A stretch of DNA of 62,079 nt, filler included, from 7 parts of 7 records of this genome joined end to end with filler, not necessarily neighbours in it; one strand, 5' to 3'. Shown: positions 1 to 62,079, counted from the whole stretch's first letter. Numbers and translations: made by a program. The notes: generated by a model from the sequence alone, not told the origin.

Positions 1-630
1 AGAGAGAGTGAGTGTGTGTGTGTGTGTGTGGGGGGGGTGCCTGCTTCGTTGGCCAGGGTCACACACTCACACACGCCCGTCAGTCTCCTTGTGTTCACTC
101 AAAAGTTCAAAAGTCTCCCACGAAGGGCATAATATTCGTGATAAGGTGTATTCTATGGATTATCACAGAGAGTTTGCGAATGATTCGGATAATTCGTCAT
201 AGCTGCGTCGGCGTTAGTATCAGTTCAATACTTGCGGTACTACTGCGAATAGTTGCAAGAGGTGAAGCAAGCGCACCAACTCGAAGCCCTCGCGCTCATT
301 CCGCAACGCTTGTTCGTGATAAGGGTGGGTCCTCAGCCTAAACGTCGGTAGGCCTGTCGGCATAGCTTCGTGATAGCAATGGGGATTGTGAGGAGCGATC
401 CTCTTTACCACGAATTGAAGTGGAAATGACGGGGGCATGAACGGGGAAAATAATAGTTCGTGGTAGTAATCCTTCCTTCACTGCTGAGTGTGGGTGTGGG
501 AGGGAGGGTGTTTCCGTTTCTCCTGCTGCTGCTTTCCTCTCCTCTCTCTTATCTTCTTCAACGGTGCTGGCGAAAGTCTGGGACCTGCGTCCGGTCCGAA
601 AGTCAGTCAGTTGGGGCGGTGTCTGTGGTG

Positions 631-658
631 GTTTCGAAGTTTCGAAGTTTCGAAGTTT
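631..658. repeat. Tandem 8-mer (GTTTCGAA)x3.5 upstream of the giant gene
   Basis: Read directly: gtttcgaagtttcgaagtttcgaagttt. Each unit contains the palindrome TTCGAA. Confidence 0.85.
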
Positions 659-1013
659 TGCTTCCTGCTCGACATGGAGAGTTGATACAAACACCTTGGC
701 ACACAGTCACGCACTCACACACTCACTGACAGACACACGCGTCCTGATTTTAGTCGGAAAAAATTGTTCCGAAATCCGAAAGTAATTGACTTGTTGAGGG
801 CGCTTTCAGAGAGTGCTCACTCGGTCACCAGTGCGGCTTTCAGGGTTGATTGTTGAGTGTACGTGAATTTGAGAGATACATCATTGTGATGGGTGAGCAG
901 TTTGTGCTTTGACGCTTAGGCTGCCGTCAAAAGGCGGTGTCTTTTGGCCATGGCTTGCGTGGCGCCTAACTCCAGTGCTCCTCTGCATCACGTGCGCGGG
1001 TAATTCCAGCACA

Positions 1014-4000
1014 ATGGAAAACAGCACCTTGAATTCGAAAAAACCGTCGCCAGCGGAAAATGCTGGCAATGCGCTGTCGAGTCCCTCTCCACAAAGTGGA
1101 AGTCAGAAGAAGACGAAGAAGGGTAAGAAGAATAGGAAGGGAGCTCCACCACCACCTCCACCTCCTCCTCCACGCGGGAAACCCGAACCGACCTTGACGA
1201 ACAAGTTAGCGGAAGAAAAGGCACTGCAGCGGTCCAAGGCAGTCGAAAAAATGCGGCGGAAGAATGCTGGAAGGAAAAGAGGGTCGAATATCCCGCCGCC
1301 TCCGCTGCGCGACGGCAGTGCCAGTGAAATGGAAGGTCCACGGTCAGCTGTGTCACCGTCTGGGTCGCCCAAGTCCGAGGGCGACACGTGGGCAACAACT
1401 TCCTCATCTTTGCATGGAGGAGAAATATTTGGAGCTCGTAAAAGTTTCACTCCCCGTGGTAGTTTTGATGCTTCCCCTGGCTCGTCACCCATTTCAAGGG
1501 CACAACGCCCACAATCCCACCAGACAACCCAACGCCACCACCACTTGTTAGCTCATCAGCGGGCCACAACAGCTCCGGCTCATTCGGAGATGCTAAACCA
1601 CCCTACCCTTGATCTTGGGCGCATGGACGAGACGCATGTGCCACCCCAATTGATGTTTGAACCGTTTAGCACAACGCCAGCCACAACCATCAGCTTTCAA
1701 GAATGGGCCCCTTTCGTAAACGATACAACATTGAAGCAGTTGTCGGTTTTTAATCGACTGGTTGAAGACCTTACCCTTCCGTCAACAATGCGTACATCAA
1801 CAGCAATGCTCCAGCGGGCGCTATCTGTTCAAACAAAGTTGAGGCGACTCTGCATTGTCGACACCTCCGCGACGGAACCGCAGGATGATTTGGACATGCG
1901 CGAATTGTCATTTTGGCGGATTGCCGGATTCAATTCCACCGGCCCACTCGTGCCGTCAGTTCGACAGCTTATCCTCGCTGGGAATGCCAGTTGGGTTGAC
2001 GATGAAGCGCTTGCAATAATTGGTGCCGTGTTCCCCGGACTCGCTCACCTCGATGTCGCTGGATGCCACCGTGTGAGTGATGTTGGGATTTCCGAAGTTG
2101 TGAGGAAATGTGATCGACTTCAGGCTTTGGTATTGAATGGTTGCTCACAAGTCACAGACTACGCTTTCCAGTTGCTTTGTCAAGCCGCCGGCCCACGTCT
2201 GATACACGTTGGTGCATCGGGCACAAAGATTTCTGATGGAGGCGTCAAGCGTTTGTTGGAAACTGCTCCGAAGTTGACTCGCTTGGAACTTCGTGGTTGC
2301 AGCTTCGACCCGGAAGTTATGCGGCGGATGATTGAGCGGGACGTTATCTACGGTGCTCGGCCAACGCGTGGACTACCTGTCTTGCGGTTTCTGGACTTGG
2401 CGTTTTGCCCACAGCTTCATGGATTGGCCATTGCCTGGATTGCAGCGGGATGCACGCAGCTTTCAGCCGTGTCTGTACGTGCATGTCCGTCTTTGCACAA
2501 TAAGGGCCTTTCCGGTTTCCAAGGCTGCCGCTCGTTGACAACGTTGGATCTTGCTCGAAACCCACATTTTGACGATGCGGGCATTGGCAGTCTGAAGGGC
2601 TGTGCGTCTGCTCCATCCCTTCGGCGACTCGACCTTGGAGGGTGCACGGGCATCAGTGATGCTGCTCTTCAGGCGCTTGCTGGAACATTCCCCTGTGTGC
2701 GCGATCTGAGTTTGCACTCGATAAAACACCTCAAAGGGCCCGGGTTGTTGGGGTTCCTTGTGGCCCCTCCTCGTAACTTGAATCTCGGCAATGCAAACTT
2801 ACCAGACGGAAGACTCGCATTCGCAGCTGCGACATTGACACGGCTGGATCTCGGTGGTTGCAAATCACTTCAACCAGAGGCCCTAATGGACGCTTTGCGA
2901 GCTTGTGAGGTCCTGCGAGATGTAAATCTCTCCGGGGTCGAGTGTGTCGATGACGACGTTCTTGCTGCCATCGAGTAAGTTGCCGACTAGCCCCACGCTT
3001 TGGAATGTCTATGCCGCTTCGAGGCCACGCGTCATTGGTCTGCCCGTTCGCATCCGCTGTTGCTCAAATCTATGGCATGTTGTTAATTGCTGGTTGGTCA
3101 GGTACTCCCTTCGCGCAGTACGGCGTCTGTCACTTTGTGGGTGCCCTCGAATCAGCAACTTTGGGTTGACACTTTTGCCTGTTGCAAACTTGACGAGTTT
3201 ATCGCTTAGCAATTTGCCGCGCATTGGGGCCGATGCTGTGGCAGCTGCTTTGGAGCCCATGCCTTCGCTGCAACAGCTCGACTTGTCGGGTTGCACCGGC
3301 CTTAAGGCCTCTCGTCTTGTCGGGGCTTTGTTGCGCGTGGGGCGGCTTTTCGCAAATAATCTGGGCGTTGAATCTGTTGGTGGAGTCATTACTAGCATGC
3401 ACGATCTTGAAAGGGCCCGGCGAGAATTTTACAATCACCACTCTGCTCCTCCAGCCCTTGCGTCTTTTGGTTTCAACCAGCGAGAAGGTACAGTGCCAGA
3501 AGTATCCTCGACGGTCCCGACTGCGGCCGAGTTGACAAGAAGCTCGATGTCGGTGAACAGCCCGTTTCTCACCAAGAATGTCGGGACCGGCGCGAGTACT
3601 GCTGCCGCAACATTGCTTGAGGCAACACGCATGGATGGAGAAAGTGATGCTTTGCTCCAAGATAACGTGGGTCTGCTTGGCCTACAAAGCCTGAATGTAA
3701 TGGACTGTCAAGACTTTGCGTTTGCAGGCGAACGCACGGCACTGATGCAGGCTCTTGATGAATTTACATCATCGTTGCGCGGAGTTTTGGTGCATCATTT
3801 GCAAGTTGTACGCGATGATGTGGACTTTGTGGGCTTGCGCACCGATCCCTCTGACTCGACTGCACTTCGACGACATGAATATGCCCATGCTTTTGCTTTA
3901 GCATGTGGGTGTGCATTGACGATCCAGTGTTTTTACCGAACCACAGTCGCACGGCAGAAGTACATGGAGCGTTACGCTCGACGCGCAAATATGTTGCATC

Positions 4001-7000
4001 GTGCCTGCACTGTTGTTCAAACTGCTGTTCGGGGTATGCTGGCGAAGAAAACTGTAGCTAAGCTCCGGCACGATGCAGCGCTCCAGGCAGCCAGGGATTT
4101 GGAGGCTCTGCGAATCATGGAAGCAAAATTTCGGGAGCAGCAAGCGAAGAAAGAGCGGCGATTTCTGTTGACCCGCACTTTTGGTTTTCTTCGTTTGTGG
4201 ACACGGGCCCGCCTTCAGGCGAAGCGATTGGCGAAAACGGCTCTCCGACTATGGGCCATATGGAGGGTCGTTAATGCTAGGTACGAGGCGCGGCGATGGA
4301 AGGCGTTTGTGAAAGCTCGTGTTGGTGTCGTGACAACATGAAAAGTCAAAGTGTAAGTACTTGATTCTGTTTCCCAAAATGCATTGATAGGTATGCACGG
4401 CGAACGCTGCTGCAGGTCTTGCCAGCTTTTCGAGGGGCATGCCGTGCACAGCGAATTCGACGGCAGCACCTGACGAAAGTTTTTTTGAGTTCCATTCCCG
4501 GTGTTGAGGCGCTTAATTCGTCAGCTCAACGCCATTCACAGCAGCTCTCTTTGCACTTCGCCCGCCGACGCTTTTGCAAGCCAGCTTTGGCTGTTTGGAG
4601 AACGGAGGTTCTTGACGTTTTGCATGACAAGCAACGCAGAGCAGCAATGCATTGTGATCGTGTGGCTTTGCGCAAAGCTTATCAAGCGTGGGGTGTCTGG
4701 CTGGCATATCACCACCAACGCCAGCAGCACAAACACAGGCAATGGGGACGAGCTGTTGCTCACCATGGCCGTATTCTATCGTTGAAAACTCTCCGAGAAC
4801 TTCGGCGGGCGGCTCAATGGGAACGTGAGCATAGGGCAGTGTTTGAAAAGCTGCGTGGAAAATTTGCCAGTCGCTTGGTTCTTCGCTGCTTCAACACGCT
4901 TGTGCAACAGATGCTACGCCGACGACGCAAGCATGTTGCGGATGCTCATGCCCGTTCTGCGCACAAACGAACCACATTGCGCTTTTTGAAACTTGCAGCA
5001 GACGCCACCCGTGGTCGCGACAGAAATTTTCGAAGCGCCGTGCGCCTTGCACTTCACCGTACAAAGAAACGATGCTTTCGGGCAATGTGGAAGTGGGTAT
5101 CCCGAGGGCGTCTGCTACCTCTCACTATTTTTAAAGTGAAAAGGGCACATGTCCTTGGAAATCATTTGGCATTGTGGAAGATTTTTGTCGAGCAAGACCG
5201 CGCCCGTGAGTCAGCAAACCGAGAGCAGTATTTGAAAGACCGAGCCGAACGCAAGCGCATCCTTCTGGAGCTACGACGCGTTGAAAACGGAGCCGCTTCC
5301 ATCATGCAAGCGATCTGGCGCGGGGCCGTTGACCGAAAATTTGCAGCATTTCGCCGCACATTCCTTGAAAAGTACGTGACACGTATTCAAGCTCTGTATC
5401 GTGGTGCGCAAGGCAAGTTGGTAAAACGCAAGCGTGAGCGAATGAAGCGTTTGTTGGACTACAAAGCACGAGAGGAAGATCAAATTGGCATGGAGCTTGC
5501 TGACCGTGAATCCCACCAATGGCGCAGTTTTGAGCGCGCAGTGACACGTCTGCAGGCAAATTTGCGCGGGAAATTCAGCAAGCTCTTCGCCTACCGAATG
5601 AAGCAAAAAATCGTTCGCCAACGCGCCATCGACGAGCGTGAACAGCGAAAACTTGCAATCAAGCGGGCGGAGAAAAAGGCGGAGTCACGCGCGGACGACT
5701 CTGCCTTGCGCGAGCTTATGGCTGTGCGAATTCAGTGTCTTTATCGGAGCAACAAAGCCGCAAGTGTCTACAAACAAGTCATTCGTCATCGTGAGTTGGT
5801 AAAATGTGGCACGAGGATCCAAACATGGTGAGTTTGGTCGCAAGTAGCGATGTGGAGGTAGTGGTTCGCTGCCAGAACTGTCCGTTGCTGAATTTCTTGT
5901 TGTTATTGAGGTTTCGAAGGAATTTTTCCAGCATTTTCGAATTTGTGGTTGCGTAATCCGCACTTGACAATAGAGCGTCGTGGTTGATGCTGCGAAGGTA
6001 CCGATTCCGGCAGGCAAACAAAGATCGCGCAAGGAAAATCCGGTTATTGAATATGAAAGTTGAAATGAACAAGCGCCGTCGTGCAACAGCGTCACTATTA
6101 CGTGGTTCAGGGCTTCGGACACGAAAGGTGCAGAATGAAGCTCGGCGCCAGCTTACAAAGTTTGGATTGTATCCAGATACTTTTTGTGGCGATCCCCAGT
6201 CACTTCGACAGTCGCTGGTGGATGACTGGCACGAGTTGCTGCGCCACGCTCGCTCATCATTTCGCTATTTTATGCACTTGCGACACAAGATGGCGTGGGC
6301 TCGGGACTTTGAAGTGCCAACAGAAAACGATGAACTCACCCTGCAGCAAGAGGAATGGCAGCCAGCCATTAGTCGGTATGACAGTGTTCAGGTGGTCAGT
6401 ATGGAGCATGCCCGCTTTGGCGAAACTGGCTTCGTTCTTGGATTTGTTGGAGACGGAGGGTACGGCACCAAAGCAGCTGTGAAAATGGATTCAGATGGAG
6501 TGCAAGTTTTCACACCCTTGTGGCAAGCCATCAAAGGCGTAGGACTTCGACCAACTTTAGTGCGAGTAGCCACACCAGTGTGGCGACGCTTTACGCAAGC
6601 TGATATAGATCCCTGCCGAACCAAGCTGCTTCTCTACGCGCAGAAGGCAGCTGTGCATCTGCGTGCTTACAGGGCGGCAAGGCGCGTTCAAAAAATTATA
6701 CGTATGCGCCACGCTCGTATTGCTATCAGTGAAACACGACGTTTATACTACCGGGTGAGTCACGGTATCGTCCTGCTCTTCTTTTGTGGCACAAAACTTT
6801 ACGACCTTAAATGCGAGGTTTGAATTCATTGCTTGTTTTTTTAATATCGTTTTTACAGGCAATTCAGCTGCGGCGACAACAGGTGTACCGCGTTTTGGCC
6901 CGTCTTCACCTCGCGACAGCAGCGAATGGAAGATTGTTGGTTAAGCTGCGGGTGCTCAAGCCAGAAGATATGCCGCACCTCCCCGAATCGATTGATTTCG

Positions 7001-10000
7001 ATTTTGCAGGCTACCGACGCAAAGTGGAACGATCCCTTCAAATGGAAATTAAAGATCTTTTTGAAGAAAAACGGGGGATGCTGTAAGTGAGCCCTGGCTC
7101 TGTTGGAATTGAATTTCGGATTTTGGGTGGAGATTGTTCTTTCGTACGTCTGACGTATTGATTTGCTGTCCAGATACCGCCAGGTGAAGGCCGGGAAAAT
7201 TGCCAAAGACGACGTTTTACGATGGCGCGAGCGGACACCTGCGGCATTGGCCATGACCAAGTTCACATCGTGGGTGCAGAAGCACGTTCTTTTCAAAGTC
7301 GCAGAGAAGCTCATTATTGACGGTGACACACTCGACCTTGACAACGACGAGGACGAGCGGTCTCGATTTTTGCACGGGCTGGCACGTGCTGTTGGTGGAG
7401 CAGATTTCTTTTACGATGTGGATGAACGCAACGCTTGGGCTGGACTGCATTTTCTGGAGGAGTTGCGTCATTCACCCCACGTTACTCATAACCCATTGTT
7501 CCCCGTGTCGGGTCACTGCATTGTACATGGGGTATGGGCTGGGAATGTGCCACATGGGGACGGAATGGCTTGGTTTCCGGTGGGGCGAGATCCGCAAGAA
7601 ATAATCTTTGCACGCCAAAAAGCTTCCTTCAAGGACGCCGATCGTGAGTGGCCGCTTTATGACGAGATCCAAGGCGTTTTTGACCAGGGGCGACTTCGAA
7701 CGGACGTTAAAACGCACATTCGCTTTCGCACCGGGGACCGCTACGTCGGCTTTTTTGTACCGTTCGGTGGTAAAGCACGGGGTGATCATCGTGGAACTTG
7801 GTACGATGAATTCAATTTGGAGCTTGCCTTTCAATCGCGTTTCAACACGTCAACACCTTCGTGGCACAGTTACCAATAAGGGCTCATTGTGGGACCGTCA
7901 CAAAAATGAAATTGCTGTGGCGTAGGTACAAGCACAATGGATGGGTCTATAAAGGAACATCCGTCACCAACCACTTTAACTTCAAGCAGATTCAAGGCTA
8001 CTTCCGCGTAGTGACCCCGAAAGGGGGGCGCTACACGGGCCACATCTACAACAACAAGCGTCATGGCTTTGGATACATGAAGTTTGGAGTCGGCGACGAC
8101 GCGGCACAGTCAGTATTTTAATCAGAGCTTAATTTGTCGTTTATCGGTTTCTGATTCACTGCTGATAGAAATTTAATGCTGAAATGCCTCCTTATCACTC
8201 CAGGTACCGAGGCGAGTGGCGGATAGGGTTGCGGCATGGGTTCGGCACATTTGTTAGCAAAGAGGGTGATGTGTACACAGGTGAGTGGGTGAACGACAAG
8301 AAGCATGGGCGCGGTGTGGAGAAGCTGGCTGATGGCGTAACTATTTACGAAGGCAACTTTGTGGACGGGCGATGGCACGGTGATGGTGTTCTCCGACGCC
8401 CCTCAAAGTACTTTCCTGGCCAAGTGGATCGAATTGAAGCGCAGTTTGAGTTCGTTCTCGCCTAGTTTGCTCATTTGTTGCGTTTCACAAACGCAAGTCA
8501 GAGTCTCACCTGTGGTTGTTGCTGTACGACGACTAGGTATGGTCATATTCATGGAAACGGGAAATTGTACTTTCCGAATGGTGATCGTTTTGAGGGCACG
8601 TTCGAAAAAAGCATGCGAGCAGGGCAGGGTAAAGTTTTTTTCACGACCAGTGAGCGGTTCGAGGGCAATTTTGAAGCGGACGAAATGCATGGCCGGGGGG
8701 TCTGGTCCAAGCCACGCGGGGGTGGATTTGACGAAAAGCGTGTCGGCATTTGGGACAAGGTGGTTTTTTATGTTTTTCGCATGTGGTTTGACCTATTCGT
8801 TGACGTTCATGGGTATTGCACTTAACAAGCCTTTCGATTCTATTTCATGCCGCACAAAGGGGAACCACCAGCGATGGCTAGGCTATGCGGTATCGAAACT
8901 GGTCACCACTGAGTTTTGTGACCGGTTTAGAGCTGACAATCCTGATAGTTTCAAAGGAATGTACGCGCAGTTTGTTGCCGAGAAAATTCCAGATCTGCCG
9001 ACAGGCGTGGACGGCACCGACGAACGTGTCAGCGAGATATTGTCCAAGATTATGCTTGAGCAAGGACCACTTGCGCAGAAACTCATGTTACAGAAAACTC
9101 AGGCGGAGTAAGTGGGGATGCTAGTTTCATCAAGCTCTGCTTTCACCAAGAATAGTCAACATGTACGAGCGGTAGAATGTGGCAAGTGACTTATTTGCAA
9201 CGCGCGACTGGATCATTGATTAGGTTTGATTTCCACCAGCCTGTTGCAAACGCAGCATCTGAAAAGCTGACAGAGGCCAAAATGAGGATCGAAGAGTGCA
9301 AAGACAATTTGGACATCGCTTCTCGACGAGTGCGACAATCCAAAGCGTTGCTGAAGAAGCTTCGGGACACGCGAGAGACTTTCGATAAAGAGCTTGACAC
9401 GTTCTGGAGCACTGACGAACATCGTCTGCAAGAACGCTACGAGCGATCTGTGAGTTTGCTAGAAGAGCTGGACCGAGAAGATTGGTGCGTTGTCCGTTTC
9501 ATTGACCGTCAGTTTCATCCGCCTTGTCGCTGTGAACATTAACGTGCATGGTTTGACAATGCCTCACCTACCTTTTTTTTTCAGGTATAAGCTACGAGCA
9601 ATCCCTTCGCCACCCCCTCCAATCGAGATGACGCTTCAGTCTTGCCTCGCGATATTTGGCATTTTAGACGTGAGCTGGGAAGAAGTCAAGCTTTTGTGCA
9701 ATGACAACATTGTGAATATGAGGTGCGTCTTGGCTGTTGTTTGTGTTTAAGCCCATCTGCGACACAGTGAGCAGTTTGGTAGTTTGGTAACCTTTTGCCT
9801 GAACCATGCACGGTTGTGGTTTGCATGCAGATACGACGATAAAGACGCTTTCATCAACACCTATGATAACAAGTTTGTGTTTGAGACAAAACGCTTAGAT
9901 ATTTACGCTGTGGCGAAGCGCCCAGTCACCAGTGAGACAATGAAGAGTATTGAGAGGGTATTCTATCACCCCGACGTCTTGCCCAACAACCCAGAAGTTT

Positions 10001-11625
10001 ACGAGACTTCCCTCGCCGCATCACGGGTTGTCGGGTGGTTTCGACGATTTTTCTTGTACGTTTTGCTCATTCACTCTGTGACGAACATAGGCACCTTGCG
10101 GCTCAGATATTAATCGTTTCATTTTGTTGCGCATTGACAGATACATGCGCAAGGCGCGAGAGGTTTTGGATGTTTATGACAAAGTCGTCAAAGTGAAGCA
10201 TGATCTCGACGAAGAAATCGACCGCTCGTATGAGTTGGAGGACAAGCTCAAGGATGCTGAAACCGAGCTACGCGAGGCGCAAACTCTGCTGGAAATCACC
10301 GAGGCGGTGCACACAACTGTGATGGACAAAAAGAACTATTTGCAAGGTTGCCTTGACAGCCTACATCGCACGATCATCGATTTAACTGGGAATACACTCG
10401 TGCGGGACATGGCATCTTCCACTCTTGAAGACGCATTACAGACCCGCGAGCTCAGCACAGACGACGTGTTCACCAAAGCTCGAGCGAATGATGTTGACGC
10501 CATTCACGCAATCCTTGAAGCTGACTTTGATGTTGGCACCCAAGACGAGAATGGGAATACTCTGCTGCACGTTGCTGCTCAGCAGGTCGACATTGAGCTC
10601 TGCAAGTTACTGGTGGAAAAGTACAGTGCACCCTTGGACGTGCAGAACAAGACGGGCAACACTGCACTGCACTACGCGCTGCACTATGGCGCGGAAACTG
10701 AACTTGGTCCGTACCTTATTGAAAAGGGCGCTTCGGATACAATAGATAACGCGCTGGGGCTCACGCCATACGATGGTGCGGGTGCGAGTGAACGAAAGGC
10801 ATTACGTGAAGCGACTGGGGATGCGACGGCTGGTCTCTTGAAATCCGACGACGAGGGCGAAGACTCGGAGCAAGACCAAGAGGCAACAAACACCAACTCT
10901 CAATCTTCAGCGCGAGGTAGCAACGAGCTTAAGGTGGACGAGGAGGAAAGCAAGACACAGACGGGGAATGTCACAGCTGGTGAGAGTAAAGGAGCCGTCG
11001 TTGCTGTCGAATTCGACAAAATGCCTATCACAGACAAAGAGAGTGCCTTTGGCGCTGCTGGTTCAGCCGACGCAGGTTCACTAACTCGTATGCTGGACGA
11101 TCGATTCGTCAATTGCTCCGTCACAGACGTAGATGAGGACGGCAACACGTACGTTGGTCTCCGAGCCGCTTGTTTTGCATCTGGCGAGTGGCGAGTTCAT
11201 CGTCGGCGTGTTGGTGTCTTGGATGTGTCCCAGATCGGTGGACATGTCTTGATGATTTGAATTGCATTCAAATCGTGAAAATGGTGTCAACACGTGGCTG
11301 ATTCCCTAACGAGAGTTCAATCGTCTTGATTAGGTATCTCCTCGCAGCAGCGAAAGCAATGCAGGGGCAAGATAACGTGTTCAAGTATCAGGGACTGATG
11401 CTCTCTTTGCTGAAACGCAAGTCCGATGTCAACCACGTCAATGTGCAGGGCAACACTGCCCTTCACTTTGCTTACCAGTACGACGAGAGTGGCAGTGTGG
11501 CTGCATTCTTGATTGAGAATGGAGCAGACGATACTGTGGTGAACCACGCTGGATTGACTTGCTACGATGGAGTTGACACTCTGCGCGAGCCTGGTGCGAG
11601 TGGAGGGAATGATGCTTTTTGGTGA
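1014..11625 (+). CDS. Giant (~3002 aa) multidomain protein: Pro-rich N-terminus, FBXL/AMN1-type LRRs, IQ motifs, SFI1-like repeats, MORN repeats, dynein stalk/MTBD-like segment, ankyrin repeats
   Basis: Manual 15-exon GT-AG model: 1014-2974, 3102-4280, 4391-5827, 5998-6754, 6859-7082, 7174-7800, 7926-8108, 8204-8449, 8537-8759, 8860-9107, 9224-9484, 9585-9722, 9831-10055, 10141-11148, 11334-11625. The exons total 9009 nt, are divisible by 3 and chain the long ORFs. Motifs: LRRLDLGGCTGISDAALQALA (LRR); IQALYRG, LQANLRG, MQAIWRG (IQ); ALRKAYQAW, KRCFRAMWKW (SFI1-like); YTGEWVNDKKHGRG (MORN); GNTALHYA (ANK). Confidence 0.8.
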
Positions 11626-11633
11626 GAAGAGGC

Positions 11634-11639
11634 AATAAA
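11634..11639 (+). promoter_or_regulatory. Candidate polyadenylation signal AATAAA
   Basis: AATAAA lies 8 nt after the TGA, in the AT-rich gap between the convergent genes. Confidence 0.35.
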
Positions 11640-11782
11640 TTCTCATGTTCTATTATTTATAATTATACTTTGTGATATCGATCCGACTGTCGCCCACCGT
11701 TGGCAGACCCAAGCTATTTTTTCCATTCCAGTGATGTTGCTCCTGGTTGACCCAGCAACGGCAACACAAGAGCGCACCCAAT

Positions 11783-13788
11783 CTACTGCGAGACCACGCT
11801 CTGGTCACCACTGGCAGTGTTCTGCATCAATTCAGCAAGTCGCTTCAGCCGATACTGGACTTCAGATACATATGCTGGACCAGCAATATTCGGTTGGCCA
11901 CTATCTGCCTCACCACGGCCTCCGCATCCATGCTCCCGGAGATAGTCTTGGCCGAAAAAACCACCGCCAGCCGGCTCAACTACGAATTGCGCGTAATGAA
12001 GTACTTGCTCAGAGGAAATCGGAAACATGCGCTCGAGCAACCCCTGCCGGTACGATTGTTCCTCAAGCTCAACAAGAAACTCTGCCAAGTCGACGTCGTT
12101 CGCATCCACGTCCAGTGGAACACCTGGACTACCAGCATTACCCACTTCATCGGGTGTGTCGTGCACAAGAGCTCTTGCTGGTGGCTTTGGTGAAAACTCA
12201 CGGTTCGTTAGGCCAAGCTCCATGGGTGCTGCTGCAACCGCCTTTGGTGGAAGGGGGACACCCACGAGGTTGAGTGTGTCTGCCAATAATCTACCCTTGA
12301 TCAGCTTATCCATTGGTGATGCAGCAGAGATATCTGGTGAGTAATTTAATTCCAGAACCTAATTGCAGGGGTTGGCAAGTGCACAGTTGGCGCAGGGGGT
12401 GTAGTGAACTGTGCGTGTGGCAAAGTACAACAGGAACTAAAGATGGCGAATAAAATTGCCGGTTTCACAAGCTTTGCGCCTTACGCATTGAGAAAGCCCA
12501 CCAACTCACCATAGGTTGTGCTTGATCGTCCAGAATAATATCAATGCCGTAAAGCTCAAACCCTTGGCGACGGTGCATGCCAGCCCTTTGCGCGGCTCCT
12601 CGAGAGTGAGCAGCAACGCTCAAGAGTGTCTTGATGATCACGTCGTTGATGCGCCCGCGAAGCTGAACGATGTCGACTCCGTCACTTTGAAGCCGCTGCA
12701 GCACTGCAGAGTAAGCGCGTTTGCTCCCACGCGACATGTCGTCAGCATCCTCGTTTTTTTCGTAATCCAAACTGTATTTTTGCACACTGTAGTTTGTGAG
12801 GTGAGCAAAGCTGTCACTGACCGTGGAAGGGTCCGCGGAGTACCTGCGCCACAGAATGGGGCAGCAAAATAGAGTCAGCCTCGAGGTGAAGAGCAAAACT
12901 GGATGGCCTCATAAAGGACGTGTACATTTTCAAGTGCACACCAACTCACGGAGTGGTGCAAAAGCGACCAAGTCCTTCCGGGAAGATGTAGCAACAGAGA
13001 GGATCCAACGATGTGACAACAACGTAGATTCTGAGGTCAAACTTGAGACCGTCGATGAGATACGGTCGTTTTAAGTAGCGCTGGACGACCACGGCTGCGG
13101 GATCTGCTGGCTGCTTAAGCTTGATCTCGGTGTTTCGAAGATCGGGGGGGAGTTGTTCGCGGGGTTGATTGACTTTTTCAAGCAATCGGTCTTTGTCTGC
13201 GGCAGCCCAAACGGTTATCCCTCGTCCTCTTGAGGCGGCGTACGGTTTCTCTATCCAGAGGCTGTCTGGCTCAGCATCCATGGTCTGCACCATTTTAGCT
13301 TTGTCAAACGGCAGCACGAAAGTCTCCGGGCAGACGCGTCCGTACTCTGCTGGGAAGCGCCGTCTGAGGTGAGCCATCGCGTGAGCTAAAAAGTTCTTGT
13401 GGCTGAGGAGGTGAGAACTTGGGAGGTGGTTGAGCTTGTGCCACGGGCGCAAGGTTTCTCGTAGCGTTTCATAGTGCTCTGCAAAGTGCCTGCCCCAGGA
13501 CAACGAAAAGTCGGCAAAGTCTCTGCCGAAACCAGCCAGCTTGATGGCGTTGATGAGAGATCTCTGCTCGTTGGGGGTGCTGAGATTGATGGTTTTGGCT
13601 TCCACCTCCAGCGTGCGAACTCCAGAGCGGTCTCGCTTCATGCCGAGTCCAGCAGGGTAGTCAAAGAACACGAAGTTTTCGCCGAGGGCTTTGCCTGCAG
13701 GAGTCCGAGCCAGTTGGACCGGGACGGTCACCAGCTTCTTCGGCTTCGCCGCCGGAGGCGGCGGAGGGGGAGGCGGGCCTCCAGACAT
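11783..13788 (-). CDS. Tubulin-tyrosine-ligase-like (TTLL4/5-like) tubulin polyglutamylase, ~582 aa
   Basis: Exons 13788-12950, 12843-12510, 12358-11783 (1749 nt). TTL motifs: WIEKPYAASRGRGI, QRYLKRPYLIDGLKFDLRIYVVVTSLDPL, GRFCT, HLTNYSVQK, FELYGIDIILD, and LELNYSP...SPMDKLIKGRLLADTLNLVG. The subfamily assignment is tentative. Confidence 0.9.
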
Positions 13789-13938
13789 TGTTGTTGTTGT
13801 TGTTGTTTATTGATTCTCGTTGTCTAGTTGTTGTGCTTTTTGCTGTTTGTGAAAACTCAAGACAGACAGGAAGGCAGGCAGGCAAGGCACGAACTCTCAT
13901 TCCACTCCCAAGCACAAAAAAAAAAAAAAAAAAAAAAA

Positions 13939-14038
13939 NNNNNNNNNNNNNNNNNNNNNNNNNNNNNNNNNNNNNNNNNNNNTTAATTAATTAANNNNNN
14001 NNNNNNNNNNNNNNNNNNNNNNNNNNNNNNNNNNNNNN
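13939..14038. other. Artificial contig linker
   Basis: 44 N + TTAATTAATTAA (stops in all six frames) + 44 N. Confidence 0.98.
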
Positions 14039-14270
14039 ACTAAGCACACACACACTAAGCACACACACTCAGCGCGCACACTCAGCGCACACAATAAACA
14101 CACACACAGACCAACACAGCACCACACACAGACCAACACACACAGAGCACACACAGCAAAGCGCACACGCAGCAGGCATAAAGAGGCAGGAAGTAGGCAA
14201 CAGGCAACGCCACAAAGTACACATGGAGCACAGGCAAAGCAGGCAAAGAACGCGCATAAGCACACACACA
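14039..14270. repeat. Degenerate CA-rich low-complexity tract at contig end
   Basis: Runs of cacacac with duplicated units such as taagcacacacac and cacacacagaccaacac. Confidence 0.8.
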
Positions 14271-14617
14271 CTGTTGTTTGTTCGCTTTTTTTCTTGCGCT
14301 TTCTCGCGCCCCTTGTTGGTTGAATATCAACTGGTGTTTTTTGTAGCTGGTGCTATCCTCCGTTGGCTGACACGTTTTTTTGTTTTTTGTGTTTGTTTTG
14401 TCCTGCTGTCCTGGTGTTCTCTTGTTGTCCTCGCTGGTGCTGCTGGTGCTTGCTCCTCGCTGTTGGTGGCAGCTGCTGTTGTGCCTGCCGAACTCAGCTG
14501 GACCGGTAGCTGCTGCGGACCCAGCTGTTGAGGCCTTCGTAGTCGGCCGTTAGGGTGAGCAGGGCCTGCACAGGCGGCTTGAGGGCGCGCGCGTGTGCGT
14601 CAGTGTGTGAGCTGACC

Positions 14618-17600
14618 ATGTGCAATGCAGTTTTAAGGGCTCGGACTGCGCCGTTTCTTCAATGGTGCCAAGTTGTATCGGTTGCGTTGATCTGTATCGG
14701 GCTTCTGTTGTTCCTGGTGGCCTTTTTGTCCATCTATAACTTGCCCCTGTACGCTGCAACAGCAGACCATGCGTATGATTGCTCTGGTACGTCCAAACTG
14801 CAACTTCAGCGGCTGCTGAATTTGAATTGAACCCGTGGAGCCGTTTGAAGGGCGGCTTTTGAATTTGCACGAAAATTCAACCTTGCCTGTGATATGATGC
14901 AGATGTTCCACTTCGTATGGCCGCGACGTGTGGGTACGACTGTTACGATTCTGCTCCGACAACGGTCTGCCAAAACAACATCGAATATCCGGAATTTGAT
15001 GCCGCAGCGTTCTTGTTCCCCGCCTCCGTGACTAAGGAAGACATTTTCCCCCCTCAGACCTATCCGACGGACTATTACTACTACTACTACTCATACTATT
15101 ACGGCAGGCGTATTAGTTACTACGGATTCTACTATTCCGCGGCGTATTCATCCAGTCTTTCGCAACTCACATCGGATTTCTTTCTCAGCGGCACCTCCAC
15201 GCCGCGACTGTACAGGTTTGGATTGGTACTGGGCAAAAAGTTCTCGGTTGCCTGTGGTTGCGCGAGCCTTTTTTTGTGCAATTGGGGCGTTTGACATTGC
15301 ATTTCAACTTCCGTCCCTTGCTTTTTGTTCGGATGCCATGTGCAGGAGCGGTGCTTGCGGAACCGACAACCCTCGCTCAATATTTCTGCCAACCTCGCTT
15401 CTGTCCACGTTCCAACTCTTCTGGAGCGGCGTGCGTGGACTTGACCCTCGAGTGTGCGTGTCATGATTGGACATGCCGAGTGTGTTCCCCCCTGCCACTG
15501 GTGTTTCCCGAACCGATGATCCGTTTTGGAAAACTCACTGTGCTCACGCTGAATCACATAGATGCCCGTATTGCAAGGATTCAAGACTTGGTTTTGGGTC
15601 GCAATGTACTGGATGTGTACAACAGTTCTGCAACAGCGATATTCCATGGCTGAACAACAACACAGCAATCGCGGCCTTGGGAGAACAATTAGAGTCTGCT
15701 GGTGTGACAGACCCAAACACGTTGGCACTCGCTCGTGATCATCCTGTTTGCAGCATTATTCCTGGCACTGGGTACATGCCATGTGGTCAAGGCCTTGGCT
15801 GCGATTACCACTGTAGCCCTGGCATGCATTGCACCGATGATCAGGCAAGTGTTTTCTTTGCTCTTGTTTCCCTCCGGTTTTGTCAATACGCTGGCTAGTC
15901 AATGACGGCTCGTTTGGTCGCTTGCACCTAGGCATGCGGCAAAGGGGCGACGTGCCAAGCGCTTTATTCGTGGGGAAATTTCGACGACGCTTTGAACGGC
16001 TCTGGTAAGTCAAGCGCAGAGCTGTTGCTCATTGTTTCACTGAACCAGTGCCTATTTTTGCCTAAAACATAGTTGAGTTGTTAAAATTTCCTTCGGTTTT
16101 GCTGGCATGGTCTCCTCCTTCTGCCCCTGGCCCATAGTTGTTTTTGATGCCGACCATTCTGGTGTAATCGGTTGGGCCGGTCAGATGACAGGCTATCAAT
16201 ACTATGGAAAAGTCGTGGATGAAGACCATCTGCAAATTTTTAGGAGGCGGCAATTACTGGAGCACAACAACGTGAGCGACAAACAGCATAAAACAAAGCT
16301 TGAGTTTCAACAGCGGCTCGATCGTGCGCAAGTTGACTCAAGCGATTTTGCTGCCGATGATGTTGGCGGGGCTCCGCGAAGGCAGCTTGCTGTTTGCGGC
16401 AACACATGCTCGTACGCTTTTGATGGTGACTGCGATGATGGTGGCCCAAACTCGGACTTTTCAGTCTGCAACTACGGGTCTGACTGCGGCGACTGCGGTG
16501 TACGGGATCAAGATGACGGTGGCTACGACACTGCATACTATCCAACTGTTGAAGCGTGCCCTGCCGAGGAGCCAGGATGCATCTGCACGAACGAATGCGA
16601 GCATTCCAGGAACTTCAACTGTGAAGATGGCGGTGAAGGCTCGTCAGAGTTCATTTGCGATCTTGGCTCCGACTGCCGTGACTGCGGACCGCGGTAAGCA
16701 TTTTGTGCTTCGGTGGTTGTATCGAGGTGGAGTATCCAGTTTGAGCGATTCAATTAGAGAAATCCCATGCCCGTTACAACCGTCGCTGTGCTGTCGCTTG
16801 CTTGCACGCAGATATCCCAAATGCGGAGAATTCTGTGATACTATCGATAAAAGTCCAGGTGACTTTGCAGTGTTCTCGGGCCTTGGCTGCTCGACCAATG
16901 GAAACGGAATTTGCGAAGATGGTGGCCCTGGCGCGACGGCGGCAACCTGCGAGTTTGGTCAAGATGCTGACGACTGTGGACCTCGCGCCCTTGATGGCTT
17001 TGGTTTTTGTGGACACAGATGCCGTGATTCCACACTGTTTAAAGTGTTGTGCATCGGCATCGTGCTGTCGCTTATCACTATGGCGCTTCTTGCGACTGGC
17101 AAGCGCTGGATTAGGCAGTACGACGACGGGCGCAAGAAGACGTTCACAATATGCCTCGTCAACTTTAGTCTTTTGTTTTACACCGTGTGCGTGTGGTCTT
17201 TCATGGGCGCGTGTGCCTCGGACGATATCGGAATGAATGAAGGCTCCATTGGAACGATGTCCAGCAGTATCGTTGCGTTTGGTGTTGCAATGGGGTTTCT
17301 TGGACTGGGCATTCCGTGTGCCTTGTTTTCTTGTGCACCACGCAATTTTGTTCTCACGTACGCGCATGATAAGATTGCTTATCATACTCTCACTTTTTTG
17401 ACCACATTCTTTGCTTTCCCCTCGTTCCCAGATCAGTTGCGTTTGGCCTCACATTGACCGTTTGTTGCGCCTTGACCATTGCTGACCTCGGCAGGTACAC
17501 GTATATCATTGGCGGTATATTTCTTGGCGCTTTTACTCTTGTTGGGCTCTTTGCGGGAATAGAACGGAGAGAGTTTCAAGGTGATTTCACAAGCCCAATC

Positions 17601-20600
17601 GAAATGAATCAGCGTAAAGCTTTCAATATCGCCCAACTATACCTTGGCAAAAGTCAAATGGAGAGCGATTATTGGCTATTCTCGTTGGCCGTCACAACTG
17701 CCCTACTGATGGCAAGCCTGATTTTGAACGTAACATTTGCGTTTGCGAACAATGGCCGCTGCAATTGCCGCAATGGCTGCATGTACGTACCCATTCTTAT
17801 CGCCAAAGCTGTTCTTGCTCAGGCACATGTGGGCCATGGAGTGGCGATGCATTTATTTTTTGCTGTGACGTTTTGTATGGGCAATCAGCTACATGGAATA
17901 TGTACCAGCCAGGTTGCTCGTTTTCTGGGCCGTCCACATCGTGTTCCTCTACGACGACCGTTCGCAGCTTGGCAACTGGGTGCTTTGCCTTCTGGTCATG
18001 CTATGTTTTACAATACTTCAACCTGCATTCTTCGCGTTGTTGGGATTCTGCACCGCGGTAAAGGAGCAGTCCAATCGATTCGTCGAGCATCCACATCCTG
18101 GCCCTGAGCCTACCTTGATTGCGCTCAGCATTGGCGACGTGGTTGAACAAGTTCGTGAAGCAGGTCCCTTCACCTGTTGTTCCGAACGCCCATGCACGTC
18201 TGTTGGCAACATGCATGGTTTTGCGTTGGCCGACGTGTGAACGTGTGTCGTGTGCTCTTAGGTGGCCAACCAACAAGGGAATGGATCTGTACTATTACGG
18301 ACGATTCAGGAAGCCCCCAAAGTAGTTTTGACGGCTGCAATTGGACGCGATCGAATTTGGGGCACGCAGCAATGCGATGAGGTGCGGAATGTATTGTGTT
18401 TCACAACGCCGTGCTGTCTTGCGCTTGGCGGATTTGCAGTGCACCACACGTAGTAATGCTTGAAGCATTTGCAATGAGGCTTCCACTTGGTATGATGATC
18501 AAGGTCCGCGACTTGAAGAATGTAATGCCCGGAGCCTTTGGCGATGACGGTACCCCATGGCCTGGCGGCATGGCATTTTATCGCCCAAGGTGCGCTCCTG
18601 GCTACCTCCCACTTGGTGATGTGTTTGCTCTCGACACGTTGCTTCCGGATGCAGCAGTGGATTCGTCAGCTGTGGACGTTTCCGACGCGTCACTGGAACT
18701 GAAAGAAGACTTGGACCACTTTCGGGCTGCGGCTCGAATGGTCGGAGCAGAGGCGGTGGCAAAGTCAACAGGGAATGTCGCGGACGTGGCCCGCGCTGCC
18801 AAGCTGAAAAAAGTGGTTCGTAGCCAAATGGAAACTTCAGCCATTGAGCTGCAGAACATGCAAAGCGCGACGCAGGCCTATCAGCAACAACGCAGCAGTG
18901 CTGCGCGATTGGCCGAAAGAATGGCTGGGGAACAATATATCGGAACGGCACTTGCACTGCCTTTCTGTGTCGTGCCCGCCAAACGCTTTACCCTAGTGTG
19001 GCGCAACCACCCGTCGTGGAACCGCCACGACCTGCAAGACCTGAGTATCTGGATTCCTGAGGATGAAATAGGCGAGAATGGCGAACGGTGGGACTCGATG
19101 AACGTGTTTTTGTGATGTCGGATGTTCTCTGTTATGTTTGCGGTAACAAGTGAATCCCGATTTGTGTTTGTGGCTTTCCAGTTACCGCCCGCTTGGGTGC
19201 GTGGCAGTCATTGGTGTAGGCGATCCTGAGCCAGGATGCATTGGCCTGGTTGCTGAATCCTTGCTCAGACTGAGACCTGATTCCCAATGGGCCACCCCTG
19301 GAGCGACGTTCCGTGACCCTGCCACCACGTTGCGAATGGTATGGAATGCCCGAGCGACGCTCTTTAACACAGAAGCTCTTGGTTCAGTTTTGTGGGCACG
19401 CAATGTGTTGATGGAAGCCGACGATATTGAGAGCCGATGGCGTCGAGGCCTACGGGCCTTGGACGAAGATTGTGAGACTCCCTCTGAAATGTAAGTCCTG
19501 GACTTTTACCCCAGTCGGCTATATGTGCCGGCGGCAATCGTTGATGTTGCGCTCTCTGGGGTTGTAGGTATAACAAGTTGGACGAACTTGTGAAACTACC
19601 AGCTCTGGTACAGCCAACAAAGTCCGCCTCCGAACTCAAAGGTGGCAGCCGCGACGTTCTGAATCAACTTCGTGTCGAGGTACTTGCGGTTGGGCGACGT
19701 TGCCGGCAACGGTGTGGTCGACTTTGGTCTTCGGCTTTCAAAGCCAAATTTCGAGAAATATTGTTAAAGTTTGATCAAGAGCAGCTTGATGATGGATCTT
19801 CCGAGAAGCCCTTTCTCTTGCATCTCAAGGATGTGCAGACGGGCGAATCCATGCCTGTGCAGGTATGTTCTGATTGGTCGTTTGAGAGGGTACAGCACCT
19901 TCTTCGTGACGTTCGAAAAGAGCCTCCGAGTACTCTTGGCCAAAAAAAGGCTATTAGCTTCATATATGCAGGAGTGCGTATGGAGCCGTCAGCCCGGCTT
20001 CTTCAAAGCAACGTCCTCGCAGGCAGCACGCTGTACGTGTCATGTTTGGTGATTTTCATGCTTGTTTGTGAATGATGACGGGCTCATTGGTGGTGCGAAA
20101 CCACTCACGCCGCAGGTACTACCTGTTGACTCCGAAGTCCGATGTTGTACATCTTCCTCAGCCGCACGTTGATCACGATGCTGGAACTGATGCTGCAAAT
20201 GAACTTGAAGCAAGGGCAACTGCAGCAGCTGCACAGCTGCGTTGTCGGAACAACGACACTCACATGCTTCGAGGTGTGCAAGTGAAAGGAAGTAGGGCAG
20301 CCAGGCGCTGTAGTGAGTGTCTCCACCCACAGAAGCAGAGCAGTCTTTGCTACCAGTGTGCTGACAACTGCGCATTTCGGCTGTGCCCGACGTGTGTACT
20401 TCGTCTGGAGCAACAGCAAGCAGGAAGCGAAGCACCCTGCACGACAATTTGGGCGGTGACTGTTGATGGCCGGGATGCGCACCATCGTCACACTCTTGCG
20501 CTCCCGCTTGCAGTAGCTGCCGCATCATCAGAATCCCATCCTCGAGCATACGACATCAAAGATGGTAGTTTGGCAAGCCCAGATCTCTTCCAAGACACAC

Positions 20601-21289
20601 TTTCTCATGCTTTACTGGAGCGATCGCGTGCAGAGTGGGCACAACAGTTGGAGCAACATACGCGATCCATCAGCCTGAGTGATGAAGGGCCTGGTTGTTG
20701 GTCACGCGGGAATCCCGTGAAGAGAGTAATCTACTTCAGGGTATTTTGGCTCTGGGCTGTACTGTACGTGCTCGGTGGTTTGCCCACCCATGTCTGTTCG
20801 CCAACTCAAGCTTCTGATCAGCTTTGGCTGGAACCTTTCCATGATCGTTGCGCTTTGTCTGAATGGTGCGATTGTAGGTATTTGGTCTACTGTTTGCCGC
20901 TCCCAGCTCTGGTCGGAAGCTACGACGTGCGCGTCGCGACACTTTTTGGCGAGCAAACACCGTGTCAGCTTGACGAGGATTTTAATGTTGTATGGGGCGC
21001 ATGCGAGTGCAGCGATGGAATATCTGGCTACCGTCGTGCTACTGTGGATCTGACCGACATTGGGACGGAGCTGTACGTTGCAGACACCAACTACCCTGCG
21101 CCTGCTTTGTTCCGAACGTGATCGAGTGCTTGAGCTGTGTTTGTCAAATGATCGGTTTGCAGGTACCGTGGAGAGTGTACAGTGAAGATCAACGGTACTG
21201 TATACGCGGCATCACTGGGTGGTGCCCGTGTTGCAGAATGGAGGGACGACCACTGGGTTTCAGCTGTTTTTGAACCATGCACATGCTAG
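14618..21289 (+). CDS. Large multipass membrane protein: extracellular Cys-rich region with three C(D/E)DGG repeats, several TM helices, then Vps62-like, ubiquitin-like and Cys/His Zn-finger-like modules
   Basis: A manual ~16-exon model links the ORFs (introns include 14787-14902, 15845-15931 GC-AG, 17358-17494, 17783-17888, 18382-18503, 20033-20115, 21073-21162; stop TAG 21287-21289). Repeats: CDDGGPNSDFSVCNYGSDCGDCG, CEDGGEGSSEFICDLGSDCRDCG, CEDGGPGATAATCEFGQDADDCG. Vps62-like: FYRPRCAPGYLPLGDV, LVWRN, LSIWIP, YRPLGCVA. Ubl-like: FIYAGVRME...SNVLAGSTL. Zn-finger-like: CSEC...YQCADNCAFRLCPTC. Confidence 0.6.
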
Positions 21290-21512
21290 TTGCGCAACGC
21301 ACTCGCGACACCATACATCCCGAACCGATGAGAGCCAGAACAAAAAACGTGTTTCTTGAAGCATTTCGCTTCCGCGCTTTTTAATTTAGTGGGCAAAATA
21401 GTCCTGAAAAACATTTTGTGCGCTTCACAAGAGAGCGCACCAGCCGCGTGGGGAGCTTGTTTTGTTTCTAAGCGTTAGAGAACTTTCAGCACGAGCTTCG
21501 CGCGTCGAAACT

Positions 21513-24402
21513 TCAGATTTTGTCGCCACGCAAATAGGGATCAAGCATGGCTTTGATGCTGCCCACAATATCCGCGGTTGTTGGAATGTGATTAATTTGT
21601 TGGCTTCAGCCGACAGGACAAGCAACGAAGCCACGGAACACAAGCATGCAGGCCATCAACAAACACTGACACATCACATGCGAGGCGCGAATGGTTGAAT
21701 GCACTAAAACAGCGGCATACGTACGTTCCGGGGTCGCCACCGCGCTTTTGCACCTGTGCAAGCGTTTCGGAAGCCACCATGGCATTGATTCCAGAACCAT
21801 TCAGGTAAATGGTGTTGTTGTACACCTGAGTCGTATCCCATTCCACGCCAGAAGGACGCTTTCCCCAGTCATCGCGATAGGCAAAATTATTTGTCTCCAG
21901 GTGAATCATTGTGTCGTTGTGCCACAAATTTGGGGCATAGGTCGGATCCCCAGATCCACCATGAGTCGTACACCCTGCATCAAACTTTCCTCCCGTGTCG
22001 ACGAATGCTTTCAAGTTGTTCCATGACTCAATGCCCCCGCATTTGAACTTTTGCGACCAACCGTAGAGCATTGTATTGTCATGAATACGCCAAAACAAAG
22101 ATCCATCGTCGTTATCCACTTCCTTACTTCCGCCGTAATTGGCGACAATGAAATTGTGGTACACCTCACGCCACTCCATCAGTGTTGATGCAGTTCCGTT
22201 GCGCACCGTCGTGAGAAACGGTTGGCGATCCCAGCTGTTGATTGGGCCGTGATCAGAGGATTCCCGGCATGTGTTGAACAGGATATTCTTGTGGATAACA
22301 TCCCCGCCACCAAAACCATCGTTGAAATTGAAGCCAGCACGCCCAAGGTTGAACACCACATTGCCACTTACTTCTGTCTGGGCTGTCTTGGCCTGAAAAA
22401 AAGCGCTGCTTTGCTTTTCCCAAACTCCGATCTCGTGAAAAAGATTCCCCCGCACTTGCGTGTAGCGCGGAAAGTCTCCGCCTGTGCCATCAATTCCGTG
22501 GATGCCACCATCCGAGATTTCGTCCGTGTACCCCCACGCGGCAATGGCGGACCCACCCATCCAGGCAAATTCAGAGTTGGATACTGTCGCGTTCTGATTA
22601 TAAGCAGAGAGCATCACGCCGTTTCCGCTCGCACGCCACACTTTGCAAGCATCAATCGTCAGGCCTTCCGTATTTTGAAAAAAAAGCGCACCAAATCGCT
22701 CCAGTGCCCAATCACCTCCCGAGGGCACACCGTGCGGCTGCATGTAGGTCGGTGCGACGTCGCGAAAGCCAATACCCCGGATCGTGAGCCCACGAATGGG
22801 CTTTGCCATACTTGAGCCTTGCGCCTGGATAAGGGTATGCTGCTGAAGCCCCTCATATAGATCATCAGCAGGCGGGCCAGTTGTGTTTGACATGACGTAA
22901 AGTAGGTCGTTGGCCCGGTCGAAATAAAACTCACGCGGATCATCCAATTCCTCGAGAACGTTGGCGATGAACCAATCGCTCCCCGGTCCACCACGGGCAC
23001 CTTGAAATCCACCCCTCCCGAACTCGATTGTGTGCGTCGACAGGTCGATGCCGGCAACGTCAAACATCCAATTCGCCCAGTGCGCCTTGCGCCACGCAAA
23101 AAATTGTGCATCCTCTACGTTGGTATAATTTGGTGCGCGAGGCAATGCTGATGGAGTATACTGCATGCCGGACGGAATATTCCAGGTGAAGCACCCACCA
23201 CAGCCTTCAGAAAATGTGCTCTGGCACCAAAACGAAAAAGGAGGGTCGTAGATGCTGCATGTTCCGTTAATGCCCCCACCGTAACGACTAAAGTAATCAT
23301 CCCACGGTCGGCCTTCCACGTCAACAAGAGTTGCCGGATTCGGGCTTGGCTTGATGGTAGGCTCTTTCCAGTCGCCTTTGGGTTCGAAGTCTTCGCGAGA
23401 GGTCAGATACCCAACTGGCCAAAACTCCGTTTCGGGATTCGCATTCGGAAATCTTGCTGCTCCACGACGCTCGCCGGCCACGCGAAGCTCCGTGACAATT
23501 GCGTCTTTGCTCAGTGCATTGTTTGTGGACGCTTTGTAGATTCCGTTCATTGCAGGAAACTTTCGGGCGGCAGAGTGACCTGTCTGCTCGACCGGGTTCC
23601 ATACTCCGTCCGTTCGCTGGCAGCAATAACTTCCCCACGGTTTGCCGAGCGAGGAGTCATGATAGGTGTACGACGTACAGTTCGAAGCAGCTTCACAGCG
23701 ACCAGCGCAGGAAGCGGCATCAGGTTCGATATCGCATCCACAGTTTGGCGAACCCATGGGAGCCGGCGCGTGGTTTTTTCCGCAGCCATTGGCGTTGTTC
23801 AAATTCGGGTGCACATCCTCCATGGATGCATTCCGGCCCGGCAAAACCACCTCCCACTGAAGATTCGAGATGGGGGCGGCGCCTGACAGCCACACCTCCT
23901 CCCCAACATAGTTCTGAATCGTGAGCCCAGAGTCATCCTCTGTCAAGGACACAGCACCTCCCAGGTAGTACGTTCCAGCCCGCAGCTCCACAGTTTTGGC
24001 AGCGGTGCCGCGGGCTTTGGCAACGCCGGCAGCGACCGTTTTCAGAGGCTGGGCTACAGTGCCGGGGTTCGAATCGTCTCCATGCTGCCCATCAACAACG
24101 ACAGCACCCGCCACGTGGGTTGTCTTCGGTGGGAACACCTGCGGCAGGCTCGCTTCATTCGGGCGTGGTATCGCCGACTGCCCTGTGCAGTACGCGTCCA
24201 GCTGCAGCGCGTCGTAGACCATCGCTCCAGAGTCAGGGCGCAGCTGCGTGGAGTAGTTAAAGGCAACTTTACGCCACTCACACAGGAAGTCGGCCGGCAC
24301 TCCGTCCGGGTCCGGCCCATATCCATCCGTGAGCTCAACCGCGAGCGTAGCCGAAGATACGGTCGCTGAGAGCAGGAGAATGCCAACTGGGAGGACCTTC
24401 AT
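21513..24402 (-). CDS. Secreted right-handed parallel beta-helix (pectin-lyase-fold) protein with an inserted PAN/apple-like module, ~922 aa; probable carbohydrate-active protein
   Basis: Signal peptide MKVLPVGILLLSATVSSA. DUF1565-like start GDDSNPGTVAQPLKTV...LRAGTYYL. PAN-like CAGRCEAASNCTSYTY. ARFPN motif and beta-helix rungs (VRGNLFHEIGVWEKQSSA, NLGRAGFNFNDGFGGG). One intron at 21724-21604 gives the C-terminus ...IKAMLDPYLRGDKI*. Confidence 0.8.
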
Positions 24403-24606
24403 GGGGCCGCTCGCGACCTACCGTCAGACTTCCGCAGTCTTCGGCGAAGGCGTAGCTCTCGCAGCGAACGGAGTTGGAAGCACGACGCACGCAAAACTTG
24501 GACGAAGAGGTCTTTTGTGTTTTTTTTTTTTTCTTCTTTTTCTACTTCGTTCTCCGTTGCCCTTTCTTGACACTTCGCTAGACTACAAGAAAGAAAGGGG
24601 TACACT

Positions 24607-24672
24607 GTGAGTGCGTGAGTGATGACTCTTCGTAAGACTTCGGAGTGCGTGCGTGCGTGCGTGAGTGCGTGC
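24607..24672. repeat. (GAGT/GCGT)n low-complexity tract at contig end
   Basis: gtgagtgcgtgagt...gcgtgcgtgcgtgcgtgagtgcgtgc. Confidence 0.8.
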
Positions 24673-24772
24673 NNNNNNNNNNNNNNNNNNNNNNNNNNNN
24701 NNNNNNNNNNNNNNNNTTAATTAATTAANNNNNNNNNNNNNNNNNNNNNNNNNNNNNNNNNNNNNNNNNNNN
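24673..24772. other. Artificial contig linker
   Basis: 44 N + TTAATTAATTAA + 44 N. Confidence 0.98.
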
Positions 24773-24840
24773 GGGGGGCACGCACTTTTTTCTTGCATTT
24801 TTTATTTTTGTTTTTTATTTTATTTTTTTTGCAGCCAGAT

Positions 24841-27427
24841 ATGCGGCGCGTGTTGCCCCCTCGTGCTGTGGCAAACGCCTCACGACATTGCCAGATTAGC
24901 AGGGTGCCACACCGGTGCTCAACGACTGCAACGTGGTTTCAGCGTCACAAGGATGCGTTAGTTCATCAAGGATACAACTGCAGAAGACGACCGTTCACAA
25001 CAACCCCAACAGCGAGTCTGGAAGGAGTGCAAGTGCTGTCACTTGAGCAGGCAGTTGCAGCGCCTCTCTGCACAGCCAGGCTCGCTGCGGCCGGTGCCCG
25101 AGTTATCAAAGTGGAGCGGCCTAAAGTCGGGGATTTCGGGCGAGGCTACGACGGCTATTTGGCCAGTGGCGAACTTTCGTCGTACTTCGGGTGGCTGAAC
25201 AGAGGCAAGCAGTCTCTCGAGGCGGACGCGAAGGACCCGCGCGACAAGGAACTGCTGCTCAACATTGTGGCGAAATCGGATGTATTTGTGCAGGTATGGG
25301 GCGCGTTGCTCATTTGTGTGTCTGTGAGCGTGGCAACACACGCTGGTTTCATGGAGTAAATACCGATGGTTGCCATGTCATGTGCCGGTTGATTGGTGAA
25401 GAACCTGGCTCCCGGTGCTGCGTCTCGCTTGGGGCTCTCGTCGGCCGAGCTGAGGAAAGAATTTCCGTCATTGATTACCGTGGATATATCTGGGTACGGC
25501 GAAACAGGGCCACGGAGAAACTACAAGGCGTACGATTTGCTGGTCTGTACTGTCGAATGTCTTGCTTTCCCACACAACAATCCCAGCAGAGGATCGGGCT
25601 TTATTAATACATTTGAGACTCGTGTTTGATTTGAATAGGTACAAGCTGAATCGGCGATTTGTTCAGTGACTGGCACCAAAGAAGGGGGTGAGGGACGGGT
25701 TGGGTATGTCAATTTTCCTTCGACAACGCTGTACATTGCGCGGCACACGTGTGTGGTGAACGCACTTTACTTTGGTCTAAACTGTGCGTGTGTTGGCTGC
25801 GAAGATGCTCCATCTGCGATCTGACGACGGGACTTAATGCTTTTGGCGCTGTGATGACAGCCTTATACCACAGAGTATGTGACCAAGGTTCTGCTTGTTT
25901 TGTCACGGGTAGGCTCTTAGCTCTCATTACTTATTGTTGTATTTTAAAATGTGGCGTCTACAACCTGCCTCGTGTTGCCCAGGAACGCACGGGAGAGGGA
26001 GCATCGATTAAGCTCTCATTATTTGGAACAGCAGCTGAGCTGATGACGCAGTCGTGCGTACTGTTAGATAACTCGCATGTCCTACATCTCTCGCCTTCGT
26101 TCTTGATGAAATTGTATCTCAAGCTATTTGTGATGTGTTGGTGCCGGTGGGTTAGTTATCTGATGGAGCGGTCAACCGGAAAAGAACCGGGTCTCGTTGG
26201 CTTGGTGAGTTTTTACAGTTCACCTTAATAATGCGTTTTGTGGACTGCTTCCACCAGACCAATTTCAAAACGTGGTTGGTTGACGTGTCATGTGCAAGGT
26301 CCATCCTTCAATTGCCCCATATGGAGTTTTCTCCACTGCAGACAACAAGAGAATTTTAATCTCGATTCAGAACGAAAGAGAGTTCGTGGCTCTGCATGAT
26401 GCACTGCCTGCGTCACACGTGTTTGGTCAACGGTGGGAAGTTATGCGCATGACAGAATTGTGCTCCGCATTATTGTTGGGCGTGTCTAAACGTGTTTTGT
26501 GGCTAGATGGGAATCTCTCTGTGCAAACGTTTTGGTACGTACTGATGCAACTAGTGTTATCTCGCGCGACAATGCACGCCTTGCCGCAAATACTTGAGCT
26601 CTGATTACCAATGCTCAATAGTTGCGGCCCGATTTGCTTTGTGATCCTCGATTTGCGAGCAACTCTCAACGCGTTGAGCATCGGTTCGTATTGAGGCATC
26701 TGCTTTAACCCGTGCCTCTCTCATCCAAGCACGCTGCTCAAGCAACAAACAATTTTTGCCGTGTGGGTTGTGCATGCAGTGAATTGGTGGATGGCGCTGT
26801 GGCTGAAAGCTTCAGCAAGTTTTTTCGCGAGGATTTGAGCAATCGCCTTTTGGAGGCTGGGATTGCGTTTGGAGCCCTGAATGGGGTATGCGTGTCCGAT
26901 CAGCCTTCAAAAACATCCGTGGATCAAGTTGACTATCGGCCATTATGTCTTGATTACTTATTTGTTGGCCACTTTTTTTTTCAGGTCCGCGATCTTGCTA
27001 CACACCCTCAACTAATAACGACGACCGGAATCTATGAAAAACAGGATGGTATGTTGTTGGCCTCGCGTTGGTTGTAGCTATCTCTGGACTCGCTGGCCTG
27101 CTTTCGTTTGAGATTTCCCGCGGAATGTTTTTGGCCAGGCACCCAGGCTGTGTTTGATCTGCCAAGCAATGCTGCCGCCTTTTTCGATTGCGACCACAAT
27201 GAGGTACATCTGCATTCATGCCAGTGCAAGCATTTTTCAGTCGTTGGCGAGCAATTCGTTTATGTGGTTCATGCCACACCTCGTTCACAAAACGTGCGAT
27301 CGTATGTGACCATGCTGTTCAGCACACGCAAGCAGCCGAACAGCGGGTTGTCCCTCGCCTGGGTTCACACAATAGCGTTATTCGGGCCGAATTTGGGGAG
27401 CCGCGAGGGCACGTGCACGGACCCTGA
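24841..27427 (+). CDS. CoA-transferase family III (CaiB/BaiF), probably mitochondrial
   Basis: Motifs LEGVQVLSLEQAVAAPLCTARLAAAGARVIKVERP..GDFGRGYD, WLNRGKQS, DVFVQNLAPGA, ISGYGETGP...KAYDLLVQAES, SICDL, HPSIAPYGVF, VPRLGSHN. The N-terminus is Arg-rich and acid-free, like a presequence. About 13 short exons inferred by hand. Confidence 0.88.
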
Positions 27428-27576
27428 TTTTTGGCATGACGCCAAGCCATCAATACACCGTGCAGCTTTTTGCCAGCTGCCCCACGCGCACGGCTAGTTG
27501 TGACGAATCGCAATACCCCAAATAGCATTACTGATTAGAGTTAACCAACACATCTATCGTTCGCATGCGCCAAAAA

Positions 27577-30500
27577 CTACGCGTCGCACTCTCGTTCCTG
27601 ACAATCGCTGGCACACGTCCGGAAACAATCCATAAAAGGCAAGACCGTACGGTCGTCGAGGCGATTACTGGACACATCCGCTAAAACGTTGGTTCCATTG
27701 GAGCCACGCACTACGGATACATTGCCCACAGGGTTGCTTTTGTGGTCATTTGTGGGTGGCGTGCACGTTATTTGGCACGTAGCTTTGCACCGGGCGACAC
27801 AAGCCGGCAAATGAGTTGTTATCCCTGCTGTGCCTTCTTTTGGACCGACACGCTCAACACAGTCAACGCCGCCCCACGAATCATCACACTCACATGTAGC
27901 GCCTTTGGTCTTTGCACAACTGCCATGTCCATGACAGGATCCAGAAGCCGATGCTGACGGCAAACAGGCCGCTCTAATGTGGCACCCAACGCCAGCAAAC
28001 TTGGGATTGCACACACACGTTTCGAACCACACGTCAGTTGAGGTACTGCTGCCGGATTCGTCCACAAACTCCAGCGCACCGTTGCGCAGGCTCACACGTG
28101 GGTCTGGGGCAGATGGAGATGCTGTGTATCGAAAAATAGTGTTGGACTGAATTGGAGCGTCTTCAGGATGCCGAGCAGCAAGACACTCTCCATGGCCACT
28201 ACACGACTGCACACATCCCCCGAAGTCGCGGTCCTCAAATTGAACTTCGCGCAGAAGGTTTCTCGCAAATCGGTCGTGCTTTGTGGTCACGAACGGTCCA
28301 CCTGGAAGGTCGGTTGCCAGACCCGCCATCCCTGCCCCACCCAAAACGAGGCTGGCAGAGACGCTTGCGGAGTGGTGGGTGTTGCGATGGCCCGAAGTGT
28401 ATCTTGTGTCGGGTGAGATCAAGAAACGGAGTCGATTCCAGGACAAATGAGCTGCCGATGAAACACTGAATCCAGCACATTGCGATGGCAGAGTAAGCAA
28501 TTGCTGTCTCAACGCTTCCACTGTGTTCGCCAATAACAGGTCGGTGTGTGATGTGGCAGGGGCTTCGGCTGCGGCCAACGCAGCGCTTGAAGATTGTACG
28601 GGCAGTGTTCGTGAATCTGCGCTCAGGAGAGGTTGCGGTTGTTTCTGTTGCTGCTCGAGGGCCAGCGTGGCCGGGGCCTCAATTCCTTCAGAGAACGAGC
28701 GCTGTGACGACAATTGCCCACCGCTCTCTGCGTTAATGGCATTGAGATGCAACAAAACCCGGCTTTTCACTTGCGAGATTTCGGCCAGAAGCCGTGACTC
28801 TGCCGCGCTCCATGCCGAATGCTCTTGCGCTTGGGTAGAGGAGTTGGCCTCGGTGCTTCTCGCTGCAGACAGACGAACTGCTGCAGAGTTTTCTGACGGC
28901 GACGTTGCCAGAAGAGCCTCGCAGTCATACTGCGCGGTCAACAGCGACCGGTAATCGTTAAGGACTGTCGCCACACGTTCCTGTGTCGACAAGGACTTCC
29001 ATTTGCGCTTACACCCGCTGACTTCAAGCACTGAGGGTTCAATGCACATGCAGACTCCACCTGATCGACAAGTTCCAAGCCCGTTTTCGGTGCAGCTCAA
29101 ATGGCACACTTTCTCATCGCAGGTCGCGCCACTGAATCCAGGGTCACATGTGCATGAACCTATATATTCAAAGTGGTCACGCAAGGATTCAACATGGCAA
29201 AACAACTCGACTGCTGAGGGGGCAATGGCTGTCACAGCAGACACACGTCACGAACACACAACAGCAGCCAAACGAACCGTCGGCGTTACAAATTCCACGA
29301 CCGCTGCATTGCCCAGGGCACGCCGGCTCAGAGCAGGCAGGACCAGTCCTGCCCGGAGGGCAAATGCAATGCCCATCTTGACAATGTGAACCAGCAGCGC
29401 ACGGTAGCGCGCAGGAGCAATCGCGCCCGAACCACACCTGAGTGCTGCGGGCCGTTCTTTGCCCCAGGGCGTTTGGCGTACTTTCGCCGTGGTTGCTAGC
29501 GCCAGATTCAGCCGATTCTACACCAAGGCTGGAGCCGAAGTCCAGGGCGTCACACGAGCATTCGCCTGAGCCAAGACAAAAACCGTGGCCGGAACACGGG
29601 GCAGTCGAACCAGGGCAAGCCCCAGCTGCGTTGTCACACGCGTCTCCAGAAAACCCAGGGGCACATTTGCAACGTCCATCAACACAAGTGCCGTGGTTGG
29701 AGCAGTTAAATGGGCAGGAGTAGTTGAATCGGTTTTGGCAGTGTGCGCCGTGCCAGCCGTCTGCACAATAGCAATGATAAGTAAGCTCCGAAGACGGGTT
29801 TGAGCCTGGGCGTTGAAGCAGTGGAGGGGGCGACGTCTCCGCTGGTGTGTGCCGCCTGCTGTCAGCAAGAACACAAATGCCATTGGCGCCACAACCCCCT
29901 GGGCAGTGTGAGTGATTGTCCTCGCCCAGGTGAGGCCCAGAGAACAGTGATGCCGACAGCTCAGCTGTCGCTCGCCGACCGTGCGTGGAAGGGGGCAACC
30001 AATGCGATGTTGACGAATTCACGAGGAGCACGCGCCTTGTGCAGGCAGGCCCTGACCAACCTCGTGCACAGTAAGCAATCCCTTCAGGACTGCAGAAGCA
30101 ATGTGGCGGCGTACACGCAGGGTGGCATGCTGGATGGGCACAATCGTTGCCATCAAAACCTGGCTTGCACAAGCATTGTGGGGATGCCGAAGACCGCGTC
30201 AGCTGCTCCAGCGAGTCGGAGGCCGCGGAAACATCGCGGTACGTAACAGTAGGAGCATGTGTCCCAGCTTGAGGGCCATGGTCGATCGCTTGGAGGTTCA
30301 CAACTCGCGCAAATGTTGGAGTAAAAGTCTCGAGCGGCAAGGCGTTCAGGAGTTCTGCACGTGTTGGTTGTTGACGGCGGCCAGCAATGCCGCCTCCACC
30401 TGTAGTCTCCAGACCATCCACTTTCATCACCGACGTTCTGCCTGCCTTCCAAGAATGGTCTGCCGCCATGGGTTCAATACTGGTGCACCAGCCATTCCCG

Positions 30501-33424
30501 GAGCAATTTGCAGGACATTGTGGGGTGGCACAATCATTTCCACTCCACGGAGCATCACACGAGCACGTAGCCGTTTCAATGTTGCAAGTGCCGTGTCCAC
30601 TACATTGGCGCGGGCACTGATGCACGGAACATTGCGGACCGGCAAAGCCGTCCTCGCAAAAGCACGCACCGCGTTCACACACGCCATGTCCACTGCAAGC
30701 TTCGTCGGAATCGCTGCCAGCATTGCATGCTGCCGGCTGAGTGTGCGAGCAGTCCTCCCCGCCAAAACCAGGATCACAGAAGCAGTTGAGCAGGCCAATG
30801 ACACGATGGCGGGCATCAGAAGTATGGAAGTCGTCCGGAGGTGCAAAAACTGAGCTACCGCCGTGAGTGCGGGCCGCGTTGCCGGCCCCAACTTGCAATC
30901 TCGTCGACGTGGATGCGGATGTTGCTGAGTCTGGGCTCGTCACTAAGCACACACCGTGACCCGAGCACTGATTTGGGCACTGGCGATTTTGACAAAAACG
31001 ACCCGTCCACGATGCCTCGCAGTTACAGCGGTGCGCCAAGCCGGAGTCAACGAGGTCAAGCAAATGCACAGCCGCCGCCTTTGGCCGAATACCCCGAAGC
31101 CGAGCGTTTCGACTTGAAGCACCTGAATCGTGATTGTCTGCCACGATTGGGAGAATTTCTGCTTCCGAGCACATGCCATGCCCGCTGCAGTGGTCGCCAC
31201 AAGCCTCGGGGCAGCGTTCGCAGAACGGTCCGGAGAAACCAGGAAAGCATGTGCAGTTACCCTGTGGCCCGCATGCACCGTAACCGGAGCAAACTGTCTG
31301 GCGAACAAACCTTGTCAATGTTCCATCGTTGCCCAGAGACATCGCTGACGCGGATGCAATGGACGGCTGGGAAACCAAACTACTGCTTCCGAACAACGGT
31401 TGGTCTCCCTCAAACAAGCCTGGTTGCGTGAGTACAGCGTCGCGGGCGCCTCCGCCCAGCGAAGGGGCACCGGGCGTGATTGACAGCTGCCGATCGCGAG
31501 GGTGCACACAGACGTCCGCGACTTGAAATTCACAAGCCAGTCCAGTGAACTCGGAGAAGCACTGGCACGTCCCAGTTGCCGAGCTGCATACACCGCGTGC
31601 GCTGCATGGTGTCGGACTGCCCGGACACACATGTTGGCCACAATCTTCCCCTTGCCATGACTGGTGACAGCGGCACTTACCATCCAAAGCACAAATCCCG
31701 TGACCATTGCATCCGTTTTTGCACAAAGCCAACTCGCACGTCACACCATCAAATCCCTCGTTGCAAATGCAGGACCCGTCCTCTTGGCATGTTCCTCTTC
31801 CAGAGCAGTTGTGCGGCATGCAAGTCTGAGATGCACACGATGGACCACCCCACCCGGCGCTACAATAGCAGCTGCCTTCAATGCAGCTGCCATGCCCTGA
31901 GCAGTCATCGGGGCATACTCGTCTCGAGCAGTCATCGCCAGCAAAGCCTGGTCGACAGAAACACTCACCAAGAAAACAGTAGCCATTGGTGCCGGAGCAA
32001 GCGTTTGGGCATGAGCGGTACGAACAGTCAAAACCCTCCCAAGGAGCCCGGCACTCGCAGCTGTCTGCGACGCCGTCCATGCTGCAGCTTCCATGCCCAG
32101 AACAACGACGGGACTCGACCACGGCTGTCGTCAGGAGCACCTCTCCCATTCTTTTGGAGGCCAGACTTGCCGGCTTGCTGGAGTTGTCTCCGTTGGCGGC
32201 CACAGACAAAGCCGCCTCATCTGGAATATTTGGAAAAGGCAACGCGCAAGTCCGCTCACTGCAGTCGGCGCCTGTGAAGCCGGGCTTGCAATGGCACACC
32301 CCTGCCTCAGTGTCACAGTAGCCATGCGTCCAGCCGCAATCGTTGGGGCAAGATCGCAGGCTGCAGTCGGAGCCGTGAAAACCAGGGAGGCACTGGCATT
32401 GCCCTCCAGCCACGCATGTGCCGTTGTTCTTGCACCCGCCAAATGCACTGCAGTCTGGCAAACTGCAGTCGGCCCCGGTGTACCCGGAATCACAACTGCA
32501 AGAAAACAAGTGTGATGCAGAAGGTGGAGCAAGCGCTGCTCTGGACTGGTTCTTGTCGGTTGTCGAACGGGGGGCACAGCGTCCATGACCAGAGCATGGT
32601 GAGCCAGGGACTGTCGTGAGGCAAAGCGGAGTGGCACAGTCGATGCCGCTATAACCTGGGACACACTTGCAGTGACTGGCGCCGCCGTCATCACTGCAAA
32701 ACCCATGGCCACTGCAGGCTCCTGGGCACGTTTCAATCTCGCACAGTTCGCCAGTAAAGCCCGCATGGCAACGGCACTTGCCATCGACGCAGCGGCCATG
32801 CCCATTTGAGCAATCAGTCTCGCAAAGAGACGTCTTGCAATCTGCTCCAGCGTACCCAGCGAGACATCGGCACCGAGCCCCGAGACAAATCCCGTGTCCG
32901 TGGCAGTTGCCGCCAGGTCCGTGGCAAACTCGGAAATCACAAGCTTCTCCCGCCCATCCATCCAAGCACTTGCATGTGCCCGCATCAACCGACTCACTGC
33001 GGTTGGACGCCGCCACGAAGCGACCGTTGATGCACTTGGCAGGCGCGCTTCGCAGCGAGCAGTCCAGTCCGGCCCACCCAGCTTGGCACTGGCAATGCCC
33101 TTTCGCGCAGTAACCGTGGTCTGAGCATCGCCCGAATTCTCCCGGGCACGACGAGCGCACTCCAACTCGCTCCATTCCTGCCTCCCGCGCTTCGGCAAGT
33201 TGGCGCCCTACCCCGCCCGCAGCCACAGACTCGAGCTCGAGTTCAGCGGTGAAGCCGCGTTGCCACTCGGCCCCAAGCGCGAGGGCTTCGTTCGGGCTCA
33301 GCAGGCGAGACTCGTGCAGGCTGGCAGCAGGTCCGAGGGTTCGAGACCGTGCATTTTGTGCCAGGAAAAGTCCAGCTGTCAGGACAGCCAGGCAAGCGCC
33401 ACCGAACGAGCGGCGAGGACCCAT
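27577..33424 (-). CDS. Secreted tenascin-type EGF-repeat protein (~29 EGF modules, ~1909 aa)
   Basis: The first ATG (33424) is followed by the signal peptide ACLAVLTAGLFLAQNARS. Recurring CSGHGxC...CxCxxG(F/W)xGxxC. One intron at 29277-29160 joins two ORFs in frame (5730 nt total). I see no C-terminal TM helix. Confidence 0.88.
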
Positions 33425-33669
33425 TGCAACCGAGGCACACGCGCACTCACTCACTCACCACTCACGCCTCTGCGAAAAGTTGAGTCACATCCAGCGAGCT
33501 CTTCGCACAACACAGCACAACAGGACGCCTGGAGGATCGCCTCCCTACCTCCCTCTCTGCAAGCAAAGATCCTCTCAAGATGGCAGCAGCAGCAACAGCA
33601 GCAGGAACAACAACAGCGGAAGACAAAAAAGAAAACAGAAACGAACGAACGAACGAACAAACAAACAAA

Positions 33670-33769
33670 NNNNNNNNNNNNNNNNNNNNNNNNNNNNNNN
33701 NNNNNNNNNNNNNTTAATTAATTAANNNNNNNNNNNNNNNNNNNNNNNNNNNNNNNNNNNNNNNNNNNN
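33670..33769. other. Artificial contig linker
   Basis: 44 N + TTAATTAATTAA + 44 N. Confidence 0.98.
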
Positions 33770-33842
33770 ACTCACTCACTCCCGCACTCACTCACCCACC
33801 CACCCACACACACACACTCTCTCTCTCACTCACTCACACACG
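33770..33842. repeat. (ACTC/ACCC/AC/TC)n microsatellite mosaic at contig end
   Basis: actcactcact...cacccacccacccacacacacacactctctctctcactcactcacaca. Confidence 0.85.
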
Positions 33843-34252
33843 AACTGAAGACTCTGCAGTCTCCAAGTATTTTGCTCGAGGGCGAGCAGGAGCTTCGCTT
33901 GCGAGTGACTGAGTGACCGAGCGAAGCCACGCACTCACTCACGCGCGGCATCTTCGTCAAAAAGTAAAACGGATCGTTTGCTTGCAGTTTTCTGCACGTG
34001 TGTTGCTGCTGTCGCGGCACACACACATACACACGAATAGAATAAAAGCGCCTTCGAGTGAGGCATCTCCTTGCCCTCGCTCTGGGCTCCAGGCCAACGG
34101 ATCTCTGTGTTTGCTTTTTCTGCAATTCTTGCTGCCTTTTGTTGCTTCTGTGGCAGTGCAACTCGTCGCCAATAGGCAGTGCAGGTTGCTGAGTCATGGA
34201 AGGGCTCACATGCGACTGTGGGCCGCAGTGTGGAGTGGTGGGTGTGGTGGTG

Positions 34253-37200
34253 ATGAACGGGTCGTCTTTCGCCGCAGGCGCAAACGGCTCTCTCTCACTG
34301 GATGGAAATGCAACGGCGGGATACGTTTCTGGAGCGGATAGCACCGGGAAGCTGTTGGAGAATCTAATTCCTGCGCTCATGAAGACGTTCCTCGTGATCC
34401 TCACTGGCTTCATCATGGGCTCGACTGGCGTGTGCGTGCAGACATTGCGCTTGCATGTGTCCATGATATCCGTTTAACACCGTTCACGCTGTCCTGCCTA
34501 TGACAAAGAAGTGGCGAGCGCTTCACACGGAACCGCGTTCACGGATGTTTCTGCGCTTGCTTTGGCAATTGCTTGTAGGTATCCGAAAGAAAATGCTGCG
34601 GCGATTGGAAGGTTGTGCGGCACATTGCTTCTCCCGGTCGCCATGTTCAATTCGATGGCAACATTGGTCGTCACAGACGAGGCCTGGCTGATGTTCTATG
34701 CTGTTGCTATCAGCAAAGGCGCAGTATTCCTGCTCGTCTTGTGTGGGCTCATCGTGGTTTTGCCCAAAAAAGGAGGGCTTGGCCGTGCTGCCATTTGGGC
34801 GATATTTTCGACTCAGTCAAACGACTTTGCGCTTGGCTTGCCCATTTTCAATGCAAGTCGGCTTTTTGTGGGCTGCCCTTCGTTTAAATGCTCCAACGAC
34901 TGTATTTATGCCTTGCGATTGCTTACGACCCACGTCGTGTGTGTGTGCGTGTTTTGCTGTCCAGGTCTTGTACGCAACTGTGCACACAGACTATTTGTAT
35001 TTTCTGTACGTGTCGGCAATGGAAAGCTTTGTCCACTGTCCACACAACGTCCCCGCCCCCTCCCCTAACTTTTCTCACGTTTTGCTATCCATAGTTACAT
35101 TGTTGCTCCAGTCAATCTGGTGTTCTTGAATCCGATTGCTTTTATTCTCATGGCAATGTCGCGATCCCGAGACAAGGGTCGAAAATTTGAGTGCAAACTC
35201 GTCGGCGAGGTTTTGAAAAATGTCTTTACCAATCCCCTTGTGCTTCTCACGTTTGCGGGTGTGATTGTGCGACTTTCATGCCAAGTCCCTGCCTCGGACT
35301 TTGAGTGGTAAGCCACATTTGATCGTATTGGCATTTGACCTTTTTGGTTGTTTTTTCGATGATTTTTGCTTGTGGGGCAACCCTTCCGAGTTTCCGCACG
35401 TTTGCCGATTCCGCGGCTTTGAGACATGCGTGGCGTGTTGTAGGTACGCCAACTACATTGAGCCAGTGCTCAGTGTCATATCCTCGGCCTTCACGGGGTG
35501 TGCCCTCTTCAGCCTTGGGCTATTAATTGTTGGCAAGTTCAAATTGCTCAAGAAGCAAAGCCCAGTCATGACAATTTTATTCGTCATTGTTAAAAGTGTG
35601 ATTTTGCCAGTGGCAATAAAGTTGACCCTCTCACTGGTTCGTACCTTATTGAGCCCGTGCCTGAGTGGATCGCCGGCCGGTGGGCTTTACAGTTTGTGTG
35701 TGCCAACTTTAGTGCTTGGATTGTCTGTTGCTGAAACAGCTGGCGCCGGGAAATGACGCGCTGTCTTCAGCCGGGTTTTTGTATGGAATAATTCCTACTG
35801 CGTCCGGAGTATTCACCTACTGTCTTCAGGTTAGCTTTAGTCTCTGTGCGAAACGTCTTATGGATTGCTTTGTGTCCAAACAACTGTGAGGGAGAGTTGC
35901 AAACTTACTGAACGTGTGCGCCCTACAGTTTGGGCTGAGTCCCGACATCATCGCAGTGTCAATGGTTGTCGGTACAATTGCAAGTGCCCCGCTGATGCTA
36001 GGACTCGGTACGGCAACTGTTTTTGGGGAACGATGCCACGGATTTGCAACGTGGCTGTACAATTTCCTGATTTGCGATCTGCGTGGCGCTTGTAGGGACA
36101 CTGGTGGTCGCGGCGTCGGACCCAAACTTCACGTTGGAAGTAGTTCGGCCCATCACAACATACTTCAAAATGACGCCCGTTGCCTTTTCTCTTTTTGGCG
36201 CTCTCTTTTTCGTCATTGCCACAGCTGTGAACTGGAAGAAGATTCACCCGGACTACCGCATGTGAGTGTGTCGCCTGTTTAGTTTTGCAACTCTCTCAAT
36301 TTGACATAGAGTCTGATAGTTTTGTGCTAATTTTGCTTGGCTGCGTTTAGCTACCGAATTTGTCTGCTCTCAGCGGCAATCATTAGCATTATTGGCTACT
36401 CGGTTTTATTCCCTTGCGAGGTGTGTTCAGTCTAACGCAGTGTGTCTGCTTTTGCGCGCTTCGAGAACGTGCATAGAACGCCGCGCAATGGCTCTTCGCG
36501 ACATTGACATCTTGCATTGATTTCGTAGGTCATGCTTTCACCGTTTGTGACCAACGCGTCTGCCCCCGAACTATATACTTCGACAGCGCAAGCCATGTTC
36601 CTTATTCAGCATTTCGCCATTACATTTTACCGTAGTATGGTGTCGGCAGTGGCTCTGTTATCATGTGTGATCCTTTTGTAAGTGGGAGTAGAAGCGATGA
36701 TTCGCCTTGTGCTCGCCGCAGCAGCCAGTTGTCAACGTGTTTTCGGTGCACTGCTAACATGAAGAACTCGACAATTAATTTGTGATCTTTTGTCACAAGG
36801 TATTTCAAGAAGCATAAAAAAATGCCGCCGGCGAAGCAACAAACGATGATGATGATATGGGTTCACATCTGTGTTGCCTTGGTTGCTGGCATACTCACGC
36901 TCACAGTTGTGATGACAGATGGGCTCGCGCAAAATAGCTGTGTCACACAATTATCACGGGATGTGGCGATCGCAAACGCCGCAATTTTATTCCTCTTGGT
37001 TGGGATCAATGTGGCGTCAATGATGATGTTCAATAGGATTCGACGGCAACTGAAGCAGCTGGATATGTTCCAACCTGATGCTGAGTTGCGCTTGAATGGA
37101 AGCCGCGCCGTGACGTCAGCGGCCGTAGGTGAAGCGCTCGGCGACATCGAGTTGTCGCCAATGTCAAGTCTCCACATGTCAACTTCACGCGACCAAGAGC

Positions 37201-38017
37201 CAACGCTCAGTGATCGCCATGAGTCCACGGATATATGCGATGCTTCTACAAGCATGGCAAATGCGGAGCACGCCCAAAGCGCCCGTGCGCGACGGGTGGA
37301 CCACGGCGCAGAAATTAGCACACCAGTTGAAACTGTCGATAGCGACTGCACCGAAGATTCAGGCGAGATTCGGGAGGAACCCGATCAAACTTCCTTAGAA
37401 ACCGAGCACGAGGAAGCTGCAACGACTGCGCCCAGCGCCAACCGCGATCGATCTCCGGCGACAAAATTTTTGCGAGAGCGGCGATACAATCGACGCTATT
37501 CAATCATGATGTACGTACACTGCGTGGGATGTTTGTTCCGGTGCCGGTCAACTGCCCCTCGCTGAAAAACATGCTTCGTTCAATATCCAATGTTGAAACA
37601 GCTACGAGACATGCGTCAGCACGCTGGGCATCATTGGGATGCTTACGTCTGCGCTTGACCCCGGCTCCAGTGACATCATCCAGTTTACTGTTAGTATCAG
37701 CTTGACACTGCTCACGTACGTGTTGGGAGTTTGAACTGAAATCTTTGCGATTGTTGGGGGAATGCGGCACGTGCATGGGTTGTTTGCTGCCGCCACTCTT
37801 TTCATTCAACTATTTTTGACCACCACGATCACATGTCAGTTACTCCAGCGGCATCGTTTTGTGTGTCGCACTGGGTTTCAAAATGCTTGGAGAATGCAAG
37901 TTGCCAAAAGTGGGCGGTGTGGGCGGCATCGGTGGTGTTGGGAAATCTATGCTCAAGCTACGCAGCAAAACTGCCCGGAAGTCAAGCATGGCGGTCGGCT
38001 TGGAGATGGATTTCTGA
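34253..38017 (+). CDS. GPR155: GPR155/LYCHOS-like membrane protein (PIN/AEC-type transporter domain plus additional TM bundle), no DEP domain evident
   Basis: Spliced ~13-exon model gives LIPALMKTFLVILTGFI, LLPVAMFNSM, IFSTQSNDFALGLPIFNVLY, YIVAPVNLVFLNPIAF, NVFTNPLV, AFTGCALFSLG, FLYGIIPTASGV and IIAVSMVVGTIASAPLM. These are colinear with GPR155 motifs as I recall them (FATQSNDFALGYPI, APISLMMLNPIGF, FLYGVFPVAPGV). Alternative start at 34196. Confidence 0.8.
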
Positions 38018-38286
38018 ACTCAGTTGACGTTCGCAAGGTTTGAAATCTCCTGCTTTTGTTTGTCCATGTAGATTCGTGTCCATGCACGTCGACCAGTGCG
38101 TCTCAAAATAGTAAACACAGGATGCACTGGTGGTTTTAAAAAAATATAATAGTCATTGTATTGTAAACTTTGCCCGTCTACACGATCACTCGCAAAGGCT
38201 GGCCCCCCGCGGTTGAGAAAGGTGTTCAATCCCCATCGAGTTTGGTGGGCCGATACCGACTCATGGGTAATGGCGCAGATGGTCTT

Positions 38287-39392
38287 TTAAAACTGTAGTG
38301 GCATTGCTGCGTGACCGCAATTTTTACACCCGTCAACATAGCCTGAGCGGAAACCAACCATATTCAGCAAGTCAAAAAAAGATCGTGGGTGGTGAAAACG
38401 TGTGCAAGATGACTTTCGGAAGCACAAGCGGCAGCGAGCACGGTTCCAAACCTGCCGCGCCCGTGCCTCTGAATTGTGGAATTTGCGCCTGGCTTCCCGC
38501 GAGAGTACTCGCCGCCTGCATGCCGCACGAACGCCCCCAATAAGTAAACAGGATACATTGTACAATCAGGTAGTGAGCATTACCGACAAGAAACTTTGCA
38601 CAAGCACCTGCGCACAAAGACTCACCCAGCTGCAGTGGCGAGAGTACTGTCTAGAGTTCGCATCGCGAGCTCGATTCGCTCTTGGATCATTGCCCTGAGC
38701 TCTTCGCTTCGCCGAGAAGCATCGACCACGGGAATCTTTGATTCCACAACGTGACCGCACTCGCAGACACTTGGTCTCCCGGCGAGCGAGCTGACATTAG
38801 CCCCACAGCCTTCACAGGCCGAGGATACGACAGATGATGGCGAAGGACAATACCGCATTAAATCCGCTGCAGCACCTCCACCATGTCCAGTGCCACCAAA
38901 CATTGAAAGCGGTGTGTTGCTGAGATCAAAACGGTCCAATTTCTCGTCAGGTGGAGTGTCCTCGGTGTCAGTGGTGTCGGTGTCGTCGTAACTGAAGCTC
39001 TCCCCGTCCAAACTGCTACTTGTCGAGCTGCTGCTTGTCGTGCGCGAAATGCGCCCCTTCCGACCTGAGGACATTAGAACGCGCGCTACCGAGCCTCTGC
39101 TTGGGCTTGCAACAACGGTATGGCGTGTTTGCCCACGCGTCCGAGAGGTGGTAGCTGACGGGCTTGCACAGAGAGACTCAAACACACTCTTTGATTGTCC
39201 ATTGCGAGGCGACACGTGCGATTGATCAGGTGCCCTTGCCAGCTTCGGGAAACTATGTTTGCTCGATCCAACCCTTTTCAGAGTGGATGTGGAAGCCGCT
39301 GCGGCGTTATGAATGAACCGCAAGGCTGACGCCTCTGTGGAGGCCACCTCTGCAGCCGCTGCAATGGCTTTTAATTCCCGAGCCTTCTTTGC
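38287..39392 (-). CDS. 3' part of an unknown Ser-rich protein with C-terminal CxxC pairs (5' end off contig)
   Basis: Exons 39392-38626 and 38515-38287 joined by a GT-AG intron. Contains CEGC..CEC, CRLC and CKNC. I recognise no family. Confidence 0.5.
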
Positions 39393-39500
39393 CTGCGGGA
39401 CGAGAGGAGGGTAGGCACACAACCGCGTCAATTGGCTCCTTCACGAATGACGAACGACGTGATGCCGACGTGCATGAAAAAAAAAAAAAAAAAAAAAAAA

Positions 39501-39600
39501 NNNNNNNNNNNNNNNNNNNNNNNNNNNNNNNNNNNNNNNNNNNNTTAATTAATTAANNNNNNNNNNNNNNNNNNNNNNNNNNNNNNNNNNNNNNNNNNNN
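39501..39600. other. Artificial contig linker
   Basis: 44 N + TTAATTAATTAA + 44 N. Confidence 0.98.
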
Positions 39601-39723
39601 AAAATCATCCCTGATTTTGACGATCCCGGAAAGCTCCACCGCTCACTGTCCCGAACGTTTTCAGGGGCATCAAAGGGTACGAATTTATAGATCGAAATTC
39701 AGGATATAGAGAGACATCTACAA

Positions 39724-40485
39724 ATGCTGAGTATCAAAAACCTGCACGCCTCCGTTGAGGGCAAAGAAATCCTCAAGGGCATTAACCTGGAGATCAAGGC
39801 CGGGGAAGTTCACGCCATCATGGGCCCGAACGGTTCCGGTAAGAGTACCCTGTCACAGGTTCTGGCAGGCAACGACGCATTTGAAGTCACCGAGGGCGAA
39901 GTCACCCTGAACGGAGACAACCTCCTGGATCTGGAAACCGAAGAACGCGCCCGCGAAGGCATCTTCCTGGCCTTCCAGTACCCGGTGGAAATCCCGGGCG
40001 TTAGCAACCTGCAGTTCCTGCGCACCGCCGTCAACGCCATGCGCAAGCACAAGGGCCAGGATGAGATGAACGCTGCTGAGTTCATGAAGCTGGCCAAGGA
40101 AGTTTCCAAACAGGTAGACCTGGACCCGGCCTTCCTGAAACGCGGCGTGAACGAAGGCTTCTCCGGTGGCGAGAAGAAACGTAACGAGATCATGCAGGCC
40201 CTGCTGCTGCAGCCGAAACTGGCCATTCTGGATGAAACCGATTCCGGCCTGGACATCGACGCCCTGAAAGTGGTTTCCGATGGCGTGAATGCTCTGCGCT
40301 CGGAAGACCGCGCCATTCTGATGGTCACTCACTACCAGCGCCTGCTGAACCACATTGTTCCGGATTATGTGCACGTACTGGCTGGTGGCAAGATCATCAA
40401 GTCGGGCGGTCGTGAACTGGCCCTGGAACTGGAAGAGAAAGGTTACGGCTGGCTGGGCATTAAAGACGACGACACCAGCAACTGA
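39724..40485 (+). CDS. sufC: Fe-S cluster assembly ABC ATPase SufC
   Basis: Walker A GPNGSGKST, AFQYPVEIPGV, VNEGFSGGEKKRNE, LDETDSGLDIDAL, THYQRLL. Confidence 0.97.
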   Translation: MLSIKNLHASVEGKEILKGINLEIKAGEVHAIMGPNGSGKSTLSQVLAGNDAFEVTEGEVTLNGDNLLDLETEERAREGIFLAFQYPVEIPGVSNLQFLRTAVNAMRKHKGQDEMNAAEFMKLAKEVSKQVDLDPAFLKRGVNEGFSGGEKKRNEIMQALLLQPKLAILDETDSGLDIDALKVVSDGVNALRSEDRAILMVTHYQRLLNHIVPDYVHVLAGGKIIKSGGRELALELEEKGYGWLGIKDDDTSN

Positions 40486-40500
40486 TCAGGAGGCCGTGGA

Positions 40501-41787
40501 ATGAAATCTGTACCCATGCTTTCCAGCGCCTTCCTGCACCCGGCCGGGGAATCCCTGCCGGAGCCGTTGCTGGCGCTGCGCAAGGAGCGGGCCAGCGCGC
40601 TGGTGGATATGCCGCTGCCTACTCGCAAGACCGAGAACTGGAAGTACTCCAGCAAGTACCTGAAGCTGGCCGACGATATGGCCATTTCCCTGCCGGCCGA
40701 AGGCAAGACCGGCAACAGTCTCGCTGTGCCCGGCTACAAAGTGGTTTTCATCAACGGCGTGATGATTCCTGAAGCCAGCGAGTACCCGGATCTCGACGGT
40801 ATCGAGATCCTGAGCTTCAACGATCTGGCTAACGGCGAAGCTGAAGCCCTGTCTGCAAAACTGGGCAGCACCCTGAATCACGACCAGGTTCAATTCGCTC
40901 GCCTGAACGGGGCGCGCTTCGAAGATGGCCTGTTCATTCGCCTGAAACCCGGCGCGGTGCTGGATCAGCCGTTGTTCATCATCCATGAAACCAGCGCTGA
41001 CGCCAGCGGCTCCGCCTATCCACGTATCTACGTGGAAGCCGGCGCCAACAGCCAGCTGACCCTGGTAGAGGAGTACACCTCCAGTGGTGAAGCATCCGCC
41101 TTGGTCAGCACAGTAACCGAATTCAATCTGGCCGATGGCGCCAACGTCACCAGCATCCGCCTGAACATGGAAGGCGAGAATGTTCAGCACATTGGCGCTA
41201 CCGGGGTACTGCAACAACGCAGCTCGCGCTTCGAGAGCCATTGCGTTGGTTTTGGCGGCCCCCTGCGCCGGCACGATCTGCAGGTGCGGCTTGAAGGCGA
41301 AGGTGCGGAAACCAAGCTCAATGGCGTGGTGGTTACCCAGGGCAAACAGCACTACGACAACCACACGTCTATTGACCATGTCGCGGTCCACTGCAACAGC
41401 GAAGAGACCTATCGCAATATTGCAGCCGACCAGTCCCATGCCGTGTTCAACGGCCGGATTCATATCCACCAGGACGCCCAGAAGTCCAATGCGGATATGA
41501 ACAACAAGAACCTGCTGCTGTCCAACGGAGCAGAGATTGACACCAAACCGGAACTGGAAATCTACGCCGACGATGTGAAGTGTGCGCACGGCGCCACCAT
41601 CGGTCAGCTGGACGAGACTTCCGTGTTCTACCTGGTATCGCGCGGGATCGGCCGCCGGCAGGCCAATGTTCTGCTCACCATGGCGTTCATTAACGAACTG
41701 GTGCAACAGATTCCAGTGGAAGCCGTGCGTGAAACCGCCCAGGCGCGGTTAAGTGATTTCTTTGAGCAAACCTTTCAGGAGGCCTGA
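40501..41787 (+). CDS. sufD: Fe-S cluster assembly protein SufD
   Basis: PTRKTENWKYS, VFNGRI, NLLLS..AEIDTKPELEIYADDVKCAHGATIGQLD...FYLVSRGI. SD aggagg upstream. Confidence 0.96.
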   Translation: MKSVPMLSSAFLHPAGESLPEPLLALRKERASALVDMPLPTRKTENWKYSSKYLKLADDMAISLPAEGKTGNSLAVPGYKVVFINGVMIPEASEYPDLDGIEILSFNDLANGEAEALSAKLGSTLNHDQVQFARLNGARFEDGLFIRLKPGAVLDQPLFIIHETSADASGSAYPRIYVEAGANSQLTLVEEYTSSGEASALVSTVTEFNLADGANVTSIRLNMEGENVQHIGATGVLQQRSSRFESHCVGFGGPLRRHDLQVRLEGEGAETKLNGVVVTQGKQHYDNHTSIDHVAVHCNSEETYRNIAADQSHAVFNGRIHIHQDAQKSNADMNNKNLLLSNGAEIDTKPELEIYADDVKCAHGATIGQLDETSVFYLVSRGIGRRQANVLLTMAFINELVQQIPVEAVRETAQARLSDFFEQTFQEA

Positions 41788-41792
41788 GGGGC

Positions 41793-43046
41793 ATGACTGA
41801 TCTGTCCATGGCAAACAACACCCAGTCAATGGTGTTTGATGTGCAAGCCATTCGCCGTGACTTCCCGATTCTCAATCAGGAGATCAACGGGAAGCCGCTG
41901 GTATATCTGGACAACGGCGCGTCGGCGCAAAAGCCACAGTCTGTACTGGATGCCATGGATCGCTATTACCGCGAGATGCACTCCAATGTGCACCGTGGCG
42001 CCCATACCCTGGGTGATCGTGCGACGGCTGCTTTTGAAGGCGCCCGGGATACCGTGCGCCAGTTTCTGAACGCGTCCAGCACCCGAGAAATCATCTGGAC
42101 CCGAGGCACCACGGAAGCCATCAACCTGGTGGCCAATGGCCTGGCCCCGCGCCTGAAAGCCGGCGATGAGATTCTGGTCAGCCACATGGAACACCACGCA
42201 AACATTGTGCCCTGGCAGATGGTGGCCGAGCGCACCGGCGCCAGGGTTGTGCCCATCCAGGTGACACCGCAAGGCGAGCTGGACCTGGATTCGTTCAACA
42301 GCCTGCTGAACGAGCGCACCCGGGTGCTGGCGATCACCCACGTCTCCAACGCGCTGGGCACCGTCAACCCAATAGCGCCCCTGATCGAACAGGCGAAAAA
42401 ACAGGGGGTACTGACCCTGGTGGATGGCGCCCAGGCGGTGCCCCACTTCCAGCCGGACGTTCAGGCTCTGGGCTGTGATTTCTATGCATTCTCTTCCCAC
42501 AAGCTGTTCGGGCCCACGGGCATTGGCGTACTTTATGGCCGAGCCGAACTGCTGGAAGAAATGCCGCCTTATCAGGGCGGTGGCGAAATGATTGAGCGGG
42601 TATCGTTCGAGCGAACCACCTGGAATGTGTTGCCCTACAAATTCGAGGCCGGAACCCCGGCTATTGCCGAAGCAGTGGGCCTGGGCGCCGCCATCGATTA
42701 TCTGAACTCGCTGAACCGAAAGGCCATGGAAGCAGCAGAGGATGCCTTGCTGCGCCGGGCCAATGAATTGGTCGAAACCGTGCCAGGCATGGAGATCATC
42801 GGTACCGCCGCCAAGAAGGTACCGGTGATGTCGTTCAAGATTGCCGGCCTGCACCCAAGCGACATCGGCACCCTGCTGGACCAGCAGGGCATCGCCATCC
42901 GCACCGGCCACCATTGCGCCATGCCATTGATGGATTTCTACGGAGTACCCGGTACAGCCCGGGCTTCGTTTGCGTTCTACAATACGCTGGAAGAGGTCGA
43001 GAAACTGTTTACCGGCCTGCAAAAGATTCAGCGCCTGTTTGCCTGA
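41793..43046 (+). CDS. sufS: SufS-type cysteine desulfurase
   Basis: LVYLDNGASAQKP, MEHHANIVPWQ, DGAQ, PLP lysine in SSHKLFGPTG, catalytic RTGHHCA. Confidence 0.96.
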   Translation: MTDLSMANNTQSMVFDVQAIRRDFPILNQEINGKPLVYLDNGASAQKPQSVLDAMDRYYREMHSNVHRGAHTLGDRATAAFEGARDTVRQFLNASSTREIIWTRGTTEAINLVANGLAPRLKAGDEILVSHMEHHANIVPWQMVAERTGARVVPIQVTPQGELDLDSFNSLLNERTRVLAITHVSNALGTVNPIAPLIEQAKKQGVLTLVDGAQAVPHFQPDVQALGCDFYAFSSHKLFGPTGIGVLYGRAELLEEMPPYQGGGEMIERVSFERTTWNVLPYKFEAGTPAIAEAVGLGAAIDYLNSLNRKAMEAAEDALLRRANELVETVPGMEIIGTAAKKVPVMSFKIAGLHPSDIGTLLDQQGIAIRTGHHCAMPLMDFYGVPGTARASFAFYNTLEEVEKLFTGLQKIQRLFA

Positions 43047-43058
43047 GGAGGTGGAAAC

Positions 43059-43415
43059 ATGACAGCCGAAGTCTTCACCCCAAGCGATGTGCACGTGACC
43101 ATGACCCCTACGGCGGTCAAACACGTTCGCAAACAACTGGACAAGAAACCGGAAGCCAAGGGCATTCGCCTGGCCATCAAAAAGAGTGGCTGTTCCGGTT
43201 TCAAGTACGAAACCCAGTGGGTAGAAACACCGGAATCCGATGACCGTATTTTTACCATCGACGGCGTGGACGTGTTCGTAAAGCAGGAACACCTGCCGCT
43301 GGTGAACGGCATCGAAATCGACTTTGTCACCGAGGGTGTGAACTCCCTGTTCCGCTTCCGCAACCCCAACGCCACCGCTGAGTGCGGCTGTGGTGAAAGC
43401 TTCACGGTGGCGTAA
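43059..43415 (+). CDS. sufA: A-type Fe-S carrier (SufA/IscA/HesB family)
   Basis: KSGCSGFKY and NPNATAECGCGESF. Confidence 0.93.
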   Translation: MTAEVFTPSDVHVTMTPTAVKHVRKQLDKKPEAKGIRLAIKKSGCSGFKYETQWVETPESDDRIFTIDGVDVFVKQEHLPLVNGIEIDFVTEGVNSLFRFRNPNATAECGCGESFTVA

Positions 43416-43440
43416 AGCACAAAGATAGGACTGATCAAAC

Positions 43441-43983
43441 ATGCAAGAACGCGAAGTCGTCCTGACCAAACGCGAAGTGGAAGCCCGCCTGGTACCTGCC
43501 GGAACGGAAATCATGATTCCGTCAGACACCTTTGTGACCATTACCCAATCCCTCGGCGGTAGCTTCACCGTGGCGGTCAACGGCAATCTTGCCCGCATTG
43601 AAGGCCACGACGCCGATGCCCTGGGCAAGCAGCCGCTGGAAAGCAGCTTCGAGACCCCGGAAGACGGCACCATCAACGAAAACCAGGTATGGGAAGCGCT
43701 GCGTAACTGCTACGACCCGGAAATCCCGGTGGACGTAGTCAACCTCGGCCTGATTTACGAATGCCGGATTGAGAACGGCACAGAAGACGGCAATCACGTT
43801 TACATCAAAATGACCCTGACCGCAGCTGGCTGCGGCATGGGGCCTGTAATCACCGACGATGTGAAGCGAAAGGTGGAGCATGTCCCCAATGTGGACAAGG
43901 TTACCGTTGAGCTCACCTTTGATCCGCCCTGGAACAACGATATGCTCACCGACGAAGCCAAACTCGAACTGGGAATGCTATGA
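43441..43983 (+). CDS. sufT: Fe-S assembly protein SufT (DUF59)
   Basis: ITQSLGGSFTV, CYDPEIPVDVVNLGLIY, MTLTAAGCGMG, FDPPW...EAKLELGM. Confidence 0.92.
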   Translation: MQEREVVLTKREVEARLVPAGTEIMIPSDTFVTITQSLGGSFTVAVNGNLARIEGHDADALGKQPLESSFETPEDGTINENQVWEALRNCYDPEIPVDVVNLGLIYECRIENGTEDGNHVYIKMTLTAAGCGMGPVITDDVKRKVEHVPNVDKVTVELTFDPPWNNDMLTDEAKLELGML

Positions 43984-44438
43984 CCGCCAGCAAGGAACAA
44001 TTTCTGAACAATCCCCTGGGCAAAGACACCACCCTTGAAGACGTTCTGGATGCATTTGAGTTTCTGGACGACTGGGAAGAACGCTACGCCTACATCATCG
44101 ACCTGGGCAAACAGCTGCCAGGTTTTCCCGATGATGAGAGGGTTGAAGAAAATTACGTGCATGGCTGCCAGAGTCAGGTATGGCTGATTCACCTGTACGA
44201 TGAGGACAGTGGCAAACTGTTCCTGCTGATCGATTCCGATGCCATGATTGTGCGCGGCCTGGCCGCCATCATTCTGGTGGCCCTGAACGGCAAGACGCCT
44301 CGAGAGCTGCTGGCCACCGATATCGATGAGCTGTTCGAGCAGTTGGATCTGTTCCGCCATATTTCCCCGACCCGGGGCAACGGCCTGCGGGCCATGGTCG
44401 GCAAGATCCGGGATATTGCGGCGGCCGAGGCCGCCTGA
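43980..44438 (+). CDS. sufE: Sulfur acceptor SufE
   Basis: WEERYAYIIDLGK, VHGCQSQVW, DSDAMIVRGL, ISPTRGNGL. Overlaps the sufT stop by 4 nt. Confidence 0.94.
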   Translation: MTASKEQFLNNPLGKDTTLEDVLDAFEFLDDWEERYAYIIDLGKQLPGFPDDERVEENYVHGCQSQVWLIHLYDEDSGKLFLLIDSDAMIVRGLAAIILVALNGKTPRELLATDIDELFEQLDLFRHISPTRGNGLRAMVGKIRDIAAAEAA

Positions 44439-44441
44439 GAC

Positions 44442-45653
44442 TTACCAGATAATGGCCAGGTCATCGCGCTGAACGTTGATCAGACCACCTTCCGTGGGGA
44501 TTCGCCCGTTACTGAAATCCGGATGCACGTTGTCCAGTGTCAGCGTCACCCCGGTATCGGACAGTTCGGGCGTACCGTCCAATGAATCAAAGTACCGCTG
44601 GCTGCGGTACAGATCGAGTTCATCCCCCGGTCGCAGCCCCGCCGTTGCGCCGGAGGCGAGGGTCACCCGGTTGCCATCCACACGGGTTATCCGGGCCATG
44701 AATGGCTGACAGGCCAGAGCATTGTTGACGGCGGCGGTCATCTCGGCAATGACACCTTCAACCGCCTGCCCCCACTCGGAACCTTCAAAGCCCGCCGAGG
44801 CAAAACCTCCGGTACCACTGCCATCCGGCAGCCACCGTGCCGAGGTTTCAAACCGCTGCCGGAAGACCGGGGAACCGCTGAAGCCATCAAACACCATCAC
44901 TTCGGCCTCAAACCGGCGCGAGGTGTCGGCCATCCCGATACCTCGCTGCATACGATCCAGAATTGAGCTGCCCCAGGCGCCGGGGTCGGCCAGGCCAATA
45001 TCCCGAATCACACCTGCCACCACAAACTGAGCCCCCAGTTCCCGGGCCAGTTGAACCACATTCGTCAGCTGATTGCTGGCCGGGTTTTTCTGAGACGTGG
45101 GCGCATCCGGCAGATTGCTGAACAGCTGTAACGATGTCGCCCCCAGCACCTGCAATTGCCCCTGTTGTTGCAAGCGAGCCACCAGTTCCCGCGGCAACTG
45201 TTCGCCGGCGTCATCCAGGGCCGCACCGCCACCCTGCTCCGGACGGGTGATCGGGAACGCGGTTACCGCCACCCGTTTACGCAAACCGGATGCCTGCCCG
45301 GCCTTGCAGCTGCCAGCCTTGCCTTTGGCATCCGACATCTCTGCCCGGACAATCACCCTCAGCAGATTGCCACTTCGGTACTCATCCACAATCGTGGCAT
45401 TGCGAACCTGGGCCGTGGCCGACAGCTCGGTATGAGAGCCCACAAGCTGACCGTTCTCCATGGTATCCCGGGTGCTGACCCTGGCCTGATATTGCAGCGC
45501 CAGGTCGCGCATCGCCGCCTGGCGCGCCTCAGTGCGGGCCTGATCGAGATTATTCTCCCGGATATTGGCATGCCCCACGCCTTCAAGGACCACGCCTTGG
45601 GCAAGGCCGGTACACAAGCTCAGCACCCAGAACAGAAGCATTGATCTCATCAT
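44442..45653 (-). CDS. flgT: Flagellar assembly protein FlgT-like (periplasmic, H-ring associated)
   Basis: Signal peptide. N-domain EGVGHA..NLDQARTEARQAA. AQFVVAGVIRDI, VMVFDGFSG, LACQPFMARITRVDG, GLRPGDEL, C-terminal VQRDDL. Confidence 0.78.
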   Translation of the reverse strand: MMRSMLLFWVLSLCTGLAQGVVLEGVGHANIRENNLDQARTEARQAAMRDLALQYQARVSTRDTMENGQLVGSHTELSATAQVRNATIVDEYRSGNLLRVIVRAEMSDAKGKAGSCKAGQASGLRKRVAVTAFPITRPEQGGGAALDDAGEQLPRELVARLQQQGQLQVLGATSLQLFSNLPDAPTSQKNPASNQLTNVVQLARELGAQFVVAGVIRDIGLADPGAWGSSILDRMQRGIGMADTSRRFEAEVMVFDGFSGSPVFRQRFETSARWLPDGSGTGGFASAGFEGSEWGQAVEGVIAEMTAAVNNALACQPFMARITRVDGNRVTLASGATAGLRPGDELDLYRSQRYFDSLDGTPELSDTGVTLTLDNVHPDFSNGRIPTEGGLINVQRDDLAIIW

Positions 45654-45708
45654 GGCAATTCAACCCACCGGAACGATACCGGTTCAATCACGGCGTTCAT
45701 CAACAGAC

Positions 45709-46245
45709 CTAATCCAGGTAGTACAGTGAATCTGTGCGACGGGCCTCAACATCCCCTACACGATCATTCCGCCTGGGCATGGGAATGGCACAGACATCCT
45801 GCACCTGATCGTCCGCCACCTTCGCCACACATTCCCGAAACCTTGGCTCCAGGCGCAGCTCCATCACCGTTTCCACCGCGCCATCGCTATGCTCATTCAC
45901 CGCCACCATCCGGGCGCCGCGAATGTAGCTGTCCACATAGGTGCGGAAACTGTCGTTCTGCAGAACGAAGTCATTCACCGTGGAACTGCCGTAGATCACG
46001 GTACCGTAGACCCGCTCTGCCAGATTCCGGTAGGCATCCAGCTGTGAAGCCCTTCGAGCCAGTAACCGCTTGCGGGTATTGACCCGGTCGGCCTGAACAT
46101 TCTCATAAGTACCAAAACCACTGACCCGAACCGTAATGGGCTCAAAGGTTTCGGTCTTGGTCTGATCGTTCCGGTAGCTGCCTACCGGCGCACAGGCGGC
46201 CACGGCAAATGCCAGAACAGGAACAAGGATCCAGCGCAACGTCAT
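45709..46245 (-). CDS. flgP: LPP20/FlgP-like lipoprotein
   Basis: Start MTLRWILVPV with lipobox VAAC and ggag SD. FlgP-type motifs RLLARRASQLDAYRNLAERVYG and FRTYVDSYIRGAR. Adjacent to flgT. Confidence 0.78.
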   Translation of the reverse strand: MTLRWILVPVLAFAVAACAPVGSYRNDQTKTETFEPITVRVSGFGTYENVQADRVNTRKRLLARRASQLDAYRNLAERVYGTVIYGSSTVNDFVLQNDSFRTYVDSYIRGARMVAVNEHSDGAVETVMELRLEPRFRECVAKVADDQVQDVCAIPMPRRNDRVGDVEARRTDSLYYLD

Positions 46246-46340
46246 TATCTTGTCTCCGGAAAACACTTTCACCAGAACCATGAAAGAATCACGCCACATT
46301 CGACAAGCCAATGATCTTTGGACGGTTTCGATTATTCAGC

Positions 46341-46355
46341 GCAACTCTTTGCCCA
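46341..46355 (-). promoter_or_regulatory. Possible sigma-54 (-24/-12) promoter for flgP-flgT
   Basis: Minus strand TGGGCAAAGAGTTGC has the GG-N10-GC spacing with TGG and TTGC, ~95 nt upstream of the flgP ATG. The middle bases deviate from consensus. Confidence 0.3.
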
Positions 46356-46496
46356 TGCAGGCGGCAAAAAGCTGCCTTTGTTTACACATACAGAACAAAC
46401 CGTTACCGGTTGTGCGCTGTGTCACGAAATAAACTGGTCTAACCTTTCAGACACTTAATGATTTGTTCATGCAATAAAACCAATTCAGGACCGCCC

Positions 46497-47750
46497 ATGA
46501 AAGCAAACCGCCCCAGCAAACTGTCCCTGGCCATCGGCCTGTCTGTTGCCACCACGTCTGCACTGGCAAGCCCGCAAGCCTTTATGTCTGCCCGCTCCTT
46601 CGCCATGGGCGGAACCGGTGTTGCCGTTGCCCACCCCTCTGCTGCACCGAGTGCCAACCCGGCCATGATGGCTGCTGAACAGCAAGACTGGGCAGACGAT
46701 TTCGGCCTGATGCTGCCGTCTGTGAATGCGCGTGCGGCCGATGAGGAAGAGGTGATTGATCAGGTTGATGATATCCAGGACCAGATCGAGCAGTTTGAGG
46801 ACCTGAAGTTTTCCAATCAAGCCGATGCCCAGGCCAAAGCACGGCAACTCGTAGACAACCTGGAAGCCTTTGACCGCGACACCATGCGTGCCAATGCAGG
46901 CTTGGGACTTGGCCTTGCTATCCCCTCAAACTCCTTGTCCTTTGGCTTCTTCGCCAACGCCAATCTGACAGCGACTGTACGCGGTGAACTGGACGAAAAC
47001 GACCTTGACCTTCTAAATGACATCGCTAATGGCGTTCGCCCGCCCGCCACTACAGATCTTGATACAGAGCTGAACTCACGCGGCAGAATCCTGGCCTCTG
47101 CAGTAGCAGAAGCCGGCATCAGCATCGCTCACTCGTTTATGCTTTCTAATGGCAACGCATTGCAGCTTGGTGTCTCCCCCAAATACGTGCAACTACAAAC
47201 CTTCCAGTACACCGAAGAAATCTCAGACTTCGAGGATGATGATTTCGACAGTGACGAATACGAAACTGACAAAAGCGGCTTCAACCTGGACATCGGTGCT
47301 GCTTATGCCTTCGGTGCTGAAAACCAGTGGAACGCCGGCGTCGTCGTCAAAAACCTGATCCCGATGGAACTGGATTCGGCCCAGAATCATCCGAGCGAAG
47401 AAAAATACACCCTCGAACTCAACCCGATGGTCACCGCAGGTATCGCCCACAAGAGCGACTACCACGTAATCACGGCAGAAGTGGACCTGACCAAGAAAGA
47501 AGCCTTCGGGTATGAAGACGATACCCAGTGGCTGGCCCTGGGCGCGGAATTCGACGCCTGGCGTTACGCCCAGCTGCGCGCAGGTGTTCGCCACAATCTG
47601 GCCAGTAACGACGACAACGACGGCATCGAGGAAGACACTCAGTTCACCGCGGGTCTTGGCCTGAACATCATTGGTGTTCGCGTGGATATCGGCGCCCTGT
47701 ACAGCAGCGCCGATGTCGGCGCTGCCCTGGAACTCGGCACCTCCTTCTAA
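46497..47750 (+). CDS. TraF-family (TraF_2-like) exported outer-membrane beta-barrel-type protein
   Basis: Signal peptide. ARSFAMGGTGVA...ANPAMMA, GFNLDIGAAY, KNLIP, AQLRAGVRHN, FTAGLG. C-terminal Phe. Confidence 0.75.
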   Translation: MKANRPSKLSLAIGLSVATTSALASPQAFMSARSFAMGGTGVAVAHPSAAPSANPAMMAAEQQDWADDFGLMLPSVNARAADEEEVIDQVDDIQDQIEQFEDLKFSNQADAQAKARQLVDNLEAFDRDTMRANAGLGLGLAIPSNSLSFGFFANANLTATVRGELDENDLDLLNDIANGVRPPATTDLDTELNSRGRILASAVAEAGISIAHSFMLSNGNALQLGVSPKYVQLQTFQYTEEISDFEDDDFDSDEYETDKSGFNLDIGAAYAFGAENQWNAGVVVKNLIPMELDSAQNHPSEEKYTLELNPMVTAGIAHKSDYHVITAEVDLTKKEAFGYEDDTQWLALGAEFDAWRYAQLRAGVRHNLASNDDNDGIEEDTQFTAGLGLNIIGVRVDIGALYSSADVGAALELGTSF

Positions 47751-47769
47751 GCCGACGCCCCCGGCCGCA

Positions 47770-47809
47770 AAAGCCCGGTCTGCCCTGCGCAGCCCGGGCT
47801 TTCTTATTT
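47770..47809 (+). terminator. Rho-independent terminator-like hairpin after the TraF-family gene
   Basis: AAAGCCCGG (47770-47778) pairs with CCGGGCTTT (47794-47802), with an inner CTGC/GCAG pair and a T-rich tail. Confidence 0.75.
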
Positions 47810-47891
47810 CACGCTGCCTGTTTGCCTCTGGACGGTCGTGGCCGGATAATCGCGGTTACCGATGAATTGGCAATCAGGAACAAACTGCATT

Positions 47892-49013
47892 ATGCAAACC
47901 TATCTGGTGGGCGGCGCTGTCCGCGACAAGCTGCTCGGCCTGGGCGTTAAAGACCGGGACTGGGTAGTGGTTGGTGCCACCCCAGAAGACATGCTCCAGC
48001 GAGGCTTCAAACAGGTAGGGGCGGATTTTCCGGTTTTCCTGCATCCGGACACCGGCGAGGAATACGCCCTGGCCCGGACCGAGCGCAAGCAGGGGCGCGG
48101 GTACCACGGTTTCAGCGTTTACAGTGCACCGGATGTCTCCCTGGAAGACGATCTTCGCCGCCGTGACCTGACCATCAACGCCATGGCAGAAACCGAGAGC
48201 GGCGACCTGGTGGACCCGTTCAACGGCCATGCAGACCTGGAACAGAAAAAGCTTCGCCATGTGTCTGAGGCTTTCGCCGAAGATCCCCTGCGCATCCTTC
48301 GCACCGCCCGCTTCGCCGCGCGCCTGCAGCCACTCGGGTTCAGCATCTGCCGGGAGACCATGGCGCTGATGCGGCAGATGGTCACCAGTGGCGAACTCGG
48401 AGACCTGGTACCAGAGCGGGTGTGGCAGGAAGTTCAGAGGGCATTGCATGAACAGGCTCCAGGCGTGTTCTTCGATGTGCTCCGGGAGCTCGGCGCCCTG
48501 AAGGTGCTGATTCCTGAATTGACCGATGATCAGGCTTTCCGCCAGGGTCTCAGCGCCCTGCAGTGCATCCACCGCAAACAGGGGTCTACCGCCCAGCATT
48601 ACGCGGCCCTGCTCAGTGGCGTGCCCGAGCCAGACGCCGTTGCCAGGGCTAAAGCCATGAAAAGCCCCAACGACTGTCGGGAACTGACCCACCTGGCCTG
48701 CCTGTTCATGGCTCAGTTGAACGGCGCATCGCCTGAAACCCGGCTGACACCGGAACTCGCAATGGAGCTTCTGGACACAGCCGATTTCTGGCGCCGGCCC
48801 GATCGTTTCGGCGTTTTGCTGGGTACCCTCGCCTGCACCCTTCAGAGCGAACCCGCCCATTTAGTTCAGCAACTGGAACTGGCCGCACATCGAGCCCAGA
48901 GCGTAACCCCTCACCCGTTCCTGCAAAAAGGCATTCAGGGCAAAGCTCTGGGCGAAGCAATCCGGAAAGAGCGCGTAGCCCGTATTACTGAGGCACTGCA
49001 TTTACCGGAATAA
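47892..49013 (+). CDS. cca: tRNA nucleotidyltransferase (CCA-adding enzyme, class II), short form
   Basis: [53 protein letters not shown]. Confidence 0.94.
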
Positions 49014-49026
49014 GGAAAAATATCCC

Positions 49027-49767
49027 ATGCCCCACCCCGTCGCCCTGATCACCGGTGCAGCCCATCGCCTGGGCGCCCACACAGCAGAAACCCTGCATGC
49101 TCGCGGCTGGAATGTTGTGATTCATTACCGTGGCCGTCAACAACAGGCCCGCGCACTGGCCGACAAGCTGAACCAGCAGCGCCCGGAATCCGCCGTGTGT
49201 TACCACGCCGATCTCACCGACATGAACCAGCTCCGGCAACTGGCGGAACAGGCCTGCGCGCATTGGGGGCAGTTGAATGCGCTGGTCAATAACGCTTCCG
49301 TGTTTTACCCCAACCCCACCGAAGATGCCTCCGAACAGGACTGGGACACGATACTGGGCGCCAACCTGAAAGCCCCCTTCTTCCTCCTTCAGCAATGTTT
49401 GCCTGCGCTAAAAGCGGCCTCCGGCAGTGTGGTCAACATGATCGACATCTACAGTGAGAAACCACTGAAGGACCACCCCCTTTACTGCGCCAGCAAGGCG
49501 GGGCTGGCAGCACTAACCCGCTCCTGGGCCAAAGATCTGGCGCCGGATGTTCGGGTAAATGGCGTGTCGCCAGGCGCCATCCTCTGGCCGGAAGGCGAAT
49601 CAGCCGTGGACGCAGCCCACCAGCAGGCCATTCTCGATAAAACGCCCCTGGCCCGCACCGGCAACCCCGCCGACATTGCCGGTGCCATTGCCTACCTGGT
49701 ATGCGACGCGCCGTTTATCACCGGCCAGATACTGTCGGTGGATGGCGGCCGCAGCCTGAATATGTGA
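49027..49767 (+). CDS. folM: Pteridine reductase / dihydromonapterin reductase (SDR)
   Basis: TGAAHRLG, IHY, NNASVF, YCASKAG, VNGVSPG, VDGGRSL. Located next to cca. Confidence 0.8.
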   Translation: MPHPVALITGAAHRLGAHTAETLHARGWNVVIHYRGRQQQARALADKLNQQRPESAVCYHADLTDMNQLRQLAEQACAHWGQLNALVNNASVFYPNPTEDASEQDWDTILGANLKAPFFLLQQCLPALKAASGSVVNMIDIYSEKPLKDHPLYCASKAGLAALTRSWAKDLAPDVRVNGVSPGAILWPEGESAVDAAHQQAILDKTPLARTGNPADIAGAIAYLVCDAPFITGQILSVDGGRSLNM

Positions 49768-49892
49768 TCACCCGCACCAGAACAACCCCGACCTTCGTTG
49801 TTTTGGCCGGCAAGCGCTTTGCCGCTACAATGCCTGCCATTCTTATAAACGGGCGCCACCCAACCAGGTGCCCAGATTAACGGAGAGTTCTC

Positions 49893-50294
49893 ATGCGTGA
49901 TGTTGTTATTGTTGCCGCCAAACGTACCGCCATCGGCAGCTTCGGTGGTGGTCTGTCCAGCCTGCGTGCAGACCAGCTGGGTACGGCCGTGATCAAGGCC
50001 GTGATGGAAGAAACCGGTGTCGCCGGCGACCAGATCAATGAGGTTATCCTCGGCCAGGTACTCACCGCTGGCTGCGGCCAGAACCCGGCCCGACAGTCTG
50101 CCATTAATGCTGGCCTGCCAGCTTCCGTGCCCGCCATCACCATCAACAAGGTCTGTGGCTCCGGCCTGAAAGCCGTGCACATGGCGGTTCAGGCCATCCA
50201 GTGCGGAGATGCCGAGATGATTCTGGCCGGCGGTCAGGAAAGCATGAGCCAGGCGCCCCACGTTCTGCCCAACAGCCGCAACGGCCAGCGCATG
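49893..50294 (+). CDS. Acetyl-CoA C-acetyltransferase (thiolase, AtoB/PhaA type), truncated by contig end
   Basis: RTAIGSFGG, GQNPARQ, TINKVCGSGLKA, AGGQESMS. Confidence 0.92.
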
Positions 50295-50394
50295 NNNNNN
50301 NNNNNNNNNNNNNNNNNNNNNNNNNNNNNNNNNNNNNNTTAATTAATTAANNNNNNNNNNNNNNNNNNNNNNNNNNNNNNNNNNNNNNNNNNNN
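50295..50394. other. Artificial contig linker
   Basis: 44 N + TTAATTAATTAA + 44 N. Confidence 0.98.
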
Positions 50395-50590
50395 CTCACT
50401 CGCAAAGACTCACGAAGACTCACTCACGAAGTCGCTCACTCACGAAGACTCCCAAGGAATGAATGCCTCACGAGAACTCTTCATCATGAGTGCGCACAAC
50501 AACTCACGGAGACTCGCCATGACTCTCGAAAACTCACGGAGACCCAATCACACCGGCTCAGTCACAAAGACTCCGTCACTCACTCACGCT
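50395..50590 (+). repeat. Clustered ACTCACG(A/G)AG motif repeats upstream of the PX gene
   Basis: actcacgaag x3 (50409-50447) and actcacggag x2 (~50502, ~50532), plus variants. Confidence 0.7.
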
Positions 50591-50960
50591 TACCCCCTCA
50601 TTCTTGCTCCTGCTGCCTGCTCCTGCTGCCTGCTCCTGCTGCTGCTTCTGCTGCTGCTCCTGCCCTGCTCGCTCGTGGCGGCCCTTTCGCACACTCCTTC
50701 GCCACGTTCCCACCCGACGACGAGGTAGCCCTCGGCGTTCAATAGAAGCCTGATTGTGAACCACCAACCCGATCTGAGAACGCAGAGAGTGCAGCACAGC
50801 TTGACAAAAACAACCAAATCGAAAGAAAGGAAGGACGAACAAAAAAAACAGAAAAAAAAACAAGCGCCGGGCCGCGGTTCTTCAACTCAACTTGCCGGCT
50901 GTTCTTGCTGGGTGAGCAGCAGTATTGGGAGCCCCACCCCACCCCACCCGCATCTGCCAC

Positions 50961-53900
50961 ATGCCAGTCAGTCGCCGGCGCGCCCAGTCTGCGCCGAACC
51001 AAGAAGGCGATGAGAATGCAGTTCCTACCGCAGTACCCAACACACCCACGGTGGTGCAGTCCACGAAGAAACGACTTACTCTGCTCGAACGCCAAGCTCA
51101 GTATTCGGCCCAGTATGTAGCAAGAGGCCATTCGTTGTACAGCTGTGCTCACCTTCACCCCCCATTTCCTGCTTCGTCGCTCGCAGCTTATCTGTGTTGT
51201 TTGGTTTCATTCAGAAAAATCGCGGCGAAAACACCGTCTCGCAGCCGTGCAGCGTCGCACGGCCAACAGAGATCCATTCGTAGTGTGCGAAGCAAGGCAC
51301 TCAGCGCCCGTGGTCAGTGCCGGACTGGGCGTTGCTGCTGCACTCAACATCACGTAGAATGCACACGCACCCTTGCACAGTTGTTCTGAATTTGCCCTTC
51401 GTTGCGTCCTTGCATCTAGATGCCAAGCGTGAAGCAGCGATTGCCCAAGCCACTAACCGCCAACTGCAACAGTCAACGTCGAAGCGAGGTGCTGGCAGCC
51501 GATTGTACTCAGCGACGGCGTCCTCAGCAATAAAGAAGCGGGTTGCACTGGGTGGGCTCGGCGGATCTTCAGGTGTCTCTGGCGTAACCCCTGCTCCACC
51601 GTCAGCCACCAAGGGCTTTGGAGGCGGTTCCAGGAGGTTTGCTGGACCCCATTCCCTGTATGATGTCGAGGTCGTGGACTCTGTTGGCTTGAGTCATGAA
51701 GAATGGAGGGACTTTCGCGGCGGTTGCCTCGACAAGACCGAGCAGCAACAATTGCAAGATGCCCAGCAGCAGCCACCGCTTTGCGATCAGCAGTTGCTTC
51801 CGCAACCAACGCGCACCGGCAACATCACGGCTCTGCAACAACGGAAGCGGGCCCCACGAGCACCGGGTCGGCCCAAGGATACACAATCGCAGTTGCCACC
51901 GCAAAAGAAAAGTGCGGAGGCAAACGAAGAAGCTGGCCAAGAAAGTGACGAGCAAGGCGGCTCTTCCACGACAAGTGGGTTCTACCATACTTCAGGGCAG
52001 GCAGTTGACGACGCATTTCCACAAAAAATCAGCCAAAGCAATGACACCTTGGACACAGAACACGCGATGGTTCAGCAGCTCCTAAAACGCACAGAAGTGG
52101 AACACAAAAAGCAGCTGGCGCAGGCTCTGCGCGAGCAGGAAGAAAAGCTTGTTGCAAGCCAAAACGAGATGCGACGCAGGCTGGAGGAAGAAAAACAAGC
52201 TCAGCAAAAAGACTCTGAGCAAGCGATGAAAAAAATTATCGCGGAGTGCCAGGCACGTGATAGCAAATGCATGCCACACTGGGCATCCCACCACGCGTGC
52301 ATCCCACGTGCAGCTGGTGCATACTGATCTCACCTCACCTGTTGCAGTCACGTCGAATCTTCTGCGTGAAACTCGATTTTCTTCAATGCATTGCTTGTTC
52401 TACGCTGAAGTGGTTCAAGCATACTGACAGATTGGCATCTGTGCATTTGTCTCTGGGCCATAGGAAGCGTGGGTGGTCATGCAAGGCTTCCGGAAAGAAA
52501 TAAAAATGGGGCAAGAGCGAATCGATGAGCTTGAAGGCATGCTTGCCAAAGAGCGTCAACAGAGACAGGCAGAGTTGGTGAGGGAACTCGCTGCTCTGAA
52601 AAGAAAGTACGAAGCTGACCTGGCACAGCTCCGCGGGCTTCACGAGGCGCAGCGCACGACGGCTTTGGCGCAGTTGCAGAGAGAGTATAATGCCGAAATA
52701 TTGGCAAACAACCAAAAACATTCAGCCCAACTCAAGGTACGCCATGGCCGGGGCGTTCTGCGTGATCCTCGAATTCCTGGTGTGGTTGCCTACCCCACAC
52801 GCAAAAAACACACCAATAACGTTGCTGCCTTGGTCCTACGACAGGAAAAAAACAATGCCCATGCGCATGAAATTGAGGACATTTCAGCGAAACTGCAGTC
52901 GACTCATGAGCTCGAAATTGCAACTCTTCGCAACGAGTGGGAAGAGCAAGTGAAGAGCGCAACGGAGAGGGCTGAGGCCGCGTGGAAAGAAAAACAAGAT
53001 CATTGGAACAACGAAATGCTTGATCAGAAAAGTGCTTTTGCACAACTGCAAGCTGAATTCCATGCCCTAAAGCAGGCACATGCCGCACAGCAAGCAGCAC
53101 AGGCACAACAGGAGCAGTCAAGGAGTCAAGAGCTGAATGCACTGGAAGCCAAACATCGCCTGGAGGTTGAAGCCGCATCATCTCAAGTCGCCCACAATTT
53201 GGAGTCGCAACAACGGGCTGTCGCAGAGGCAGTCTCAGCTGCAACTCAAGAAGTTAAAGCTGTGGCAGGCGCAGAACTCCAGACTCTTCAAGCCCAAGCG
53301 GAGGCCAGAATTGCCACACTAACCACAAGGCAGCAGCAACTGGAGCTCGCCCTTCAGGAAAGCAAGCATCTTGTGAAGCAGCACGACGAGAGCAACGTTG
53401 CGCTGCGTGCTGAGTGTGATGTTGCCCGCGAACGCTTCAGCATTGAGATTGCGCGCGTTACAGAGGACCTGGCCAATGCCACAGATGCGCTGCAAGCTAG
53501 TCAAAATCAAGTTCAAATCATGGAAGCTTCATTGCAAGAGTTGCACCAAAAACTGCAAAATCAAACTGACGACTATCAAGAGCAGAAGCACCAATTGCAG
53601 GAGCAGTTGGCTTTGGCCAAAGCAGAAGCAGAGACAGCTACGTCCAATATTGTTGCCGCTCGGTCGATCACAATCTCGACTCAACAGTCCCTCCAATTGG
53701 CCGAGGCAAAAGTGGTGGAGCTTGAGCTGGCTGCCCGGCGATCAACATCTGTGTCGGAAACAGGCACCCAAACGGCCGAGCCAACAAACGCTGCGATGGC
53801 CTCCTCTCCGACCGACAAGGTGCTCGCCGGGGACGATTTGAGCGAGCAAATGGAAAAGTACATTTCAACCGTTGCCTCCCGCCTTGGGGTTGCAGCCGGA

Positions 53901-55188
53901 GTGCTCTGCTCCATTGCGGTGCGATCCGGCCTCATGCCGGCCTCACATCCGTTTGCGATGCAGTGTCGGCGCGTGGAACTCCCACAAGTGGGGGTATGTT
54001 TCGGAGACACTTGCCGCGTCGTTGTGCTCGATGCTACCGGTGCAGCCTCAGCACTGCTGTATAGGCTGCAGGTTTCTTTTCAAGGCCACTGTTGGCAACT
54101 ACGGCGGTCGAGGGCAGATTTGGATGCAATGCATGCATCGCTTACTGAACAAGGCGGAATTCCTGAGGATATTCTTCCCAGTTTGCCACAGAGGGAAGTT
54201 CCCACTGCTAAAAAGCCTCAACACCGCCGTTCAAGCCTGCTGAAAGACCTTTTCACCCCTGGAAAGTCAAAGAAAACGGGGGGAGGCAGCCATGGGGAGG
54301 CCTGCAATGCAGAGGGAACGCCACTCAAAGTTGTTGCAGACAGCGTGGGCCGCATAGAGACGTACTTGTCAGAGTTGCTCGACGACTTTCCCATCGACCA
54401 GGTGAGCCTCCCGCGCGCATTGATTACTTTGCTTTTACCAGTGCCTGTTGCCGTTTTGGTGTGTGTATGTTTGCGCTAGCCGAAGCGTGTTTCTCACACA
54501 GTGCCACGCACCACCATCGACTCGCAGGTTCTCCGTTGGCTTCAAGTGATGTCGTGCACCGATAAAGTGGTTGTTCAAATTTTGCAGGAGGATCGGAGGG
54601 CAAGTCGTCATATGGCGACGCCAACAACAGACAATTTGACTCCTCGAAAGCAACAGCCCTTGTCTCCAGGATCACGACGTCGCTCCGAGATACTTTCGGC
54701 AGTAGTTGGCGGCAGTAGCAGCGCCACGACGGCAGCAAACCACGGCCCGAGCTCCACGCAGCACTCCGACACGACAGCAGCGTGGCACTTTACCCTTCGA
54801 GTCAGTCAACATGGAAAAATCTGGACGATTGAGCGCAGTTACTCGCAACTTGTTGCTTTGCACGAAGGCCTGCTGCGAGAAGGACAACGTTGCCAGCAAA
54901 GGTACCGTGTCCCGGCGCTGCCACCGAGTGGGTGCACCCGCATGCAGGTAACGTTTTTTGTATGCACCGCCCTGAGCCGCCAGGGTGACATCCCCACCTG
55001 CTCAGCGAATGGTGCCCATCTTGGCCGTGCGAAAAATGGCTGCTCCACGGATTTGACTGGGCTGTGATTTATTGATTGTCTTCTGCCTGCAGATTCAAGA
55101 TTACCTAGACGCTGTCAACCAGCTTGACATAGCGCCACTCCGTGGCGCGTTCCACAGTTTTCTGGAGGTGGAGGAAAAGGATCGGTGA
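50961..55188 (+). CDS. Long coiled-coil protein with two C-terminal PX-like domains
   Basis: Manual ~7-exon model ending IQDYLDAV...FHSFLEVEEKDR*. Q/E/A-rich heptads across 52070-53740. PX-like segments: LYRLQVSFQGHCWQLRRSRADLDAMHASL..LPSLP and FTLRVSQHGKIWTIERSYSQLVALHEGLL..VPALPP. Confidence 0.62.
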
Positions 55189-55523
55189 TGGCAATAGGGC
55201 CTAGCATGATTGAGCGTGGCACATCGGCAGGATGCAAGCGAGTAGATCCGCGCAACTCTTTCGGTGGAGTTCATGGCTGGAGTGGAGAACACAAGCAGTT
55301 GAATTTATTAATAAGCAGGGGCCATGAAATTGCAGATAATTTATTGCCTACAGTGTGATTATTGAACGGTCTCCGCAGTCGTGGCTCTCGCAGACTCTCG
55401 AATTGTCCCACATTGGCACAGGGCATGCAGTGAGGACTGGCGCAAAGGCGAGCAGGGAGCGTGGTGGAAGTGGACGAAGGTGTAGCCGGGTGCGGGTCGT
55501 GTCACATTGGCAAGGCAATAACG

Positions 55524-56663
55524 TTACAAGTTCTTGAACACACTGCCCTGGTGCTTGCTGGCACGAGTGTACAGGTCTTCAATCTCTTTGACTCCCACTT
55601 CTTTCTGCCCATTGAAACTCCACGTCGGAAGAGCCTCGATTCCAGCGGCTTGGCACTTTTCGGGTTGCTTGTAGCAGTCCACGTACACCAGCTGCTTGCA
55701 AGCTTCGCCAAACAATTCCAGCTGGCGGACGGTGTTGGGCTCCGAGTTGGAGCCGTAGAGCACCACGCCCTTCTTGACCAGGTGGTCCGCGATCTCACCT
55801 TGGCGTACGGCAAACGGTGTTTGCGGTCGGTTGTCCACGATGGCCCACTTGCGGGCCGGGTTGGCGCGGTCCTGCACGATCAGGTAAAGGAACTCGCCTG
55901 CGTCCATATCCTTGCTGATGTCCGCGTACACGACGCCCTTGCGGCTGGTGCCTTCGATGTTGAACATCACACGCGTGTGATGCACGCCGTTCTCATCGTC
56001 GTATTCAACGTGGTCAACAAAGTTGCGGCGGCCCTCGACCTTGCCCATACCGGCGGCACCACGGCTGCGGTCCCGACCGTAGGCCTTCAGGTTCTTGCCA
56101 AAGTAGTTGGTGATGCGCGGCTCCCGCTGCAGGCGTTCGAACGCAGAGTCGAACACAGCGTTGGGGCTCATCTTCGTGGGCATGAGTTCCTTCACAATGA
56201 GCCCGCCGCAGACGAGCACGAGGCCGGCGAGTCCAAGCTGGAGCGACAGCGTCATCCCAGTCTTGACGCCCTTGGCGACCGTCCAGGTCTGCAGCTGAGT
56301 CTGGTTGGGGTCGTTGCCGTACCCAGATTGCTTCTTCGTCTGCTGCTGCTGCTGCTTGTTCGGGTTGCCGCCTCCCTTCGCGTCCTCAGCAAGAGTGCGG
56401 CGCGCTCCTCCTCGAGCAGCAGCAGAAGAAGAAGAAGACGAAGACGAGTTGGACGTGCGCGTGCGCGTCAAAGGCCTCGCTGCTGTGCGCAGCAGTGCGC
56501 GCTGCTGGTGGTGCTGCTGGTGGTGGGGTAGTTTTAGGAGTAGTAGCCCACGGTGGGGCGAGGCACCGTATTTGCGAGCGGTGGCTGCGACTCCACGCCG
56601 GCCCAGCGCCACCGCGAGGAAGTGCTGCTGAGAAGAGGAGACCAGGCGCCCGAAGAGCGACAT
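55524..56663 (-). CDS. TIM21: TIM21-family mitochondrial inner-membrane protein fused to a C-terminal thioredoxin-fold domain (379 aa, intronless)
   Basis: Basic presequence and a single TM (LGLAGLVLVCGGLIV). TIM21 motifs ELMPTKMSPNAVFDSAF, LKAYG, RVMFNIEG..KGVVYA, FLYLIV. The C-terminus IADHL..VLYG..QLELFG..YVDC..CQAAGIEALPTW..NG resembles the VKOR/LTO1-associated Trx-like domain. Confidence 0.82.
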   Translation of the reverse strand: MSLFGRLVSSSQQHFLAVALGRRGVAATARKYGASPHRGLLLLKLPHHQQHHQQRALLRTAARPLTRTRTSNSSSSSSSSAAARGGARRTLAEDAKGGGNPNKQQQQQTKKQSGYGNDPNQTQLQTWTVAKGVKTGMTLSLQLGLAGLVLVCGGLIVKELMPTKMSPNAVFDSAFERLQREPRITNYFGKNLKAYGRDRSRGAAGMGKVEGRRNFVDHVEYDDENGVHHTRVMFNIEGTSRKGVVYADISKDMDAGEFLYLIVQDRANPARKWAIVDNRPQTPFAVRQGEIADHLVKKGVVLYGSNSEPNTVRQLELFGEACKQLVYVDCYKQPEKCQAAGIEALPTWSFNGQKEVGVKEIEDLYTRASKHQGSVFKNL

Positions 56664-56749
56664 AGTGAGCTGTGGAGCACACACACAAAAGCACACACCC
56701 ACACACAAGAAAGCACAGAGACGGACGGAGGGAGGGAGGGAGGGAGGGA

Positions 56750-56849
56750 NNNNNNNNNNNNNNNNNNNNNNNNNNNNNNNNNNNNNNNNNNNNTTAATTA
56801 ATTAANNNNNNNNNNNNNNNNNNNNNNNNNNNNNNNNNNNNNNNNNNNN
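56750..56849. other. Artificial contig linker
   Basis: 44 N + TTAATTAATTAA + 44 N. Confidence 0.98.
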
Positions 56850-57080
56850 TTGTTTCTCTTGTTTCTTTTTTTTTTTTTTCTTGCTTGTTTATTGCGTTCA
56901 TGGCACTTTTTCGCGGCTGTTTGGTTCTGTGAACAAAGTTGCTGCTTTGCCCTCCCCCTCCCCAGCTGCAATGCTGTCCGACCCATGACGTCAGCAGATC
57001 ATCTGCGTGGGCACCAGCAGCAGTGGGGGTGACTTTCAACGAGTGTGCCGTCTGTTGGGTCAAGTCAGGCACGCAGCAGA

Positions 57081-58909
57081 ATGCTACGGCGCTCTACTTT
57101 TGATCGAGTGTACGAGTACTGCTACAGCCGCATTGAGTCGGGCGAATTTGCCCTCGACGCAGAAGCGGTCGAGCAGGATCTTGCTCACCTCATTCGTCAG
57201 CAGCCGCAGCAGCGTGAGCGTGACCGTGAGCGTAAGAGTGAGAGTGAGCAAGGTCACGCCATCGAGCCAGAGGCAGAGCTTGAGCGTGCGGTTGAGGGCG
57301 AGCAGGAGCAGCAGCAGGAGCGAGAGCAAGGGTATGGGTGTGAGCGCGAGGGCGAGCAAGATCATGACCGACCAGTGACGCCTGTTCGGACGGGAGCTGC
57401 AGCGCGAAGCGGCGGCAGCAGGTCTGCAGCAGCGCCTGGCCCAGCAGATTTCGAAGCTCACGAACGAGGTGCTGCGCCTCTTGAGTCTCGCTCGATTTGG
57501 ATGTCGCTTGATTTGGATGTGGTGACGAGCATCTTCCGGTCCTGCTATAAAGGTTTTATGAAGGCCAATGCACGCTTGTTTCGAGTGGACGCTGCGAAGG
57601 CACGCAAGTTCCTAGACCTTTGGCGCCGCGGTGCAGAACCACCGTCACTGTTGATGATCGCACGGCAGCACAAGCTGCCGCCTATGAAAGTTGCCAAAGC
57701 CGTCCTCAACACCCTGAATATTGCAAAGCCGCCGCTTGCTGCGGAGCAAGCAGGTCCAGGCTCCTCAGCAGAATCTGCTGCTGCCGATGCGTTGTCGAGC
57801 AGGACCAGTCCGTTGCCCAATCATTCGAAGCCGCTGGTGAAGGTCTGTCGAAACTGCGTTTTGATGCGAGCAGCGTACCTTGCAGGTCCCCTAACTCCGA
57901 CGATGGTTCATTGGTAGGTCGAAGACAACACATCGCTTTTGGCGTTTGATCCTCGATTGCGACGTGACATTGAGGTACGCTCGCTGACGTTGGTGATTGA
58001 ACCATTTTTTCCGGGCTTACGTGGCTTACTTGAAAGATTCACGTGTGCGGCAGGAGTGTGTTGCTATGGATCGATTCGAGGGCCCGGACAGCGAAATTGA
58101 GAGGCAAAGCATCGGTCAAGAATACGAGTGCGTACGAAACGCGCGCTTGGTTTCCGCCGATCGTTCCAGATGCATCGTACACGCTACACGTCTCATGTAA
58201 ACACTGCACTTACTCTTAGGTACATCTTGCAGGAAACGCTTCGCAACATTGGGGTTCCTTTTCAGCTCGAAGGACACTTACGCGAGCAGGGACTAGTGGT
58301 GTGTTTTCAACCACGACCTGAAGACCCGCTCCACCGTGGGTTGCCAGTCGCTGGCTCACCCGTCGGTGCTTTTTTGTGTTTGCGCCGCAGGCAACACCAG
58401 ACACGCTCCTCGTTGTCCCTGCTGTTGTGCACAACCCTGTGACAAATCAGGTCCGTCGAACAATTGATGTGTTGCGTCTTCGAGAAAAAAATAATGAGCG
58501 CTCTGGCGCGCTGAGTGAAACGCCTGAGCTTTTGATTTTCTTTTTTTTGTTTTTGCGCTGCTGGCCGTCTCTGTCCCAGTCGCACGTTGTCAACTGGATC
58601 GAAAGCAAGGCAATGTTCGGCGACCCCGCACAGCATAAGGACAACTTTTATCAGCTGGAGAAATACGTGGAACGGTATGGTGTCACATTGCGGTCTCGCC
58701 TTGGTTCAAGCACCGATCGCTTGCGTGGAGCACTTCGACCGCTCACTTTGCCTGCTTCAATTCCTGGCGCTGGTAGGTACGGGCCTGGAATGGTCGTGTA
58801 TTGGTTCGGTTATGTAGAAGGCCTCAACAACCCCAACGACGACGGCTGGCCGTGGGATGACCTTATCCTCGTCGTCAGCAGGATTCCTCCCGAGATGCGT
58901 GCAAGGTAG
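57081..58909 (+). CDS. CDIN1: CDAN1-interacting nuclease 1 (C15orf41/TPD-domain) homolog
   Basis: Spliced ~7-exon model gives IGQEYEYILQETL..GVPFQLEGHLREQG..TPD, VNWIESKAMFGD, QLEKYVERYGPGMVVYWFGYV, which are hallmark C15orf41 motifs. Confidence 0.88.
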
Positions 58910-59127
58910 CTCGCCGCAGTGCTTTTCAACGGAGCGAATTGTTGAAACAACAGCGAATTGGTGAAACAACACTGCGTTTGGACCGCTCTGGTCACAACAA
59001 CCGACACACGCGTGAAAACTAAATAAAATAAATTTACATTGACAAGCGATTATTGCCTGCCCTTGCTTCTTTTTAAAACAACATACACTCCAAGAATAAA
59101 GTAGCAAGCCAAAACTTGGCCGACAGC

Positions 59128-61560
59128 TTAGCTGCCGCAGTTGAGGCACTCTTCCTGCTCAATCACGTGAAGTTTCGGCTTGACAACGGCGGGAATATCA
59201 TTGGCGGCAACGCCCTTGGTCAAGGCAGCATTCTTGGCCGCGGCATTCTTGGCGCGCGTGGCCGCGAGGGCCTTCTTGTCTACAGTAAACTGAATAGCAT
59301 TCGCCTTCGGCCGCGTGCGCAGGTAGTACATGCCGGTCTTGAGACCATTTTTCCACGCGAAGAAGTGCATCGAGGACATCTTGGGCATTGTCGGGGCCGC
59401 CATGTGCACATTCAGTGACTGCGACTGGCAGATGAACGGAGCGCGGTCGATGGCGAGCTGCAGCATGTGCTTTTGCGGGATTTCCCAGACCGTCTTGTAG
59501 AGGTCCTTCAACTCCTGTGGCAGAGCGTGCACGTTCTGGACGGAGCCTCCGTCAGCGATGATCTGATTGCGGATCTCTTCCGTCCAGAAGCCACCCTCGA
59601 TCAAGTCGCGGAGCATGTGGCGGTTGACTACTGTGAACTCGCCTGCCAAAACGCGGCGCGCGTATACGTTCGACGTGAACGGTTCGAAGCACTCGTTGTT
59701 TCCCAAAATCTGCGACGTGGAGGCCGTGGGCATGGGCGCAATAAGCAGAGAGTTGCGCACACCGTGCTTCAAAACATCGGCGCGCAAGGTTGCCCAGTCG
59801 AAGCGGCTGGAAGGCGTCACGCCCCAGAGGTCAAACTGGAACTTGCCCTTGGACATTGGGGAGCCTTCGTACGTCTTGTACGGGCCCTCAACCTTAGCAA
59901 CTTCCATGGAAGCGGTGACGGCACCGTAGTACAAGGCTTCGAAGATATCCTTGTTAAGTTGGCGAGCGCCGTCGCTCTCGAAGGGGAGGCGCATCATGGC
60001 GAACGTGTCTGCAAGACCCTGCACGCCGATACCAACTGGGCGGTGGCGCATGTTCGAGTTGTACGCTTCCTCCACGGGGTAAAAATTGGCATCGATGACG
60101 CGGTTGAGGTTCTTGGCGACCACGCGAGTGATGCGGACGAGCTCGTCGAAGTCGAAGCTGCGGTCCGGTCCGTAAGCGTTCTTGACAAACTTGCTGAGGT
60201 TGACGGAGGCGAGATTGCACACGGCAACTTCGTCGGGGGCGGTGTACTCCATGATCTCCGTGCACAGGTTGGAAGAGCGGATGGTGCCCAGGTTTTGCTG
60301 GTTGCTCTTGCGGTTGCAGGCGTCCTTGTACAGCATGTACGGGGTACCAGTTTCAATCTGTGACTGGCAGATCTTCATCCACAGCGACTGCGCCTTCATG
60401 GTCTTGCGAGCAAGTCCGGGTGTGGCCTCGTACTTCTTGTACAGGGTCTCGAACTCCTCGGAGTGCACGTCCGCGAGCCCGGGAGCCTCGTTGGGGCAGA
60501 ACAGAGACCACTCTTTGTTGGCCTTGACGCGCTCCATGAAGAGATCTGGCACCCAGAGTGCGTAGAAGAGGTCCCGAGCGCGGTTCTCTTCCTTGCCGTG
60601 GTTCTTCTTCAGCTCAAGGAATTCTTCGACATCAGCGTGCCACGGCTCCAGGTAGATGGCAAAGGAGCCCTTGCGCTTGCCTCCGCCCTGGTCCACGTAG
60701 CGGGCGGTGTCGTTGAACACACGCAGCATGGGCACCAATCCGTTGGAGGACCCGTTCGTGCCGCAGATGTATGAGCCTTGTGCTCGGATCTTGTGCATGG
60801 ACAAGCCGATGCCGCCAGCATACTTGGAAATGGAGGCGCAGCGCTTGAGCGTCTCGAAGATTCCATCGATGGAGTCATCCTTCATCGTGAGGAGGAAGCA
60901 CGACGACATCTGAGGGCGGGGCGTTCCCGAGTTGAACAGGGTTGGCGTGGCGTGGATGAAGTACTTCTGGGACATGAGGTTGTACGTTTGCAGAGCTGAC
61001 TTGAGGTCCTTCTTGTGCATGCCGATGGACACTCGCATGAAGAGGTGCTGCGGGCGCTCGGAGATTTTGCCGTTCATCTTGAGCAAGTAGCTGCGGCACA
61101 GGGTCATGAAGCCGAAGTAGTCGAACTCAAAGTCACGATCGTAGTCGATGGCAGCGTCAATCTCCGCTGCATTTTCCATAATGACTTCGAAGACGTCGTC
61201 AGCCAGCAGGGCAGCGGGTTTCCCCGTCACAGGGTGCACGTAGGAGTGCAGCTTCTTGGCGAGTTCGGAGAACTTGTTGTCGGTCTTTTTGTGCAAGTTG
61301 GAGATCTCGATCCGTGCAGCCAGCTTGTTGAAGTCCGGGTGCTGCGTGGCGAAGGACGCCGCAGTCTCGGCAGCCAGCGTGTCGAGTTCTTCCGTGGTGA
61401 CGCCTGAGTACACGCCCTGCACGACTTTCTGGGCGATGACGACGGGGTCGACGTAGTCGGGGTTCAGCCCGGTGCAGAGCTTCATGAGACGAGAGGTGAT
61501 CTTGTCGAACTTGACCTCCTCCTGGGTTCCGTTGCGCTTCAGCACGTACATCTTCGGCAT
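59128..61560 (-). CDS. RNR1: Ribonucleoside-diphosphate reductase large subunit (class Ia, eukaryotic type), intronless
   Basis: ATP cone ([15 protein letters not shown]), [16 protein letters not shown], loop 2 [48 protein letters not shown]-terminal CLNCGS. Confidence 0.98.
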
Positions 61561-61894
61561 CTTCTATTGGACTGGCTCTGTGTGTGCTCGATGAGTTTGC
61601 TGCTGCTGTTGTTGTTGGGGCGGAGGAGTCAGCGAGGGAGGTTGTTGTTGTTGTTGTTTCAAAACCAAGGAAGGAAGCCGAAAACAAAAAAAAAACGAAG
61701 GCACCAGAGCAGCAGCACTTTCGCACAGTTCTTCTCCATGCTTCGCTTTGTTCCCTCGCCTCGCTCACTCAGCCACGTGCACGCGCGTGCTCGTAGTCTT
61801 CCGCACTCGCACACTCACACACTCACACCACCTCTCACTACCTTGCTTCGTCGTGTTGTGAGCACACTTCCAAGGCGAGGCGAATGTTGGGAGA

Positions 61895-62079
61895 AAGAGA
61901 GGGGGGGGGGGAGGGAGAGAGCCGGGCGCTTGCTTTGGTTCGACTTGTGAGCGCGTGCGTTCGTGCGTGCGTGCGTGAACGAGTGGGTGTGAGTGAGTGA
62001 GTGAGTAAGTGAGGGCATGCGTTGGGGCTGGGCTTGGGCAAAGGTTTGGGTGGGGTGGGGTGGGGGTGGGGGGGGGGGG
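61895..62079. repeat. Low-complexity tract (poly-G, GCGT, GAGT, GGGGT) at window end
   Basis: Read directly: gcgtgcgtgcgt, gagtgagtgagtgagt, ggggtggggtgggggtgggg. Confidence 0.8.

Follow-up and report, generated by a model that had tools for sequence, protein, structure and literature searches.

Intron multiplication is a long-standing open question, and the recognition of introners has so far depended on copies that are still alike. In Symbiodinium and Polarella, introner-like elements duplicate a 4-nt target, the upstream copy becoming the 5' splice site, and insertion-site needs are held to drive the phase bias of these dinoflagellate elements (bioRxiv 10.1101/2020.10.14.339549; PMC9860276). 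The introners of Micromonas pusilla and Aureococcus are presented as short DNA transposons whose duplicated target gives one splice site, and in Fritillaria borealis an exonic TAC adjoins transposon-derived non-canonical introns (PMC11282704). A bias of introners towards weakly expressed genes is also reported (PMC9860276). Our literature search returned no paper joining introners with GTAC, although the per-family target duplications listed in PMC12130899 Dataset S2 and PMC9860276 SI Table 6 may include a GTAC family; among the matches listed, work on intron gain and phase 2 made no reference to a tyrosine codon, and work on introner phase bias and phase 2 did not describe the pattern reported below.

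Here we analyse the introns of protist genes in one window, that is, the whole stretch of 62,079 nucleotides under study. We lean towards the view that about half of the introns on its eukaryotic contigs form one class, added in each lineage just upstream of a pre-existing exonic GTAC, likeliest by introner-like insertion.

Material and Gene Models

The window is made of seven linker-joined contigs, one of them bacterial, and the sample comprises these 62 kb plus one orthologous fragment, the TTLL gene of a relative (L001) obtained from a metagenome scan with a TTLL exon; the scan with an exon of the gene at 14618-21289 found no relative. Run X1, which is on record as 'RNA?' only, was usable on one contig (14039-24672), where it yielded one 8423-nt contig that passes over 15 listed stretches and has one further joint. 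Fourteen of these introns have GT..AG borders and the fifteenth GC..AG after a shift by 2; the RNA thus confirms all 15, and their excision leaves a single open reading frame of 1681 codons from 14618 to 21289, the phases being, in order, 1, 2, 2, 0, 1, 2, 2, 2, 0, 0, 2, 2, 2, 2 and 2. The other models come from a gene finder that scores intron-side bases only, exon-side bases being invisible to it. It recovered 13 of the 15 RNA introns, and its counts are probably low because one of the two that it missed is an intron of the class described below.

RNA set and finder together supply 49 introns, to which 10 homology-placed CoA-transferase introns and three of CDIN1 were added, giving a set of 62. 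Twenty-five of these are backed by RNA or homology, all in the gene at 14618-21289 and the CoA-transferase gene, and the remaining 37, backed by the ab initio finder alone, are predicted. Protein searches with a GPR155-like exon found no match among longer proteins and, against 1.84 billion representatives, only its own unspliced reading frame; a CDIN1 exon matched its own reading frame and one relative of 110 aa, apparently with an insert left unspliced at the corresponding site, and CDIN1 had no match among solved structures. In the Protein Atlas, an exon of the gene at 14618-21289 gave weak zinc-finger-like leads only, and an Rfam search over the window detected no snRNA or other family.

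A Phase-Dependent GTAC Motif at Exon Starts

Introns of the GTAC class and related introns are given below by position, strand, phase, the first letters of the following exon (and of the intron where informative) and backing.

16694..16811, +, phase 2, exon ATAT (N+TAY); RNA contig joint
17358..17494, +, phase 2, intron GTACGC..., exon GTAC; RNA joint, 4 letters fit both sides
17783..17888, +, phase 2, intron GTACGT..., exon CTAC; RNA joint
18382..18503, +, phase 0, exon GTCC (G-T-N-C); RNA joint
19088..19181, +, phase 2, exon TTAC; RNA joint
19491..19567, +, phase 2, intron GTAAGT..., exon GTAT; RNA joint
20033..20115, +, phase 2, intron GTACGT..., exon GTAC; RNA joint, 4 letters fit both sides
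20764..20877, +, phase 2, intron GTACGT..., exon GTAT; RNA joint
21073..21162, +, phase 2, intron GTACGT..., exon GTAC; RNA joint, 4 letters fit both sides
25543..25638, +, CoA-transferase, phase 0, exon GTAC (Val-Gln); spliced alignment, 5/5 homologues
26054..26155, +, CoA-transferase, phase 2, exon TTAT; spliced alignment, 5/5 homologues
26205..26298, +, CoA-transferase, phase 0, exon GTCC; spliced alignment, 5/5 homologues
26886..26984, +, CoA-transferase, phase 0, exon GTCC; spliced alignment, 3/5 homologues
5828..5997, +, giant gene, phase 2, exon GTAC; exon-blind gene finder only
7083..7173, +, giant gene, phase 2, exon ATAC; gene finder
7801..7925, +, giant gene, phase 2, intron GTACGA..., exon GTAC; gene finder
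8109..8203, +, giant gene, phase 2, exon GTAC; gene finder
8450..8536, +, giant gene, phase 2, exon GTAT; gene finder
9485..9584, +, giant gene, phase 2, exon GTAT; gene finder
9723..9830, +, giant gene, phase 2, exon ATAC; gene finder
10056..10140, +, giant gene, phase 2, intron GTACGT..., exon ATAC; gene finder
11149..11333, +, giant gene, phase 2, intron GTACGT..., exon GTAT; gene finder, less sure at 185 nt
12844..12949, -, TTLL, phase 2, exon GTAC; gene finder, L001 without intron and with the same Pro-Tyr codons unbroken
12359..12509, -, TTLL, phase 0, exon GTTC (Val-Leu); gene finder, absent in L001
34432..34578, +, GPR155-like, phase 2, exon GTAT; gene finder
35006..35094, +, GPR155-like, phase 2, intron GTACGT..., exon TTAC; gene finder
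35308..35443, +, GPR155-like, phase 2, exon GTAC; gene finder
36008..36095, +, GPR155-like, phase 1, intron GTACGG..., exon GGAC (G-N-A-C), sole phase-1 match; gene finder
37511..37601, +, GPR155-like, phase 2, intron GTACGT..., exon CTAC; gene finder
58128..58219, +, CDIN1, phase 2, exon GTAC; gene finder
58675..58776, +, CDIN1 candidate of the first-pass annotation, intron GTATGG..., exon GTAC; plausible, Pfam match in two stretches

The last of these is invisible to the finder because it is 102 nt long, in frame and stop-free.

The first-pass annotation had claimed that introns here sit preferentially in phase 2 before one base and a Tyr codon (N+TAY), and the RNA bears this out: 8 of the 15 RNA introns are of this kind (binomial P 3e-12 against site frequency in the same CDS), exactly the count that it gave for this gene, and its junctions at 17358-17494, 17783-17888, 20033-20115 and 21073-21162 agree to the letter with the RNA contig. 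At the joints at 17358, 20033 and 21073 the four letters that fit either side are a GTAC/GTAC repeat. Such introns number 22 among the 49 of the RNA set and finder, and in the exon-blind models and the set of 62 as a whole a Tyr codon comes next after 24 of 35 phase-2 introns (P 7e-31), whereas each codon neighbouring that one is Tyr in only 1-2 of 35. The preference thus stands, and so does the count for TTLL (1/2 by both), whereas the other per-gene counts came out differently in the exon-blind models: 9/14 against the annotated 11/14 in the giant gene, 4/12 against 7/12 in the GPR155-like gene, 1/3 against 2/6 in CDIN1 and 1/10 against 1/12 in the CoA-transferase. Internal repeats as a source of inflated counts were rejected, the giant, 14618-21289 and GPR155-like proteins giving no self-hits at E<=1e-3.

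Introns in the other phases extend the pattern, since the same tetramer is read G-T-N-C after phase-0 introns (5/22) and G-N-A-C after one of five phase-1 introns. With the wobble base masked in this way, GTAC ranks first of 256 tetramers, with 30 matches against 1.22 expected among the 62 introns and 13 against 0.49 among the 25 that RNA or homology backs, which supports the proposal of introns at GTAY or GTAC targets; 32 of the 62 lack the motif. Two more phase-0 exons begin GTC-TTG, TTG being a Leu codon like CTG. Val (GTN) does follow phase-0 introns often, as had been remarked (8/22, P 4e-5), and upstream exons are indeed free of AG bias, AG ending 2 of 30 exons before motif-class introns against 7 of 32 before others (P 0.15). 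GTA or TA alone was rejected as the target, both because the phases of GTA (77/69/93) would not yield the observed bias and because C at +4 belongs to the phase-0 pattern; GTGC as a phase-2 target was likewise rejected, N+TGC beginning 2 of 35 exons, near the roughly 1.6 expected from Cys codon usage, and N+TGT none.

That all this is a product of gene modelling or chance is scarcely credible. The 37 ab initio junctions do come from a finder that misplaced two of the 15 RNA-proven introns, but the RNA-proven set by itself shows the preference, the exon-side bases were never visible to the finder, and the same motif occurs independently in L001.

Lineage-Specific Positions in the TTLL Gene

The TTLL proteins of the window and L001 are identical at 166 of 211 aligned residues (79%), and 61 of 84 four-fold sites differ, synonymous sites thus being saturated. 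None of the six intron positions in the two lineages is shared: four introns precede a conserved Tyr and two a conserved Val-Leu, and the intron-free orthologous sites read straight through the same codons. The absence of shared positions together with these uninterrupted sites therefore marks the introns as probable lineage-specific additions at pre-existing codons, in line with the ortholog comparison proposed earlier, a single site taken alone being readable as gain or loss. The two complete phase-2 introns of L001 start GTACGTG... and are followed by exons starting GTAC. A Tyr codon left as a 3-nt insertion scar was rejected, the intron-free orthologue having the same Tyr.

The single old wave of gain first proposed has to be modified, for two lineages saturated at synonymous sites each have such introns of their own; one possibility is that the process was at work in each separately, the other that loss thinned a common set. 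In its full form the latter reading, which we rate as quite unlikely, makes the ancestor extremely intron-rich at GTAC sites, the lineages keeping different subsets so that only the losses are recent. Saturation allows ample time for loss, and by calculation six positions thinned to two and four share none with a probability of 1 in 15, but the ancestor would need at least six introns in 211 codons, and the origin at GTAC is left unexplained, so that this reading alters the timing and not the mechanism.

Phase Bias and Drift at Free Positions

Phase 0 is usually the commonest intron phase. Here the 62 introns are distributed 22/5/35 over phases 0/1/2, phase 2 making up 56%. GTAC in the mature coding sequence falls mostly in phase 2 of codons (19/17/63), and the phase bias of the introns therefore follows from the target. 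An estimate from the same availability gives about six phase-1 motif introns where one is seen, which counts against an introner-like explanation.

The suggestion that TA is held by the Tyr codon while wobble bases drift is well matched by the data. C and T at +4 stand at 16:8 against 189:80 in codon usage, seven of the nine bases other than G before TAY lie in codon families where G would be synonymous, and A occupies +3 in only one of eight phase-0 GTN cases, GTA being 11% of Val codons. Because the wobble positions have drifted, the motif looks historical, not required by the spliceosome. G at +1 is nevertheless more frequent in motif phase-2 introns than drift predicts (15/24 against a background of 33.5%, P 0.003), which hints at some present function. 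We consider it unlikely that a spliceosomal preference for G-T-A at the downstream exon start, with introns surviving only there or selection keeping exon starts, is the explanation: this excess of G, its presence in 4/4 intron-bearing against 1/4 intron-free alleles at the four TTLL Tyr sites, and the exon-initial GT after 8 of 22 phase-0 introns all speak for it, but the motif is missing from over half of the introns, 6 of the 15 RNA-proven ones included, the free positions drift, just 2 of the 11 phase-2 introns outside the motif class are followed by G at +1, and such a preference cannot create the conserved Tyr codons that the intron-free orthologue already has.

Search for a Target Duplication and an Intron Family

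Of the 30 motif introns 11 have a donor beginning GTAC, as do 4 of the 32 others (Fisher P 0.038), a difference that is not significant among RNA- or homology-backed introns only (5/13 against 2/12, P 0.38). In the GTAC-donor introns, the two of L001 included, the next base is G in 17/17 and the next two are GT in 14/17. The fossil GTAY duplication proposed in the first-pass annotation would be one reading of these ends: GTAC does stand at both the intron start and the exon start, as an across-intron match, whereas locus-specific identity is weak and confined to positions 6 and 7. Within against between loci, identity is 15 against 14.1 at position 3 and 12 against 13.8 at position 4, with an excess at positions 6 (13 against 7.8, P 0.008) and 7 (11 against 6.7, P 0.048), these P values being uncorrected for eight positions tested; when positions 5-12 are taken together, P is 0.26 for all introns and 0.015-0.018 for two subsets. 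By the criterion of PMC9860276, the duplication call is 'ambiguous'. Tandem duplication of an AGGT-containing segment, by which the 3' end of an intron would repeat an upstream exon end in AG, does not describe these introns: in the RNA set, exon ends and intron ends are no more alike than expected (P 0.98 and 0.64), and over all 49 introns P is 0.11 in the last 4 bases and 0.04 in the preceding 8.

The expected transposon trace did not appear in the 62 kb searched. In an all-against-all blastn of 49 introns the best pair scored 24.3 bits, 10 shuffles giving 22-28 bits, the L001 introns had no match at E<=1e-3 in the window introns or the whole window, and terminal inverted repeats of window introns, sought at five offsets, matched no better than shuffled pairs.

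New Daphnia introns are reportedly flanked by short direct repeats, for which staggered-break repair has been proposed. Insertion at GTAC by such a route and with no mobile element, a staggered break in the palindrome being filled in and then mended by means of unrelated filler DNA, would account for an end repeat of only 4 letters and for introns that are each unique and lack terminal inverted repeats. Random filler would, however, rarely provide G and T at +5 and +6, a branch site and a 3' AG, whereas about one intron in two belongs to the class and its GTAC donors continue so uniformly with G; we therefore regard this route as improbable.

Proposed Mechanism and Significance

The most likely mechanism is the insertion of introner-like DNA with a 4-nt target duplication. 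The GTAC copy upstream, extended by the G and T with which the insert begins, would form the 5' splice site GTACGT, the insert would supply the 3' AG, and splicing would restore the original codons exactly. Most such introns would lie in phase 2 before Tyr, since in these genes GTAC is most often read as the final G of one codon and a following TAC. Protein-level selection would afterwards fix T and A where the codon is Tyr, and G, T and C where Val precedes a codon starting with C, leaving wobble bases and the inside of the introns to decay. That GTAC was duplicated and not merely preferred is what we infer, and a mobile element would be the presumed agent. More tentatively, most introns of this lineage may descend from a single insertion machinery that recognises only the palindrome GTAC, possibly a DNA transposon of an undescribed kind; working separately in sister lineages, it would have marked the target with a footprint still legible through the genetic code when the introns have decayed past recognition.

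As a separate observation, 21 of 146 Tyr codons bear such an intron in three intron-rich genes and 1 of 123 in six intron-poor ones, a sharp split that fits the introner bias to weakly expressed genes (PMC9860276).

The footprint, with the motif at about 25 times expectation, lasts longer than the intron sequences and can be seen, at different positions, in two diverged lineages. Should it extend genome-wide, about half of this lineage's introns would be assignable to one target-specific process, and the lineage would offer a direct case of phase bias arising from target position in codons, as argued for dinoflagellates (bioRxiv 10.1101/2020.10.14.339549), together with a method for finding bursts of gain that are old, in which wobble-masked target motifs are read by phase. 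If the single GTAC machinery is real, exon sequence would by itself allow ancient bursts to be counted and dated, here and in other genomes where similarity-based introner searches find nothing.

Comparison with Known Systems

With the classical proto-splice site MAG/GT the class shares a downstream exon that often begins G-T, but it lies outside that group, having AG upstream in few cases, A at +3 and C at +4 in its motif, and phase 2, not phase 0, as its dominant phase. The TAC of Fritillaria borealis precedes the intron and helps to form a non-canonical 3' site, whereas here the introns are GT-AG and TAC comes after them. Like the introners of Micromonas pusilla and Aureococcus, these introns would take one splice site from the target and the other from the element, and their gains would be lineage-specific; those introners form thousands of near-identical copies, whereas here the footprint is on the target side only.

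The closest likeness is to the Symbiodinium elements and the class 4 and 5 elements of Polarella glacialis, whose target is GHNN and whose element end is the 3' splice site. They differ in that the target here is one palindrome, GTAC, that donors are GT where theirs are GC or GA, that the bias is to phase 2 where theirs is to phase 0, and that no family of similar introns or terminal inverted repeat is seen here, the duplication being indistinguishable from plain site preference. In both, the intron start equals the first four letters of the downstream exon, upstream exons may end in any letters, splicing restores the coding sequence exactly, and the phase bias is set by the place of the target in codons; on the mechanism proposed here, the 3' AG would likewise lie within the insert.

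Genes and introns in the window

The window (62,079 bases) consists of seven contigs joined by linkers in which a 12-base six-frame stop sequence lies between two runs of 44 N. Since it is a pseudomolecule of this kind, genes from different contigs are not genomic neighbours.

Contigs and linkers of the window
1-13938, contig; 13939-14038, linker
14039-24672, contig; 24673-24772, linker
24773-33669, contig; 33670-33769, linker
33770-39500, contig; 39501-39600, linker
39601-50294, contig; 50295-50394, linker
50395-56749, contig; 56750-56849, linker
56850-62079, contig

Pfam matches place among the eukaryotic genes a giant LRR-IQ-ankyrin protein and a TTLL, an unknown membrane protein (14618-21289), a beta-helix protein, a family III CoA-transferase, a teneurin-type EGF protein, a GPR155-like Mem_trans protein, a coiled-coil protein, TIM21, CDIN1 and the large subunit of ribonucleotide reductase. 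The contig at 39601-50294 is bacterial; it carries Pfam matches to SufBD, a class V (SufS-like) aminotransferase, FlgT, a TraF-like protein, a poly(A) polymerase head domain and a short-chain dehydrogenase (SDR), and introns are absent. It probably represents an associated or contaminating bacterium in the assembly, at a guess a gammaproteobacterium, going by the presence of FlgT.

Introns resolved by RNA

One 8423-nt RNA contig of a public sequencing run matches the contig at 14039-24672 with zero letter differences and skips 15 listed stretches, 14 bounded by GT..AG and one by GC..AG once shifted by 2 (the RNA-backed intron at 15845-15931, GCAAGT...AG). Excising these 15 introns leaves a single ORF of 1681 codons; because one ORF results, the run is spliced RNA of the organism, and the junctions that the first-pass annotation had read from the DNA in gene 14618-21289 are confirmed by the RNA joints. 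Ten of the introns are in phase 2, with three in phase 0 and two in phase 1. Eight of the 15 are N/TAY introns (phase 2, followed by one exon base and a Tyr codon), an enrichment with a binomial P of 3e-12 relative to how frequent such sites are in this coding sequence, and of 1.4e-10 relative to Tyr usage among the ten phase-2 introns. The four letters GTAC fit both sides of the joint at 17358, 20033 and 21073, and three letters do so at 19491 and 20764.

The same RNA contig (window 14367-24505) spans the convergent genes 14618-21289 (+) and 21595-24417 (-), whose 3' ends probably overlap or abut. One of its pieces starts exactly at 21725, the edge of a predicted minus-strand intron (21604-21724), which may be a sixteenth RNA joint.

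A curated set of 62 introns

Further introns came from homology and from a gene finder whose score draws on codon usage, on the composition and length of introns and on the six donor and six acceptor bases on the intron side, and which is blind to every exon-side base at the junctions. The finder retrieved 13 of the 15 RNA introns and, since one of the two that it missed is an N/TAY intron, its counts of this class should be conservative. In the CoA-transferase (24985-27397), whose first exon is 57-71% identical to homologues that are mostly bacterial-type, introns were placed by spliced alignment of five homologues to the DNA; nine were recovered by four or five of the five and a tenth by three. 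Within ~1.2 kb of coding sequence this gene holds no fewer than 10 introns, six in phase 0, four in phase 2 and zero in phase 1.

The curated set (15 RNA, 10 homology and 37 finder introns) is distributed 22/5/35 over phases 0/1/2. A Tyr codon follows the first exon base after 24 of the 35 phase-2 introns (P 7e-31), and in each of the two neighbouring codons on either side Tyr occurs in 1-2 of 35. No internal repeats were found in the proteins carrying the introns, so the intron positions are mutually independent. The preference for N/TAY positions is real and strong.

For CDIN1 the only relative found, P0122, is an ORF of 110 aa that comes from a different assembly. Where the first-pass annotation places an in-frame 102-nt intron (58675-58776), P0122 has an unrelated insert of ~29 residues, as if an intron there were likewise read through.

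The target motif and its drift

The preference extends beyond tyrosine: Val (GTN) follows 8 of the 22 phase-0 introns (P 4e-5), and the next base is C in five of these and T in two, both reading GTC-TTG, in which TTG encodes Leu just as CTG does. When all 256 tetramers were scored against the coding background with the phase-appropriate wobble position(s) masked, GTAC ranked first, with 30 matches among the 62 introns against 1.22 expected; the 25 RNA- or homology-backed introns gave 13 where 0.49 would be expected. The sole phase-1 match reads G-G-A-C.

GTAC is spelled solely at positions held by protein selection, and the free positions have drifted. In phase 2, position +4 is C or T in a ratio of 16:8, like the TAC:TAT usage of 189:80, and +1 is G in 15 of 24, with 7 of the 9 non-G bases lying in codon families in which G is synonymous; in phase 0, just one of the 8 has A at +3, GTA making up 11% of Val codons. 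A target motif frozen at insertion would look like this; a motif on which splicing still depends would not. The earlier proposal of intron gain at GTAY targets followed by a coding-constraint filter is supported, and it is sharpened in two ways: the target is GTAC, seen in phase 0 too, and the positions are lineage-specific in the gene compared below.

In mature coding sequence GTAC occurs 19, 17 and 63 times across phases 0, 1 and 2, and because its sites fall mostly in phase 2, the phase-2 excess of introns is largely explained. Phase 1 is rarer than this spread predicts (1 motif intron seen against ~6 expected, an estimate from counts), and the phase-1 share of all modelled introns (5 of 62) is below both this spread and the usual eukaryotic pattern.

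GTGCGT is a common donor here too, and GTGC was considered as a target. N+TGC follows 2 of the 35 phase-2 introns, near the ~1.6 roughly expected from Cys usage; since such exon starts are not enriched, the A at +3 reflects target specificity and not just the need for a working donor.

Intron-rich and intron-poor genes, and two possible sets of introns

In three intron-rich genes an N/TAY intron sits at 21 of 146 Tyr codons, and in six genes poor in introns at 1 of 123 (P 2e-5). The large subunit of ribonucleotide reductase (59131-61563, minus strand) is an uninterrupted ORF of 811 codons with 14 in-frame G/TAC sites and zero introns. TIM21 (55524-56663) likewise has zero introns; per kb of coding sequence, genes in the window carry anywhere from 0 to ~8 introns. 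The upstream exon ends in AG at 7 of 32 non-motif introns and 2 of 30 motif introns, a difference that is not significant (P 0.15); the non-motif introns would fit an older, classical set.

Comparison with a relative

Scanning metagenomes with a TTLL exon yielded one locus, L001, whose protein is identical to the window TTLL at 166 of 211 residues (78.7%), the identity from which orthology was inferred; four-fold sites have reached saturation, with differences at 61 of 84. Over the compared stretch two introns interrupt the window's gene, a phase-2 intron at Pro/Tyr and a phase-0 intron ahead of Val-Leu. L001 carries four, at Arg/Tyr, Lys/Tyr, ahead of Val-Leu (phase 0) and at Leu/Tyr; three of these are complete, and of one the 3' end is present. 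None of the six positions is common to both, and wherever one species lacks the intron, its sequence runs through the same Tyr or Val-Leu codons without a break. The codons therefore predate the introns, which are additions or differential losses, and Tyr as an insertion scar is ruled out by the same Tyr at intronless orthologous sites. The first-pass annotation had named ancient and shared positions as refuting evidence; in TTLL, the one gene compared, the positions are not shared and appear lineage-specific, whether by gain or by loss. Both complete phase-2 introns of L001 start GTACGTG, and the exons after them start GTAC.

There is some possibility that the exon +1 G has a present function: it is held above background in motif introns, and in TTLL +1 is G at all 4 of the sites that carry an intron and at 1 of the 4 that lack it.

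The last ~50 bases of L001 (1798-1847, the contig end) resemble what we take to be a sequencing-library adapter and so are not genomic. GT/GC-rich microsatellites lie inside L001 introns (421-470, 961-1000) and at contig ends in the window (14040-14090, 24640-24672), and the first contig terminates in an A run (13917-13938); the assembly seems to break at low-complexity DNA.

Proposed mechanism and relation to known introners

The motif introns share one layout: an arbitrary exon end, an intron opening with GTAC and G(T) and closing with its own AG, and an exon starting with GTAC. In an introner-like insertion at GTAC, target duplication would give the 5' splice site and the intron would carry its own 3' AG. 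From this layout we infer that the introns may work as introners recruiting a 5' splice site from the duplicated target, with GTAC duplicated and a transposon as the putative agent.

Of the traces of such elements that the first-pass annotation had proposed to seek, an all-against-all comparison of 49 of the window's introns gave no pair that exceeded the similarity of shuffled sequences, L001's introns matched nothing in the window, and inverted termini were not seen in the window's introns. As to the repetition of intron start at exon start that it had noted, locus-specific identity is weak, with an excess at positions 6 and 7 only; pooled over positions 5-12, locus-specific identity has P 0.015-0.018 in two subsets and 0.26 over all introns. 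GTAC donors are found at 11 of 30 motif introns and 4 of 32 others (P 0.038), a difference that is not significant in the 25 best-supported introns. The GTAC match at both ends is common to all motif introns and hence, by the criterion of PMC9860276, cannot prove duplication.

In the introners of Symbiodinium and in classes 4 and 5 of Polarella (bioRxiv 10.1101/2020.10.14.339549; PMC9860276), a 4-nt target duplication forms the 5' splice site, the 3' site comes from the element, and the phase bias is explained by what insertion requires of its site. The layout found here matches that of these introners, whereas the target, unlike theirs, is a specific palindrome, GTAC.
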